Part shown: positions 1 through 64,000 of the stretch, one piece after another
Numbering within the stretch: position 1 is the stretch's first letter
Layout: each line of letters starts with the position of its first letter
DNA from: Epithemia pelagica
Taxonomy: Eukaryota > Protista > Bacillariophyta
Assembly (NCBI GenBank): GCA_946965045.2
Contig: OX337240.1
Span: 620,001 to 684,000, forward strand
Direction of reading: 5' to 3'
DNA length: 64,000 bases
The notes under the pieces: generated by a model
The model's input: the letters and a program-made list of their open reading frames with translations, nothing else
Databases searched by the model: none
What the model was told of the DNA's origin: nothing
Made by a program: the position numbers and the translations under genes

Positions 1-2
1 GA

Positions 3-754
3 GACGTGAGTCTGGACGAGGAGCGTGCAGCCAATCTTCGAGCCACCACGGCCAAAGTGAGAGATAAAACGCCGTAGCATACAGCGTACATCGCCTCGTT
101 AATCTCGAAGTTCCTCCGTTGTTGGGAAAGGGTGCAGACCAATCTCAAACAACCAATTCCAGAGCTCTGGGTGGCGCTCCAAAATTTGAGGACTTCCATC
201 CACCCTCCGGTCGAGAAGGCATACACCAGCGTATTTTGGATCACGTCAAGGACAGAAGGCGCACGTTGGAACAAGCCATTAGTGATTTGTTCGCGTTTGG
301 AACGGAGCCGGCGAGTGTTGCCCACGAGTTGTTGCTTCAGAGCAAGACCTTTTGGGATGACCTCTGTCATTGGATTGTGCGATACCATCAGCAAGTCCAG
401 GCAGAGAGTGAAGCAAGTTCCCAAGAGGTGTGGATCCTCATTTCCCACTGCGTGCGTGCGATTTTCCGAAGTTTGAGGGAGGCTCGAGCCCCAGGACGTG
501 CAACCAATACTCCAGCTGGTATGCTTTGGGGAACTCTCCGCGCCCATGAAGTTATGAAGGAGTACCGTCAATCGGATTTCAGTGGGCACCCCAAGATCGC
601 CTTGATCCTTCACGAACACTTGATTCGCTTTGCTACGCCGCGATCCAAGTTCTCTTCTCTCAAGACAGGTTTGGAGGATCGAATGGACAAAGTGCAACGT
701 ACGTTGAATTCAGTAGTTGCTGCAAACAACAAAGGATCGACCAAGAAAGCGTGA
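3..754 (+). pseudogene. gag-like ORF1 of the DIRS element (3' part), disrupted
   Basis: ORF 119-754 (211 aa). The upstream frame (DVSLDEERAANL...KTP*HTAYIAS) joins it across a TAG at 75-77 and a 1-nt shift near 100 (restores YIASFNLEVPPLLGKG). Gag identity is inferred from position only. Confidence 0.6.
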
Positions 755-766
755 TCCATCAATATT

Positions 767-2002
767 GTGATGGAGGGAGGAAATCGGAAACGGAAGGTGT
801 TGGAGGATTTGGAGAAACAAGCGATTGAAAAGGAAAAGGGCGAAGGCGAGTGCTGTGATAACCACTCGACAAAGTTTAATTGTTACGTAAAAGATTCGTC
901 GAATTCCACGTCGCCTGTTGGAGTGGCTGAGCGAAAGATCACTCGGTTGAAAGTAGGTAAAGGTGATTGTAAGATTGGGTTGGCGAGCGGTGGGACTCCC
1001 TTTTGGTTTTGGGCGGTGTCATCGCTGGGTGAGGTATTATGGATTGATACACCGGAAGAGAAGGTAGACAATGGGGAAACTGGAGCTTCCAGTTGGGCGA
1101 AGTTAGCGATCAGTCGAGAGAATCGCTTGTCGAAAAACAAGGGAACAAAGAAGATGAGAATCACGGTTCGGCAACCACAATCCTGGCAGGTTCGACCAGA
1201 AGTTGACGTTGTGTTGTTCGATGGAGGGTGGACTCCCACACCTGGCCATCCAGTTTGGAAAATGCCAACGGTTCAAGTGGTGTGTTGGATTGGAGGTCGG
1301 CAGGGTGCAGGACCACATCGTCAAGACCCACGGTGGACGACAACGACGATGCTACTGAGCCATGATGAATTGGGTGGAGTCACGACACAAGAGTCGCTGA
1401 TTCATGTGGCCGAGCGAGTGGTGGAAGAAAGAACGAACCGTTTTGTTGATTGTTGGAGGAATTTCATGGAACCAGGATTGGAGAATACAACGATGAGTGG
1501 TGTCATCGATCCAACGATTAATGGGCGCGACTGCCCGGCACCAACGGCATATGATCCAACGAAGGAGGGCGTCGGACTGGTCCATAGAAAGATGAACTGG
1601 AAGAAGGATCGACACCGAACTCATGTGCTCCCCAGTGTTTTCACCACATCGAGTTATGTGGAGCGTCGCCTCGCTCCCCAAGAGTTGGCAATTGCGTTGG
1701 ATTTCCCGGCTGAGCTTCATAAGAGGGGTTCACGGGATGAGTTGAATTGTTGGATAGAAGGACTGGTGGTTCCATTCAAATGTCGCGTCCAGGTTGCTCT
1801 CTCGTTGCGAGAATGGATGAGTGGAACACAGGAACAGGAGGAGGAAGAGTTGGTTCGTGATTTGGATTCTCGGCAAAGGGACCGAAATTCAGCGGCGAAT
1901 TCTGATGAGGCACGAATGACGGAAGTTGAGGCTTTGTACTCAGCTCTTGAAAGTGACGAAGGAGTTAGCTCATTGAATATCGAGGAACGTCGTGAGATAT
2001 AA
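767..2002 (+). CDS. DIRS ORF with degenerate C5 cytosine methyltransferase-like motifs; probably the N-terminal part of the pol polyprotein
   Basis: 411-aa ORF with IGLASGGTPFWFWAVSSLGEVLWID (motif I-like), EVDVVLFDGG (IV-like, no PC), LSHDELGGVT (VIII-like) and RRLAPQELAIALDFP (IX-like). Two -1 shifts (~2000, ~2133) would join it to pol through KATKSDDAEVPTYLWDDRI. Confidence 0.55.
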   Translation: MMEGGNRKRKVLEDLEKQAIEKEKGEGECCDNHSTKFNCYVKDSSNSTSPVGVAERKITRLKVGKGDCKIGLASGGTPFWFWAVSSLGEVLWIDTPEEKVDNGETGASSWAKLAISRENRLSKNKGTKKMRITVRQPQSWQVRPEVDVVLFDGGWTPTPGHPVWKMPTVQVVCWIGGRQGAGPHRQDPRWTTTTMLLSHDELGGVTTQESLIHVAERVVEERTNRFVDCWRNFMEPGLENTTMSGVIDPTINGRDCPAPTAYDPTKEGVGLVHRKMNWKKDRHRTHVLPSVFTTSSYVERRLAPQELAIALDFPAELHKRGSRDELNCWIEGLVVPFKCRVQVALSLREWMSGTQEQEEEELVRDLDSRQRDRNSAANSDEARMTEVEALYSALESDEGVSSLNIEERREI

Positions 2003-2099
2003 AAGCGACAAAGTCAGACGATGCAGAAGTCCCCACTTACCTGTGGGATGATCGCATCTGTGACAAACTGGGGATTCAGGACATAGCCCAACAGGCAAA

Positions 2100-4529
2100 G
2101 TGTGTCAAGGCCCTCAATGTTATTCGGAACGGTTAGTCTGTTCGGACTTTTGGGAGTGGTGGCGGTCTCAACGATTTGATCACGATAATGGAGATGTATC
2201 GTTGCGAGACCGAACGCTTCAAGCTGGTCTGAGTGCGTTGGCCCATGCCTCCCAGGCATCATGGTGGGACTGGGACAAGGGTTCCTCGCCGTTTTTCTGG
2301 CGGATGCCGGATGCTCAGTGGATGCGGGAAATGAGGGATGGGATCGCTCCAATGTGGATAGGAGAACCCCCTTCATACCGGCGCAGGCAACAAGCGAATC
2401 CTGATGAAAAACAGAGGGCATTTGAGAAGAAAAAACTGACGAAAGTGAGGACGCGAGGTTATATTGCTCCCACAAACGGCATCAAGTCTTTGACAAGTTT
2501 CTTTTCAGTGCCCAAGGGAGAGGACGATATTCGCATGGTATACGACGGTACCAAAAGCGGGTTGAATGCCTCTCTATTTGCACCTTGGTTCGGGTTGGGC
2601 AATGTCACTTCTATGTTGCGCACTGTAGAATCAAGAACATGGTCAGCAGACAATGATTTTGGTGAGATGTTCCTTAATTTCTGGTTGCATCCGGACTTAA
2701 GGGCATACACGGGCATCGACATCACTGACCTTTTCCCAGAGGAGTTGAAGAAGCGATTTGGAAGAACTCGATTATGGGAAGCATGGACGAGATGCGCCAT
2801 GGGTTTGACTACGTCTCCATATCAGGCGACACAGAATGCACAACGTGTCAAAAGAATCGTATTTGGGGACAAGTCAGATCCGAAAAACATCTTCGGATGG
2901 GTGGACGTCAGATTGAACTTACCAGGGGACGCAGACTATGATCCAAGCGTACCTTGGATTAGCAAGATCCGCGCTGACGGAGTCATCGCAGCTGATGTGC
3001 ATCCTTATGTGGATGATCTCCGAGAAACGGCGCCGACGGAGGAAGAAGCTTGGAATGCAGCGAGCAAAATGGCCAAAGGAGCGGCTTTCTTTGGATTGCA
3101 GGATGCTGCAAGAAAGCGCAGACCCCCAAGCAGAAAACCGGGCGCATGGGCTGGAGCAGTGATAGGAACGGATGAAAATGGAAATGTGTTCAAGACGGTA
3201 TTGGAAGAAAGATGGAAAAAGACTAAGGGGCACATCAACACCCTCAAGCAGTGGGCGAAGGAAGGAGGAAAGATCAATCGCAAGGAGTTAGAACGGGTGA
3301 GAGGTTTTTTGGTGTACGTGTCGCTAACGTTCGACACCATGGTTCCGTACCTCAAAGGCATTCATTTAACATTGGAGACATGGCGATCGGACCGAGATGC
3401 CGAAGGATGGCGATTGCCGGAAAAGGATCGGCGGAAGAGAAAATTTAGCGAGATGATAGCGAATGAAGTGCCTCCAAAAGAAGTGGATCCGGCTCCGCGA
3501 TTTGCAAGCGATGTTGCCGCTCTAGATGAATTGACGAAGGATGAATCGCCACCTCAGATCTTGGCTCGGCCAACAAAAGGAGCGAAAGCAGCGATTATCT
3601 TCGGCGATGCGTCTGGTGAAGGTTTTGGATCATCTCTTTGGCTGTACGGATCAGCGACGGTAGAGACTGAACATGGCCTGTGGACGAAGGCTTATGGAGG
3701 GCGATCATCCAACTATCGCGAATTGTACAATTTGGTGCTCAGGTTGGAAGCTTTGGTGGAGGATGCCACAATACCGAAAGGTTCTGAAATCTTCATGTTT
3801 ACGGATAACTCCACAGCAGAGTCTGCATTTTTCAGAGGCACCTCATCGACGCCGCTCTTGTACGAACTCGTGCTGAGAACGAAACGATTAGAGATGACGG
3901 GACAAGTCTTCGTGCGGGTGATATGGGTTGCAGGGACAAGGATGATTGAGCAAGGGACTGATGGTTTGTCCCGCGGAGATCTGATGACTGGAGTCATGGC
4001 AGGAAGCGACATGCTGATGTATGTGCCATTAAACAAAACTGCCGAGGAAAGGCAAAGTGGATTGGCCGAGTGGCTAAAGAGTTGCGCTCCATCGCTGCCC
4101 TGGAAGGTGTTGGATACCAAGGATTGGTTCGATCGAGCCTTCGATGACGAAAATTTTATCTGGATGCCACCTCCTGCAATTGCCGATGTGGCCGTTGATC
4201 AGTTGTGCGAGGCACGCCATATACGAACTCGAACCGGACACATGTTTATTTGCCCTGCCCTTATGACAAATTGCTGGCGTAAAAAGCTCGGCAAAGTTGC
4301 GGATTGTGTGTTTACCGTGCCAGTGGGCAGTTTCTTGTGGAGAAAATCTCAACACGAACCTTTGATTGTTGCTTTTGTCTGTCCTTTTCTTTACAGACGT
4401 CCCTGGCAAGTTAAGCGGAACAAGAGTTTACTGGAGCAGGTGGACGGGGAATTGCAAGGCTTGTGGCCGACCGGTCCTGCCGCTGTCAGGGATTGCTTGC
4501 GCAAACTTTGGGTGTACCAGGGGGACTAG
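2100..4529 (+). CDS. DIRS pol: reverse transcriptase, RNase H and C-terminal MT domain
   Basis: RT motifs DNDFGEMFLNF and HPYVDD. RNase H motifs FGDASG, ELY, FTDNS, GTDGLSRG. C-terminal FIWMPPP...FICPALM..W resembles the DIRS1 MT domain. Confidence 0.92.
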   Translation: MCQGPQCYSERLVCSDFWEWWRSQRFDHDNGDVSLRDRTLQAGLSALAHASQASWWDWDKGSSPFFWRMPDAQWMREMRDGIAPMWIGEPPSYRRRQQANPDEKQRAFEKKKLTKVRTRGYIAPTNGIKSLTSFFSVPKGEDDIRMVYDGTKSGLNASLFAPWFGLGNVTSMLRTVESRTWSADNDFGEMFLNFWLHPDLRAYTGIDITDLFPEELKKRFGRTRLWEAWTRCAMGLTTSPYQATQNAQRVKRIVFGDKSDPKNIFGWVDVRLNLPGDADYDPSVPWISKIRADGVIAADVHPYVDDLRETAPTEEEAWNAASKMAKGAAFFGLQDAARKRRPPSRKPGAWAGAVIGTDENGNVFKTVLEERWKKTKGHINTLKQWAKEGGKINRKELERVRGFLVYVSLTFDTMVPYLKGIHLTLETWRSDRDAEGWRLPEKDRRKRKFSEMIANEVPPKEVDPAPRFASDVAALDELTKDESPPQILARPTKGAKAAIIFGDASGEGFGSSLWLYGSATVETEHGLWTKAYGGRSSNYRELYNLVLRLEALVEDATIPKGSEIFMFTDNSTAESAFFRGTSSTPLLYELVLRTKRLEMTGQVFVRVIWVAGTRMIEQGTDGLSRGDLMTGVMAGSDMLMYVPLNKTAEERQSGLAEWLKSCAPSLPWKVLDTKDWFDRAFDDENFIWMPPPAIADVAVDQLCEARHIRTRTGHMFICPALMTNCWRKKLGKVADCVFTVPVGSFLWRKSQHEPLIVAFVCPFLYRRPWQVKRNKSLLEQVDGELQGLWPTGPAAVRDCLRKLWVYQGD

Positions 4530-5943
4530 CAGAGTCTGTGACGGAATTTGGCATGCAAGATGCTACAAGCAGCTGACAGAGGACAAATTTCCTGTCTATG
4601 AAGCAGGAGACTTGGACGACGCCTTGTTAGATACAGAGCTCCATGGTGAATTGGCCGATGATGAACAGCGCTTCAAAGAAGCACGGGTTGGCGATGATTT
4701 GATGTGTGTGTTTCAATGCGACGATTGTAGCTTCTATAATCTGCAAGGAAGGTTTGCAAACGCACACAAGGAAGCAGACAAGTTGTTGTTGTTGTGCATT
4801 CGCAGAGCGATCTTGGATTCCTTTTGGTCTCGAGAGCGTACTACGGTGGAGAAGAATTGGAGAGAGGTGAGAGGTCTGATCGAAGCTGGTGAAGCCATGG
4901 GTTTGGACCAACCCTTACCACAGCGAGGACCATGTCCAGTGGCAGACGATCAAGGACTCAAGGTGGCTTGCCTCATGTTGATGAAGACGATGAACCAAGG
5001 AAGGAACTCAAGACACATCCAATTTGAAACAGCACGAAAAGTAAGATCAGCGGTGTCAAATTTCTATCATGCGCTGCCGGGTGGAACTGGCTTGGCAACG
5101 GTCGGACACGGTGATCGAGGTGGATTGTTTTTTAGTGGAAGTCCGACGAATTCCCATTGGTATAAGCGATTTATGACAGGTTGTCATCGGCGGATGGGAG
5201 ATGTCTGGATACCAGATCAAGCCACCACATTGGATGAGGTCAAGGCTGGTTTGGCTGTGTTGGAGGAGGAGTGGCAAGGAGGATTGCAGGGTGCAAGGAA
5301 GCGAGAGGTAGCGTTAACAGGTGCATTGGTTGTGGCTGGATTTGTGGCGGCTCTGAGAGGTGAAGAAATCCCTCAAATCGACATCGGATTGATGCGGAAA
5401 TATTGGGTCGAGGGCATTGAATACCCCCGAAAGAAACATGTTCCTTTGGCTCTGGCCGGTCGCTTCAAGCAAACCAACGGAACCTTCAGAATTTACATCC
5501 ACCCATTGGCGGACACGACAAGTTCGGGCATTGAAGTTCGGTTGTGGTTGGAACGAGCCATTCGATGTTGGAATGCCAATGGGGTGACTTCTGGGCCGCT
5601 GTTCCGAGTAACAAAAGGAAATGGGAAGGTATCTCGCGCTTCTGTGGGTGACTTAGACGTCTTATTCCACGATTTGTGGAAGCGCGTGCAGCATCGATAT
5701 CCGCAACTCATTCCAGACATGACAAAGGTGGAGGAGGCATATAGTGTGAGGCGATCATTGCGAAGAGGAGCAACAACAGAGGCTCAAAACAGGGCAATTC
5801 CAACGGACGTACTTGAGGCAAATAATTGATGGAGAAAACACTTGAGAGGAAGAGGAATCCTTCCCACAATGTCGATGGTGGAGAGATACACTGATGCCAA
5901 GGCTTCGGTGGAAGCTCTTGTCAGGTTTTCAGAACTGATGTGA
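4366..5943 (+). pseudogene. Tyrosine recombinase of the DIRS element with a premature stop
   Basis: ALRGEE (Arg) and SLRRGATTEA (HxxR-box equivalent). TGA at 5827-5829 interrupts NN*WRK; the frame then continues through MVERYTD (likely catalytic Tyr, 5887-5889) to TGA 5941-5943. Confidence 0.88.
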
Positions 5944-6439
5944 AGAAGAAGATCGTAAAATGATAAAGAGATGATGACAAGATATGAGGGGAACGACCAC
6001 ACGGGGTGAAGACTCGACCGTACTACCTAGTGGTACGTCCAGGTCGCTTGTTGTCTGTCAGCTTGACTGTTAAAGATCAATGGGCTATTTCTCCAGGTTG
6101 GTTGCTGGGGGGTGGCACCCTACAGCATCTGACTACTGTACTACTGCGAAGAGATTTCGAGAGTACAGGCTCACTTTGTGAGTAGAAGGAGAATGGCTCA
6201 CTGGTTGGAGACACGCTCGTCCACAGCAGACGCGCATTGTTCAGAATCTGGAGTTCTGGCAGCGCGGCGCGATTCCGGATCCCTCCCTATATGGGATTGA
6301 TATGGGATTGATGGGTGGGGGGCCTATACCCCCCCCCCCCCCAGTGTTGGTTAAGTACTTTAATATAATGTTATCAGGATGATGAACGTGACACGAACTC
6401 TGAAGAGTGTGTTGATTGGAAGAGTGAGGATGAAGTACT

Positions 6440-6490
6440 GTCGTCCTACGTCACATGCGGTTGGGAGGAACTTTCTACGCGCATCCCAAA
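6440..6490 (+). repeat. Left remnant of a duplicated promoter segment (paralog of 20497-20537), split by the hAT insertion
   Basis: gtcgtcctacg...ttgggaggaactttctacgcgcatcccaaa matches 20497-20537. Confidence 0.9.
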
Positions 6491-6556
6491 CAGGGTTGTG
6501 TAGCAGGGTTGTAAAGTGACTATAGAGACGATAGTGAATTTACTCTGCTCCTTTTA

Positions 6557-7914
6557 CCCTCGGTATCAGTGTCCACTGCTTAGCTGTTTTTTGTCTGTGC
6601 CATCATTTTAGGTTCCCAGGTGGACACAGACATCATTTTTTGCTTTTGAGACAAATAGAAATGATCAAATGGCAAATTGGCACGCATACCCAGCTGGAGT
6701 TTTCACAGTTTGAAACAGACGCATGCCCAGCAAGCGGCCGTGCGTGGATAACTGCTGGTTGCTCCATAATTCATAATGACAAGCACACAATTCTTTTCTC
6801 TTGTTGCCGAAGCACATCGTACGAATGGCATTCCAGGTGAGTGTGATCCGTTGCCAATTGCCATGACAATTACATAGCTCATGCTCACTGATCACTGACA
6901 CTTGTCACTTTTGTTTGCTCTGCTCATGGGAAGAGAGGCGATCATCTGTTGTGTCTCTGGGTAGCTCATTACGTGCCATTCTACATTTCGAAATGACGGA
7001 TTTTTGATAACTTTCATTCGATTCATAAACAGACTGCAGACATTGTTTTCTTTATATACTAGGAGTAGAAAAAGAACTCAAGTGCTATTCATTTGTAGAG
7101 TTCAGTGCATTCTGAATTCGTTGCAGATCTCTTTTCTGTTTTGAGCATGGCAATGACTCTCAGTTTCACCATGAACACAAGCAGCTCTCACACGCTACAG
7201 CTACAACTTTTGACTCTATGAACTGATAGACATGGAAAGTAGGGTGTGGCAAGAGCAAGAGGGCTTCCCATCTATTTGAAGCAAAAACAACAAAGTGTTC
7301 GGTCATTGAGAAATGAGATGATGCTACGACCTATGACGATAGTGAATCATCTATCCTACAGAAGACATGAAAGCAACCAACCAACAATCAAACAACAAAA
7401 CAATTACTCCTACATCAACAAATGAGACGGGTAAGATACTCCAGTTGTCATCAAGCGGCTTGTTCCTAGTCTACTCGTTCAACAAGAGACAAGCCAAAGG
7501 ATCATGCATGAACAAGAGGAAAGATTGCAGCAGTGATGAGTGAGAAGAAAGAAAAAGAAACAAGAAGATTAGAAATAAGCCACAGTAGTGAGAAGTGAGA
7601 AGCAGTTCAGGTTCAGCCCAGCATGTTGCATCCATTGTTCTCACCTCACGTCATGGTCAAGCATTTGGCTCGGTTTTTGGTGTTTTGTGACAGACGAGGA
7701 CGGGAGGGTTGCCCAAAAAATTTGAATCGTGGTGACCAGAGGACAACCACCAACCGTTAACTGTCACATGCACGCTGGCCTTGCTCCAACCCTGAGGAAT
7801 TTTATTGGGTAGACAGACAGACGAAAAACATAAAATGCTGGCTGTGTCCACTTGGGAACCTGTGAAGGTGGCACAGACAAAAAACAGCTAAGCAGTGGAC
7901 ACTGATACCGAGGG
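6557..7914. mobile_element. Non-autonomous TIR element nested in the hAT left end (CCCT termini, piggyBac-like)
   Basis: Perfect 46-bp inverted repeat (6557-6602 / 7869-7914) extending imperfectly to ~85 bp. No long ORF. Flanks TTTA/AATA are not a clean TSD, so the superfamily is uncertain. Confidence 0.8.
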
Positions 7915-8350
7915 AATATATTTTATCAGTGAATATACTTAGTGTTATCGAGTCACCTTCAAAATCATAGTGAACCAACCTAGTGAATTACAATTCCTCT
8001 ATATGATCCTCTTGACTTTACTTAGAATTATGTCTCAAAGTCAATTCACCGTGTCTCTCCACGTGACTTACTCTGTCTACACACATAATTGACTTTGACT
8101 TAGAATTTATCAATAATTCCCTCTAATTCTCTAATAATTCTCTGACTTAAGTAGCGTTTTTCCTAATGACTTAAGTCAATACAACCATTGCATGATACTA
8201 CACTGTAATGTCTGCTAGTTAACGGTATATGGTGCCAGGTGCCAGTGCATATTTGCTCGTTACACACTCTGCACTCTGCACCTCTGCACCTCTGCATTCG
8301 ACACTCTGCACTTCTATTCGTTTCAAGTCTACTTTCTGCTTTGAAACAAA

Positions 8351-9277
8351 ATGGTTCCTGCATGGAAGAGCCATCACCACATTATTTACGAATCGAGATG
8401 TCAAACTCGATACATCCTTCACTGTCCCATTTCACTTGTTATATTTTTGGAAGAAGAACTTCACTCACCACAAGATGACAACGAAGATGAGAGTCTCGTG
8501 ATGATCCTATCCGATCTCATCTTAACTTGGCTAATCCGAACAAACAAGACTGTGGCGGTCAGACAAGTCAATACATTGTCCTCAAGGACACACAAGTGCA
8601 CAGCCAACAGCATCTCTTCCAACAAGGCAATTGAACAAATCTCACAAACTATCATTGAAGCAGCAACTTCTGCTTCCTTGACCCATTTTATTGACACCGA
8701 TTACCCAGAACATGCCAATCCATGTTTGGAGATCTATTGTTTACCTACCTTTGAACGACAAGAATGTTCCAACAAGCATTTGCTACGCTGTTCCGAATAT
8801 ATGATAGAGCAAAGCAAATTTTGCCATCTCCCCTTCTCAAGTCTCATCATGTCTTGGATGGTTCGAACGAATTGTCGTTTTCTTGTGCAGTCCCCAATTC
8901 CAACTGGAGAGGAAGGTCCTCGTTTCATGTTTCTTCCTAGCACCATCTTTCCTCTCATTGACCTATTTGTGGACAAAGTAAGAGTCTTCATTGATGAAAA
9001 TGACAAACCAACACAACAACAAACCAACCCTGCCAATCCTACGAACATTGAATCTATCTCTCCCCAACTTGTCACCCCGGTCTCTACAAAGAAAAGGAAA
9101 CAGACGACCGTGAATAAATCATTGTTCCATCCTTATTCTACTCGGACAAGAACTACGCAAATCTCACAACTACTACAATCTGCATCTCGGTCAAAGATCA
9201 AAATTAAATACCACATCCGTGGTATGACAACAGAACGACATATGCCAGGTCAACCACCCATTTTACTGCCTCTCTGA
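8351..9277 (+). CDS. Hypothetical protein (hAT cargo, up to 308 aa)
   Basis: Long ORF inside the TIRs with a twice-repeated motif (LILTWLIRTN / LIMSWMVRTN). Its stop lies 10 nt before the glycosylase ATG. True start uncertain. Confidence 0.6.
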   Translation: MVPAWKSHHHIIYESRCQTRYILHCPISLVIFLEEELHSPQDDNEDESLVMILSDLILTWLIRTNKTVAVRQVNTLSSRTHKCTANSISSNKAIEQISQTIIEAATSASLTHFIDTDYPEHANPCLEIYCLPTFERQECSNKHLLRCSEYMIEQSKFCHLPFSSLIMSWMVRTNCRFLVQSPIPTGEEGPRFMFLPSTIFPLIDLFVDKVRVFIDENDKPTQQQTNPANPTNIESISPQLVTPVSTKKRKQTTVNKSLFHPYSTRTRTTQISQLLQSASRSKIKIKYHIRGMTTERHMPGQPPILLPL

Positions 9278-9287
9278 AGGAAAATTC

Positions 9288-10115
9288 ATGTCCTATACAT
9301 CACTTGATCCGGTCACCATGCAAAAACAACGCAATCTCCTGTTTGGTCTTCTAAGTTTTCGTAACCATCTGCTCAACAACAACATCGTTTCCCCAAGAGA
9401 CAACTGGGAACAATGGATGGACGACTATTTGGAAAATCCCTCAACTATTGGTGATTCACATTCTCAACAACCAGACCGTGCCTTTATGTGCTTAATTATC
9501 ATCATTATGAGCTCGAGCACATCGGATTCTCACCTTGGCAAAATTATCCCTCGGTTATTTTCCATCGGGCTAACCTCTGCCACCGCTTGTATCGATATTG
9601 CAACCCAATACGGCATGGATGCATTCTGTGCTCTAATCTCTGATGCAGGACGATACTATCAGAATGCGGAACGAATTGTAAACTGCGCGGACTATTTTAT
9701 ACAGACACATGGAGGAGTGATCCCTCCTAATATTTGTGCCCAAGAATTTCAACGTCTACGCGGCATTGGACACAAGACCGTTATGATTGTCCTATCTTCT
9801 TCATTTTCTCGCGATGAGGGGATACCATGTGACGTCCACGTATTCCGATGGTCTTTCCAATTGGAATGGACACGTGGCAAAAAGATGGAGAGTGACTCTT
9901 TCCGTTGTTCCAATCTCTTAACCTCGTGGATACCCAGGGATTCGTGGAAACAGATTAATCCATTATTTGGATCTCTCGGGCCACTCCTACAATCAAACAA
10001 AACTCGCCCACAAGTGCTTTCATTGCTTGATTCCTATTCCGAAACACATGCTGGCAATAATGTGAAGCAACTGGTACCTATGATGGCCAACATATATCAA
10101 CGCAGCGGAAAGTAG
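9288..10115 (+). CDS. Endonuclease III (Nth)-like HhH-GPD DNA glycosylase, hAT cargo, no 4Fe-4S motif
   Basis: FMCLIIIIMSSSTSD, AGRYYQNAERI, HGGVIP, HhH motif LRGIGHKT (Lys 9774-9776), GIPCDVHVFR (Asp 9831-9833) and SWIPRDSWKQINPLFGSLG all follow the Nth/NTHL1 pattern. Confidence 0.92.
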   Translation: MSYTSLDPVTMQKQRNLLFGLLSFRNHLLNNNIVSPRDNWEQWMDDYLENPSTIGDSHSQQPDRAFMCLIIIIMSSSTSDSHLGKIIPRLFSIGLTSATACIDIATQYGMDAFCALISDAGRYYQNAERIVNCADYFIQTHGGVIPPNICAQEFQRLRGIGHKTVMIVLSSSFSRDEGIPCDVHVFRWSFQLEWTRGKKMESDSFRCSNLLTSWIPRDSWKQINPLFGSLGPLLQSNKTRPQVLSLLDSYSETHAGNNVKQLVPMMANIYQRSGK

Positions 10116-10226
10116 AATTAATTGGATATTACTATAGTTCTTAGTTCTTTCTTCATGAAAGTCTTTGGTTTTTGGTGGATTGTGGATATCTTTCTTTGTT
10201 TTCTGTTTGTGTTTCGGTACTGTAAC

Positions 10227-13200
10227 TTACGGTGGTGTTTTGAGGCGACCTGTCGTGGATCGTGTGCGTTTGGCTTGACTGTTGCCTTCGTTAGTAGCCT
10301 TCCTTTTTCCATCCTTGTGGGTGCTGGTATCATTTGTTGTGATACCTGATCCAGGCGTTTTTCTCGACTCGGGTGTTGTGTAATCGCTTGATCGTGCAGC
10401 TACTCCAGCTACTCCGGGAGGAATAATGCTTTGTGGCGTATCACCACTTCCTGACATTGCCTGCGCAACTGGACTGATGGTTGTGGCGGTTGATTCTACC
10501 CTGACCCCTGTCATCTGGTCTTTCAACGCAAGTAGTAAACCTTGGTCAGTGTCATCGTCGACGTCGACATCAAGAACTTCCACACCAATGTCTGGTTCAT
10601 TATCTTCCCCTTGCTCATCGTCATTAGTGATTGGAATGGTGACACACTGGATATCGTCGGCTTCCTTCACGGTATCATCACTTTCGGAGTAGAATTTCAT
10701 TAGACGGGATTCTGTTTTCTCCTCTGTTTTGTTCTCGGTTTTGTTCTCGTTCTCGGTTTCAGTCTCGGTACTTGTTGCTTCAATATTGCTACCTTGTTTG
10801 CGTTTGTTGTATTCTTTGAATTGGTACGTTGCCTTCTGAATGGCAATGGCCATTCGTAATTGTCGTCCCTGCTCGTCATCACCCTGCTTCTCATCACGAA
10901 CTCCCACTCCTCTTTCGGAAGTCACAGAAGCCTGTTTCTTTTCAGCAAATGGAGTTTCGACTGGCGTCTCGGTGGTACTCTCACGATCACCTCCGCTGTC
11001 TGTCTCGTTCATCACTGGCAGGGCAATTGCCGAGGTAGCCTGGTTATGTGCTAGTTCTTGTCCGTCTGGTTGTACTTCGGTTTGTTCACCACCATCATGT
11101 ACCTCCATAGCCTGTTCTGTGTCATCTACATCCTTGAGTTGCTTCTGGATTTCTGCTTCTCGTTCCAATATTATCTTCTGAAGAGGATGAGTCAACTTCT
11201 CAAGCGTCCTCATCTCGTTATGTTTTTCGTACATGTTCTTCATCAATTTGTTTTGATGATACCATGTACTAGCCGAGAAAACCCATTCTTGAAAGGCATT
11301 CGTTGGTGGTTTGGTTAACCATATCAGCGCCGAGGGGAACATAAACGGATATTCAGAGCTATGGTCCCTCCACCACTTCATCACATCGAAATAACGGGCA
11401 ACACCCAGGTAGTAGTTGTTCTTACAGTTGTCCTTGAACTCTGCCCATTGTGATTGCGACCACTTCTTCGAATCCTCTTTGAAATCGTCGGTCGAGTATT
11501 TCTTTATCACTACCTCCCACCTGTGATCTATCATTAGCTCGCACATTTTCTTGAAACTGTCCCAGCACTCTTTGCAAGAATCGCGGAGCTCGCCAATTAT
11601 CTTTGCTTCCGATGCAGCATTGTTTGCAGCTCCAGTGATTCCCAATAGATCTTGTTGTTTCTTTTCGCAAGCTTCTCGTATGGCAGCAAAGGCACTGGCT
11701 AACTTAGACTTCTTCTTTTTCTTCGTTGTCGTACCTGGAGCATTGTTGCTGTCGGCATTGTTGCTTTCGGTACCGTCTGTTGTCGTCGATTCCTGGGCTT
11801 GTTGTGCAAAAGCGGCACCAAGTCGAGACACTTTTCTATTCGAGAACTTGGTTACCATGTCTTCTACAAACATGGTTTTCACACGAGCAATGTCGTCGTC
11901 GTCGTACGCATTCAATTTCTTGAATAGTTGTTCGAAGATGTTGGCAAGCAAGGGGTTGCAACACATGGCCTTTTCAGCATCTTCGTCTTTTTCTTCGAAC
12001 ACGTAGGTTTGGTATTCCTTCACTACACGACGAATCAGTTTTTGGCTCGAGGGATGCAAATCATCAAAGGCTATCGGATCTCGACTTTCCTCCAAGTCGT
12101 CAATGGTTTTGGTAGCGTCCCATTTCGCCACTGTCTTGTCTGCCGTTTCAGTAACGGGCAAGCATTCAATTTCATCAAATTCCATCTCCATGGCCACGTG
12201 TCGGGCACTATATAATTCGAGAAGAGAAGCAGATGACGAACCTGGAGCATCAATCTGCAAGGATAAAGACACAGCTTTCAAGGGAGCAAGAATTCCTTCA
12301 AACTGTGAAAGCAATTGCCAAACCTGCTGGCTGGGGTAACGACGTTTGAAGTCAGGGTTGCCACCAATTGTGCGAGCGGCGTAGTCGTCCATGATCCATT
12401 TGTTACGTAGGAGACCAATTATCAGTAAAATACAGCCTGATACTCTGGTCTCATTGGGCAGTGGTATCATCATTACAACTGCCCCAATGCTTTCGGCAAA
12501 TTCTTTTAGTTTCTCGAATCGTTGAGGTGCCCGACTTGACATCAGCCATGCAGCGAAGTTCTTTGCGATGGAATAGGCCTCCACAAATTCAGGATTAGCG
12601 TCGATTACAACTTTGCTCCTGGTACGTTGAACTAAGCCTGTAGCGTGTTTTAAGATTAGTTCCGCCTTGTGCATGTCGCACTTGCCTTTGCCTCCACTAC
12701 CACCATGGCGCCGAGTACCAACAATATACTTTCCGGCAAGAACGGCCGACGCTGTGTTGTCGTTCACAGGTGCACATAAGTCGGTTTGTGAAAAGCCAAC
12801 TTGGTTTAGCAAGGCATGTGTGAGCTTGGCCACGTCGGCCGCAGAGTGTCCTTGGATTTCAGCAAGCCCAATTGGGATCCTATAAACTTCACAGTTGCGA
12901 GGGTCAGAAAACATTAACGTAACCCCGAGTACATCGCTTCGGGGGCCATTCCAAATGTCATGGCAGATTGTCCCAAACGGGATGTTCCGTTTGCATAGAT
13001 TGCGATAGGCATCCCGAACATTGTTTCCCAGTTCGGTGATGACGTAGAGGAATTCCTCGTAGGAATTTAGGCGCAATTTTGTGATCTCACGACGGCTCAT
13101 ATTCTCGGCTTTGGAGTCTTTCAATTGAAGACCATGTGATGTAGCAAATTTTAATAACGATCGAAATTCTGGTTTTTCAACAGTCGATGCCGGTAGGCAG

Positions 13201-14012
13201 CAATCGTTGACGAACTCGTAGATAAGTCGGCAAAATTCAGTCCGGATACCAGCCCAAGTGACAACTTGGCTTGTTGCAAACTGTCCAAGAGTAGCCTGAT
13301 TGTCCTGCTTGTCATCGTCAAATGAGATGTCTTGGTGACTCCCAGTTACATGTTGCGATATGTTTGATGTTTTGCCGGAACAGCCAATGATGGATTTGGC
13401 TAGAGGCACAGACGGATCGTTGAAACAAACTGGGCAGATGACACAGTATCGACAAACATGTTCATATTTCACAAACTTCTTGGGTATCGGCTTCTTCTTA
13501 GCAGGTTTCTTCTTGGGCCACAGTTTGTTTATGACAACGTATTCGTAAGCTTCAAACAGATTGATTACACCTTCATACATGGAATAATCACGCTTTTCAT
13601 CAACGGTTTCTTCAAAGAACTGGTCGAATTTTGCCCAGTCAATATGGATTGCCCATTTCCAAAGAGCTGTGGGGTTGTGGCCGAAAAGTTCAGGCAATGG
13701 CGAAGAAAGGAGGGGGACTAGGTCTTTTTCTTGTTTAATCAGAGAGTGGAACGCTCTTATTTCGTTGGATGATTCGGGGTTCACTGCTGCTTCGTTGTTT
13801 GGAGGTTTCTTCGACGACCGGCTCAAAGATTTCTTCTTGAAACCAGGAGCCATGCTGGAAGGAATAGAGGTGCAGGGGGGATGGTGCTGAAATGAGAGGC
13901 GTCTGGCTGTTCCGACTGTGAGAAAAACCAACGAGGACTGCTGTGTTGAAGCAAAGATACCATGACGGTCATTCATAATATGTGCCTTGGGCTTGGGTAT
14001 GGTGTAGGTCAT
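10227..14012 (-). CDS. hAT transposase (up to 1261 aa; alternative start 13853)
   Basis: BED-like finger CPVC...SNISQHVTGSH. DDE motifs CHDIWN, VNDNT and FQEWVFS. CxxH motif (CDMH) and NETRV. Long acidic C-terminal tail. Confidence 0.93.
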   Translation of the reverse strand: MTYTIPKPKAHIMNDRHGIFASTQQSSLVFLTVGTARRLSFQHHPPCTSIPSSMAPGFKKKSLSRSSKKPPNNEAAVNPESSNEIRAFHSLIKQEKDLVPLLSSPLPELFGHNPTALWKWAIHIDWAKFDQFFEETVDEKRDYSMYEGVINLFEAYEYVVINKLWPKKKPAKKKPIPKKFVKYEHVCRYCVICPVCFNDPSVPLAKSIIGCSGKTSNISQHVTGSHQDISFDDDKQDNQATLGQFATSQVVTWAGIRTEFCRLIYEFVNDCCLPASTVEKPEFRSLLKFATSHGLQLKDSKAENMSRREITKLRLNSYEEFLYVITELGNNVRDAYRNLCKRNIPFGTICHDIWNGPRSDVLGVTLMFSDPRNCEVYRIPIGLAEIQGHSAADVAKLTHALLNQVGFSQTDLCAPVNDNTASAVLAGKYIVGTRRHGGSGGKGKCDMHKAELILKHATGLVQRTRSKVVIDANPEFVEAYSIAKNFAAWLMSSRAPQRFEKLKEFAESIGAVVMMIPLPNETRVSGCILLIIGLLRNKWIMDDYAARTIGGNPDFKRRYPSQQVWQLLSQFEGILAPLKAVSLSLQIDAPGSSSASLLELYSARHVAMEMEFDEIECLPVTETADKTVAKWDATKTIDDLEESRDPIAFDDLHPSSQKLIRRVVKEYQTYVFEEKDEDAEKAMCCNPLLANIFEQLFKKLNAYDDDDIARVKTMFVEDMVTKFSNRKVSRLGAAFAQQAQESTTTDGTESNNADSNNAPGTTTKKKKKSKLASAFAAIREACEKKQQDLLGITGAANNAASEAKIIGELRDSCKECWDSFKKMCELMIDHRWEVVIKKYSTDDFKEDSKKWSQSQWAEFKDNCKNNYYLGVARYFDVMKWWRDHSSEYPFMFPSALIWLTKPPTNAFQEWVFSASTWYHQNKLMKNMYEKHNEMRTLEKLTHPLQKIILEREAEIQKQLKDVDDTEQAMEVHDGGEQTEVQPDGQELAHNQATSAIALPVMNETDSGGDRESTTETPVETPFAEKKQASVTSERGVGVRDEKQGDDEQGRQLRMAIAIQKATYQFKEYNKRKQGSNIEATSTETETENENKTENKTEEKTESRLMKFYSESDDTVKEADDIQCVTIPITNDDEQGEDNEPDIGVEVLDVDVDDDTDQGLLLALKDQMTGVRVESTATTISPVAQAMSGSGDTPQSIIPPGVAGVAARSSDYTTPESRKTPGSGITTNDTSTHKDGKRKATNEGNSQAKRTRSTTGRLKTPP

Positions 14013-14099
14013 GAGTTGATTGTTGTTTGTTTTGTCTGTTTCTGAGAGTTTCGTATGAAGAAGGTGCAGTGATTAGTGTATGTGTACATACACAGGAGA

Positions 14100-15056
14100 A
14101 TGGAATGACTGACTTAGGGAGTTCTGGGTAGTGACTTCAGATAATGACTTCAAGTAAGATACTTTGGGCCTAGTGCGAAGTGAATTGGGAATGACAAGTC
14201 TCACGAATCAAATGGTTGGGAATGACTTGTGGAATTAAAGTAAGTGGAATAGGGAATGAGACTTGACTTGGAGAATTTAATGCGTATTCCCCAATGGGTT
14301 AGAATTGACTAGGGAATATACATTCAGTATATCATGTCGTGGTGAATGGAATGGAATTGCCGAAAATTATTTGTAAAATCAAGTCAAAGTCAGTAATGAC
14401 TTGTGACTTAGTGACTTATGACTTCACAACCCTATTCTCTATTCTGTAGTACAAAACTAACATCTATGGCATTGTACGTGACTTTGTGATTTACTTTCAC
14501 CGACTATCCAGTCATTCAGTCAAATACTCATTTTCTCCCCTATTTACTTTCAGTCTCCCAGTCAATCACCGACATATTTCCATACTGACTATAGTCATCT
14601 AAGTCAGTCACACCTCATTCCAGGTCCATACTTTTGGTCTCCAAGTAAGTCCCTTCTATATTCGCCACTGTATTATTAGTACCTAAGTCAATCACCTCAT
14701 TGTCCTTCGAATGACTTGCCAATTCAACACTAAATTCCCCCCCAAAACGAACTAAATTAGCAATATCTCTTCACTAAGTCAATGACTAAAGGGGAAAATT
14801 ACATGAATTCGCTAAGTCTTCAGTAAGTCAGGTCAGTAAGAGAGTTGTGACTATAGTACTCTAGTAGAGAAAGCTTCAATATGGTGGGGGACTATAGTCG
14901 CTTAGTCAGGTACTTATCAGGTGGAGAGATGACTACAAGTAATTCAGTAAGTCAGTTGCGTGATGTGTTAGTTACTGCATAGTATCTAGTAAACTAGCTA
15001 CTAGATATTTTCCTGACTACTAGTCAGCTAGTCATGAAGAATTCAATATGTCATTA
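14100..15056. repeat. hAT subterminal region with dense GACT/AGTC motifs (also 7920-8180)
   Basis: Dozens of (T)GACT(T)/AGTCA words in both orientations, typical of hAT transposase-binding subterminal arrays. Confidence 0.75.
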
Positions 15057-15069
15057 CTACACAACCCTG

Positions 15070-15468
15070 ATCCCAAACCACTTTCTCGTCCATGAAAACT
15101 TGCTCGCGAACGCACTGGGACAATGTCGCTCGTACTGTTATCTTCATACTAGCTAGTCCGGGATCCCAAAAAATTCGATACCGACAAACGATAAACAATT
15201 ATGAAAGAGTGAGTACAATAATAGTCTAGAGTACTCAGTGAAAAAGTGAAAGTGGGCACAAAAAATAATAATCTCTTTAGAGACGACCCGCCAGCACACG
15301 ACAACACAACAAGGATATCTTGTTTGTGTTTTGCGTCTTGTGATTCCTTTCAGTGTTGTTGGTATCTCTTTCTCTCTTGATCCTCCATGGACCAACCCAT
15401 TTCGGCGCACCACCACAGTATGAATATTAGCACCATGGAATCGGTGAACATGGCACCACCACCAGTCA
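15070..15468 (+). repeat. Duplicated promoter plus first 27 codons of the gene at 20846
   Basis: Closely similar to 20530-20927 through ATGGACCAACCC...CCACCAGTCA, then diverges abruptly. Confidence 0.95.
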
Positions 15469-18305
15469 GTAGCATTTCCTTCTCATCGATTCGAAGGAGT
15501 CCTTTTGTAGAGCGTCACATCACAATGACATCCAGCAACTGCAACAAAACGAGTTGTTGTACCCCAAAGGACAAAGATGCCGGGTCTCTTCGAACCTCTT
15601 CGACCTGCGCTTCGGCTTCGTCGCCGGTGGTTTCCATTGTGAGCAACGAGAGTCGTGGTGTCTCGTTTGGAAGATTTACCTTTTTGGGCTTTCTCGTGGC
15701 CGTGGCGGGTCTCTTGGGATGGTTGGGCTTCTTTTTGTTGGCCAACGCCGAACAAAATTTGGTCAATGAACAGTACTACGTCATGACCGCCCGGGCGCTG
15801 GAGACTGTGAGGAGTGTGGCAGTACGTAGAGGACGAGTTGGGCCGTTGGAACATGCGTAGTAACGTGCTGTGTGCCTCATTTTGAACTTTTTTCTCCTCT
15901 CAATAGAAATACAAGCTACAATATGGTACTCGCACCATGGCGGAAGTAGCTGCCTATACGTTCCCCGACGCTGAACAATGGCCCTATGTTTGGATCGATG
16001 GGTACTGGAAGATTGTTGAAAATGTGCTTCCCACATCCTTAAACACGGGAATGAATCTAGCACCCTTGGTAGACCCTGCCAAGGTCAATGTTTCGCAATT
16101 TGAAGACTTTGTGTATGGAAAATTTGCCGAGGTATTTCCGGAACATCCGTTGATGGGCGCCCGAAGTCATTTCGGAAAAGGAATCTGGGGTACGCAACCT
16201 TTCGTGTTGTTTCTTTGCAGATCAAACTTTCCGTTCACTCACGTCGTCTTTCCTCACTTGATTTTCTAGCCATTGACCCTTCGATTGGGACACAAGACAA
16301 TCGTTATCACGACACTACGGGAGTGTCCATCCATGGAAGCGATCGTGTGTTGCTCGCACCAAAGGTCCAGGGTTCATGGATTGGTGTCATTGACTCCGAG
16401 TGGGTCATGATGAATGTACACGGCTTCAACAATCAAGGAAAAGCTGTCGATTACGTCATGGATTGTGTCGAGGAGCGAGCCCTAGCTGACGACCCGGACT
16501 CTATCAATTGCCAGGCGGTTAGTCCGATGGAGCCGTCCAAGCCTCCAGCCGAGCATTTGGGCATGTTTGGGTTCGTGGCGACTCCCATCTACCCCGCAAA
16601 TGACCCAACCACGTGCGTTGGATTCATTTTTGGACTCGTGTACTTTTCCGAGCTCTTGGAGGAAATGTATCCTGGAGATTACGAGGGCATTGACTGCGTA
16701 TTCACCAGCAGTAGTGAGCAAACCTTCACATACTCGTTGCAGAACGGATCTGGCGTATTCCGGGGACAAGGTGATTTGCACAATGACAAGTACGATGAAT
16801 TCAAAATGGAGACAGACTTGTTCGAACCCAATACCATGTCTAAGAAATCTGTGCAATACCACTGCGCTTGCTATCCGAATGATGACTTTGGTGAGATATA
16901 TGCGACCAAAGCACCCGCCATTGCCGCCGCTGGGGCAGTGTTGATTATCTTCTTTGTTTCGGCGCTTTTCTTTTTATACGACAGATGCGTCCGCAAAGAA
17001 TTCAATGCTCGCAAAGAGCTGCTGGAAGCAAAGCGCAAATTCGTACGTTTTGTGAGCCACGAAGTGAGGACTCCCCTCAACTCTGTCGCGATGGGATTGA
17101 AGCTGATGCAGGATGAAATGAAAAAGAATAAGGGAGCCACAACGTGCAATAATAACGGCGAGTCTTGGGTTGATTTGGTCGACGAAATCCAAAACAACAC
17201 ACAGTGTGCCGTTGACGTGCTTACAGATTTATTGAATTACGACAAGATTGAAAACGGCAGAGGTCTCACGTTAGAGCTAACCGTCATTCCAATCTGGAGT
17301 CTGATTGAGAAAACGGTACAGGAGTTCAAGCTGCCACTGGCCTCCAAAGGCATTACGCTGCACTTTGCGCTGCCCATGACGCAAAAGCCGGAAGCGGTCC
17401 ATCAAAAGGTTGTGGGCGATCGCGTGCGACTGGCGCAAGTGCTGCGCAACCTCATGAGTAACGCTTGCAAGTTCACTCCCAATGGAGGCGACATTACGGT
17501 GGAGGTCCAGTGGGAGGAGTTGCCGCAGCACACAGCATCGACGCCACGCGAGTTTGTGGTAAAGGGAAATGAAACGGTCACGGGCAAGTCCTCGGGTGAA
17601 CTCGTTTTAACCGTCCAAGATACAGGCGCGGGTATGACGCGAGAGCAATTGAAGAAGCTGTTTGGCCAGGGAGTCCAATTCAATGTCAATGACCTTCAGC
17701 ACGGCAATGGGTCGGGACTAGGACTGTACATTACCAAGAGTATTGTAGAAAGCCACAACGGCCGGCTGACCTGTGATTCGGCCGGTATTGGTTTGGGTAC
17801 AACGTTTACCATGACGCTTCCTTTGTACAACTTTCCCCAAAGCAAGCTCGATATTGAATTGGGACAAGGGCCCAGCGTCGAGAAAAATCTGTCCTATGTC
17901 GATTGGAAACTTCGCATCTTGGTGGTCGATGACGTTCTCACGAATCGCAAGTTCCTCGCCCGGCTTTTGTCCAACAAGGGCCACACGGTCGAACAGGCCG
18001 AGGATGGCGACATTGCCGTAACCAAAGTCCAAGAGGCGGAGCAAGCAGGCAGGCCCTTTGACCTCGTCCTGATGGACTACGAAATGCCGACCATGAACGG
18101 ACCAACGGCTTCCAAACTTATACGGCAAAATGGCTCTGACGTCTACATTGCAGGTGTGACAGGCAACCTCATGCCCGAAGATGTCGAGTACTTTCAGGCT
18201 TGTGGAGCTGGCGTTGTTCTCTCCAAGCCCTTGAAGATTAGCGATGTAGAAGACTTGATTGTTGAACAAAACATCACGGGGCGCACTTGCGAGAATAGTA
18301 CATGA
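15387..18305 (+). CDS. Membrane-bound hybrid sensor histidine kinase (TM-sensor-TM-HisKA-HATPase-REC); join(15387..15821,15907..16189,16270..18305), 917 aa
   Basis: H-box FVSHEVRTPLN, N-box NLMSNACKFT, G1 DTGAG, G2 GSGLGL. Receiver motifs ILVVDD and LMDYEMP. Two GT-AG introns (85 and 80 nt) restore one frame. Confidence 0.93.
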
Positions 18306-18846
18306 ACAACAATGAGGCCTTGCGCGCTGGGGAGGGTTGTTTGGGAGTACATCAAGGCCGCATGTCACGCACGACTTTTACAGAACTCGCCCAAAGCCTT
18401 TTTCTCTGTCTTATGAGCCATTGGCGACTGCAATCAAACAGGAGGCATAATGTTGTAGGGGCAGGTGTCCATCGGACAAGCAACGGCAACAACAGGTCCT
18501 AAAACTCCGTCCTTGACCTTCGGTAAAGTAGCTGTTCATGTACCAGGACACTGCGAGACAAATTTAGAGTAGTAACCGCAATTTCTGGACGGGCAAAAGT
18601 GCACCAAAGTATAATACCACATCGTTCTATTTGTCAAGTCGCTCCGTCGCGAGCCGTTTCTCGTTCGGGTTATAAATGACACATCTTTTTTTCTCCCTGC
18701 AGCCGTGGGACGAATGGTTGTCGGATTCATCTGTTTTTATAGTGACATGGAGAATCACCACAGAGACATAGCTTGGACGTTGTAGTGTTGTTGGAGTAAA
18801 TGCTTTTCGTTCAAGGCCGTCTCTACTGGGAGTGTGGTTGGCCCGT

Positions 18847-20278
18847 TTAGGATTCCATTCGACCAAAGAGGGTTCGCTGAAGCATATTCAGGGTTTGCTT
18901 CCATGCCTTGTCGGCGGCTTGGGCTTGATAGGCAAAGGCCTCGTGAGGATTCCAGTCTTGTGCCGGATTGGTAAACCCATGACGAGCCTGGGACAATTGC
19001 AACAAGGAAGTGCGGGCATATCCCAAGTCTTGCAAGACGGTCAAGGCTTGTTCCAAGGACGATGCTGAAACAAAGGGATCCTCCACGCCATGACAAATCA
19101 AGACTTCGGCCATTTCATGAGGACGACGAATCAGATGCAGGTGCATCACGACAGCCATCAAACACACCATGAAAGGTTGCCATGGCGCGAACCGCGGGAA
19201 CTTGCAGTTTGGCGACTTGGAGGACGGCATGTCCCCCCAAACACCAGCCCAATACGGCCAGGGGACGACATTCCTGCAGTGTTGAGGATGATGATGATGA
19301 TTGGACCACGTCCAGAGCGGCTTGCACACGGTCCCGCAACCCTTGGCGATCACCTCCTAAAATATAATCGCGTTCTTGTGTGTATCGCGTACGATCGTCC
19401 GCATTCCAGGCCCATCCCGTCTCATCCGACAAGACATCGGCAATCAAAACCACCACGTCTTGTCGTTGTTCTTGTGCAACAGACGAGGACGGCTGTGCCA
19501 CAAATTCATGATTGACCAGGGCCGCCGCCTTGTACAAGAGAAACAAATCGAGAGGACCGGCTCCGGTATGAAAGAAAATGACAGCCGGTGTGGTGGTGCT
19601 CGTCGCCGAGACGGGAGACGTGTCGTCGTCACTGGAAGAAGATGGAGGACGACGAATCCGATGACCATACAGGGGTGTGGTGGTTGTCGTGCCATCATTG
19701 CTGGTCGTCGTATACGTATATTGACACTGACACCATTCGGCTTCCCACACGGTTTCGGAAGTGGCTTCTTCTTGTTTCCAGGCGTCCAAGACGGCTTGAG
19801 CGTAGGCGACATTTTTGGCCAATTGGGGTTGGCCGTCCTCTTCTTGTGGTTGACACAGTGTTTGTTCCAACAAACAGGGTGCCGCCACCAAGGATTCTGG
19901 ATTTAACGACGTCCACTCGGACAATTGAACGCTCGTCGTGATTGCAGCGTCGCCGTTGTTGTTGCTTTGCAGTGCCGAACGAGAGGAGGAAGAAGAAGTT
20001 GCCAAGGTACCACGAGACCCTGTTCGTGTTCGTCTTCTTCTTTTTTTACTTTCGCAGCTCACTGGGAGATGCACTGGACTCTTTGTGTCACACCACGAAT
20101 GGCCGCGATTCGGATGGTGGCTACGCACAAAAAAGGCCGAGTGGGGAACCAACCGCCAGGACGAGTCGGATCGAGTCGATGCAACCACAACAACAACAAC
20201 AACACTTGCCAACAACACTGCCTTTACCAATGCTACTACTGCAACAATCCCAGACGACGACAACGACAATACTCCCAT
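18847..20278 (-). CDS. Dienelactone hydrolase family protein with a frameshift near 19118
   Basis: Nucleophile elbow GWCLGG and TFHG lie in frame 19115-20278; ICHGVEDP and ARHGFTNP lie in the other frame (to 18847). Hydrophobic N-terminus. Confidence 0.82.
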
Positions 20279-20845
20279 GGTCTTCGTCGTTGGTGGGTGT
20301 CAACAGAGATGGATTGGAGAGTGATGGCTGCGGATGACGGATACTTGAACGCACCTACCTTGGTCATTGGTGCATCTTGCAGTTTGGGGTCCTGCGATCC
20401 ATTCCATTTTTCGGTCGCACAAACATCCCCAAAGTTGAGTCCCCTAATCCCACAATTTCTTGCAATGGCCCCTCGTTTCTCGTTTACGGCGCACGCGTCG
20501 TCCTACGTTGGGAGGGACTTTCTACGCGCATCCCAAACCACTTTCTCGTATATGAAAACTTGGTCGCGAACGCACTGGGACAATGTCGCTCGTACTGTTT
20601 GCATCATACTAGCTAGTCCGGGATCCCAAAAAAATTCGATACCGACAAACGATAAACGATTGTGTGATAGTGAGTAGTGAGTACATTAATAGTCTAGAGT
20701 ACTCAGTGAAAAAGTGAAAGTGGGCACAAAAAATAATAATCTCTTTAGAGACGACCCGCCGGCACACGACAACACAAGAAGGATATCTTGTTTGTGTCTT
20801 GCGTCTTGTGATTCCTTTCACTATCTCTTTCTCTCTTGATCCTCC

Positions 20846-22018
20846 ATGGACCAACCCATTTCGGCGCACCACCACAGTATGAATATTAGCACCATGGAAT
20901 CGGTGAACATGGCACCACCACCAGTCACGGACGCAGCAACCCCCACGTTTCCCTCTACCGCCTCTGATGCAGCCACGTATTATGGGTATCAAGAAGGCGT
21001 GGAAGGCTCGTCCATTGTGCATACGGGAGACACACCCAGTGTCGAACTGCCCTTTGGTGCCACAGTTAGCAACAGCAGCAGCAACAGTTTGAGTAGTCAT
21101 GCCATGACGGCCACCACGACCAGTACGACAACCTTTTTCATGACAGGCAGTAGCAGTAGTGGCAGCAGCTTTGGGGGTGGTGGCGGCGGTGTTCCTGGAT
21201 CACCCTTGCCGGCAGATCGCTTGGCTCGCAAACAACGGAATTTTCCACGACGAGGAGGCTTTTGTCATTCGGCCCTGCTCAAATCCGCCGTCATGGCCTG
21301 CATGTCCGAAGGCGATGCGACCAATCGCAACAACAATGGTGGTAGCAGTATCACGGCCAGTCCCGATACCAGTGCCGGTGGAGGAGGAGACTTGACGGCG
21401 GCCGATTTGTTGCAGTTGCAAATTCCCAGCAACAGTTTGAGTTCCTCCCCTCGCAAACGCATGCGACGATCCGATGGCGCCACGGTGATTCATCCTTCGG
21501 GAACTCCCCATGGAGGTGCATCAGCGGGAGGTGGAGGAGGATCCGAATTGTCCACAACGACCTCTACTGGTTCCTTGTGTACGACTCCTACCAAACCCAC
21601 CACCACCGCCGCCACCACGACGGCCAATATGATGATGACCACATCCTCGTCTCGAACGTCTCCGGCACCCTTGGTTGATGACGATGCCGTGATTGCCCGC
21701 GCAACGGATTTGTTGCAACGCTTGTGTGTCAAACCCTTGGATCATTCTGATGGAAGCAGTCGTCACTCGCGACGAACCATGAGTGGCAGTCGACATGGTG
21801 GAAGCAGCAGCACTAGCATTCACAACATGATGTTAATGAGCGGCACTGGCAGCAACAGCACGGGCAGTCCGAGCAACCACACTACTAACAATAATGGCCG
21901 AGATGCCGATTTTGAACGCAAGGCACCGGTCCGAAGAGTATCGCGAAGAACCTCGTATACCAGTCAAATATCCACGGGAACCGATTACGATGATTTGGAC
22001 GATGACGAATTTCATTAA
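20846..22018 (+). CDS. Ser/Thr/Gly-rich low-complexity hypothetical protein (390 aa)
   Basis: Long ORF divergent from the hydrolase gene; no recognisable domain. Confidence 0.7.
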   Translation: MDQPISAHHHSMNISTMESVNMAPPPVTDAATPTFPSTASDAATYYGYQEGVEGSSIVHTGDTPSVELPFGATVSNSSSNSLSSHAMTATTTSTTTFFMTGSSSSGSSFGGGGGGVPGSPLPADRLARKQRNFPRRGGFCHSALLKSAVMACMSEGDATNRNNNGGSSITASPDTSAGGGGDLTAADLLQLQIPSNSLSSSPRKRMRRSDGATVIHPSGTPHGGASAGGGGGSELSTTTSTGSLCTTPTKPTTTAATTTANMMMTTSSSRTSPAPLVDDDAVIARATDLLQRLCVKPLDHSDGSSRHSRRTMSGSRHGGSSSTSIHNMMLMSGTGSNSTGSPSNHTTNNNGRDADFERKAPVRRVSRRTSYTSQISTGTDYDDLDDDEFH

Positions 22019-22122
22019 CCGAGATCAAAACACAGGACAAGCCAAAACACGAAATGGCATTGAGGGAGAAACCAAACAAATTTACTCCGCGGTGGTAAAA
22101 ACACTGTACAAACCAAGGGACC

Positions 22123-22149
22123 AAGAAGAAGAAGAAGAAGAAGAAGAAG
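22123..22149 (+). repeat. (AAG)9 microsatellite
   Basis: Direct reading. Confidence 0.9.
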
Positions 22150-23581
22150 AAAGAGGAGGAGGCTCGAATCTGTGGTGACCACCGCCATTTGCAACCACCA
22201 ATTAGTTCCACCTTGTTGAACTACAAAACATGCTTGGTACACATTCATCATTGCTGCGACGCTCCATGTCTTGCCAAAGGAACCTCTACTTTTTGCATGC
22301 ACCTCGTTTTGTTGGATCCACCGCACTATAACGGGTTTGGGGAATATTGTGAATCTATCATCATCATCATCAACTTTCGATTATTTTTGCTTACATAAAA
22401 ATTCGTTCCTGAAACTTGTGAGGTGTAGGATTTTGTGAGAGCGTTTGAGGTTTTGTATGTGTCCAGAGTTTTGATTTGAAAGTTTGGATTGTATGTGCCC
22501 ACATGATTCTGATTGAAAGTTTGGATTGTATGTGGGCCACAAAAGAAGGCCTTACTATCCCATCGCACGCTACAGGTTTTCTGCTTGCTGTATTTTGTGA
22601 AAATCAAGAGTCCACCAGTTCAGGACGAACGATGATACAATGATGTGTCGATTTGGCGGAAAATGTATCCTGTAGATTGACACGATGCTTTACAATTTAC
22701 ACTGCGTGTTTTATCTTTTTTTGCGTCTTCTCGTTGGATCTAGAATTTATCTCTCACATTTCTCCATTGCCTTTCTCTAAATCACTTCTCCCTCTCTCGC
22801 TAGCTCTAGTGTGGCACTACGAGAGACTAAAGGTAGCCGTTATATCCCTATCCCTAAGCTCGTAACGAATTGATTCTTCGGACGACTTGGGACACGGCAC
22901 GTACACGGACACGGCCCATGCGCAACAGCGACTGCAATTGTGCACGATGACTACAAGCTGAGTTCAGACAGAATGTTCCTGACGTAGCGCTCCAGTAGGA
23001 AATCTACGTAATCCGCGCGAGCCATCCCCTTAATATAGCCCTTCTATTTATGCCTCTACCGTTCTACCAAAAATTGACCATGGTGAACGGTCCTTTTGAC
23101 CGATCTCTTGCCAAATAGGAGACGGCTCCATGATCCCATGCTCTGAACCTCTTCTCCATTCATGGGTTGAGCATGGAGAACGATGTCGGCGCTGCATTCG
23201 TTTTGTAGGTGTCGTTTTATCTAGTTGAAGGTGGTCGCCGCGCGATTTACTACGGCGACTCACGGCAAAACTTGGTGCAACCAATGCACCTCTATTGTAG
23301 AATCGAATGATAGAAGATAGAACAAAGACTATGAACACTTGTAGCGTTGTTCACGTCAAAAATTGATATTCTTCTCGTTAGATATATGGAACTTAGACTA
23401 GAAGTTGCGTCGTTCACAACAAAGATTGATGTTCTTTTCTTTGTTGTGACTCACACAGCCGTACCTGAACGCAATGTATTGTACGGTAAACGTAACACAA
23501 CTATAGAATTAGATCGTATTCATAGAGAATGAAGATCCTACTCAAATGATAATCATAAAACGCTGCTACATTGTTCACTAT

Positions 23582-24154
23582 CTAGGCTTGTTGATGATTA
23601 AAGAAGAGATTTTGAAGCGGGTGCTTGAGCATCATCGCACCAAGCGAAATGTTGAAGCGATCCATATCCTTGCTGCCCATGTAGATTGTAACGACCTGGG
23701 GTTCCATGCAGGCTTTAGGGTTGATGGAGCAGCGTGTGTAGAGGCGGATGCGTCCCATGGGAGGTCCGTTCTTGCTCGTCTTTCCAGAGACCTGGTCCAG
23801 GTGCGACAGAGCAATGAACCCAACTGGAACAACCAACGCTGGTTCCTCATGCTCGCTTGTTGCATCCCGGTCAAAGACTGCAATCCGTAGGTAGTCGGTC
23901 GCAAGCTCCCGCTGCACAAGCAGATGGCCACGGTCGACGATGTTGTGGCCAGTGTCCTTGTTTCTCGACATGGGCCCGATGAGCGCGCAAACATCGCTGG
24001 CATAAAAGCACGACTTGAACGGGAGACCAGCACCACCCTCACGGCCATCCTCTTCGTTGAACTCGAACTTCGTCCTCATGTTGGTCATCTTGTTTCTTCT
24101 TCCTTGCCTCTTCCTGTCGTCTCTGTTTGATTGTTCCATTGCACGGCGGGTCAT
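23582..24154 (-). CDS. Cargo ORF-A, hypothetical protein (190 aa), copy 1
   Basis: ORF with globular-looking composition, conserved in copy 2 (49994-50566) and divergent from ORF-B. Confidence 0.6.
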   Translation of the reverse strand: MTRRAMEQSNRDDRKRQGRRNKMTNMRTKFEFNEEDGREGGAGLPFKSCFYASDVCALIGPMSRNKDTGHNIVDRGHLLVQRELATDYLRIAVFDRDATSEHEEPALVVPVGFIALSHLDQVSGKTSKNGPPMGRIRLYTRCSINPKACMEPQVVTIYMGSKDMDRFNISLGAMMLKHPLQNLFFNHQQA

Positions 24155-24325
24155 TCGGAAGTTGCTTCATGCTGCAAGTTGATTTTGTGGCGCGCGCCGA
24201 TATTGTTCACGAATGAGCGCGGGGGGATTCCCTAGATGACACAAGAACGGAGAGCGGGCAACAATCAAACAAACAAACACAACAATCAAACGAACGAATC
24301 CCTATTGTGTTCTCACTTTCCAACG

Positions 24326-25232
24326 ATGCGCCAGACGCGTAGTGCTACCAAACGAGCTGAGTCTGCGAAGAAGGAGCAGGAGGACTCCGCCGCAGCTCCC
24401 TCCACAACCGCATTTCCCTCCGACAAGGGAAACAAGGGAAACAAGGCAAACAAGAAAATGAAGACAAAGACGGCCGTGGACAACAAAACGTCGAAGAAGA
24501 AGAAGACGACGACGACGAAGTCTCCCGCTTCGACAAAGAAGCATGTGACCTTCAACCTTGAGGGTCCTTCGTCGTGGCACGAGCGCGCAAAACAGTGGCA
24601 ACTCACCATTGGGGATGAAGATGGTATCCCAGTGTTCTTCGTCAGCAACAAGGACGTCAAATGCGCTAACCTGTCGGATATCGCGGCAGAGCTCCTTGCG
24701 ATCGAGGCTGTCGGCAAAGAAGGTAAGTTTGATTGTTCATTGTTGGTTTTGAGTCTCCCTTTCTCACGACGCGCCCTCTGCTGCCACAGACACCAAACCC
24801 AACAGCAAGCCCAACAACAAGCCCGACAGCAAGCCCGAGAAGGAGATCAAGAAGGAGGACGACGTCGAGAACAAGACTCCAGAGTCTTATGTGACCCCGA
24901 AGAAAGTAACTTCTTCCCCGAAGGTGGCGTCTCGAGCTTTCGCACTGACCCCCTCCCAGAAGCATGCTTTCCAGCGTCGGATTGCTGAGGAACAGGTGAA
25001 GGAAAGTGGAGCGACAGACCCTCGCCAGACTTTGAATGAGTCGCTGGCATTGGGAGAAAACATCCCGTCGTCTCCTCCTTTGTTCTTTAGCAATCCTTCC
25101 CGTGCATACCGGACATCCATTGATTCGTATGCCGATGATGGATTTCTCGAGACCCAAGAAGACTTCATCGGTACGCAGCAAAACGGGCTTTTTGGTCCCG
25201 ATTACTTGGATCATGAGGACGAGGCGTACTAG
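24326..25232 (+). CDS. Cargo ORF-B, hypothetical protein; join(24326..24722,24790..25232), 279 aa, copy 1
   Basis: Intron GTAAGT...CCACAG (24723-24789, 67 nt) joins MRQTRSATK...GKE to DTKPNSKP...DEAY* in frame. Confidence 0.72.
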
Positions 25233-25740
25233 ATATCTACTGATGGACGTTTTAGGTATCCTTAATCACTAAATATGAATTGATTTGTCATCATGGTAGT
25301 GCTTCTACAGTCGTTCTTGTTGTGATTATCATCATTGTCGTCGTCCAAGTCCTCGTCATTGTCGTGGCTATCATTGTCGTCGTTGTATTGTAGTCGTCCT
25401 TGTTGTAGCTATCATCGCTCATCCCGTTTGTCCTCTTCATCATCATCGTCATCGTCGTTATCCAGCTTGCCAGTGTCGGTAGTTGGGTCCCGGTTTGCGG
25501 GCACGCCTCGTATGGATGTACGAGGGAGTTTGTGATTGGTCCCAGACGAGCTATGATTCTTATCTCATATTTTGCGTTTTCGACACAACACGACAATGTA
25601 CTAAAGTATAATATGAAGGAATAAACTAGTAAATCTTAATGTCATACTGCAACTCAACGTACCATGGTATTCTTTTTCAACAATAACACACTTTCACCAC
25701 GAGGAAAGATCTAAGTTTGATCGGCTTCTTTGCTCGCGAT

Positions 25741-28647
25741 CTAAATACCAGGTTTTTTTGTAGCCAGAAGCACTCTACAATAATCACCCTGGACGGCAAC
25801 GCGATGGCCATCGAGCGTAAGGTTAACCCGAATGATCCCACTTGGGCGATCACCAGGAATGTCCTTTTGATGGAAGTAGCACTCTGAAAGCCTTTGTCCA
25901 GAAGGTAGATTGTAGCTGTTCTTTGGCATGGGATCGTGGATGGTCCCATCTTTTCCTTGGTACACGTAAAAATGTGCACGTGGATTTCCCAGCTCTCCAG
26001 TCTTAAAGCCACCAGCATGGACAGTATCTCCTCGAACGAGGAGAAACTTGCCGTACGGGATTTGTACCACGTTACCCAACTCATGCGTATAGTTCTCGTG
26101 CTTCTCAGCACGGTAGCTCCACAATTCAATGGACATACCCTCCTCCGTCAGGGGCATAAAAACAATGAAGGGGATGCGTTCCCGGAGTGGCAGATCTGAG
26201 AACGATCGCCGAGTCATCCTTTTGCTTTTTTGTTGCTTCCCGGATGGCGTTTTTGGACTCTCGGACATGTTTCCTGTTACGGCCGGGAACAAGAAGTCGA
26301 TGTGAGGTTCTTGCACTTCTTCCCGAGTGGATTTCATAAGCGAAAGGTGAATGCTCATTTGGTCTGCAAATGATTCATCTTTTGCGTACTTCATTCCATG
26401 GAGAGCTGAGGCAAGAAACTGCTTGAAATCTGTCGTGACTTTTTGGACATGTTCTGGGTCGCAGTCGTTGAAGTACCGAGTGTTGGCCACCATGCCCTCA
26501 TGTTCCATCATCGCCATCAACAAATTTGGGGTGTAGTCTTGAACAGATTTGAAAAAGGTGCCCTTTCCTTTACTGTTCAGGTGTTTGCCTTTCCACACTT
26601 GCTCCAGCAACTGGAGGAGGTCTGGCGGCGTTGTAAAAAAACAGCCTCGATAGATTTTGTTTTCACTATCGTATAGCGATTTGAAATACTTCTTGCGCAA
26701 TTCTCTATTTTGCAACATCTGTTGCTTTTGCCATTCACCCTCCTGCATTAACTCGTCGATCGCATTCATCTCTGGAGCAAAAGAATTGTCATCCGACATC
26801 TCCTGATCAAAAGAATTGTCATCCGTGGTGTCACTTTCTGAAAATTCTGGCAAGGCAATTACTCGTACTAACATTCCAGAAAGGGAGCGATTGGGTCGAG
26901 TGGCGGGTTGAGCTTGTGCTGCAGGTGGGACGGGATTGCTCGGACGCTCCGGTGAACCTACGACCGGCTGGGTCGTGCGTTGTTGTTGCTGCGATAAAGG
27001 CAGAGCCCCCTGGTAACCTCCTCCATAATGGGGTTGATTATAGGACGGGGGATGCCCATGGTAATGCGGCTGAGGATGATGCGGCGGCGGAGGATGATGC
27101 GGCGGAGGATGATACGAAGGAGGATGATGATGATACGAAGGAGGATGATGATGATGATGCGGCGGAGGATGATACGAAGGAGGATGATGACGATGCGGTG
27201 GATCATAATATGGCGGAGGATGATGACGATGCGGTGGATCATAATATGGCGGAGGATGAGGATGATGCGGTGGATCATAATACGGCGGAGGATGAGGATG
27301 ATACGGCGGAGGATGATGTGGTGGCAGCTGAGGGGGCGAATTGTAGTGCCCAGAAACGTCTTGCGGAGGAGGCGGAGAAGGAAGAGCAGGAGGACGAGCA
27401 ACAGCAGCAACTGGGCGGAAAACAGTAGTAGAAGAGGTAGCAAAAGCCTTCTTTGTTTTTTTCCCGTCGTCTTCATTTTCATCACTGGGTCGACCGCGTT
27501 TCTTTCCCTCGTCTTCGTCGTCGTCACCTTTCGTCGACGGTCGGATAACCTGTTCGGAGGACGTTGGCGATTCGTCCGAAAGGTTATAAAACAAAGACAG
27601 CTCGTCGCCCTTTTCGATCGGCTTGATTGCCTTGACTAGAAGATTCGGCATGATTCTCACGTTGTAATGATCATCCGATTCATCCGGTGGATTGTCTGTA
27701 CCGTACCGATGGTGTAGGTGGTCGTTGATTAAGTGCAGCCCCATGCCGAAGTGATCGTCGTTGTCTGCTTGAAGCCTTCGATTGTCACGTCCGAACTGAA
27801 TCGCGTACTCGTTGGGTACAACTGTCCGAGACGTGACGTCGTTTCCCGTGTACGCACCAATCACTTCACCATCTTTGATTGTCCGAACTGCAAAAACGCC
27901 AAACCCGGCGCCTGGGAGTTTTGACTCCTTCACCTCAAACAGAAGCACTTTTCCAAGGTAGATCTTGACTACCGGATTGTTCGCAAATGTGTAACCGACA
28001 TGCTTGCCGATCGGGAAGGTATGTTTTCTGTTCTTCTTGACAGGGAGACCCATTCCACTCGAAAGTGGCACAATCTTCCCCTTTTGCAAGCCAGAACCGG
28101 GCTTCCGAATTGGAGCTTCTTGGACCGAAAAAGTGGCCGAAATCTTCCGTGAGACATACTCTCCCATAGCACAGGCAAGTACAGCACTGTCTTTGATCTT
28201 GGAGAGCGTCTTGAGGCCTTCGGTGAAAGTCCTGATTGGATCCCGTCCAGAACGAGAAGGGAGTTTCTCCACTTCCTCGATGCCTTTCTTGTAGTCCGCT
28301 GTGCGCGTATCGATGAGGAGCTGCCGCATTTGAGTTTCCGAATACTGTTTGCTGTGGTCCTTCTCTGGATGGCCACGCCGAACATCTGCAAGCTTTTTAT
28401 CCTTCACTTCGGCAAAGTCTTGATCCGAAAGAAACCGATGGTGCTTTGTTGTTGTCGCTTCGTCTGTTGCTGCTGCTTCGGGTGCTGCGGCTGCTGCTGC
28501 TTCGGGCGCCGCTGCTGCTTTGGCTGACTGCTCTTCCGCTGCATCTATTGCAAGTATAAGAGCGTCAAGATTTCCTTTGTCACTCATGCTGTCTCGTTTT
28601 TGAGCGCCTGCTTTTGAATACTGTTTCTTAGGGCTTGGTTTCCCCAT
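25741..28647 (-). CDS. Cargo ORF-C: SET domain, Pro/His/Tyr-rich linker and 2OG-Fe(II) dioxygenase-like domain (968 aa), copy 1
   Basis: SET: ESKLPGAGFGVFA..I.DGEVIGAYTG, LINDH, AIKPIEKGDELSLFY. Double-stranded beta-helix (DSBH) oxygenase: QEPHIDF (HxD), RGDTVHAGG (distal His), NPRAHFY (Arg). Confidence 0.87.
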   Translation of the reverse strand: MGKPSPKKQYSKAGAQKRDSMSDKGNLDALILAIDAAEEQSAKAAAAPEAAAAAAPEAAATDEATTTKHHRFLSDQDFAEVKDKKLADVRRGHPEKDHSKQYSETQMRQLLIDTRTADYKKGIEEVEKLPSRSGRDPIRTFTEGLKTLSKIKDSAVLACAMGEYVSRKISATFSVQEAPIRKPGSGLQKGKIVPLSSGMGLPVKKNRKHTFPIGKHVGYTFANNPVVKIYLGKVLLFEVKESKLPGAGFGVFAVRTIKDGEVIGAYTGNDVTSRTVVPNEYAIQFGRDNRRLQADNDDHFGMGLHLINDHLHHRYGTDNPPDESDDHYNVRIMPNLLVKAIKPIEKGDELSLFYNLSDESPTSSEQVIRPSTKGDDDEDEGKKRGRPSDENEDDGKKTKKAFATSSTTVFRPVAAVARPPALPSPPPPQDVSGHYNSPPQLPPHHPPPYHPHPPPYYDPPHHPHPPPYYDPPHRHHPPPYYDPPHRHHPPSYHPPPHHHHHPPSYHHHPPSYHPPPHHPPPPHHPQPHYHGHPPSYNQPHYGGGYQGALPLSQQQQRTTQPVVGSPERPSNPVPPAAQAQPATRPNRSLSGMLVRVIALPEFSESDTTDDNSFDQEMSDDNSFAPEMNAIDELMQEGEWQKQQMLQNRELRKKYFKSLYDSENKIYRGCFFTTPPDLLQLLEQVWKGKHLNSKGKGTFFKSVQDYTPNLLMAMMEHEGMVANTRYFNDCDPEHVQKVTTDFKQFLASALHGMKYAKDESFADQMSIHLSLMKSTREEVQEPHIDFLFPAVTGNMSESPKTPSGKQQKSKRMTRRSFSDLPLRERIPFIVFMPLTEEGMSIELWSYRAEKHENYTHELGNVVQIPYGKFLLVRGDTVHAGGFKTGELGNPRAHFYVYQGKDGTIHDPMPKNSYNLPSGQRLSECYFHQKDIPGDRPSGIIRVNLTLDGHRVAVQGDYCRVLLATKKPGI

Positions 28648-29059
28648 GGTCGAAACGCAAAAACTCGAAACACGAAACACAAGAAACACGAAACGCAGCA
28701 TTCTCCTCAGCCCTCAGCTCACATTCCAAAAAAAAAATCTTGAGCTCACATACTAAAAAACGGTGAAGTTTTGGTATGTGGGCTGAGTTACTTAAGGATT
28801 TGCGTGCCAGTTTTGCGATGCGTGCGCGTTTTCGGAGAGGGAGGCGTGTTTCGCGCGAGGTCTGCTCCGAAAATCGTCCATTTTCTCGCTCTCTCACATT
28901 TTCGAGGTACTTACAAACTGATAATCCAACACGCAACACGAGCACGCAACACGGAAGTGATCATTGATACCAATAACTGACAAGAAATACATTCAATAAA
29001 ATGGATTGCTGTTATAAATAGTTAAGTTACATGCATTTTGATGATAAATGGAGATTAGA

Positions 29060-32000
29060 TCAGGTTTCTACTGCACCAGATCCTTGCGTTTCTCTCCAGA
29101 GACGTGAGATGAAGCCATGATCTTGGTCGAAGGCGGATCGGTGACACTTGATTGCTTTTGACATCTTTTCAATTTCGGCATACGAGAGGCCCGCAGCTGC
29201 ATAGTCTCTGTTGTTGGAATTTTGATCGTATAACAAGTACGCGAGCATATAGCGACGTGCCTTTGCTGACATTTTCCGCATGATTTCGGGTGTTGTTTTC
29301 TTCAGGCTCGCTGTCAAACATCGTAAAAAGGCAGCTTTGTCTTTCTTCTCATTCAGTGAGAAAGCACAAAAGACTTTTTTTGAGTAACCCCAGCCATACT
29401 CGATCCCCTCACCGGCCATTTCACAGTGATACTTGGTCGATACGAGAATCTCGATCCTGCAACGATGTCGTTCAGACAAGTCTTCCGCCAGCTTCTCCAT
29501 TGCAGATTTTTTGTTCTTGAAATCGGAGCATTTGCTCATCAGATGAACCATAGAGTACTTTTTGTAGTCCGCCTGATAGGCTTCTTTCACAGTCTTCTTA
29601 TCCGCTTCCAACCATGCATCTCTGGTTGTCTTGACGTACTTGATCATGTTGTTAGGGTCTATCCACCCCCGCTCCCATAACACTTGAAAGAGCCCTTTTG
29701 CAGCATTCATCCAGCCTTCCTCGATCACATCATCTTCAATCACCGTTGCAATGTTGGAGCGTTTACAAAGGTCCTGTAGTTCACCAGCATTTTTCGATTG
29801 AAATGAACGTTGCATTCCAGGTCCCATGACCCGGACAAGTTTTGCCATGAGCTCCTTCTTTGTGAGGTTGCGCTTTTTCTTTCTACCAGTTCGGTGTGTA
29901 TTCTTCGATGCGACACGCTGCGCGTCATTGAGACGATGGCCTTTTTTAGCAACTGGACCACGATCGTTCTCCTGATAGACGAGGTGTTGTACGTCACCAA
30001 CTCGTAGTTTGTCGTCATGGTTGTACGGGCCAAGGCAAGCTTGATCAATAATTTGTGTGTCCCGCATGCTGGGAACAGCTCCTCCCCAGTCGTTATTCAT
30101 GTTCAGAGCATTTAACCCATCGGATTGTTGTTTTCCATGACCACTGCTTTGGTCGAACAAAAAGACAAAGTCATGGGCAGGGAACATGACCACGAGGCAA
30201 TCGACAATATCCTCCAACTGCAAGGCCATGTATTCATAATTCCAATATCCCTCTTTATCTGCTCCGTATTCAAAAAAGCGAGTGAACGGTTGGGCATTGG
30301 TAATTGGAGTCTTGGCAGTGTGACCATTGAGGTTCACTGCAGCCTCGGTAGAGACGTATTTGTTGTGTGTCGCATGTAGACGGAGTTCATTAATCCGAAA
30401 TAGACTCGCAGCAAGCAACGGGTTTCCGTTCATAAGGAAGCCCCATGATCGGCTTACAAAAGCGCTGATCATCATCCCATGTCCATCATCCTTTGGCAGC
30501 ATTTTAGTTGCGCCATCTTTAGTGTACCATGCCTTAGACGAGAAGGAAAACTGCTTGTAGATCGATTCGTCCTGGCCGATGAGGATGACAGGTTTGCGGT
30601 CGGAGGGAAACCTGTGTGACAAGTTTCCATTGTGAATTGTGTTTTCTGGTTTGATGTACCGTTCAAATTCGCTTGGGAAGGCATCAACATGGTACTCCCG
30701 CATCTGCTTGCCTGTTGTTACATCAGTGTACTCAAATACAAAGCTGTTTGGCAAGAGCTTCTCCTTGCCCGCATTCCCTTCGTTTTCAAGTTTGATTGCA
30801 TCCTCGGTAGGGAGCTGCACCCACCGATACGACAGCTCTTCCCACTTAAAGTACTTCTTGACAAAAGCAGCTCTGTGGGCAACATTCTCAGCATTTTCGT
30901 GTCGATCAGTGAAGTATTTTTTCGTGTGTTCCTTGAACACGAACCCTGCAGCAGCAATACATCGCCACGCTGTGCTTTGCGAAATGGTGGAAAGCTTCAT
31001 CGATGCCAAGAAGGCCTCGTACGATACTGGCGTTGCATTCGTATCCATGCACTCTTGTACGATCATGGTATGCATATCCGGAAGCAATGTTGTCCTCAGG
31101 TACATTAGAGCAGACTCTGTTGTAAGAGTGCTCAGGTTTTCCTTTGCCCAGCATTCAAACTTTACCTTTGCTTCAGGTATGTGAACGAATAAGACGGGCG
31201 ATGGCTCTTTCCCAATATGAACGTGGTAGTTGGGATGAGGGAAACTGTCGTTTTCCCGAAAGTACCTGTGAAAACGAGCAATGGTCTTGGGATGTTTTTT
31301 TACTTTTTCACCATAAATCTGTTCCATTTTGCTAATGGCTTCGCTTATGCAGTTCAGCCATGTACGACCGTGTGGCATATCAAGCAACGCTATCTTATAA
31401 GAAAGTTGTAAATACGTTGCCTTGAGCAGTACCCTCTGTTGCTGTTCCTGGTTGAGGGGGAAGATGTCTCCCTTGTTAACCACATTCGGAAGTGCCTCCA
31501 CGTTGGAAATGGCCCTTTCAAGGGTTTCTATCCATCGCTCAAGATTTCGTTTTGACAATCCTGGAGAATCGCATTTGCCGGCAAAGAGCCTACGGTTCCT
31601 TGGCTCATCAAAACAGGCGCTTTCCATTTGTTGCGATAGACCTTGGATCATCTCACTCTCGAAAACTGAAAAACCAATCGGCAAACTCTGTGGATGGTCA
31701 TGGCCGATTTCGTCTGTGGCCAATTCAGGATGTTGGATTGCTCCAACAAGCACCTGATTTGTGTTGTCGTGAGGTGGTGACGTTTGCATTTCGGTAGGGC
31801 TGTCTCCAATTTGTGGCGGTTGACCATGTTGCTGCGTTGCAGTGCTCTTGATTGCTGGTGGAGTTGAAGTGTTTCTTGCTTGCTTGGATGTATTTAGCGT
31901 GCCTTCACGCAACCCTGGTGACTCTTCGTTCCTTCGCTTCGTTGGCTTCGCTCGTCCCGACCGCCGAATCGTGTTTGTTTCTGCAGCCTCCAGCCATTCT

Positions 32001-32404
32001 TGGTGATCGTCGAATATCACTGGCCGTGTTGTTGTGTCGGAGCTTACATAAAAGAATGTGTATCTTTTATTGTGGATTGTGACTTTGTGGCGGTACCAGC
32101 CAAACTTGTTTGATTCCGACACCTTAGTTTCGAAACAGAGTTTAAGAACAACATCTTTAGTCAAAACAAGATTCAGTCTGAATGTCGACAGTCCTGGCAG
32201 CCAAGTGTGCATGAAGTTCACAATCTGGGTGTCTTGGATCCACTTGTTGCAGAACCCAAACGAGGATGGGGAGCATTGCGTCTTAAAGACGTCAAGAATC
32301 TCTTGTGCCGATAAACTTCGTTCCATCCGAGACTGTGTTGCGTGGGATGAGTCGGATGATCGCGTCATTGAGTATGATGCCAACCCCGTACCTTGTAGCG
32401 CCAT
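29060..32404 (-). CDS. DDE transposase, IS630/Tc1/mariner-like with a very long D-E spacer (1114 aa), copy 1, intact
   Basis: LIGQDESIY (D1), FLFDQSSGH (D2), KYHCEMAGEGIEYGWG (E). About 250 residues between D2 and E by manual count. The ATG position is conserved in copy 2 (33462). Confidence 0.87.
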   Translation of the reverse strand: MALQGTGLASYSMTRSSDSSHATQSRMERSLSAQEILDVFKTQCSPSSFGFCNKWIQDTQIVNFMHTWLPGLSTFRLNLVLTKDVVLKLCFETKVSESNKFGWYRHKVTIHNKRYTFFYVSSDTTTRPVIFDDHQEWLEAAETNTIRRSGRAKPTKRRNEESPGLREGTLNTSKQARNTSTPPAIKSTATQQHGQPPQIGDSPTEMQTSPPHDNTNQVLVGAIQHPELATDEIGHDHPQSLPIGFSVFESEMIQGLSQQMESACFDEPRNRRLFAGKCDSPGLSKRNLERWIETLERAISNVEALPNVVNKGDIFPLNQEQQQRVLLKATYLQLSYKIALLDMPHGRTWLNCISEAISKMEQIYGEKVKKHPKTIARFHRYFRENDSFPHPNYHVHIGKEPSPVLFVHIPEAKVKFECWAKENLSTLTTESALMYLRTTLLPDMHTMIVQECMDTNATPVSYEAFLASMKLSTISQSTAWRCIAAAGFVFKEHTKKYFTDRHENAENVAHRAAFVKKYFKWEELSYRWVQLPTEDAIKLENEGNAGKEKLLPNSFVFEYTDVTTGKQMREYHVDAFPSEFERYIKPENTIHNGNLSHRFPSDRKPVILIGQDESIYKQFSFSSKAWYTKDGATKMLPKDDGHGMMISAFVSRSWGFLMNGNPLLAASLFRINELRLHATHNKYVSTEAAVNLNGHTAKTPITNAQPFTRFFEYGADKEGYWNYEYMALQLEDIVDCLVVMFPAHDFVFLFDQSSGHGKQQSDGLNALNMNNDWGGAVPSMRDTQIIDQACLGPYNHDDKLRVGDVQHLVYQENDRGPVAKKGHRLNDAQRVASKNTHRTGRKKKRNLTKKELMAKLVRVMGPGMQRSFQSKNAGELQDLCKRSNIATVIEDDVIEEGWMNAAKGLFQVLWERGWIDPNNMIKYVKTTRDAWLEADKKTVKEAYQADYKKYSMVHLMSKCSDFKNKKSAMEKLAEDLSERHRCRIEILVSTKYHCEMAGEGIEYGWGYSKKVFCAFSLNEKKDKAAFLRCLTASLKKTTPEIMRKMSAKARRYMLAYLLYDQNSNNRDYAAAGLSYAEIEKMSKAIKCHRSAFDQDHGFISRLWRETQGSGAVET

Positions 32405-35400
32405 TGAGGGTGGTTCAAGTAAACCCAAAAGCATCCGGATGCAGCTCAGCTACAAGGTAGGCGGTTGGGATGGCCCTCCACCATGGTCGTTAGACAACAA
32501 CCGTTTTTTCATCATTTTCGACGGAATTCTAGCGTTCGGAAGCTGTCACACATCACGGTACGAATAAAAAAATTTATTATTCAGACACTGGGTTGTCACG
32601 AGTCGGACACTTTCATTCACTAGTCAGGCCAAACGCTATTGAGGATTATATTTTATGGTACTAAATCTACGAGGGGTCTACGTCAGGAACATACTCCCTG
32701 AACTCAGCTTGTACGTACAATGACAAGAAGTTGTGTGAAAAGGACAGACAATACAAGAAGAGAATGATGAAGGTGTGGCAAGGGTTCCAGTCATGTATTG
32801 ACAAATGTCACAATTCTGACCCAGAGTCCTTTTTCATTGGGCCACACACTGGTTCGTTCAAGCAAAATGGGCAGTGCACGTGCAAGAAGTAGCTAGCAAT
32901 AACTAGGTAGTTCATATTCTATATAGAGTTTCATACTGTGTGCAATAGGAGCATCTTGCTTGCAGTCGTGCCATGTGAATGCTGCATAGTGTATACTCTA
33001 TGAAGTCTTGTGGAATTGTGGGGTCGAGGATGTGACGTATGTCTACATCACAGGAGTGGCGGGCGCGGGATTCACTTGCATGCTCTACTATGGCCCGCAT
33101 TACTCTCTATCAAAGAGTACGAAAAATTGACCAAAATCGACCCTCGACAGAATACAAGCTGAGTTCAGGGAGTATGTTCCTGACGTAGACCCCTCGTAGA
33201 TTTAGTACCATAGAGTATAATCCTTAATAGCGTTTGGCCTTACTAGTGAATGAAAGTGTCCGACTCGCGACTTCCCAGAGTCTTAGGATATATTTTTATG
33301 TGTTTTACTGTGTTGCGTGACAGCTTCCGAACGCTGGAATTCCGTCCAAAATGATGAAAAAACGGTTGTTGTCTAACGACCATGGTGGAGGGCCTCCCAG
33401 ACCCGTTGAACTGTTGCCGAGCTGCATCCGGATGCTTTAGGGTTTACTTGAACCACCCCCAATGGGGCAACAGTTCAACGCATCGACATCATCCACAATG
33501 ACACGATCATCGGACTCACCTCACGCAGCACAGTCTCTGATGGAACGAAGTTTTTCTGGGAACAAGATTGTTGAACTGTTTCGGAAGCAGTGCTCACCCA
33601 CCGTGTTTGGATTCTGCAACAAGTGGTTCCGAGATGTCGAGCTTGTAGGATATATGAACACTTGGTTGCCAGGATTGTCTGTGCTGGAAATGAACCGTGC
33701 TTTCCGAAGAGAAAAAAGCATTGCGATGTGTTTCGATGATGTTGAAAAGCCAAACAAGTATGGCTTCTACCGCTACAGAGATACGATCAAAAGGGAACGC
33801 TTCACATTCTATTACATCTCTAAAGACACAACAACCCTGCCAGTGATGTTGGACGATCATCAAGAATGGCTGGAGGCTGCAGAAACGAACACGATTCGGC
33901 GGTCGGGACGAGCGAAGCCAACGAAGCGAAGGAACGAAGAGTCACCAGGGTTGCGTGAAGGCACGCTAAATACATCCAAGCAAGCAAGAAACACTTCAAC
34001 TCCACCAGCAATCAAGAGCACTGCAACGCAGCAACATGGTCAACCGCCACAAATTGGAGACAGCCCTACCGAAATGCAAACGTCACCACCTCACGACAAC
34101 ACAAATCAGGTGCTTGTTGGAGCAATCCAACATCCTGAATTGGCCACAGACGAAATCGGCCATGACCATCCACAGAGTTTGCCGATTGGTTTTTCAGTTT
34201 TCGAGAGTGAGATGATCCAAGGTCTATCGCAACAAATGGAAAGCGCCTGTTTTGATGAGCCAAGGAACCGTAGGCTCTTTGCCGGCAAATGCGATTCTCC
34301 AGGATTGTCAAAACGAAATCTTGAGCGATGGATAGAAACCCTTGAAAGGGCCATTTCCAACGTGGAGGCACTTCCGAATGTGGTTAACAAGGGAGACATC
34401 TTCCCCCTCAACCAGGAACAGCAACAGAGGGTACTGCTCAAGGCAACGTATTTACAACTTTCTTATAAGATAGCGTTGCTTGATATGCCACACGGTCGTA
34501 CATGGCTGAACTGCATAAGCGAAGCCATTAGCAAAATGGAACAGATTTATGGTGAAAAAGTAAAAAAACATCCCAAGACCATTGCTCGTTTTCACAGGTA
34601 CTTTCGGGAAAACGACAGTTTCCCTCATCCCAACTACCACGTTCATATTGGGAAAGAGCCATCGCCCGTCTTATTCGTTCACATACCTGAAGCAAAGGTA
34701 AAGTTTGAATGCTGGGCAAAGGAAAACCTGAGCACTCTTACAACAGAGTCTGCTCTAATGTACCTGAGGACAACATTGCTTCCGGATATGCATACCATGA
34801 TCGTACAAGAGTGCATGGATACGAATGCAACGCCAGTATCGTACGAGGCCTTCTTGGCATCGATGAAGCTTTCCACCATTTCGCAAAGCACAGCGTGGCG
34901 ATGTATGCTGCTGCAGGGTTCGTGTTCAAGGAACACACGAAAACATACTTCACTGATCGACACGAAAATGCTGAGAATGTTGCCCACAGAGCTGCTTTTG
35001 TCAAGAAGTACTTTAAGTGGGAAGAGCTGTCGTATCGGTGGGTGCAGCTCCCTACCGAGGATGCAATCAAACTTGAAAACGAAGGGAATGCGGGCAAGGA
35101 GAAGCTCTTGCCAAACAGCTTTGTATTTGAGTACACTGATGTAACAACAGGCAAGCAGATGCGGGAGTACCATGTTGATGCCTTCCCAAGCGAATTTGAA
35201 CGGTACATCAAACCAGAAAACACAATTCACAATGGAAACTTGTCACACAGGTTTCCCTCCGACCGCAAACCTGTCATCCTCATCGGCCAGGACGAATCGA
35301 TCTACAAGCAGTTTTCCTTCTCGTCTAAGGCATGGTACACTAAAGATGGCGCAACTAAAATGCTGCCAAAGGATGATGGACATGGGATGATGATCAGCGC

Positions 35401-35830
35401 TTTTGTAAGCCGATCATGGGGCTTCCTTATGAACGGAAACCCGTTGCTTGCTGCGAGTCTATTTCGGATTAATGAACTCCGTCTACATGCGACACACAAC
35501 AAATACGTCTCTACCGAGGCTGCAGTGAACCTCAATGGTCACACTGCCAAGACTCCAATTACCAATGCCCAACCGTTCACTCGCTTTTTTGAATACGGAG
35601 CAGATAAAGAGGGATATTGGAATTATGAATACATGGCCTTGCAGTTGGAGGATATTGTCGATTGCCTCGTGGTCATGTTCCCCGCCCATGACTTTGTCTT
35701 TTTGTTCGACCAAAGCAGTGGTCATGGAAAACAACAATCCGATGGGTTAAATGCTCTGAACATGAATAACGACTGGGGAGGAGCTGTTCCCAGCATGCGG
35801 GACACACAAATTATTGATCAAGCTTGCCTT

Positions 35831-36588
35831 TGTTAGGATTCTCACCGAAAACTAGGTGGCGAAACCTACAACTCATCGAATGATGCTAGTATTTTATGGC
35901 ATCCAATGACATTTTCCTAAAAGTGAGAAAAGAATGTCGGCATGCTCGCGAAACTATAAATTTGGCCACGGCATGCTCGCAGTGCACGCGTTATCGGCGA
36001 CCGCTCGGATATTAACTATGGCCCAACACGTGCGCGCCCAAAACTATCAAGTGCGCGCCTCTACTATCCGAGTACGCGCATCCACGATTCGACCTAACGG
36101 TCTATGTAATCAAAGCACGAATCACGATCACGCGAGACCATATCTCTGTTCCCACAAATCCAAGAATGCAAACAGCAACGCGCCCAGGACAAGACTTATA
36201 CCACGACAAAGCAAGAGCTGTTGCATCCCATACATGTTATCCATCACCCTATACATCCAATATACACCAATGCCGGTCTACTCCAACCAGTGAGGACCTA
36301 TCACACCAGATCCATGGCCGTATGCAAGAGCCAGGACTTCGGCACCGTCAACCACCTTAGTTAGTAATCGTCTCACAATCATTAATATCACCATTTTAAC
36401 ACTCATCTTAAGACTAACCTCTTATCAGTGGACCGACTGCCCCCACCCACGGCGGACTTCGACTTGCAACTCTTCTCTGACCCGTGGAGGATTGTTGTAT
36501 CGGTTGGTGATTCGATTGTCGGCTCAGCGAGCCTTTTACCTATCCTAACTATCTGTCTAACCCCTGTTGAATCGAGAGAAGTTTATCA
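35831..36588 (+). repeat. 5' LTR
   Basis: TGTTAGGATT...GTTTATCA. Two mismatches to the 3' LTR were seen (near 35905 and 35912). Confidence 0.97.
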
Positions 36589-36602
36589 GATTAACAGTCT
36601 CA
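36589..36602 (+). other. Putative primer-binding site complementary to the anticodon arm of tRNA-Asn(GUU)
   Basis: GATTAACAGTCTCA abuts the LTR; its reverse complement TGAGA-CTGTTAA-TC reads as stem, GTT loop, stem. Confidence 0.65.
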
Positions 36603-36626
36603 TCGTTTATTTCCGAGAAGCTTTCG

Positions 36627-37382
36627 ATGTCTCACGACGATTCCAACCTCTCTATTCGACACATCTTTCATTCCTTCCAACAAAGCGGGGAGGAACTCCA
36701 TCCACCCGTGGCCCATCCGGGCGAGCCCTTGATTGAAACTCCGAAACCGACCCCGACTCAGGCCAGTGCTCCGAATCCCTTCCAGACCCCGGACCAAGTG
36801 GTCCAGCCTCCTTCGATCCCGACCCAACCTTCGACTCCGCCTCGCCGTTTGAACCCTACTCGCACCCGACGTACGAGCCGTCTTCTTACTGCGCATATCC
36901 GACACTTCCGCGAGCCGACTGAGTCGACTACCGACCCCGACGTGATCCGTTCCACAACCGAACGCGAGATCGATTTTCAGTCCGTCCAACCCGTGACTGA
37001 CCTTGAGGACATCCAACGACTTCTCGACCTCTTGAACCAGTGCTCGAGACGCCGTTTCATTGTCCAAGCCCTGTTGGGCAACCCTGTGGAACCCATCCGT
37101 ATTCGATTCATCTCCTTTGAACGTCCAACCAACTACTTCCACACCATCTGGATCGTCAACTCGACGACGAATCCGCTACCTACCCCGACTACTCGTCTCG
37201 ACGAGTACGTCTCCTTTGTTCACGAGATCCATCTCTGCCAGGATTTCCGTGCGACTATCTACCCTCTCTTCACTCAACACGTGAACCACTTGTTGGAAGA
37301 CGACGACGTTGAAGAACTAGCCACTACAGTGACCGATTCCGCATCTCGTCTTCAGTACCGAGCCGAAAGTGACCAAGAATAA
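36627..37382 (+). CDS. Extra ORF upstream of gag-pol in the Copia element (251 aa)
   Basis: ATG at 36627, just after the PBS. Pro/Thr-rich N-half and globular-looking C-half; no recognised domain. Confidence 0.65.
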   Translation: MSHDDSNLSIRHIFHSFQQSGEELHPPVAHPGEPLIETPKPTPTQASAPNPFQTPDQVVQPPSIPTQPSTPPRRLNPTRTRRTSRLLTAHIRHFREPTESTTDPDVIRSTTEREIDFQSVQPVTDLEDIQRLLDLLNQCSRRRFIVQALLGNPVEPIRIRFISFERPTNYFHTIWIVNSTTNPLPTPTTRLDEYVSFVHEIHLCQDFRATIYPLFTQHVNHLLEDDDVEELATTVTDSASRLQYRAESDQE

Positions 37383-37716
37383 GTAACTTTACGTAGTTTC
37401 TACACCAAACCAGACACAAGACCGAGTTCCGTCCAAGACTTAAACTCAACGCACATCCGGGTACCCTTGGTCGCACAACACGCCACACATTCCCGTCAAA
37501 TCGCGAAAATTCGGCGAAAATTTGTTGAAACTCGGCGAAAATTTGTCGGAATCAACGGAAATTTCCAGGAGTCGCACATCACAACACACATCCGGGTATC
37601 ACATACGTGGTACATACGTGGCACACGTGGTACATCCGGGTTCACATCACATCACACATTAAATAAACCACATCACACCGCACATTAAATAAACATCGAA
37701 CCAACCAAATAACATC

Positions 37717-40700
37717 ATGGAAGCGACACCTCCCAAGACACCGTTTACTCCTCCTGAGGACAAGTCAAGTCATATAACCGACCAAGATCTCTTCGACCAT
37801 ATAACTAAAGGCATCTTTGGTTGTAATGATGAACGAGCCCAATCACTTCAAAAGTGGATGCGACATCATGGTTTTGAACATATCCTTCATGTCCTCGACC
37901 ATGTTGCAACTGATCCCGAGGAGACACTCAAGGATCTCATGCAATACAAGGTTGGAAAGCAAGTCAACGACCTACAGACAAGTACAAGATTACAACTCAA
38001 ACTAATGGCATATTGGTTACTACAACAACGGCAACTCCAACATGGAAAACTACCCCGTGCTACATGGATGAACCTCACGAGGGACCAATATGACGATTGG
38101 AGGATCAACACCGACTTTACCAAGTCTGGTATGAACCAAGACCCAGTTTCTCCTCTGAAATCACCTGCACACTCCGTATCATCCCGATCTCCCACTACAT
38201 CCTCTACAACATCTCAATCCATGTTAGATCTCTCTGCTTTCAAGAAAGGAACCAAAAGAGATGCAACAGCATTTGAATCATTCAAAGACGAACGATACTT
38301 TGATTCGTTTTGGCGTGTATTCAAATCAACTGCGAAAGCACAAGGATTGTCGAATGTTCTTGATTTCAATTACAAGGTACCCAAGGATGACGAATGCGCA
38401 GAGTTACTTTTCCGAGAACAACAAGTCTTTGTATATTCTGTACTTGTACGTATTATCCAAACCGACCAAGGAAGAGCATACGTTCGAGAACATGAACATG
38501 ATGAAGATGCAAGAGCCGTCTTGAAGAAACTCCATGTTCTACACACTGAATCTGATCTAGCTAAGCGAGAAGTGTTACGCCTAACAAGCTACATTTCGAA
38601 TCTTCGACTGGATGACTCTTGGCGTGGTACAACTCGTCAGTTTCTCCTACATTTCCAAGAACAGCTACGACTCCTGGATAACCTTGTACCACTGTCGGAT
38701 CGTATCCATGACCATACAAGGATGACCTTCCTTATGCAAGCTGTTGAAAAAGTACCTGATTTAAGACGAGTCAAGATCTTGGATAACGTTGTCAACACAA
38801 AATCTGGAGCCAAGTCTCTCTGTTATCAATCATATTTCCGCCTGCTTCTTGATGCTGCTTTTGATCATGACCAAGCTACCCGAACTTCTGCGTCTAACCG
38901 TCGTCGTCATGTAAAGCAACATGAATTTCAGTTGGATGAACCTTTTGAACCAGTGGAGCCCCCTGACTACCAGATCAACAACACGAATATCCAATCCGAA
39001 AAGTTCCCAACTTCGTCGAAAATCAGCCTTCCAAGAGATGTATGGTTTAAACTCTCTGAAGAGGATCGGCAAATCATTGTCGACTTCAATAAATCCGTCC
39101 AAGATTCCCCGACAACTCCACGCAAGGTCCAAACACATTCTCTTGACATTGATCCTGAACCGGACCCTGATCCTGATGCCAACAACGTTGGTGATACCCA
39201 CCAAGATGCACCAGAACAAGATCCATTCGATACATCCTCTGATCCGGTTACCCAGTTCGTACACCAGGCTATTGCATCGACAGATATCAATCATCCAGCA
39301 TCTGATCTCAGCAACATCTTGTCAACTTCTACGACAAAGTCAAGTCCTAAAGTCAAGTTCAAGTCTTCTGCCGATCACAAGCAAAAGGTTCATATGTCAC
39401 GGTATCTATTCTCCCGCAAATCCACCTTTTCTGGTAATCAACTCATCGATCGAGGTGCCAATGGAGGCCTTGCAGGATCTGACATGCGCATCCTTGCCAA
39501 AACCGGACGTCATATTACCATCGTAGGTATTGACAATCATGAATTGACTGGCCTTCCAGTTGTTACCTGTGCTGCCAAGTTTGATACAAGTGATGGACCC
39601 ATTATTGGTATCTTCAATGAGTATGCCCACTATGGAAAGGGTTTATCTATCCATGCCCCAGCGCAATTTGAACATTTCGGCCTATCTGTCGACGAACGAT
39701 CCGTCAAGGTTGATGGCAAACAACGCATTACTACCCTTGATGGACGTGCATTGCCCTTACGAATCAAGGATGGCCTTGCATACATTCAATCTCTGGGAAT
39801 CCCTTCTGATGACGATATGGATAAATATCCGCATATTGTGTTCACTTCACCCCATATCTGGGATCCTTCTGTACTTGACCATACCCATCCAGACCCCCAT
39901 CAAGACCCTGCACCGAACTGGACATCTGTGGAGACTGATGGTAGTATGGAAACGTACCCCTATGACCAATATGGGGAGTATACCGATCGCGTTGTATGCA
40001 CTTTGAATCTCCTCCTTGATCTCCCATATGATCATGGCCCCGATACACCTTCCTTCTTTTCCATCTATGCTGATCAAGATGGCAACGACCCCACACTTCA
40101 TGCGTCTGTCCACAAGCTCTACAAGGAACAATACGACTGGAAGAAATTTCGCCCTTTCTTTGGGTGGCAATCGGAAGATGTAATCGCAGATACGTTCAAG
40201 CATACAACTCGTCATGGACACATTTCCTTTGACCAGGATACCTTGAAGAAACATTTTAAGGCCCGGAATCCTATCCTTAACCTACCACGACGGCATGAAC
40301 CCGTTGCCACTGACTCCATCTTCTCCGACACCCCGGCTGTTAACCATGGTGGCAAGATTGCTCAGATTTTTGTTGGTCGTGATACTTTGGTTACTGACAT
40401 TTATGGTATCAAATCTACCAAGCAATTCGTCAATACCCTCCAGGATAACATTCGTACACGTGGTGTCATGGAGACTTTGATCAGTGATGGTGGTTCGTCA
40501 CTTATTTCCCACAAGGTCAAGGATATTCTTCGCACCCTTCTGATTGGTGAATACCGTTCCGAGCCCTATCATCAACACCAGAACAAAGCTGAGAACCGCT
40601 ACCAGACCGTTAAGCGTATGACCAACGCTATCATGAATGCCTCTGGTTGCCCTGCTTCTGCATGGTTACTTTGTTTAGAATATGTGTGTGACCTCCTCAA

Positions 40701-43398
40701 TCACACTTCCTCTCCCACCCACTCTGGCCGCACCCCTCTTGAGGCTCTTACCGGTACCCCACCCGACATTACCCATCTCCTTTTCTTTCCTTTCTGGGAT
40801 GAGGTCTACTATCGTGTCGACCCTTCTGAACCTACCTCCGGTTCTTACCCTTCGTCTCCCGACGAGAAGCTTGGCCACTGGGTTGGTTTTGCCCACAATG
40901 TTGGTGATGCCTTTACTTGGAAGATCCTCACTGCCGACAACGTCATCATCTACCGTTCCGCTGTCCGTCGCGTTGCCTCCACTACCCCCAACCTTCGTGT
41001 GGATATCTCTTCAGGGGAGGAGTCGCCGCATAAACCCACTGACAAGCAAGGTGACACTGTCTTTATTCGCAGCAGAAGTGAAGACCCATCCACACCAATG
41101 CCAACAATTGACTATGACGATTTAGTTGGACGCACATTCCTTTGTGACACTGAAGAGAATGGGGAGCGCCACCGAGCACGAGTAATCAAACGAGTTGTCG
41201 ACCTGGAACAAGATGCAACCAAACAAGAAGATCGACTCAAATACATCTTTCGCAAGTCTAACTCCAATGTTGATGAGATGATCTCCTACAACCAGCTCAT
41301 GGAATACATTGAAAGGGATAATCAAGCCCAAACGACAGGGGATAGTCTCTTCCGATTCAGAGACGTTATTGCACACCAAGGACCTTTGAACTCAAGCGAC
41401 CCAGACTATAAAGGGAGTAAATATAATGTCCTTGTTGATTGGGAGACTGGGGAGACGACATACGAACCTCTATCTCTTATTGCAAATGATGACCCCATCA
41501 CAGTCGCCATCTATGCCAAGAAAAATGGTTTGCTGGATCTACCTGGATGGAAACATCTCAAGCGATACGTCAAGACAAGCAAAAGACTCATTCGAGCAGC
41601 TAAACAATCCAGGATCAAACAAGTTCGTCGCTCTATCAAGTACAAGTTTGGTTTCCAAGTACCTCGCACCTATGAAGAAGCAGTGGAACTAGACAAGCAG
41701 TTTGGGAACACGAAATGGCAAGACGCAACAGAATTGGAACTCTCACAGATCCAATCGTATAACACTTTCAAGAACCATGGAAAAGCCAAGTTCATTAATG
41801 GGAAATTGGCCAATGCACCAGAAGGATATCATAAGATAAGAGTACATCTGGTCTTTGATGTCAAGCATGACGGAAGGCACAAGGCACGACTTGTCGCAGA
41901 TGGACATCTCACCAAGGAACCCGTTGAGACCATCTATTCAGGGGTTGTCTCCATTCGCAACCTTCGCATTGCCATATTTCTTGGAACCATGAACGACATG
42001 GAAATATGGGGAGCAGATATTGGGAACGCATACCTAGAAGCATTGACAGGAGAGAAGATTTTCATCATTGCAGGACCAGAGTTCAAGGAGTTAGAAGGAC
42101 ATATCTTGATCATCTACAAGGCATTATATGGTCTCAAATCCTCAGGTGCTCGCTGGCATGACAAACTGTTTGATGTTCTCATTGATATGGGATTTTCTCC
42201 AAGCAAGGCTGACCCTGATATTTGGATGAAGAAGGCTCCTGGAGAAGACTGTTATGAATATATCGCTGTATATGTTGATGACTTAGCTATCGTTGCCATG
42301 GACCCTGAAGCTGTCTGCAAGATCTTTACAGAAAAATACAACTTCAAACTCAAAGGAGTCGGACCTATCGAGTATCATTTGGGGTGTCGTTATACCAAAG
42401 ATCCAGACGGTACACTTGTGTCTGACCCACGAAGGTACATCGAGAAGATGATGGATACCTATGAACGATTGTTCAATGAGAAACCCAAGAAAGCAAAGCC
42501 GCCAGTCATTGCTAACGATCATCCTGAACTCGATGACTCTGAGCTCTTAGATGAAGAAGGGACCCAGCATTTCCAGACTCTTATTGGACAACTGCAATGG
42601 CTAATTACCATTGGCCGTTTTGATGTCTTTCCTGCTACCATGACTCTATCAAGGTTCAGAGCTGCTCCAAGGATTGGTCATTTGAAGCGAGCTAAGCGCA
42701 TCTATGGATACCTCATGTCATTTCCTGATGGGTCTATCAGATTCCGCACTGGGGAGCCAGATTTATCAGCTTTACCTACCCAAGAATACGATTGGAGTCG
42801 TACTGTATACATGGACGCCAAGGAACGTATCCCTGAGGACTGTCCAACCCCACTTGGGCGTTTTGTGACAACTATACATTATGTCGACGCAAATCTCATG
42901 CATGATATTGTTACTGGGAAAGCAGTTACAGCCATCCTGCATTTTGTAAATGGTACACCCGTGGACTGGTACAGTAAGCGACAAGCCACAGTGGAAACAG
43001 CCACGTATGGATCTGAATTTGTTGCCGCAAGGACTGCAGTTGATCAGATCACGGAGCTACGCCTTACACTCCGATACTTGGGAGTCCCTCTGCGAGAGAA
43101 GAGTTACATGTTTGGAGATAACCGCTCTGTCGTTATCAATAGCACCACACCACACTCAATCATCTCCAAGAGGCACCATCTCCTATCCTATCACCGAGTC
43201 CGTGAAGCTATCGCTGCAAAGTACGTCGCATTCTACTGGAAAGATGGAAAGACAAACCCAGCTGATATCCTCAGTAAACATTGGGAATTCGCCGCAGTTT
43301 GGCCCATGCTCAGATCTTTGTTATTCTGGAGAGGAAAAATCCAGGAAAGTGATGAGGGAATTGACAATCCTCATTCGACGAATTGTGGGGAGTGTTAG
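37717..43398 (+). CDS. Copia gag-pol polyprotein (1893 aa)
   Basis: Protease LIDRGANGG. Integrase VATDSIF...ISDGG...KAENR. Chromodomain-like FRFRDVIAHQ...YNVLVDWETGETTYEPL. RT GADIGNAYL and YVDD. RNase H YVDANL, ETATYGSE, FGDN, NPADIL. Confidence 0.97.
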   Translation: MEATPPKTPFTPPEDKSSHITDQDLFDHITKGIFGCNDERAQSLQKWMRHHGFEHILHVLDHVATDPEETLKDLMQYKVGKQVNDLQTSTRLQLKLMAYWLLQQRQLQHGKLPRATWMNLTRDQYDDWRINTDFTKSGMNQDPVSPLKSPAHSVSSRSPTTSSTTSQSMLDLSAFKKGTKRDATAFESFKDERYFDSFWRVFKSTAKAQGLSNVLDFNYKVPKDDECAELLFREQQVFVYSVLVRIIQTDQGRAYVREHEHDEDARAVLKKLHVLHTESDLAKREVLRLTSYISNLRLDDSWRGTTRQFLLHFQEQLRLLDNLVPLSDRIHDHTRMTFLMQAVEKVPDLRRVKILDNVVNTKSGAKSLCYQSYFRLLLDAAFDHDQATRTSASNRRRHVKQHEFQLDEPFEPVEPPDYQINNTNIQSEKFPTSSKISLPRDVWFKLSEEDRQIIVDFNKSVQDSPTTPRKVQTHSLDIDPEPDPDPDANNVGDTHQDAPEQDPFDTSSDPVTQFVHQAIASTDINHPASDLSNILSTSTTKSSPKVKFKSSADHKQKVHMSRYLFSRKSTFSGNQLIDRGANGGLAGSDMRILAKTGRHITIVGIDNHELTGLPVVTCAAKFDTSDGPIIGIFNEYAHYGKGLSIHAPAQFEHFGLSVDERSVKVDGKQRITTLDGRALPLRIKDGLAYIQSLGIPSDDDMDKYPHIVFTSPHIWDPSVLDHTHPDPHQDPAPNWTSVETDGSMETYPYDQYGEYTDRVVCTLNLLLDLPYDHGPDTPSFFSIYADQDGNDPTLHASVHKLYKEQYDWKKFRPFFGWQSEDVIADTFKHTTRHGHISFDQDTLKKHFKARNPILNLPRRHEPVATDSIFSDTPAVNHGGKIAQIFVGRDTLVTDIYGIKSTKQFVNTLQDNIRTRGVMETLISDGGSSLISHKVKDILRTLLIGEYRSEPYHQHQNKAENRYQTVKRMTNAIMNASGCPASAWLLCLEYVCDLLNHTSSPTHSGRTPLEALTGTPPDITHLLFFPFWDEVYYRVDPSEPTSGSYPSSPDEKLGHWVGFAHNVGDAFTWKILTADNVIIYRSAVRRVASTTPNLRVDISSGEESPHKPTDKQGDTVFIRSRSEDPSTPMPTIDYDDLVGRTFLCDTEENGERHRARVIKRVVDLEQDATKQEDRLKYIFRKSNSNVDEMISYNQLMEYIERDNQAQTTGDSLFRFRDVIAHQGPLNSSDPDYKGSKYNVLVDWETGETTYEPLSLIANDDPITVAIYAKKNGLLDLPGWKHLKRYVKTSKRLIRAAKQSRIKQVRRSIKYKFGFQVPRTYEEAVELDKQFGNTKWQDATELELSQIQSYNTFKNHGKAKFINGKLANAPEGYHKIRVHLVFDVKHDGRHKARLVADGHLTKEPVETIYSGVVSIRNLRIAIFLGTMNDMEIWGADIGNAYLEALTGEKIFIIAGPEFKELEGHILIIYKALYGLKSSGARWHDKLFDVLIDMGFSPSKADPDIWMKKAPGEDCYEYIAVYVDDLAIVAMDPEAVCKIFTEKYNFKLKGVGPIEYHLGCRYTKDPDGTLVSDPRRYIEKMMDTYERLFNEKPKKAKPPVIANDHPELDDSELLDEEGTQHFQTLIGQLQWLITIGRFDVFPATMTLSRFRAAPRIGHLKRAKRIYGYLMSFPDGSIRFRTGEPDLSALPTQEYDWSRTVYMDAKERIPEDCPTPLGRFVTTIHYVDANLMHDIVTGKAVTAILHFVNGTPVDWYSKRQATVETATYGSEFVAARTAVDQITELRLTLRYLGVPLREKSYMFGDNRSVVINSTTPHSIISKRHHLLSYHRVREAIAAKYVAFYWKDGKTNPADILSKHWEFAAVWPMLRSLLFWRGKIQESDEGIDNPHSTNCGEC
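43387..43392 (+). other. Polypurine tract
   Basis: GGGGAG immediately before the 3' LTR. Confidence 0.7.
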
Positions 43399-44150
43399 GA
43401 TTCTCACCGAAAACTAGGTGGCGAAACCTACAACTCATCGAATGATGCTAGTATTTTATGGCATCCGATGACACTTTCCTAAAAGTGAGAAAAGAATGTC
43501 GGCATGCTCGCGAAACTATAAATTTGGCCACGGCATGCTCGCAGTGCACGCGTTATCGGCGACCGCTCGGATATTAACTATGGCCCAACACGTGCGCGCC
43601 CAAAACTATCAAGTGCGCGCCTCTACTATCCGAGTACGCGCATCCACGATTCGACCTAACGGTCTATGTAATCAAAGCACGAATCACGATCACGCGAGAC
43701 CATATCTCTGTTCCCACAAATCCAAGAATGCAAACAGCAACGCGCCCAGGACAAGACTTATACCACGACAAAGCAAGAGCTGTTGCATCCCATACATGTT
43801 ATCCATCACCCTATACATCCAATATACACCAATGCCGGTCTACTCCAACCAGTGAGGACCTATCACACCAGATCCATGGCCGTATGCAAGAGCCAGGACT
43901 TCGGCACCGTCAACCACCTTAGTTAGTAATCGTCTCACAATCATTAATATCACCATTTTAACACTCATCTTAAGACTAACCTCTTATCAGTGGACCGACT
44001 GCCCCCACCCACGGCGGACTTCGACTTGCAACTCTTCTCTGACCCGTGGAGGATTGTTGTATCGGTTGGTGATTCGATTGTCGGCTCAGCGAGCCTTTTA
44101 CCTATCCTAACTATCTGTCTAACCCCTGTTGAATCGAGAGAAGTTTATCA
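43393..44150 (+). repeat. 3' LTR
   Basis: 758-bp direct repeat of 35831-36588. Confidence 0.97.
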
Positions 44151-45539
44151 GCCTTGGCCCGTACAACCATGACGACAAACTACGAGTTGGTGACGTACAA
44201 CACCTCGTCTATCAGGAGAACGATCGTGGTCCAGTTGCTAAAAAAGGCCATCGTCTCAATGACGCGCAGCGTGTCGCATCGAAGAATACACACCGAACTG
44301 GTAGAAAGAAAAAGCGCAACCTCACAAAGAAGGAGCTCATGGCAAAACTTGTCCGGGTCATGGGACCTGGAATGCAACGTTCATTTCAATCGAAAAATGC
44401 TGGTGAACTACAGGACCTTTGTAAACGCTCCAACATTGCAACGGTGATTGAAGATGATGTGATCGAGGAAGGCTGGATGAATGCTGCAAAAGGGCTCTTT
44501 CAAGTGTTATGGGAGCGGGGGTGGATAGACCCTAACAACATGATCAAGTACGTCAAGACAACCAGAGATGCATGGTTGGAAGCGGATAAGAAGACTGTGA
44601 AAGAAGCCTATCAGGCGGACTACAAAAAGTACTCTATGGTTCATCTGATGAGCGAATGCTCCGATTTCAAGAACGAAAAATCTGCAATGGAGAAGCTGGC
44701 GGAAGACTTGTCTGAACGACATCGTTGCAGGATCGAGATTCTCGTATCGACCAAGTATCACTGTGAAATGGCCGGTGAGGGGATCGAGTATGGCTGGGGT
44801 TACTCAAAAAAAGTCTTTTGTGCTTTCTCACTGAATGAGAAGAAAGACAAAGCTGCCTTTTTACGATGTTTGACAGCGAGCCTGAAGAAAACAACACCCG
44901 AAATCATGCGGAAAATGTCAGCAAAGGCACGTCGCTATATGCTCGCGTACTTGTTATACGATCAAAATTCCAACAACAGAGACTATGCAGCTGCGGGCCT
45001 CTCGTATGCCGAAATTGAAAAGATGTCAAAAGCAATCAAGTGTCACCGATCCGCCTTCGACCAAGATCATGGCTTCATCTCACGTCTCTGGAGAGAAACG
45101 CAAGGATCTGGTGCAGTAGAAACCTGATCTAATCTCCATTTATCATCAAAATGCATGTAACTTAACTATTTATAACAGCAATCCATTTTATTGAATGTAT
45201 TTCTTGTCAGTTATTGGTATCAATGATCACTTCCGTGTTGCGTGCTCGTGTTGCGTGTTGGATTATCAGTTTGTAAGTACCTCGAAAATGTGAGAGAGCG
45301 AGAAAATGGACGATTTTCGGAGCAGACCTCGCGCGAAACACGCCTCCCTCTCCGAAAACGCGCACGCATCGCAAAACTGGCACGCAAATCCTTAAGTAAC
45401 TCAGCCCACATACCAAAACTTCACCGTTTTTTAGTATGTGAGCTCAAGATTTTTTTTTTGGAATGTGAGCTGAGGGCTGAGGAGAATGCTGCGTTTCGTG
45501 TTTCTTGTGTTTCGTGTTTCGAGTTTTTGCGTTTCGACC

Positions 45540-48389
45540 ATGGGGAAAACAAGCTCTAAGAAACAGTATTCAAAAGCAGGCGCTCAAAAACGAGACAGCA
45601 TGAGTGACAAAGGAAATCTTGACGCTCTTATACTTGCAATAGATGCAGCGGAAGAGCAGTCAGCCAAAGCAGCAGCGGCGCCCGAAGCAGCAGCAGCCGC
45701 AGCACCCGAAGCAGCAGCAACAGACGAAGCGACAACAACAAAGCACCATCGGTTTCTTTCGGATCAAGACTTTGCCGAAGTGAAGGATAAAAAGCTTGCA
45801 GATGTTCGGCGTGGCCATCCAGAGAAGGACCACAGCAAACAGTATTCGGAAACTCAAATGCGGCAGCTCCTCATCGATACGCGCACAGAGGACTACAAGA
45901 AAGGCATCGAGGAAGTGGAGAAACTCCCTTCTCGTTCTGGACGGGATCCAATCAGGACTTTCTCCGAAGGCCTCAAGACGCTCTCCAAGATCAAAGACAG
46001 TGCTGTACTTGCCTGTGCTATGGGAGAGTATGTCTCACGGAAGATTTCGGCCACTTTTTCGGTCCAAGAAGCTCCAATTCGGAAGCCCGGTTCTGGCTTG
46101 TCAAAGGGGAAGATTGTGCCACTTTCGAGTGGAATGGGTCTCCCTGTCAAGAAGAACAGAAAACATACCTTCCCGATCGGCAAGCATGTCGGTTACACAT
46201 TTGCGAACAATCCGGTAGTCAAGATCTACCTTGGAAAAGTGCTTCTGTTTGAGGTGAAGGAGTCAAAACTCCCAGGCGCCGGGTTTGGCGTTTTTGCAGT
46301 TCGGACAATCAAAGATGGTGAAGTGATTGGTGCGTACACGGGAAACGACGTCACGTCTCGGACAGTTGTACCCAACGAGTACGCGATTCAGTTCGGACGT
46401 GACAATCGAAGGCTTCAAGCAGACAACGACGATCACTTCGGCATGGGGCTGCACTTAATCAACGACCACCTACACCATCGGTACGGTACAGACAATCCAC
46501 CGGATGAATCGGATGATCATTACAACGTGAGAATCATGCCGAATCTTCTAGTCAAGGTAATCAAGCCGATCGAAAAGGGCGACGAGCTGTCTTTGTTTTA
46601 TAACCTTTCGGACGAATCGCCGACGTCCTCCGAACAGGTTATCCGACCGTCGACGAAAGGTGACGACGACGAAGACGAGGGAAAGAAACGCGGTCGACCC
46701 AGTGATGAAAATGAAGACGACGGGAAAAAAACAAAGAAGCCTGTCTTAACTTCTCCTTCTACTGTTTTCCGTCCAGTTGCTACTGTTGCTCGTCCTCCTT
46801 CTCCGCCTCCTCCGCAATACGTTTCTGAGCACTACAATTCGCCCCCTCAGCTGCCGCCGCATTATCCTCCGCAATATTATCACCATCCTCCGCCGCAGTA
46901 CAATTATCCTCCGCCGCAGTACAATTACCCTCCGCCGCAGTACAATCATCATCCTCCGCCGCATTATCCTTATCCTCCGCCGCATTATCCTCATCCTCCG
47001 ACGAGTCATCCTCCGCCGCAGTACCATGGACATCCTCCGTCCTACAATCAACCCAACTATGGAGGTTACGGGGGGACTCTACCTTCATCGCTCCATCATC
47101 AGCAGCAACAACAACGCACGACCCAGCCGGTCGAAGGCTCACCCCACCTCCTTCCGAGCAATCCCATCCCACCTGCAGCACAAGCTCAACCCGTGCTCCT
47201 TCCCAGCAGTCCCGTCCTACCTGCAGCACAAGCTCAACCCGCCACTCAAGCCAATCCCAGCCCTAGTACTGGAATGTTCGTACCAGTGGTAATGGCAGAA
47301 GATGACACGGATAGTATTTTTGAGGAGATGGAAGCGATCGATGCGAAAGCGAAGGAGAATGAGCGTTTCGAGAAAATGAAGTTGTTACATAGAGAATTGC
47401 GCTCGAAGTATTTCAAATGGCTGTACGATATTGAAAACAAAATGTATCGAGGATATTTTTTGACAACTCCGCCAGATCTCCTCGAAATGTTGGAGAATGC
47501 GTGGTACAGCACAGGCTTGGACCAGAAAGGAAAGGGCAAATTTTTCAAATCTGTTCAAGACTACACACCAAATTTGTTGATGGCAATGATGGAACATGAG
47601 GGAATGGTGTCCAACATTCGGTACTTCGGCCACGTTAACCCCGAACATGCTGCAAAGGTCACGGCCAATTTCAAGCAGCTGCTTGCCTCAGCTCTCTATG
47701 GGATGAACTACGCAAAAGATGATTCATTTGCGGACCAAATCAACATTCACCTTTCGTTCATGAAGACCACAGAGGCAAAAGTTCAAGAACCTCACATCGA
47801 CTTCTTGTTCCAGAGCGTAACAGGGAACATGTCCGAAGGTCCCAAAACGCCCTCCGGGAAGCAACCAATCAAAAAGACTCGGAGAGCGAATGCAGATCTG
47901 CCACTCCGGGAACGCATGCCTTTTATTGTTTTCATGCCCCAGGCGGAGGAGGGTATGTCCGTTGAATTGTGGAGTTTCCGCGGTGAGAAGCACAAGGATT
48001 ATATGAACGAGCTGGGTAAAGTGGTACATATCCCATATGGCACGTTTCTCCTCGTTCGAGGAGATACTGTCCATGCTGGTGGCTTTAAGACTGGGGAGAT
48101 GGGGAATCCACGTGCACATTTCTACGTGTACCAAGGAAAAGATGGGACCGTTCACGATCCCATGCCAAAGAACACCTACAACCTTCCTTCTGGAGAAAGC
48201 AGGCTTTCCGACTACTACTTCCATGACAAAGACATCCCTGGTGTTCGCCGAAGTGGGCTCGTTGGGGTTAAGCTTTGGGTCGGGGACAAGCGTGTTTGCG
48301 TCCTAAGTGACAATCCTCGTAAGGTGCTTGTGGCCGCGAATTATAAACCTGGTAAGAAGATCGCGAGCAAAGAAGCCGATCAAACTTAG
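45540..48389 (+). CDS. Cargo ORF-C, copy 2: SET plus 2OG-Fe(II) dioxygenase-like protein (949 aa)
   Basis: SET half almost identical to copy 1. C-terminal half diverged but retains QEPHIDF, RGDTVHAGG and NPRAHFY. Confidence 0.87.
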   Translation: MGKTSSKKQYSKAGAQKRDSMSDKGNLDALILAIDAAEEQSAKAAAAPEAAAAAAPEAAATDEATTTKHHRFLSDQDFAEVKDKKLADVRRGHPEKDHSKQYSETQMRQLLIDTRTEDYKKGIEEVEKLPSRSGRDPIRTFSEGLKTLSKIKDSAVLACAMGEYVSRKISATFSVQEAPIRKPGSGLSKGKIVPLSSGMGLPVKKNRKHTFPIGKHVGYTFANNPVVKIYLGKVLLFEVKESKLPGAGFGVFAVRTIKDGEVIGAYTGNDVTSRTVVPNEYAIQFGRDNRRLQADNDDHFGMGLHLINDHLHHRYGTDNPPDESDDHYNVRIMPNLLVKVIKPIEKGDELSLFYNLSDESPTSSEQVIRPSTKGDDDEDEGKKRGRPSDENEDDGKKTKKPVLTSPSTVFRPVATVARPPSPPPPQYVSEHYNSPPQLPPHYPPQYYHHPPPQYNYPPPQYNYPPPQYNHHPPPHYPYPPPHYPHPPTSHPPPQYHGHPPSYNQPNYGGYGGTLPSSLHHQQQQQRTTQPVEGSPHLLPSNPIPPAAQAQPVLLPSSPVLPAAQAQPATQANPSPSTGMFVPVVMAEDDTDSIFEEMEAIDAKAKENERFEKMKLLHRELRSKYFKWLYDIENKMYRGYFLTTPPDLLEMLENAWYSTGLDQKGKGKFFKSVQDYTPNLLMAMMEHEGMVSNIRYFGHVNPEHAAKVTANFKQLLASALYGMNYAKDDSFADQINIHLSFMKTTEAKVQEPHIDFLFQSVTGNMSEGPKTPSGKQPIKKTRRANADLPLRERMPFIVFMPQAEEGMSVELWSFRGEKHKDYMNELGKVVHIPYGTFLLVRGDTVHAGGFKTGEMGNPRAHFYVYQGKDGTVHDPMPKNTYNLPSGESRLSDYYFHDKDIPGVRRSGLVGVKLWVGDKRVCVLSDNPRKVLVAANYKPGKKIASKEADQT

Positions 48390-48915
48390 ATCTTTCCTCG
48401 TGGTGAAAGTGTGTTATTGTTGAAAAAGAATACCATGGTACGTTGAGTTGCAGTATGACATTAAGATTTATTAGTTTATTCCTTCATATTATACTTTAGT
48501 ACATTGTCGTGTTTGTTTCCATGAAGTGTCGAAAACGCAAAATATGAGATAAGAATCATAGCTCGTCTGGGACCAATCACGAACTCCCTCGTACATCCAT
48601 ACGAGACGCGCCCGCAAACCGGGACCCAACTACCGACACTGGGAAGCTGGATGACGACGATGACGATGATGATGACCATGACAATCACGACCATAACGAT
48701 GATGAAGAGGACAAACGGGATGAGCGATGATAGCTACAACAAGGACGACTACAATACAACGACGACAATGATAGCCACGACAATGACGAGGACTTGGACG
48801 ACGACAATAATGATAATCACAACAAGAACGACTGTAGAAGCACTACAAGTACCATGATGACAAATCGATTCATATTTAGTGATTAAGGATACCTAAAACG
48901 TCCATCAGTAGATAT

Positions 48916-49822
48916 CTAGTACGCCTCGTCCTCATGATCCAAGTAATCGGGACCAAAAAGCCCGTTTTGCTGCGTACCGATGAAGTCTTCTTGGGTCTCG
49001 AGAAATCCATCATCGGCATACGAATCAATGGATGTCCGGTATGCACGGGAAGGATTGCTAAAGAACAAAGGAGGAGACGACGGGATGTTTTCTCCCAATG
49101 CCAGCGACTCATTCAAAGTCTGGCGAGGGTCTGTCGCTCCACTTTCCTTCACCTGTTCCTCAGCAATCCGACGCTGGAAAGCATGCTTCTGGGAGGGGGT
49201 CAGTGCGAAAGCTCGAGACGCCACCTTCGGGGAAGAAGTTACTTTCTTCAGGGTCACATAAGACTCTGGAGTCTTGTTCTTGACGTCGTCCTCCTTCTTG
49301 ATCTCCTTCTCGGGCTTGCTGTCGGGCTTGTTGTCGGGCTTGCTGTTGGGTTTGGTGTCTGTGGCAGCAGAGGGCGCGTCGTGAGAAAGGGAGACTCAAA
49401 ACCAACAATGAACAATCAAACTTACCTTCTTTGCCGACAGCCTCGATCGCAAGGAGCTCTGCCGCGATATCCGACAGGTTAGCGCATTTGACGTCCTTGT
49501 TGCTGACGAAGAACACTGGGATACCATCTTCATCCCCAATGGTGAGTTGCCACTGTTTTGCGCGCTTGTGCCACGACGAAGGACCCTCAAGGTTGAAGGT
49601 CACATGCTTCTTTGTCGAAGCGGGAGACTTCGTCGTCGTCGTCTTCTTCTTCTTCGACGTTTTGTTGTCCACGGCCGTCTTTGTCTTCATTTTCTTGTTT
49701 GCCTTGTTTCCCTTGTTTCCCTTGTCGGAGGGAAATGCGGTTGTGGAGGGAGCTGCGGCGGAGTCCTCCTGCTCCTTCTTCGCAGACTCAGCTCGTTTGG
49801 TAGCACTACGCGTCTGGCGCAT
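48916..49822 (-). CDS. Cargo ORF-B, copy 2 (spliced)
   Basis: Reverse complement of 24326-25232 with the same intron. Confidence 0.7.
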
Positions 49823-49993
49823 CGTTGGAAAGTGAGAACACAATAGGGATTCGTTCGTTTGATTGTTGTGTTTGTATGTTTGATTGTTGCCCGCTCTCCG
49901 TTCTTGTGTCATCTAGGGAATCCCCCCGCGCTCATTCGTGAACAATATCGGCGCGCGCCACAAAATCAACTTGCAGCATGAAGCAACTTCCGA

Positions 49994-50566
49994 TTGACCC
50001 GCCGTGCAATGGAACAATCAAACAGAGACGACAGGAAGAGGCAAGGAAGAAGAAGCAAGATGACCAACATGAGGACGAAGTTCGAGTTCAACGAAGAGGA
50101 TGGCCGTGAGGGTGGTGCTGGTCTCCCGTTCAAGTCGTGCTTTTATGCCAGCGATGTTTGCGCGCTCATCGGGCCCATGTCGAGAAACAAGGACACTGGC
50201 CACAACATCGTCGACCGTGGCCATCTGCTTGTGCAGCGGGAGCTTGCGACCGACTACCTACGGATTGCAGTCTTTGACCGGGATGCAACAAGCGAGCATG
50301 AGGAACCAGCGTTGGTTGTTCCAGTTGGGTTCATTGCTCTGTCGCACCTGGACCAGGTCTCTGGAAAGACGAGCAAGAACGGACCTCCCATGGGACGCAT
50401 CCGCCTCTACACACGCTGCTCCATCAACCCTAAAGCCTGCATGGAACCCCAGGTCGTTACAATCTACATGGGCAGCAAGGATATGGATCGCTTCAACATT
50501 TCGCTTGGTGCGATGATGCTCAAGCACCCGCTTCAAAATCTCTTCTTTAATCATCAACAAGCCTAG
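49994..50566 (+). CDS. Cargo ORF-A, copy 2 (first ATG changed to TTG)
   Basis: Near-identical to 23582-24154. Confidence 0.58.
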   Translation: MTRRAMEQSNRDDRKRQGRRSKMTNMRTKFEFNEEDGREGGAGLPFKSCFYASDVCALIGPMSRNKDTGHNIVDRGHLLVQRELATDYLRIAVFDRDATSEHEEPALVVPVGFIALSHLDQVSGKTSKNGPPMGRIRLYTRCSINPKACMEPQVVTIYMGSKDMDRFNISLGAMMLKHPLQNLFFNHQQA

Positions 50567-50837
50567 ATAGTGAACAATGTAGCAGCGTTTTATGATTATC
50601 ATTTGAGTAGGATCTTCATTCTCTATGAATACGATCTAATTCTATAGTTGTGTTACGTTTACCGTACAATACATTGCGTTCAGGTACGGCTGTGTGAGTC
50701 ACAACAAAGAAAAGAACATCAATCTTTGTTGTGAACGACGCAACTTCTAGTCTAAGTTCCATATATCTAACGAGAAGAATATCAATTTTTGACGTGAACA
50801 ACGCTACAAGTGTTCATAGTCTTTGTTCTATCTTCTA

Positions 50838-51443
50838 AGGGCTGGGTAAGCCGATCCATGTTCGGCTAAGTAGGCTCAGTACATTAATCTACGTAGTACT
50901 ATTTTCATGAGTGTAACAAGTGGGGCGGATGGTCTCAAATTGAAAACTTGCTGCCACGAGAAACAATGCAAATTGGAAGCCATCGCTCGACAATGGTGGA
51001 AGGCATCACCCCCATGGCAATAACTTCCTGAACAATTGAGCCTGCCTGAATCACTTTTACAATAAGAATCTTTACTACTAGAGCAACCTTGCTTTCACTT
51101 TGATTCAGGCACCCTTGAAAAATGAATGAGTTAGGGCGGTCGTTCGATTTCATCACTGCAGAAAAATGAGCGTACCTTTTCAGCCAACTTGGCAAATCTT
51201 CTGTAATTTCAGACAACCATTTCAAAGGTAAAGGCAAAGGACTTACGGTGGTTGGATGTTTATGCGATGCATGGGTGAATGCATACGGCGTCACCGGATC
51301 TCGCCATCATTGTCGAGCGTTTTTGCATTTTTTTGAAATTCCGACCATTTCCGGCGTGACGTGTACTATCTGATTTTATGTACTCTACGTAGATTAATGT
51401 ACTGAGCCTACTTAGCCGAACATGGATCGGCTTACCCAGCCCT
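50838..51443. mobile_element. 606-bp MITE with a TA TSD, inserted in copy 2
   Basis: Perfect 59-bp TIR (50838-50896 / 51385-51443). TA at 50836-50837 and 51444-51445. The empty site atcttc-TA-tcattc is present in copy 1 (~23311). Confidence 0.95.
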
Positions 51444-52170
51444 TATCATTCGATTCTACAATAGAGGTGCATTGGTTGCACCAAGTTTTGCCGTGAGTCG
51501 CCGTAGTAAATCGCGCGGCGACCACCTTCAACTAGATAAAACGACACCTACAAAACGAATGCAGCGCCGACATCGTTCTCCATGCTCAACCCATGAATGG
51601 AGAAGAGGTTCAGAGCATGGGATCATGGAGCCGTCTCCTATTTGGCAAGAGATCGGTCAAAAGGACCGTTCACCATGGTCAATTTTTGGTAGAACGGTAG
51701 AGGCATAAATAGAAGGGCTATATTAAGGGGATGGCTCGCGCGGATTACGTAGATTTCCTACTGGAGCGCTACGTCAGGAACATTCTGTCTGAACTCAGCT
51801 TGTAGGATCTTCTCTTCGTGCTCTTCTGAAGTTTCCTCAAGAATAGGCCACGTGCCCACGGTCGGTCCAGTAAATCTTTCTTCACAAACTCTTGAGCCCC
51901 CTTTTTTTTCTTTTTTTCGATCACACAATTGAATCTTTCGACAGTCGACACTTTGGTTCTAATTGTTCGCATCGGGTGTGGTGTTCCGAGTTCCACAGTT
52001 TCCTTTAGAAAGCTCAACTCTCAACTGGCAACTGGCAACAGCTCATCAATATTTGCGAACATACAACTCGAAAAAGAAATCTTCGCCCACTATGCACCAG
52101 TACTCGCAGTCTTTGTGACGGCTGCAGACCATTTTGGTCTCGTTGTGGATTGCTCACAACAATAGCAAGC

Positions 52171-53742
52171 ATGATTTTTGAGAATCTTGACGAGGCCGTC
52201 GCAAATGAAGTCGATCAAAGCTCTCCGTTTGGGGAGGACAATGGGTCCATGTACACACCAGTTGGCGATGATTTCTCGTCCATCTCGTTTTTCTATGAAC
52301 AGGATGAAGAAGAAGATGTACTTGACCTTCAAGTTGTTGATTCTATGGAGAAGAAACATGCTCCTACCTTTTCCAGCAATACAAGACTCCACAACGATGA
52401 TAATCATCTCGGGGGGAACGACGGTGAACATGTTACGGTGATAACATGCACGAATATTTTTGAGAATCTTGACGAGGCCGTCGCAAATGAAGTCGATCAA
52501 AGCTCTCCGTTTGGGGAGGACAATGGGTCCATGTACACACCAGTTGGCGATGATTTCTCGTCCATCTCGTTTTTCTATGAACAGGATGAAGAAGAAGATG
52601 TACTTGACCTTCAAGTTGTTGATTCTATGGAGAAAAAACATGCTCCTACCTTTTCCAGCAATACAAGACTCCACAACGATGATAATCATCTCGGGGGGAA
52701 CGACGGTGAACATGTTTCGGTGATAACATGCACGAATGAAGGGAACGAGGGAGAATCTTTGTGCGGATTACGTTCCAAGCCCACTGTTCCGGAAAAGCGA
52801 ACCCATGCTTCACGCAGGAGTTCAGATGCAAACAAAGAATCTGAGAATGATAAAGAGGATAATACCATAACCACAAAGCTGCGAAAGCCCAAACGTCCAG
52901 TTTCCGCTTACAATATCTTCTTCAAGTGGAAGCGCCGTGAGCTTGTGAGAAAAGACATTCACGGGAAACTAACCTTTTCTCAAATTGGCAAGCTGATCGG
53001 CGAGCAGTGGAAAACGATCAATGAAAGTGACCGAGCAAATTACGATCGCCAGGCAAAAAGTGATCAGCTAAGGTACCGAGAAGAAATATCCCTATGGAAG
53101 AAGCAAAAATAAGAGCACAAGCGTCGATTCAAACGACGGGGAGGTTCTCGTTTCAAGAGGGAACGCAATCGCAAGTTCAAGGGGGGCTCGGAACAGGACT
53201 CCTCGGCTTCAAAACGCTTAGTTCATTCCAAAGAAGATGCAAGATCCAGCTCAACTGATCATGTCACTCTCCAAACTAGACATAACAATGCAGTTGCAAG
53301 CAAGAAGTTTCATGGTAGCTGTGAAGGCGATCATGAACAAAGAGAATCATCTCCATGCTTGAACAAAAATGATGACCACAAGAGAGATTCGTCCTTGCGG
53401 CAAGATACTGATCATGGCCACCCATCATTATCTTCTGCAATGGGTGCGCACCCGTTCCTTGTGGCTGCGTTTGTCCCACAAACAACGGAGAATTTATCGT
53501 ATGGGCTTGCGGGCTATGCCGTGCCTCCACCGCCAGAGGCCGCCCCAGCAGCGTCCTCATACAGCCACTTCTACTCGGGCCACCCACAACCGCCCCCCAA
53601 CCACACTGGAGGAGCACCTTACAACTACCACTGCTACGGCCCACCAAACTCATGGCATGGTCATGACTACACCCATCCGTCAAGCTACTGGCATCACGCG
53701 CCCAACTCTACGGTGCCTGCTCCGACTTCATACGCTATGGGG
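52171..53742 (+). pseudogene. HMG-box gene copy A: two 94-aa repeats, premature TAA, 3' truncation
   Basis: KPKRPVSAYNIFF...IGEQWK...RYREE. TAA at 53110-53112 where copy B has CAA. Homology to copy B ends at 53742. Confidence 0.85.
52174..52737 (+). repeat. 282-bp coding tandem repeat x2
   Basis: Units start at 52174 and 52456. Confidence 0.95.
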
Positions 53743-54583
53743 GGTCTTGAAGAAGCAACAAACGCACGAAGATGCATCCGTGTGGTGTGAGCTTTGTTTG
53801 TGGATGAACGACCCGCGACTAGCGAATATAGTCCATACAGTGACGACACTCGAGTATGTACTCAGTTTGTACTACCTAGATCCGTAGGACTTGTTGCTGA
53901 AATTGTGGGATGAAGAGGAGGAATGAAACCACGGCGTGGCCTACATAGATTACCAAAACGGCTCCTTTCAAGGATTTGAGGGAAGGGAATTCCTACCGCA
54001 TCATGGCAGAAGGTAGGTGGTCCCGAAACATGAGCAGAGCGTGATGCTCTGCGGATCGAGCGCCAAGGACGAGAGAGAGAATGGTGAATTCATAACGACC
54101 ACAGCAGAGGCTGAAGGACAAGCCAGGCATATTTCTCGAGGGATGACAAGCTGTGGACACATGACCGTACACAAGCAGGAAACAAACAGGACGACAGCAC
54201 ATGTGGATGTGACTAGGTCGTCCGTTTGTTTTTGGGTGACGACACGCGTGAAAAACAACTTGCAGAACTCACTCATTTGGATGTTGCTCCTTCTGGTCCA
54301 CCCAACGAGAATCCATTCGAGACAAAATGAAGCAACCAGTGACAAAGTTGGATCTATAATTATCATTGCTTCCCCATAACCAGTCAACAGTCAACACCTG
54401 CAAAATCGAAAAAGTGAGAAAGGGCATGTTCCCAATATGAGGAGGAGGAAAGGGCCATAATCGAGCATCTCTACAAGAGGACTCACGAATATAACCAATA
54501 TAAGATCTTCTGTACTACTCTATGTCACAGTGTACATCCTGCTTTTCCCTTTCATTACCGTTTCCACGTATACTTGCTTCGAG

Positions 54584-55182
54584 TAGTGTTGAGGGCATTC
54601 GGCACGGGGCATGCCCAAAAGGTGCATGCCCCCATGACCCGTGACCCTGTGCCCCTCATCGCAAAATATAGTCAGGGCATGCCGCACGACTTAGCGCGAC
54701 TGTTAAGCGACCACACCTGTTGATGATGTTGATTTTGAGGTCGAGTTTGACATACAGACAGTAACAGAACATGACAGTGATGATCCTGGAAACTCTCTTG
54801 AATGAGAATCAAGTCTACCTAGAACACAAGTCGAGGGACCACCACCACCTCCTCCAATAACAGGTAATACCCAGTCATTCGTTCGCCAAATGTTCGACTT
54901 GTCAGTCTTGAAGGAGATAATGGATAGAGAGGTTGCTGGATCAAGGGAAACCCCAGTAGTGCACAGGCTACAGCTACTATTGGTCCCAATGAAGAAGAAG
55001 AGGAGTTCATTTTAGATGATGTCCTGAATTACTAAGTCCTTTACGTGTTGATGTTGCATGAGGTGCCGTAATGGTTACGTAGGGGCATGCCGGGGCATGC
55101 CGGGGGTCATTTTTTGTGACCCCTTAACTCAGCGTGACCCATGACCCGTGACCCCTCTTCCAGGACCGTGCCCTCAACACTA
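54584..55182. mobile_element. 599-bp non-autonomous hAT element
   Basis: 14-bp TIR TAGTGTTGAGGGCA. 8-bp TSD GCTTCGAG (54576-54583 / 55183-55190). Subterminal ATGACCCGTGACCC and GGGGCATGCC motifs. Confidence 0.95.
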
Positions 55183-55311
55183 GCTTCGAGGTTCTCTGGA
55201 TCTACTACAAGTACATCATAATACAGTTCTTCACTGTACTGGATACTGGTTACTGGTACATCTTAAGACTCCCCGTCATTCCATACCACTGACCACGATA
55301 ATTACTTTACG

Positions 55312-55638
55312 CAACAAATGGGTCAAGAAGGAAGAGTAGAGGGGCAAACGCTAATCATGCAAACCTAGCATCCAGTTTCTAGTCAACCGTGAAGTCGCTT
55401 CAACAAAAAATGGGTCAAGAAGGAAGAGTAGAGGGGCAAACGCTAATCATGCAAACCTTACATCCAGTTTCTAGTCAACCGTGAAGTCGCTTCAACAAAT
55501 GGGTCAAGAAGAATCATGCAAACCTTACATCCAGTTTCTAGTCAACCGTGAAGTCGCTTCAACAAATGGGTCAAGAAGGAAGAGTAGAGGGGCAAACGCT
55601 AATCATGCAAACTCAGCATCCAGTTCCTAGTCAACCGT
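55312..55638 (+). repeat. ~89-bp tandem repeat, four units (third with an internal deletion, fourth partial)
   Basis: CAACAAATGGGTCAAGAAG...CTAGTCAACCGTG units start near 55312, 55401, 55493 and 55560. Confidence 0.9.
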
Positions 55639-55882
55639 GGAGCGCCAGTTTTGGCATTGTGCTGGCTTCTACCAAGAACATTGCTTGGTGTGGTGTTCCG
55701 AGTTCCACAGTTTCCTTTAGAAAGCTCAACTCTCAACTGGCAACTGGCAACAGCTCATCAATATTTGCGAACATACAACTCGAAAAAGAAATCTTCGCCC
55801 ACTATGCACCAGTACTCGCAGTCTTTGTGACGGCTGCAGACCATTTTGGTCTCGTTGTGGATTGCTCACAACAATAGCAAGC

Positions 55883-58288
55883 ATGATTTTTGAGAATCTT
55901 GACGAGGCCGTCGCAAATGAAGTCGATCAAAGCTCTCCGTTTGGGGAGGACAATGGGTCCATGTACACACCAGTTGGCGATGATTTCTCGTCCATCTCGT
56001 TTTTCTATGAACAGGATGAAGAAGAAGATGTACTTGACCTTCAAGTTGTTGATTCTATGGAGAAGAAACATGCTCCTACCTTTTCCAGCAATACAAATCT
56101 CCACAACGATGATAATCATCTCGGGGGGAACGACGGTGAACATGTTACGGTGATAACATGCACGAATATTTTTGAGAATCTTGACGAGGCCGTCGCAAAT
56201 GAAGTCGATCAAAGCTCTCCGTTTGGGGAGGACAATGGGTCCATGTACACACCAGTTGGCGATGATTTCTCGTCCATCTCGTTTTTCTATGAACAGGATG
56301 AAGAAGAAGATGTACTTGACCTTCAAGTTGTTGATTCTATGGAGAAAAAACATGCTCCTACCTTTTCCAGCAATACAAGACTCCACAACGATGATAATCA
56401 TCTCGGGGGGAACGACGGTGAACATGTTACGGTGATAACATGCACGAATATTTTTGAGAATCTTGACGAGGCCGTCGCAAATGAAGTCGATCAAAGCTCT
56501 CCGTTTGGGGAGGACAATGGGTCCATGTACACACCAGTTGGCGATGATTTCTCGTCCATCTCGTTTTTCTATGAACAGGATGAAGAAGAAGATGTACTTG
56601 ACCTTCAAGTTGTTGATTCTATGGAGAAAAAACATGCTCCTACCTTTTCCAGCAATACAAGACTCCACAACGATGATAATCATCTCGGGGGGAACGACGG
56701 TGAACATGTTACGGTGATAACATGCACGAATATTTTTGAGAATCTTGACGAGGCCGTCGCAAATGAAGTCGATCAAAGCTCTCCGTTTGGGGAGGACAAT
56801 GGGTCCATGTACACACCAGTTGGCGATGATTTCTCGTCCATCTCGTTTTTCTATGAACAGGATGAAGAAGAAGATGTACTTGACCTTCAAGTTGTTGATT
56901 CTATGGAGAAAAAACATGCTCCTACCTTTTCCAGCAATACAAGACTCCACAACGATGATAATCATCTCGGGGGGAACGACGGTGAACATGTTTCGGTGAT
57001 AACATGCACGAATGAAGGGAACGAGGGAGAATCTTTGTGCGGATTACGTTCCAAGCCCACTGTTCCGGAAAAGCGAACCCATGCTTCACGCAGGAGTTCA
57101 GATGCAAACAAAGAATCTGAGAATGATAAAGAGGATAATACCATAACCACAAAGCTGCGAAAGCCCAAACGTCCAGTTTCCGCTTACAATATCTTCTTCA
57201 AGTGGAAGCGCCGTGAGCTTGTGAGAAAAGACATTCACGGGAAACTAACCTTTTCTCAAATTGGCAAGCTGATCGGCGAGCAGTGGAAAACGATCAATGA
57301 AAGTGACCGAGCAAATTACGATCGCCAGGCAAAAAGTGATCAGCTAAGGTACCGAGAAGAAATATCCCTGTGGAAGAAGCAAAAACAAGAGCACAAGCGT
57401 CGATTCAAACGACGGGGAGGTTCTCGTTTCAAGAGGGAACGCAATCGCAAGTTCAAGGGGGGCTCGGAACAGGACTCCTCGGCTTCAAAACGCTTAGTTC
57501 ATTCCAAAGAAGATGCAAGATCCAGCTCAACTGATCATGTCACTCTCCAAACTAGACATAACAATGCAGTTGCAAGCAAGAAGTTTCATGGTAGCTGTGA
57601 AGGCGATCATGAACAAAGAGAATCATCTCCATGCTTGAACAAAAATGATGACCACAAGAGAGATTCGTCCTTGCGGCAAGATACTGATCATGGCCACCCA
57701 TCATTATCTTCTGCAATGGGTGCGCACCCGTTCCTTGTGGCTGCGTTTGTCCCACAAACAACGGAGAATTTATCGTATGGGCTTGCGGGCTATGCCGTGC
57801 CTCCACCGCCAGAGGCCGCCCCAGCAGCGTCCTTATACAGCCACTTCTACTCGGGCCACCCACAACCGCCCCCCAACCACACTGGAGGAGCACCTTACAA
57901 CTACCACTGCTACGGCCCACCAAACTCATGGCATGGTCATGACTACACCCATCCGTCAAGCTACTGGCATCACGCGCCCAACTCTACGGTGCCTGCTCCG
58001 ACTTCATACGCTATGGGGTCACCATCCAGTAGCTCGGAATCCTTCTTCCATGCAGCACCCAGTCCAAACAGCAATGACCACCTGTTAGCATCTCCTCCTG
58101 TTCCATGCTTGACATCCAAATCGACGACTCATCCCGTCCCACAAACAATGCCATTTGCTCCCTTTCTTCCTAGTGGTACCCCGAATGTGAGTGGCGGTGA
58201 CCGGCCAAGTGTTGATTCCAATACAAAACCTCAGTTCCAGCTTCAGTGCACCTTTCTTCGCATGAGAACAAAACGTGTGTCAAACTAG
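55883..58288 (+). CDS. HMG-box protein copy B (801 aa): four acidic 94-aa repeats, HMG box, Pro/His/Ser-rich tail
   Basis: Intact ORF; HMG box at ~57160-57380. Confidence 0.9.
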   Translation: MIFENLDEAVANEVDQSSPFGEDNGSMYTPVGDDFSSISFFYEQDEEEDVLDLQVVDSMEKKHAPTFSSNTNLHNDDNHLGGNDGEHVTVITCTNIFENLDEAVANEVDQSSPFGEDNGSMYTPVGDDFSSISFFYEQDEEEDVLDLQVVDSMEKKHAPTFSSNTRLHNDDNHLGGNDGEHVTVITCTNIFENLDEAVANEVDQSSPFGEDNGSMYTPVGDDFSSISFFYEQDEEEDVLDLQVVDSMEKKHAPTFSSNTRLHNDDNHLGGNDGEHVTVITCTNIFENLDEAVANEVDQSSPFGEDNGSMYTPVGDDFSSISFFYEQDEEEDVLDLQVVDSMEKKHAPTFSSNTRLHNDDNHLGGNDGEHVSVITCTNEGNEGESLCGLRSKPTVPEKRTHASRRSSDANKESENDKEDNTITTKLRKPKRPVSAYNIFFKWKRRELVRKDIHGKLTFSQIGKLIGEQWKTINESDRANYDRQAKSDQLRYREEISLWKKQKQEHKRRFKRRGGSRFKRERNRKFKGGSEQDSSASKRLVHSKEDARSSSTDHVTLQTRHNNAVASKKFHGSCEGDHEQRESSPCLNKNDDHKRDSSLRQDTDHGHPSLSSAMGAHPFLVAAFVPQTTENLSYGLAGYAVPPPPEAAPAASLYSHFYSGHPQPPPNHTGGAPYNYHCYGPPNSWHGHDYTHPSSYWHHAPNSTVPAPTSYAMGSPSSSSESFFHAAPSPNSNDHLLASPPVPCLTSKSTTHPVPQTMPFAPFLPSGTPNVSGGDRPSVDSNTKPQFQLQCTFLRMRTKRVSN
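55886..57013 (+). repeat. 282-bp coding tandem repeat x4
   Basis: Units start at 55886, 56168, 56450 and 56732. Confidence 0.95.
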
Positions 58289-58872
58289 GTAGAGGAAGGG
58301 TATCGGCAATCGGCAACGTGTATACTGACTTCATTGCTCAAGTCTCTCTTGCGTACAAGTAGCTTCCATTAGCTAAAAGATATTACCTCTAGTAGCCCAC
58401 TCGTTCTGTTTATGGTGTTTCTCAGTCTAGCTTTAGGCTATCAGTTATCAGCACGTTGAATCATGAGTCGATTCCGGAATTGTTGGCCACTCAACCGTGC
58501 ATGTGCATGTACATCAACCAAGATGTGTAGGATTTTGTAATGGTTGGAGGTTTTGTATGGTGTGTCCGCAGAGGTTCCGTTGTCAGTTTGAAAATCTGGA
58601 TTTTGTATGTGAGACCACATGATTCTTGGGGGAGGGCAATTGGGGGTTACACATGGTTGTTTCTCCATTCATTGGGACAGACTCCAGAAGACGATTCACA
58701 CAAGTCAAAATGAAATGTCTAATACATAGGATGATGAATCTATCTAGGTAGAAGTAAAAAGCCAAACGATGCAAAAGGGGAGGAGGTCATGGCAACCTCC
58801 TCAACCAAAAAAAAAGAACAAGAGTAGACAGCCAGTCGTTTTTTCATTGTGCGCTTTCCCCGTTTGGTACGT

Positions 58873-60081
58873 TTAGAATGGAAAACGCTTATTTTCCTCG
58901 TCTTGTTGGGTGGTACTCCCATCGACCACCACGGGATGCCACAGCACTCGTGGTGAGCGTTGAGGGAACCGACGACTTTTTTCCGACAGTGGTTTGGAGG
59001 AGGAAAGGGACGAATGATCGTGAGGAAGTGTAGGTACCTTGTTGTGGTTGTTGTTGGACGACAGGGTCGACGACGATGGAATCGCATAGTGGGATGAGGA
59101 TGATGGACCTTGCAGAGGTTCCTCAGCCTTGTTGTTGTTGTTGTTGCTGGGAACATGAATGTATTGAGGAAGAAACCGTTGTTGTCGACTACTGCTGTGG
59201 ACGGATTTCCGGTCAAATTCATTGGTGATTTCACTCATTTCATCCATGGGTGCCATCCATCCCCCCGAGGTGGAAGCAGCCGCAGCCGTGACGGCTGTCG
59301 TTGTGGCCAGCGGAATGAGGAGGGACCGTCCGGCCATGTCATGGGAAAAAGAGGTGGAAATGGCTGGAGGTGCCACCAAGGCCGACTCCTCGTGTCCAAC
59401 TGGTTCATCCTCTGTCGCAGCATGCCGGGAACGACGACGTGATCTTCGACTGGAACGACCGTCTCCCCCACGACGACGGCCACCCCCATGACCGCCGTCG
59501 TCCTTGTCATGCAACGTGGACGATGCCCATTCCGTCCAGGGGTCCAAGGAGGAACAGGTGGCATAACCAAGCGATGCAAGAGACAGGAGGGTTGGATCCA
59601 CAGCCGTTGTGGTGAGCGCTGCCGTGCTTTCGCAAGATGGTCCTTCAAAGCAGAGACCCGTCGTGTCATCTTGAATGTTGGACAGATTGTTGTTGTTGTT
59701 TTCTTTTTGTCGATTGGACACGTGATGGGAGGATTTCACAAACGCCAGCCTGTTTGGATTGCTCCAGATTTGACTAATCAAATCTTCGTTCCCCTCATCA
59801 TCGACCCCTGGTCCAGTTGATTTTCTTGGTTCTTTTTCCTGCTTGACAGTTCGAGAGGACTTGCTGTCCATCATGAGGGAGTTGTGCGTTGTTGCATGTG
59901 GCTCGTGGTCCGATTGAGAGGAAGACGACGCCTCATCGTCGTCATCGGCCAATGAGAGCGTATGGATTCGTGCCAGCGTCAAACCATCGCTGCTGGCCAC
60001 CATTTCAATAGACGTGTCCGCCTGCCTACGGTCTCGTTCTCCACCACCAGTTCTGGAAACGACAGCTAGTGGTGATTTCAT
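58873..60081 (-). CDS. Low-complexity hypothetical protein (~402 aa)
   Basis: Long Ser/Asn/Arg-rich ORF, first ATG at 60081; no recognisable domain. Confidence 0.6.
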   Translation of the reverse strand: MKSPLAVVSRTGGGERDRRQADTSIEMVASSDGLTLARIHTLSLADDDDEASSSSQSDHEPHATTHNSLMMDSKSSRTVKQEKEPRKSTGPGVDDEGNEDLISQIWSNPNRLAFVKSSHHVSNRQKENNNNNLSNIQDDTTGLCFEGPSCESTAALTTTAVDPTLLSLASLGYATCSSLDPWTEWASSTLHDKDDGGHGGGRRRGGDGRSSRRSRRRSRHAATEDEPVGHEESALVAPPAISTSFSHDMAGRSLLIPLATTTAVTAAAASTSGGWMAPMDEMSEITNEFDRKSVHSSSRQQRFLPQYIHVPSNNNNNKAEEPLQGPSSSSHYAIPSSSTLSSNNNHNKVPTLPHDHSSLSSSKPLSEKSRRFPQRSPRVLWHPVVVDGSTTQQDEENKRFPF

Positions 60082-60654
60082 GATGATTCCATGGGAGAGC
60101 GGCCACAAAACGCTACAAAATGGTGCTGCCTGTAGTTCTTGGCCAATGGGGATGCGGATCGGTCGTCAAATTTTTGTTTGGCACACGAGGTCACACCAAA
60201 CGAGAGAGGGCAACGTGCGAATTGTTTGTAGGAATTCTATTTCTGATTGTGGATTTAACCTCGTCTTGCATTCAATGGCCATGAATACTTAACGAGTGCA
60301 CAGTGGTGGGAAAGATGACGAGCAAAAGATGGGGACATGGGGACGTGTCACAAAATAGGAAAATGTGTAGCAAAAGCAGAAGAGGAGGATGGTGGAGCTT
60401 TGAAAAAAGTGGATAAAGGACATTGGCATTTTCGAGGGAGGATGACCCGGCTGGTGCTACCGCCAACGGAAAACAAGAAGGAGTACACGTGTTGGCACGC
60501 GGGAACAGCCAATGGATGCCGATGGGGTGCGCCAAAACCAGTCCGCTCCCTGCCAATTTGCATTACCATGGTGCCGACAAAAATAGCGCACGCCGGCTTT
60601 GTGTTCGCATGGTCTGGACTCGCGACACACAAACCACAACCACAACCGCACTAA

Positions 60655-61453
60655 GGCCCTGTGTCCAGGGAATGTGTTTTCGAGGTCTGAAATCGAGTTT
60701 CGAGTTTTGAGGTGGGGCTCTGTCCCTACCTTGAAACAACGATCTGGATGTACGTGTCCAGGTAAAAAAACTGTATTTTCGAGTTTCGAGTTTCGAGTTT
60801 TATTTTTCAATACTCGTGCACTCCCATGCTTCCCCCCTACCGGCGCATGAACGAGCACAACGGCAATTGACAATGACGACAAACAAATGTCGCTTGAGTA
60901 CTCCTAATTCCTAATATCACATTGCATAACGGGAGAAGGTAGAATATTTGTAGAGCCCGTCCATGGAGCAGGATGCGGGCTTTGTTCTTTGTTCCGTAAC
61001 CATGTCATCTATGGAGAGATGAGAACTATTTGCTTTTGACCATTGACAGTGGTTGTGACCATTACTTCCATGGCAGCGACAGGTTAATAATACTTGCTTA
61101 TTTTCTAGAGAAGCTCCTACTTATATCACATCAATCATTGTGCTACTATTGTACTATTGTCTATGATGGACAAGAGAGATTGCCTCGTTGTTGTTGTCGG
61201 AGAGATCGAAATGAGAGACAGAGAGCCCGGCGGCTGAAAGGTGGGTTTTGTAGGAGCGCGTGGGGCTCTTTGCAAACCTCGAAACTCGAAACTTGATTTC
61301 AGAATCTTGGCAAGGTCGTTGGGGGATTGCCAAGATTTGGGGGATTCGAGGTTGTGTTTTCGAGTTTTCAAGGGGACCATAACCTATTGGCTCAACCTCG
61401 AAACTCGAAACTCGATTTCAGAACTCAAAAACACATTCCCTGGACACAGGCCC
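60655..61453. mobile_element. 799-bp PIF/Harbinger (Tourist-like) MITE
   Basis: ~58-bp imperfect TIR GG(C/G)CCTGTGTCCAGGGAATGTGTTTT. 3-bp TSD TAA (60652-60654 / 61454-61456). TTTCGAG subterminal repeats. Confidence 0.92.
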
Positions 61454-63591
61454 TAAACAGCAACACGTGACCCTACCGAAGGCGACATCCAACAACTCAT
61501 ACACTCATGGGAATCACATCATTCATCATCCGCAAGGCTAAAGGCATCATGGCGAATCCTAGCGTAAGAGCTGCCTGATAGCAGGAAGAAAAGACTAAAG
61601 CTACTCCTTTGTTTACATGATCGATCCAGATATCCAATCAAGATGAAACATGCTTGAATGACGCCCCATGGCTGGTTGCTGCCGTGTCGGAGTGAACCCC
61701 AAGTTCTACGACGCATTTGCACCGTAGCTGGTGCTGAGTCGACGTGTGACGAAACAAAAAACTTTGGTCTGGAATATCGTAATCATGTTTCGATGAGGCT
61801 GGCTGAAACGACCACGAGCAAATTGCTTCCAGAAATGCAGAGTCCAATCGGAACCTGGATGGATGGTAATCCTTTCCTTGATTGGGGACGACTGACCGAC
61901 AGGAAAACACAATTCATGACTTGCAAGGTTGGAACCGTTGTTATCGTATCTGGCACGGACGGATGGTGCGGAAAACAGCTTTGGCAACACTTGACAGCTT
62001 TGGGCAGCGCAATCATTGTGCTTCCTCGTAACTACAGGCGTTATCAAGGGTTGAGATTCATTATTTCCATACTCTCTCCCATGGCCAGCAGTTGACGAAT
62101 GCAAAAAAATTGATCTCTAGTGCCTTACGACGCATTGAAACAAAACGGTGATCACATTGGAACTGACACACGGTTGTCCTGTAGCCTGTTTTGGATATTT
62201 TTAGCGGACGTGGCTCATTCCGTTCGAGGGATGTTGACGAGGGTTGCATACAAAGGGTTGCATACAAGTTGTTCTAGCGCAGTGAACGGAACCGTCTTCG
62301 GGGCGTTCCTCACTCACAAGGAGTAAATGTTGCGGACCGGGTCCACCAATTTGAAACAGGGATGAACAGACGATGAAGAGCTGGAAGCTTGGCAGTTTTC
62401 GGTATCCTGTCTTAAGGGAACTGGTTCAAGTTCCTTCGTGGAACATTTCGTCGAATCCTTCATTTCATGTTCTTTGCACGTTTGCTGGAGAGTAGGACCT
62501 ATCCATTGCGGTGTCTGCCATGGAAAGATCAATGGCATGGTTAATGGCCATGGCCATGGAGGCTGCCAAGTCATGTTCTCGCGCATAGGTTCGTGCCTAC
62601 CTGTCCCTGATCGAGTTTGTGTAATGAGGGATGAGGGCGTAATCAAATCACCCAAGTGTGAATCGATCTGGTTAGTACTAGAAACGTACGGTCGCATTTC
62701 TGTTCTGGCTTCAGATTTGAGATTTTCACATGTATACCTCAGGCCTCGTGGCCTCATTGTGGCCTTCTACCACCTCCCGCCCTCAACAATGCCACTCGAA
62801 TGCCTGATTGTTACATATATCATTTAGAGACCAAGTGTCACGAGACAGCCAAGGAGACGTTACCCACACTGTCAAAAACAAAATCATCACATTGGTGGTC
62901 CTACTCACTTTTGCTCGTGATTCGATGGTTGACATGCAGTGAGTGCGATCTGTTTTCTTCCGGGACAATGATGGTACACGGCAGATATCAAGTATAGCTA
63001 TTTTCATTTGACAAGCATCTACTCCTAGAGTTGTTACGTCCTCCCGTACAAGGAGGCCACGATAGTATAGTATGCCAATGGGACCTCCAGCCCTAGCATA
63101 GTTTCAGATCCATTCTTGATCAAGTCCTCGATAACTCTCTACAAGCGACCACATTCGTGTTGTACTTTCAAAGTCACATGGTCACCAATGACGACAACGC
63201 ACCAGCTGCTCGTTGGGAAATTGGTCATTAGGGTTATAGATAGTGGGCGGTCGTATGAGTCAACCATGGTCTCCAGCACGCAATGCCACGACGACGACGA
63301 CGGCGAATGGATTGTCGGCAAAGTACATGTAGTCGAATGAGCGAAGGAACGGCTACAGTACTGACGATGCGATCCTGGCTCTTGTTTTGCTCTTCGGGTA
63401 TTTTCTTTGTCTTGTTTTCGTTTTCGTCGCCCCTTTCTACATCACGATCAGAGCGCTTCTCGAAACAATTTGATTGCACGCGGATAGATGGATGGTTGGA
63501 TCGATTGATTGATTTCTTGTTTTTGTTGTTCTCCATCTCCTGGAAATCAAGTCCTATTGAATGGTATCGAAGGAGCCACTACTAGTTGCTA

Positions 63592-64000
63592 TCATGAAAA
63601 TCTATCACTCATCAAACCTGCAATATACTTGTCCTCTTTCACAACACAGTACTGGGGAGCGACGCCCGGGAAGTTTGCAATTGCAATCTTGAGTGGTTTT
63701 CTGTCCATGGCAAGAACCGGCATCATTTCTGGCTTACGGCAAGAATCGGTAGGCATGATAAAAAGTGTTACAATATCATGGAGGAGCGGAATTTCCTCTT
63801 CAAGCTCCATGAAAGCATCTTGCATATTCTTGTAATGATCCGACAGATATGTTCCGTGTACTTTGTGAGATGGCTTGTCTTTTGCGTCGTCGTTTCCAGA
63901 GACAGTCATCTGTAGGCCGACCAAAACTAACGAGTTATCGACGAGAGAGCTACCTGCTGTCGTGGTCCCCTCAAAGAAAACTGATGCATTTACAAGGATG
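63592..64000 (-). other. Open frame running off the window end; possible gene or pseudogene fragment
   Basis: Frame is open from 64000 to the TAG at 63592; a protein-like frame with stops continues beyond it. Not identified. Confidence 0.3.

Follow-up and report, generated by a model that had tools for sequence, protein, structure and literature searches.

The window analysed, a 64,000-bp stretch of the Epithemia pelagica genome (contig OX337240.1, positions 620,001 to 684,000), holds a DIRS-like retroelement, a hAT transposon, two copies of a TA-flanked DNA transposon and a Copia element inserted into one of those copies. All four kinds of element are multicopy across the genome. The locus that they share is therefore not special; it is a transposon-rich region, not a system.

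A hAT transposon with an endonuclease III-like gene

The hAT transposon (6504-14434, minus strand) is an old copy with two genes and a nested element, and it is bounded by CAGGGTTG-type inverted ends that here read CAGGGTTGTAAAGT and TAGGGTTGTGAAGT. Nested in its left end is a non-autonomous element (a MITE of 1360 bp at 6556-7915, with 91-bp inverted ends) of which at least 20 copies share 97-99% identity. The transposase is encoded by a 1261-aa ORF on the minus strand (10227-14012) that matches PF05699 at 25.8 bits, over the cut-off of 21.4, and whose amino-acid identity to its paralogues is 60% over the whole length and 75% within the core. Within the same pair of inverted ends lies an HhH-GPD ORF (9288-10115, plus strand), arranged tail-to-tail with the transposase gene. 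Five of five paralogues are collinear with this copy over both 8014-10100, the glycosylase region, and 10831-14433, and three of them (L022-L024) are bounded by CAGGGTTGTGAAGT ends and flanked by perfect 8-bp target duplications. The pairing of a hAT element with an HhH-GPD glycosylase, which had been predicted from this copy, is thus confirmed by the PF05699 match, by the shared inverted ends and by its recurrence.

Against PF00730 the glycosylase ORF reached E 2.4e-5 and 25.1 bits, below the cut-off of 26.2. It matched human NTHL1 at E 1.9e-12, and at E 5.5e-22 in a profile comparison; the best PDB matches were NTHL1 and Endo III, and the profile found no DEMETER or ROS1 match at E ≤0.01. 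The catalytic residues K163 and D182, together with G159 and G161, are invariant in 30 glycosylase sequences from lineages 41-76% identical. Between this copy and its paralogues the protein is 76-77% identical and the DNA about 71%; dN is 0.18 and dS above 3.5 (saturated), giving a dN/dS of about 0.05, a pattern that matches the transposase core. The window copy of the gene is broken at 9275-9288 by a stop and a change of frame, which sever the N-terminal 308 aa (8351-9277, plus strand) from the catalytic part. The two parts lie in one frame in L021 and L024, forming a single 641-codon ORF. This N-terminal part contains no known domain, is 49% identical to its paralogues at the amino-acid level and has a dN/dS of 0.26.

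More distant glycosylase relatives (42-62% identical) lie tail-to-tail with a hAT transposase in six of six cases, and in three of the six, perfect 8-bp duplications surround both genes. Five of these six come from ERZ21939226, which probably represents the same species or a very close one, so the breadth across species consists of a single contig from a sediment metagenome together with JGI and Logan fragments that were compared in sequence. Taken together, these comparisons indicate that the protein encoded by this hAT clade, about 550-640 aa long, has a C-terminal domain derived from eukaryotic endonuclease III (NTH1), with the helix-hairpin-helix, catalytic lysine and catalytic aspartate kept and the iron-sulphur loop lost. 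As judged from the alignments, the glycosylase is clearly under purifying selection, and its pairing with the hAT transposase has clearly been kept across lineages that share only 41-62% identity.

A TA-flanked transposon with a SET-2OG gene

What had been described as a "palindrome" consists of two head-to-head transposon copies of different subfamilies. The subfamily A copy (22951-32713, minus strand) is a full-length element of 9763 bp with terminal inverted repeats beginning CAAGCTGAGTTCAG and a TA directly before them; at least 20 copies have exactly these two ends. The subfamily B copy (33153-51805, plus strand) contains two interruptions, the Copia element and a 607-bp insertion (50837-51443). 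One inverted-end pair encloses, side by side, a 1124-aa DDE-like ORF (29060-32434, minus strand) and the SET-2OG ORF. Pfam and PDB searches with the former gave no match, and its language-model look-alikes carry DDE_3; it is a DDE-type transposase, probably of the IS630/Tc1/mariner-like kind. Most copies read TAG at its codon 3, and the true start probably lies downstream of that codon. Language-model similarity and the TA flanks, the only basis for a superfamily assignment, make the 9.8-kb element as a whole probably Tc1/mariner-like.

The Copia element (35831-44150, plus strand) is a young Ty1/Copia of 8320 bp, with 758-bp LTRs that have TG..CA ends and differ by two mismatches, a 5-bp target duplication (GCCTT) and at least 14 copies at 99-100% identity; RVT_2 scored 86.5 bits, and the rve match was weak. 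Its insertion split the subfamily B transposon, so the plus-strand ORF at 44129-45127, previously taken for an orphan, is not a separate gene but the C-terminal piece of the transposase that was split. The 5-bp target duplication is where inverted repeats I1 and I4 overlap, and the left copy has the uninterrupted site.

Both SET-2OG ORFs, variant A (986 aa; 25741-28701, minus strand) and variant B (967 aa; 45486-48389, plus strand), match PF00856 (SET, a domain of histone-methyltransferase type) above its cut-off. Variant A consists of a SET domain at residues 266-373, a linker rich in proline and histidine, and a dioxygenase region from about residue 670 to 925. The SET regions of the two variants are 99% identical. 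Between their 2OG regions dN is 0.225 and dS 0.394 (dN/dS 0.57), and the HxD, H and R motifs are kept. The 2OG domain was modelled at pLDDT 83, and the top matches of a structural search with this model were all Fe/2OG dioxygenases (Foldseek E 1e-6; Z 12.8 over 194 residues). H180, D182, H275 and R288 are invariant or nearly so among 224 relatives. By sequence and structure alike the domain resembles FtmOx1, AsqJ, AndA and PHD2; hydroxylases of small molecules and of proteins come closest to it, not TET/JBP or JmjC enzymes. The C-terminal part accordingly folds as an Fe(II)/2-oxoglutarate dioxygenase of PhyH type, in which the HxD...H metal site and the 2OG-binding arginine are intact. The SET match, the dioxygenase fold and the position inside the inverted ends bear out the predicted SET-2OG fusion in a probably Tc1/mariner-like element.

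About 22 SET-2OG ORFs of roughly 970-990 aa (at least 20) are intact, and variant B has about 13 intact copies; several copies are broken. One much more diverged copy, only 37% identical in its 2OG region, keeps the SET-then-2OG order. Relatives of the 2OG domain in other organisms sit among ordinary host genes, and transposase relatives at 43-45% identity have no 2OG domain near them. Conservation is less firmly supported for the SET-2OG gene than for the glycosylase, given the ratio of 0.57, but the kept ligands and the intact ORFs speak for it.

The DIRS-like neighbour

The left edge of the window cuts a degenerate copy of a multicopy DIRS-like retroelement (1-6445, plus strand), leaving its 3' two-thirds. 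At least ten full-length relatives share 70-97% nucleotide identity with it, and its end near 6445 is common to other copies. We identified its motifs for RT (YVDD), RNase H (DAS..G) and recombinase by inspection of the sequence, and Pfam and PDB searches for these three parts gave no match; the element is probably of tyrosine-recombinase type. In copies that are intact, a gag-like ORF is accompanied by an in-frame TGA, a pol of 1273 aa and an ORF of 525 aa. The window copy has a recombinase-like ORF truncated to 487 aa (4366-5829, plus strand) and an RT/RNase H-like part of pol (2100-4529, plus strand) set apart by a frameshift from the ORF at 767-2002 (plus strand).

That last ORF had been singled out as C5-methyltransferase-like cargo. 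As a separate cargo ORF we rejected it: intact copies have it as the N-terminal part of the pol polyprotein, and in L004, L007, L008 and L009 it is fused to RT in one ORF. The domain is conserved, with 48 invariant columns in 12 sequences at identities down to 28%. It had no Pfam match even at E 10 and no PDB profile match; comparison by hhalign with the DNMTs of the host itself reached E 0.6-0.8 and a probability of 0.06-0.08%; and the AF2 model had a pLDDT of 35. A six-frame genome search with PF00145 matched host loci only. The domain lacks both the catalytic Pro-Cys motif and the SAM-binding motif and, without the former, is not an active enzyme.

Discussion

The original prediction, that three transposon superfamilies here each carry a modifying enzyme, holds for the hAT glycosylase and the SET-2OG transposon and is not supported for the DIRS methyltransferase. 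Since both enzyme genes are multicopy and conserved, they are not single-copy or neutrally drifting cargo; constraint is clear for the glycosylase and less marked for SET-2OG. Very probably both genes lie inside the element ends as part of the mobile unit, where two unrelated cut-and-paste families have each maintained an accessory enzyme gene for long beside the transposase. Our overall reading, to which we give a little less than even confidence, adds that these enzymes serve the element. Capture of the enzymes from host genes is plausible, given the host contexts of the 2OG relatives, the cargo-less transposase relatives and a glycosylase closest to NTHL1. Both enzymes would work for their own element, most likely on its own DNA or chromatin, countering host silencing: the glycosylase might excise 5-methylcytosine or products of its oxidation or deamination, and the SET-2OG protein might rewrite histone or other protein marks on the element's chromatin. 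Such an anti-silencing mechanism, with the arms race that had been proposed around it, is a serious possibility, if a less probable one than the reading as a whole.

The glycosylase could instead be a factor for self-repair or transposition repair. It might clear heavily methylated element DNA of oxidised or deaminated pyrimidines, such as T:G that arises from deaminated 5mC, and so slow its mutational decay, or its AP-lyase activity might help to process excision or insertion intermediates. The nearest matches of the profile, NTHL1 and Endo III, are indeed glycosylase/lyases that act on oxidised pyrimidines; there is no DEMETER/ROS1 match at the threshold used, and the lyase-type catalytic lysine is invariant. 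However, host base-excision repair should already fill such a role, the loss of the Fe-S loop and the gain of 300 N-terminal residues suggest a new specificity, and we know of no hAT mechanism that needs a glycosylase. We consider a repair role unlikely, though far from negligible.

A wider convergence, in which three or four superfamilies acquired epigenetic modules, including a DNMT-derived domain in the DIRS-like element and a chromodomain in Copia, is improbable. The single local hhalign alignment of the pol N-terminal domain does fall on DNMT motifs IX-X (RrL.p.ELA.ALDFP vs R..T.RE.A..QSFP), and in SymbioDIRS-Dnmt3 the pol contains a DNMT next to a divergent RT (PMC5890265). Yet the hhalign values and the Pfam, PDB and PF00145 results speak against it, and the missing Pro-Cys and SAM-binding motifs leave at best a dead fold, not an enzyme. 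Likewise, the Copia stretch between integrase and RT (about 41419-41560, plus strand; Y.VLVDWE.GE.TYEP), proposed as a chromodomain-like segment, looks the part by eye but had no Pfam match at E 10 and no relevant PDB match. The DIRS-like and Copia elements are ordinary neighbours without demonstrable enzyme cargo of this kind.

That both transposons carry their enzymes as inert passengers, fragments of host genes amplified without function as in Pack-MULEs, is very improbable: the host-context relatives of the 2OG domain, its ratio of 0.57 between subfamilies and the broken copies, including the window glycosylase, would fit, but the SET-2OG protein keeps its metal and 2OG ligands and, in the 37%-identical copy, its domain order, and for the glycosylase the alignments largely refute such a reading, with a dN/dS of about 0.05 at saturated dS, catalytic residues invariant across lineages only 41-76% identical and an order relative to the transposase gene kept in every lineage examined.

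Several known systems come close to the reading that we prefer, of accessory enzymes maintained by two cut-and-paste families. The hAT glycosylase shares the HhH-GPD fold, the catalytic Lys and Asp and the bifunctional-type signature with Endonuclease III/NTHL1 and with DEMETER/ROS1, which derive from these in plants. Unlike them, it lacks the [4Fe-4S] cysteines, has an extra N-terminal region of 300 aa and is part of a hAT transposon; we detected no specific similarity to DEMETER/ROS1, the closest enzymes being those that repair oxidised pyrimidines (NTHL1). VANDAL21 with its anti-silencing factor VANC, from Arabidopsis, likewise pairs a DNA transposon with a gene, additional to the transposase, that is credited with acting on the epigenetic state of that transposon. 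VANDAL21 is Mutator-like, however, and VANC is a sequence-specific DNA-binding protein without an enzymatic domain, whereas the elements here are hAT and Tc1/mariner-like, their accessory proteins are of enzyme type as read from sequence (a glycosylase; SET plus dioxygenase), and any effect on methylation is putative.

Iyer et al. in 2014 reportedly linked fungal TET/JBP dioxygenases to Kyakuja-Dileera-Zisupton transposons, where, as here, a 2OG-Fe(II) dioxygenase gene travels with a DNA transposon. The dioxygenase described here is PhyH-like, not TET/JBP-like, which weakens that analogy; it is also fused to SET, and its transposase resembles DDE_3, not KDZ. SETMAR (Metnase), the primate SET-mariner transposase fusion, is a domesticated single-copy host gene. 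It too associates a SET domain physically with a mariner-type transposase, but there SET is fused to the transposase, whereas SET-2OG is a separate ORF in an active-looking multicopy transposon.

Retrotransposons that carry DNMTs (SymbioLINE-Dnmt, SymbioDIRS-Dnmt3 and KnitGypsy-Dnmt3; PMC5890265) or DAM (DIRS and LTR elements; bioRxiv 10.64898/2026.05.21.726589) also maintain DNA-modification enzymes under purifying selection, with reported Ka/Ks below 0.2, compared with about 0.05 for the glycosylase here. The DIRS-like element in the window, unlike SymbioDIRS-Dnmt3, has no demonstrable DNMT. Those retroelements carry methyl writers, whereas the elements described here are cut-and-paste transposons whose cargo is a base-excision enzyme in one family and a SET-2OG protein in the other.

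Two DNA transposons carry enzyme-type accessory genes

The hAT element has its left end at 6504 and its right end at 14434. At the C terminus of its 1261-aa minus-strand ORF, the dimerisation domain of hAT transposases (PF05699) scores 25.8 bits with a cut-off of 21.4, and the hAT family is also annotated for genes that neighbour the glycosylase in distant relatives. Paralogues of this element end on both sides in CAGGGTTGTGAAGT, short inverted repeats that fit the YAGGG.. pattern of hAT termini and read CAGGG and TAGGG in the window copy. Perfect 8-bp target-site duplications flank three paralogues (L022, L023 and L024; sequences GTGGGGGG, GTCTTACG and CCGTTCAC) and three distant hAT relatives (L050, L053 and L054); at the window copy only 5/8 positions of the duplication match, so its insertion is old. 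Over 8014-10100 and 10831-14433 the window element is collinear with five paralogues from other chromosomes, so the region of the HhH-GPD ORF (9288-10115) belongs to the transposon.

Other mobile sequences surround this element. Nested in its left end is a non-autonomous MITE of 1360 bp with 91-bp inverted ends (6556-7915). The genome contains 20 or more copies of this MITE, 97-99% identical, so it was active very recently. On the right, a repeat of ~630 bp (14442-15069) ends in a hAT-like end, CAGGGTTGTGTAG, and has other copies that are 90-98% identical; a matching 13-bp end at 6490-6503 adjoins the hAT element on its left side, so the autonomous hAT may have landed in or next to a MITE related to it.

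In intact hAT paralogues the accessory gene is a single frame of 641 codons, in which an N-terminal region of ~300 aa without a known domain precedes the catalytic domain; the window copy is broken at 9275-9288 by a stop and a change of frame. The original prediction that a hAT element carries an HhH-GPD glycosylase was borne out, as the ORF lies inside the element ends, is collinear in 5/5 paralogues and matches human NTHL1 in the PDB (catalytic domain, E 1.9e-12; E. coli Endo III, E 8.9e-11). The window glycosylase falls slightly below the Pfam cut-off for PF00730 (25.1 against 26.2 bits). A profile of the whole clade run against the PDB gave NTHL1 as its best match (5.5e-22) and bacterial Endo III as the next, with no strong match to any other glycosylase family; DEMETER/ROS1 chains were absent from the matches at E ≤0.01, in a PDB copy that may not include them. 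Two HhH glycines (G159 and G161), the catalytic K163 and the catalytic D182 are invariant in a 30-sequence alignment, and these residues align with GVGPK and VDTH of NTHL1. The four-Cys loop that holds the C-terminal [4Fe-4S] cluster has no counterpart: no conserved Cys follows INPLFG in the alignment consensus or in the window ORF.

The catalytic domain of the window copy is 76-77% identical to its paralogues in protein and ~71% in DNA. With dN at 0.18 and dS saturated (>3.5), it is as constrained as the transposase core (dN 0.16). A word search returned 32 relatives of similar length, 40-98% identical. In all six that we looked up (five in assembly ERZ21939226, one in a sediment metagenome), the glycosylase lies tail-to-tail with a hAT transposase, and in 3/6 both genes lie within an element of 6.4-6.9 kb that has CAGGGT.. 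ends and is flanked by a perfect 8-bp duplication. Since ERZ21939226 has a MITE family in common with the window at 92% identity and also holds 98%-identical members of the glycosylase cluster, it probably comes from the same or a sister species, which limits any claim about how widely the glycosylase-hAT pairing is spread across species.

A TA-flanked element encodes a SET domain joined to a predicted dioxygenase

What resembles a palindrome further along the window is two complete copies of a 9.8-kb element (22951-32713, variant A, and 33153-51805, variant B) lying head-to-head, 439 bp apart, each with its own ends, CAAGCTGAGTTCAG.., after TA. All four ends are preceded by TA, and the flanks of the two window copies make a duplication longer than 2 bp impossible. 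At least 20 further copies (95-100% identity) terminate at the same two positions, and in all of them the SET ORF adjoins a 1124-aa ORF. The two window copies represent subfamilies that are 99% identical in the SET region and 69-70% in the C-terminal domain, and that recur elsewhere in the genome in ~9 (A) and ~13 (B) copies, mostly intact. The mosaic identity between the arms is thus explained without gene conversion. We rejected the reading of the 10-kb inverted repeat as an assembly palindrome or a gene-conversion mosaic, as each arm has separate TA-flanked ends, variants A and B recur elsewhere, and only one arm contains the target duplication of the Copia insertion. The right-hand copy alone also contains a 607-bp insertion (50837-51443) with 61-bp perfect inverted ends.

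The 1124-aa transposase has no Pfam match at E 10 and no PDB match. Its nearest language-model clusters are mostly from Bacillariophyta, the one line of support, and an indirect one, that the analysis gave for a diatom origin; its look-alikes by the same approach include DDE_3 clusters (score 0.91, 195 shared features). Together with flanks that allow only a 2-bp TA duplication, the DDE_3 neighbours lead us to class the element tentatively as Tc1/mariner-like. In most copies of the set L027-L035, codon 3 of the listed ORF (equivalent to 32426-32428) is TAG, which places the true start of the transposase downstream; the extra N-terminal residues of the window protein are probably untranslated. 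Two ORFs, 23582-24154 on the minus strand and 24236-24988 on the plus strand, lie in the 2.8-kb stretch from the left end to the SET-2OG gene (22951-25740); neither has a family match.

The SET domain of the fusion protein scores above its Pfam cut-off (PF00856, 29.7 against 22.4 bits); the C-terminal ELxxxY motif is present as GDELSLFY, and NH(S/x)C is degenerate (LINDHLHH). The C-terminal domain matches no Pfam model. An exhaustive search recovered 224 relatives of it, with the motifs QxPHIDF, RGDxVHAGG and NPRxHxY conserved. H180, D182, H275 and R288, corresponding to an HxD...H metal triad and a 2OG-binding Arg, are invariant or nearly so in a 54-sequence alignment, and the distal His aligns by profile with H205 of FtmOx1. 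A confident structural model built from the same alignment (pLDDT 83, pTM 0.80) has only PhyH-type Fe(II)/2OG dioxygenases as its best matches, with AndA, FtmOx1 and AsqJ at E 1e-6 in Foldseek. VIA-align gave Z 12.8 and an rmsd of 3.2 over 194 residues, with prolyl hydroxylases next at Z 11.6, and an Atlas structural search with the model led to PhyH clusters. The model thus gives the C-terminal domain the double-stranded beta-helix fold of a PhyH-type Fe(II)/2OG dioxygenase. TET/JBP enzymes do not appear among the top matches listed (33 from Foldseek, 50 from VIA-align), which are PhyH-like enzymes and prolyl hydroxylases, and JmjC is likewise absent among the top structural matches listed. 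Of the proposal that a Tc1/mariner-like element carries a SET-oxygenase fusion, the SET domain and the dioxygenase fold survive, but the likeness to PhyH enzymes weakens the analogy with TET/JBP and KDZ transposons. Between variants A and B the 2OG domain has a dN/dS of 0.57, with all ligand residues kept.

In other organisms, relatives of the 2OG domain adjoin ordinary host genes, and relatives of the transposase at 43-45% identity have no 2OG domain nearby (every candidate was scored). A much more diverged, decaying SET-2OG copy (L056:9227-10660) still has SET ahead of 2OG, joined by a far shorter linker; it is 37% identical in the 2OG region and 50% in SET, with no related transposase within 10 kb. 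The host context of the 2OG relatives, the cargo-less transposase relatives and the domain order of the diverged copy fit the capture of a host-type gene by a single lineage of transposons. The genome also contains two other multicopy 2OG groups, 42-47% identical and with ORFs of ~895-943 aa. Among long relatives of the 2OG domain we found no domain fusions, and one member has Med26.

DIRS-like and Copia elements

The original prediction had also assigned a C5-methyltransferase-like ORF to a DIRS retroelement and a chromodomain-like segment and an orphan ORF to a Copia element; we could uphold none of these. The DIRS-like element lies on the plus strand from 1 to ~6445 and extends beyond the left edge of the window; in the window copy a frameshift interrupts pol near 2002-2100 and the last ORF is truncated. 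The DNA of 100-6000 has at least ten full-length relatives in the genome at 70-97% identity. Intact copies encode a gag-like ORF (650 aa or more), then pol, then a 525-aa ORF, and ORF 767-2002 of the window corresponds to the first ~415 residues of the single 1270-aa pol ORF of four such copies (L004, L007, L008 and L009). Motifs of reverse transcriptase (FSVPKG..R.VYDG; YVDD) and RNase H (FGDASGEG) can be read by eye, and the last ORF contains tyrosine-recombinase-like motifs (ALRGEE...RRSLRRG...NRW...ERY). None of these three sets of motifs has Pfam or PDB profile support, which for the reverse transcriptase fits the remark that DIRS reverse transcriptases of Symbiodinium escape Pfam (PMC5890265). 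A search of L001 and L008, two genomic stretches whose ends the element overruns, turned up no terminal repeats. In 5/5 copies examined the gag-like ORF and pol share a frame with a single in-frame TGA between them (752-754 in the window), a candidate site of programmed readthrough.

Across 12 sequences, some as little as 28% identical, the well-conserved N-terminal domain of pol has 48 invariant columns. It has no Pfam match at E 10 and no match in a PDB profile search; a word search returned ten relatives, 0/10 with a Pfam domain. A six-frame search of the genome with PF00145 matched eight host loci and no copy of the element. Aligned by hhalign with the host DNMT domains, the pol domain gave a single local alignment of 47 columns, covering motifs IX-X only (E 0.63-0.76, probability <0.1%), and its AF2 model, from an 8-sequence alignment, has an unusably low pLDDT of 34.8. 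The candidate positions are the same in all copies: GGVTTQ, with VTT at the Pro-Cys of motif IV, and LFDGG(W/L) against the FxGxG SAM-binding motif. With VTT in place of Pro-Cys and the SAM motif absent, the domain is not an active DNA methyltransferase, whatever its fold. Given the negative Pfam, PDB and PF00145 searches and the insignificant hhalign result, a C5-methyltransferase identity for ORF 767-2002 lacks statistical support and we rejected that reading; the domain is a core part of pol, not cargo.

The Ty1/Copia element (35831-44150, 8320 bp) has TG..CA ends, 758-bp LTRs with two differences and a GCCTT target duplication; its uninterrupted target site is visible in the other arm of the 9.8-kb pair, and at least 14 copies exist at 99-100% identity. 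Its domains follow the order rve (residues 899-952) then RVT_2 (1364-1583). The insertion cut through the transposase gene of the 9.8-kb copy on the right, so the supposed orphan ORF (44129-45127) is the tail of this interrupted transposase. For the chromo-like stretch at pol residues ~1235-1280 there is no Pfam match (PF00385) at E 10 and no relevant PDB match, and we set the chromodomain reading aside as unsupported. ORF 36567-37382 likewise has no Pfam match at E 10.

We searched an assembly of 60.5 Mb in 23 contigs for element copies. The window is densely filled with mobile elements, and every one examined is multicopy genome-wide, so their co-occurrence in one locus needs no special explanation. 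Direct repeats of ~400 bp (15070-15468 and 20530-20927, 94-100% identical, with a third copy at C16:612976) enclose a 5.46-kb segment encoding a hybrid histidine kinase (16215-18305; HisKA, HATPase_c, Response_reg) and a dienelactone-hydrolase-like ORF (19115-20278). A 282-bp unit repeated in tandem at 51975-52755 and 55687-57031 gives rise to 94-aa acidic repeats in ORFs 52150-53112 and 55862-58288.

Interpretation and comparison with known elements

In two unrelated superfamilies of DNA transposons in this genome, accessory genes of enzyme type are stable components of the mobile unit. Their stability is supported by purifying selection on the glycosylase and by intact catalytic residues in both enzymes. 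Three superfamilies with enzyme cargo had been proposed; the hAT glycosylase and the SET-2OG fusion stand, but the DIRS methyltransferase drops out for want of Pfam, PDB or hhalign support. Nor is the cargo confined to neutrally drifting single copies: both genes are multicopy, and dN 0.18 against dS >3.5 speaks for constraint on the glycosylase, while the dN/dS of the 2OG domain is 0.57.

We infer that each enzyme acts on DNA or chromatin marks to the advantage of its element. For the glycosylase, a role in repair instead of demethylation is a serious rival, because its nearest relatives repair oxidised pyrimidines. The nearest relatives of the dioxygenase hydroxylate small molecules or proteins, which widens the range of candidate substrates for this domain. 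If action on marks is nevertheless the correct reading, its fullest form, which we regard as possible but doubtful, is that the two superfamilies of diatom DNA transposons each recruited, independently of the other, an active enzyme that removes or rewrites silencing marks set by the host on the element. The endonuclease III derivative without an Fe-S cluster would then be a transposon-borne DNA demethylase or a glycosylase for 5mC lesions, and SET-2OG would be a bifunctional chromatin 'writer-eraser' acting on the element itself. Were this true, the two proteins would be the first anti-silencing enzymes to come from cut-and-paste transposons.

That mobile elements carry epigenetic enzymes is an established theme (PMC5890265; bioRxiv 10.64898/2026.05.21.726589), and in the literature searched we found no description of either the hAT glycosylase or SET-2OG as cargo. 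Both proteins are small enough for expression and assay, and intact and broken cargo copies lie side by side in the genome, a natural experiment on methylation and chromatin states. Known cases of transposons that encode regulators of the host epigenome are few: VANC, the DNMTs and DAMs of retrotransposons, and TET/JBP with KDZ elements. A base-excision glycosylase kept by a whole hAT clade under strong purifying selection and a SET-2OG fusion retained by a Tc1/mariner-like family would each add a new enzyme class to these, and the two cargoes would extend the theme to cut-and-paste transposons of a major marine algal group.

Follow-up and report, generated by a model that had tools for sequence, protein, structure and literature searches.

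The locus examined here raises the question of why a reading frame that joins a SET domain to a 2-oxoglutarate/Fe(II) (2OG/Fe(II)) oxygenase lies next to a transposase gene, and whether this protein serves a transposon or merely travels with it. The window, i.e. the whole stretch of 64,000 nucleotides of Epithemia pelagica DNA that was analysed, contains two alleles of the frame, A and B, located in a left and a right copy of the same element (Table 1). The 30-bp termini of the element were located with 0 and 3 mismatches (chance expectation 0 matches), and k-mer depth rises from about 120 to about 3000 precisely at positions 22934-22956, giving the element roughly 25 times the depth of its flank. 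Four full copies (WL, WR, L001 and L002) have the same terminal inverted repeats (TIRs) and TA duplications in differing flanks, and they are 98-100% identical except in two cassettes. TA flanks were also found on the related elements L011 and L012 and on one related MITE, with a TIR core in common. The right copy is broken up by an LTR retrotransposon of the copia type and by a MITE of 610 bp, MITEs being small non-autonomous elements with TIRs. A palindromic segmental duplication of two arms was considered for the inverted pair and rejected in its simple form, since both arms possess a TIR pair of their own with TA on either side, and the element occurs at other loci with different flanks. 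The element is a TIR DNA transposon that targets TA, is active or was so until recently, and encodes three proteins; the SET-oxygenase gene is its cargo, lying between the TIRs in several copies at different sites. A preliminary description had placed the gene as cargo inside the TIRs of a large transposon, about 410 bp downstream of the transposase and in the same orientation; its position between TA-flanked TIRs is borne out at several independent sites, and the two frames are co-oriented and 358-412 bp apart.

Table 1. Features of the two element copies in the window (coordinates are those of the window)
Feature	Position	Strand	Remarks
Left copy, ~9.76-kb TIR transposon	22954..32711	-	TA at 22952-22953 and 32712-32713
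3' terminal inverted repeat	22954..22983	+	30 bp, 3 mismatches to 5' TIR
Third element gene	24236..24988	+	250 aa, no known domain; strand opposite to the other two genes
SET-linker-oxygenase ORF, allele A	25741..28701	-	Uninterrupted, 986 aa from first ATG
Predicted 2OG/Fe(II) dioxygenase domain	25858..26778 (residues ~642-948)	-	AF2 model, Foldseek and conserved columns
Pro/His/Tyr-rich low-complexity linker	26782..27381 (about residues 441-640)	-	11 PPxY motifs, allele A
SET domain	27583..27906 (residues 266-373)	-	Pfam PF00856, E 9e-7
Giant transposase ORF	29060..32434	-	1124 aa; invariant D622, D761, E1005/E1012
5' terminal inverted repeat, transposase side	32682..32711	-	30 bp
Right copy, inverted orientation	33155..51802	+	TA-flanked
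SET-linker-oxygenase ORF, allele B	45486..48389	+	Intact, 967 aa

With regard to the transposase, 116 relatives of about 1000 aa were found, including sequences from Fragilaria, Thalassiosira and Attheya, and the residues invariant in this family are D622 (within GQDES), D761 (within FDQSS) and E1005/E1012 (within ..CE..GEGIEYGW). These residues are only putatively catalytic, and the second invariant D lies about 244 residues before the E (D761 to E1005). The canonical D-to-E/D spacing in IS630/Tc1/mariner transposases is about 34-41 residues, and reaches about 80 in known variants. The IS630 model of NCBIfam matched weakly (2 of 40 members, E 0.0046), as did HTH_33, and language-model features together with the predicted shape of one relative pointed to DDE_3 clusters, which can be taken as a lead only. 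The Pfam DDE models gave no match to the transposase, and the family profile found nothing in the PDB. The transposase looks like a DDE-type, diatom-wide enzyme resembling a much enlarged IS630/Tc1/mariner relative, a superfamily placement that is not statistically secured. The earlier wording "Tc1/mariner-like" agrees with the TA duplications, the TIRs, the conserved D/D/E and the weak IS630 and DDE_3 signals, but it has no significant profile match behind it.

The SET-oxygenase frame is intact in both copies, as had been claimed; position 28647, taken as the start in the preliminary description, is the second in-frame ATG of allele A. The two alleles are about 97-99% identical in their N-terminal halves and only about 69% identical (protein) in their oxygenase halves. 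The composition of the linker is rich in Pro, His and Tyr, in agreement with the preliminary description, and both alleles contain 10-11 PPxY motifs there. Pfam PF00856 matched the SET domain along the whole profile (positions 1-105 of 105; E 9.2e-7) with 29.7 bits, the cutoff being 22.4, and this cutoff is exceeded in both copies. Residues 200-440 of allele A contain zero cysteines and thus no pre- or post-SET zinc clusters, so that the domain is indeed as compact as first described. The motifs GAGFG (at residue 264), LIND (324) and ELSLFY (367-372) provide both the GxG motif of the S-adenosylmethionine pocket and the ELxF/Y-Y motif with its predicted catalytic Tyr, which are defining features of SET domains. 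At the site of the Asn-His pair of (R/I)FINHS the sequence reads LINDH, i.e. Asn, then Asp, then His. PR-type domains, some of them weakly active, likewise deviate at this "NH" motif, and a comparison of the SET domain with the PDB gave weak matches to the PR domains of MECOM, PRDM16 and PRDM12. The domain is of a minimal PR/SET type and a putative lysine methyltransferase domain.

For the C-terminal domain, a single-sequence AlphaFold model (pLDDT 33.7) was discarded in favour of an AF2 model built from an alignment of 100 sequences of the oxygenase family (A1), which reached a pLDDT of 79.7 and a pTM of 0.78. The HxD...H...R pattern of the preliminary description proved real and family-wide across this alignment: the two histidines, H800 and H895, do not vary, conservation reaches at least 90% at D802 and R908, and Q797 is invariant or conserved to at least 90%. 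Searching the PDB with Foldseek, the best matches were AndA, FtmOx1 and AsqJ (E about 1e-6); there were 218 matches at E<=0.001, and every match listed is a 2OG oxygenase. The top PDB and AFDB matches are all 2OG oxygenases, with E values from 1e-6 to 1e-14, and VIA-align gave Z scores up to 12.7 over about 190-200 residues. Among the matches listed, PhyH-type enzymes (AndA, AsqJ, FtmOx1) rank first and prolyl hydroxylases next. At the sequence level, phmmer found no match for the domain among PDB sequences, none of the Pfam oxygenase models, including PhyH (PF05721), P4H, JmjC, TET and AlkB, matched any of the 100 members at E<=5, and the family profile gave a marginal match to FtmOx1 (E 0.05) in which the distal-His and Arg motif aligns.

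With AndA, AsqJ, FtmOx1 and the prolyl hydroxylases (PHD2, P4H) the element oxygenase has in common the fold, the HxD...H motif, a Gln at position -3 relative to the first His and an Arg at position +13 relative to the distal His; in AsqJ, the Gln and Arg of this set bind 2OG. Unlike these structures, to which it is 8-15% identical, it has, in the model, additional helices at the N-terminus, an insert of 40 residues and a hairpin at the C-terminus. As modelled, the C-terminal domain is a 2OG/Fe(II) dioxygenase with a double-stranded beta-helix and a full set of iron- and 2-oxoglutarate-binding residues. Members of this oxygenase family are elsewhere fused to domains of Med26/TFIIS and CTNNBL type, and no SET domain was found in the longer proteins of the family.

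Related elements indicate how the cargo was assembled. In the L010 family, whose transposase is 55% identical, SET, oxygenase and the 250-aa gene are all present, whereas families with transposases 38-46% identical (L009, L011) have SET alone and the Fragilaria relative L012 has no cargo; together these states show a stepwise gain. The nearest relatives of the oxygenase outside the element are stand-alone host genes of 31-38% identity, two of which (P0005 and P0007) lie on separate metagenome contigs and share their TPR and WD40 neighbours. Since the closest non-element relatives stand alone and in conserved synteny, the oxygenase domain was captured from the host, from a family of ~460-aa genes, and joined to a SET gene already present on related elements. 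In homology searches the fusion occurred in one assembly only; word-indexed searches with the whole ORF and with the N-terminal half returned same-genome copies only and were swamped by low-complexity words. The preliminary description had named homologues that are ordinary host genes unlinked to transposases as evidence against its own reading. Such genes do exist as the stand-alone relatives of the oxygenase, but the fusion itself was found solely on transposons or as a relic.

We consider it probable that the gene is captured and selected transposon cargo encoding a two-headed protein-modifying enzyme that serves the element. Both heads would act on one nuclear or chromatin substrate: the SET head would methylate a lysine, while the oxygenase head, connected to it by the disordered PPxY-rich linker, would hydroxylate or otherwise oxidise a residue. 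The benefit to the element would most likely be interference with heterochromatic silencing of its copies, or conditioning of chromatin for excision or integration. That the gene is instead a transduplicated host fragment without use to the element, its frames open only because the copies are young, strikes us as rather unlikely, even though the near identity of the copies over most of their length makes an intact ORF weak evidence of function. Individual copies do decay, as seen from a stop codon in frame plus a frameshift in L002 and from another frameshift in the L010 copy, and the N-terminal half compared between WL and WR gave a dN/dS of 0.94, on very few changes. The diverged oxygenase alleles argue otherwise. 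Alleles A and B gave a dN/dS of 0.44 (0.38 in the core) at a dS of 0.33 (Fisher p 3e-5), and A and the L010 allele a value of 0.47; at this divergence (dS about 0.33) all ligand residues are kept, the metal and 2OG ligands of A and B being identical, and the frame has survived many linker indels. The three-gene layout is moreover kept down to 55% transposase identity and SET down to 38-46%. The persistence of the metal ligands in spite of the diverged C-terminal halves had earlier been read as a sign of selection, and dN/dS, proposed at that time as a check, is 0.38-0.47 across these alleles. For the SET half against L010 the ratio was 0.64 (p 0.08); in the diverged 5' transposase cassette dS was saturated (2.8), and dN/dS was left unused. 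In no fewer than three diverged alleles, evolution of the fusion has been subject to moderate purifying selection, and it should be underlined that values of 0.4-0.5 represent no more than moderate constraint.

If the protein is functional, its substrate may still differ from that of the preferred reading. Small molecules are the substrates of the nearest oxygenase structures, so that a chromatin substrate is a conjecture, and tampering with host chromatin would be a plausible role for the SET-oxygenase protein. The oxygenase could have as its substrate a small molecule or a protein other than a histone, for instance the transposase itself or a factor of repair or of the ubiquitin pathway that the PPxY linker recruits, and SET could methylate this same non-histone target; we hold this to be unlikely. 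It draws on the small-molecule PhyH-type enzymes and prolyl hydroxylases as best structural neighbours, on the PPxY motifs retained in both alleles, and on the often non-histone or weak activity of minimal SET and PR domains. Fold neighbours at a Z of 12 and about 10-15% identity cannot fix the substrate, however, the PPxY counts may simply reflect a Pro/Tyr-rich composition, and the fusions within the family to Med26/TFIIS-like, CTNNBL and SET domains favour a nuclear role. The preliminary description proposed a writer plus eraser; on this reading the oxygenase would demethylate lysine or oxidise 5mC or nucleic acid, functionally like JmjC, TET/JBP or AlkB enzymes. These enzymes do share the double-stranded beta-helix and the HxD...H...R chemistry, Phaeodactylum has a SET+JmjC fusion among its host genes (PMC3145265), and TET/JBP genes ride on fungal transposons (PMC12730594). 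Nevertheless, the top 50 PDB and the top 30 AFDB matches, in which PhyH-type enzymes and prolyl hydroxylases are nearest, include no structure of JmjC, TET/JBP or AlkB type, and the corresponding Pfam models were silent throughout the family even at the permissive threshold given above; the eraser reading is for this reason unsupported as stated, and we regard it as very unlikely. Rather doubtful, too, is the bolder idea that this is the first transposon-borne bifunctional histone-modifying enzyme, in which SET would write one mark and an unclassified non-JmjC 2OG oxygenase would remove or hydroxylate another, so that chromatin over the element's own copies would be actively reprogrammed against silencing; if it were true, the ~460-aa diatom host relatives would represent chromatin-directed hydroxylases or demethylases of a new class.

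Evidence of RNA was sought and none was found; the only sequencing runs containing the sequence (X1-X3) behave as DNA, as judged by contigs of hundreds of kb or by even coverage of the intergenic flank. Low-depth joints in X3 were considered as introns and ruled out as non-canonical.

Several known systems resemble parts of this arrangement. In Phytophthora, a SET histone methyltransferase is encoded by HarbingerS and MuDR transposons (Kojima & Jurka 2014, Repbase Reports, cited in PMC12730594), which are likewise stramenopile DNA transposons with SET as an ORF separate from the transposase; the diatom element differs in that it is TA-targeting and IS630/Tc1/mariner-like and joins its SET domain to a 2OG/Fe(II) oxygenase. 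TET/JBP dioxygenases have been captured by fungal DNA transposons (KDZ, Plavaka and others), repeatedly and in a lineage-specific manner (PMC12730594). Like our element, these transposons contain a 2OG/Fe(II) dioxygenase whose presumed action is directed against epigenetic silencing, whereas the oxygenase studied here is nearest to PhyH-type enzymes and prolyl hydroxylases, is fused to SET and has a diatom host. The Phaeodactylum tricornutum gene model bd1647 is a SET+JmjC fusion protein (PMC3145265) with the same order, SET first and then a cupin-fold 2OG oxygenase domain; in contrast to this host gene, the element oxygenase has no match to a JmjC model and its gene is transposon cargo. SETMAR (Metnase) also links SET to a mariner-type transposon, but there a host SET gene is fused to a domesticated transposase, while here, as already pointed out in the preliminary description, SET is a separate ORF in a mobile multi-copy element. 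VANDAL/Hiun transposons of Arabidopsis encode the anti-silencing protein VANC (cited in PMC12730594) and share the concept of a transposon factor that counters epigenetic silencing of its own family. VANC is, however, no enzyme of the SET or oxygenase folds, and anti-silencing by the diatom element would be a matter of analogy.

The arrangement has more precedent than the preliminary description supposed, since SET genes on Harbinger and MuDR transposons and TET/JBP genes on fungal transposons have already been published (PMC12730594). Beyond the oomycete Harbinger/MuDR SET and the fungal TET/JBP genes, the element represents a third combination, namely SET fused to an oxygenase family without a Pfam model. 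The steps of its assembly, from no cargo through SET alone to SET with oxygenase, can be seen within a single genome. Transposons with epigenetic enzymes of their own are rare and informative, as they reveal which silencing marks are important to the host and provide natural tools against them, and the giant TA-targeting family that carries this fusion is widespread in diatoms. If the protein acts on chromatin, it would make transposon silencing in diatoms directly accessible and provide a candidate for a new class of protein oxygenases; if it does not, the element still shows cleanly how a DNA transposon captures a gene, fuses domains and shuffles cassettes. The third gene of the element is present in all full copies, and its product is 37.5% identical in the diverged L010 family.

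Four matches to a 30-bp terminal sequence were located in the window (0 expected by chance); they bound two transposon copies, which face each other with 439 bp between them. Elsewhere in the assembly, other contigs hold two more full copies, L001 and L002, with the same terminal inverted repeats (TIRs) and TA and with different flanks, so that the preliminary description of the SET-oxygenase gene as cargo within the TIRs is borne out; the fusion, its cargo status and the signatures of mobility were all directly observed. In element orientation, the order of the parts is TIR, 1124-aa transposase, SET-oxygenase gene, 250-aa ORF on the opposite strand, TIR. In two DNA runs the unitig k-mer depth was ~117-133 in the flank and rose to ~3000-3500 in the element, with the step exactly at the TIR, which points roughly to a copy number of about 25. 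The runs holding the sequence were all DNA, and no RNA reads were found for the element.

All full copies retain the 250-aa ORF, which is rich in Lys/Thr at its N-terminus and gave no Pfam match; judged by its sequence it is a third conserved gene of the element. The transposase of the right copy is disrupted by a copia-type element, whose 1893-aa polyprotein matches RVT_2 and weakly rve, and whose LTRs (~760 bp) are ~99% identical. The right copy also holds a MITE-like insertion missing from the other three full copies. Since its TIR core, GGCTGGGT, is similar to that of a Fragilaria member of the giant-transposase family, this insertion may be a non-autonomous relative of that family.

Coordinates of the transposon copies, their genes and domains, and a related relic
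Feature	Position	Strand or orientation	Remarks
Left element copy	22954-32711	inverted	30-bp termini, TA at both ends
Right element copy	33155-51802		30-bp termini, TA at both ends
Copia-type LTR retrotransposon	35831-44150		RVT_2, TG...CA ends, 5-bp duplication GCCTT
MITE-like insertion, right copy	50836-51445		610 bp, perfect 61-bp TIRs, TA duplication
Full copy L001 (on another contig)	5987-15709		
Full copy L002 (on another contig)	4073-13809		
SET-linker-oxygenase ORF, allele A (left copy)	25741-28701	-	986 aa from first ATG
SET domain, allele A	27583-27906	-	Pfam
Linker, allele A	26782-27381		10-11 PPxY motifs
Oxygenase domain, allele A	25858-26778	-	
SET-linker-oxygenase ORF, allele B (right copy)	45486-48389	+	967 aa, Pfam SET also matched
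Linker, allele B	46800-47300		10-11 PPxY motifs
250-aa ORF, left copy	24236-24988	+	opposite strand to transposase
250-aa ORF, right copy	49160-49912	-	opposite strand to transposase
Relic L003	9227-10660		other contig of same assembly

In allele A the second in-frame ATG, at 28647, is the start used in the preliminary description. The SET domain described there was recovered by Pfam at full length (residues 266-373, E 9e-7, over the curated cutoff), and the reported lack of pre- and post-SET zinc clusters follows from the absence of cysteine in residues 200-440. Both the GxG and ELxxFY motifs are found, with Asn-Asp in place of the Asn-His pair. The nearest sequence neighbours in the PDB were the PR domains of MECOM, PRDM16 and PRDM12, and the closest named clusters by language-model features were small PR/SET proteins of giant viruses and haptophytes. 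For both domains the closest ESM-Atlas clusters, by features or shape, were small Nucleocytoviricota proteins (PR/SET and PhyH clusters), a nearness too weak to argue for a giant-virus origin of either.

With regard to the last ~390 residues of the ORF, Pfam gave no match. Scanned exhaustively with HMMER, 1.8 billion representative proteins yielded 222 relatives of the oxygenase domain, 58 of them at E<=1e-10. A single-sequence AlphaFold model was unusable, and a 100-sequence alignment was used instead, which yielded a confident AlphaFold2 model (pLDDT 79.7, pTM 0.78). In this alignment Q198, H201, D203, H296, G298, G299, R309, H311 and Y313 of the domain (Q797, H800, D802, H895, G897, G898, R908, H910 and Y912 of the ORF) are invariant or nearly so. 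Foldseek against the PDB returned 2OG/Fe(II) oxygenases only, with AndA, FtmOx1, TraH and AsqJ on top (E ~1e-6); the VIA-align Z was 12.7 for AndA, 12.4 for AsqJ and 12.2 for FtmOx1, followed by prolyl hydroxylases at 11.6-11.7. Swiss-Prot, AFDB-cluster and Atlas searches concurred, and of the best two AFDB clusters one is named 'Fe2OG dioxygenase domain-containing protein' and the other is unnamed. When the family profile was aligned with FtmOx1, its vHAGG...PR motif fell on the distal His and Arg of that enzyme, with a marginal E (0.05). Taken together, the model, the structural matches, the conserved ligand columns and the FtmOx1 alignment establish the 2OG/Fe(II) oxygenase fold and its cofactor-binding residues. 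The HxD...H...R oxygenase first noticed at the C-terminus is thus upheld, as is the persistence of its ligands, all Fe/2OG ligand residues being identical between the alleles. By shape alone the domain would be PhyH-like or P4H-like. JmjC, TET/JBP and AlkB were absent from the best structural matches listed, and the earlier label 'eraser' is therefore too strong.

Outside two sharply bounded cassettes, the four full copies share 98-100% identity. One cassette spans the first ~750 bp, with the transposase N-terminus; the other comprises the linker and the oxygenase half. Each of them occurs in two forms (67-88% identical) and all four combinations were seen, which indicates recombination or gene conversion among the lineages of the element. 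Between alleles A and B the linker repeat units differ, and the reading frame is kept across many indels. PPxY is the consensus ligand of WW domains; the motifs may simply reflect composition or may form a module for recruitment. For the oxygenase (299 codons), A and B gave dS 0.33 and dN/dS 0.44 (Fisher p 3e-5), and for its beta-helix core dS 0.30 and dN/dS 0.38 (no Fisher p). The oxygenase of A against that of L010, a diverged element family, gave dS 0.34 and dN/dS 0.47 (p 7e-5), and the N-terminal/SET half of the left copy against L010 dS 0.12 and dN/dS 0.64 (p 0.08). The ratio between the oxygenase alleles is not ~1, and the oxygenase comparisons support moderate purifying selection on the fusion. 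It should be underlined that L002 carries an in-frame stop at the linker start and a frameshift near the C-terminus; single copies thus decay, as expected of a transposon, which weighs against any strong claim of constraint.

The transposase is a member of a family of ~1000-aa proteins that are numerous in diatom genomes and in metagenomes, all of them annotated as hypothetical. The window is eukaryotic DNA; relatives of its proteins came from Fragilaria crotonensis, Thalassiosira and Attheya, and the Atlas clusters were also diatom-named. Invariant acidic residues are D622 (GQDES), D761 (FDxS.GH) and E1005/E1012 (CE.AGEGIEY.W). The label Tc1/mariner-like holds in part. TA duplication is universal and a TIR core is common across the element families, and weak signals, all in the same direction, came from an IS630 NCBIfam (2/40 members, E 0.0046), from HTH_33 (2/40 members) and from DDE_3 clusters, reached by language-model features and by a relative's predicted shape. 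Against it, neither Pfam nor the PDB gave a significant profile match, and ~244 residues separate D from E, a spacing well outside the canonical one. Together, the signals, the universal TA and the shared TIR core are best read as marking a putative, enlarged relative of IS630/Tc1/mariner.

The related elements differ in cargo. A 3.5-kb Fragilaria element (L012) holds the transposase alone. The L011 family of the present genome, whose transposase identity runs from 38% (tblastn, whole protein) to 46% (BLASTP, catalytic region), has a SET gene, at 29.5% identity to the one in the present element, and a 248-aa opposite-strand ORF in the position of the 250-aa one, and lacks the oxygenase. At L009 the transposase is 94-99% identical and the SET gene (404 aa) is followed by other ORFs. 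The L010 family, now frameshifted, has a transposase 55%, a SET 85%, an oxygenase 72% and a 250-aa gene 37.5% identical. In the relic L003 a 50%-identical SET lies 370 bp upstream of a 37%-identical oxygenase, and no transposase was found within 10 kb; L003 represents either the decayed remains of an old element or a vestige of a fusion preceding capture. The closest non-element oxygenase relatives (P0005 and P0007; 31-38% identity, ~440-460 aa) occur as single genes, and on metagenome contigs independent of each other both have the same TPR and WD40 genes beside them. These are ordinary host genes, and the transposon-borne domain is of host origin. Homologs unlinked to transposases, named in the preliminary description as evidence against it, are thus present as these stand-alone genes; the pairing of SET with the oxygenase was met only on transposons or as a relic. 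In the simplest history the element would have acquired SET first and then captured a host oxygenase, fused to its SET.

We infer that the fusion is a bifunctional protein-modifying enzyme that would serve the element on nuclear or chromatin targets. This reading is favoured by the SET partner, by family members fused to Med26/TFIIS-like and CTNNBL domains, and by published precedents; the structural neighbours of the oxygenase, small-molecule enzymes and prolyl hydroxylases, speak against it. Published are SET genes carried by Phytophthora HarbingerS and MuDR elements, TET/JBP carried by fungal transposons and VANC carried by VANDAL elements (PMC12730594), and a SET+JmjC fusion is a host gene in Phaeodactylum (PMC3145265). 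The preliminary observation is thus upheld and its interpretation in part: transposons bearing epigenetic-type enzymes are a known kind, and 'undescribed system' was too strong. What is new is that SET is fused to an oxygenase, that the family of this oxygenase has no Pfam model, and that the carrier is a giant, TA-targeting transposon family of diatoms in which stepwise cargo gain is visible. Oxygenase-family members also occur in MMETSP marine-eukaryote transcriptomes, and none of the other family proteins retrieved has a SET domain.

Other repeats were seen in the window. Left of the element, a set of three direct repeats lying side by side (104-145 bp, 94-100% identical) is found at 15070-15468 and again ~5.46 kb away at 20530-20927; the two sets could be the LTRs of a further element or stem from duplication in place. 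A 282-bp unit is arrayed in tandem (copies 95-100% identical) at 52174-52755 and 55886-57031, in two blocks 3.4 kb apart flanked by duplications of 300 bp that lie at 51975 and 55687; the second block is crossed by long ORFs on both strands.
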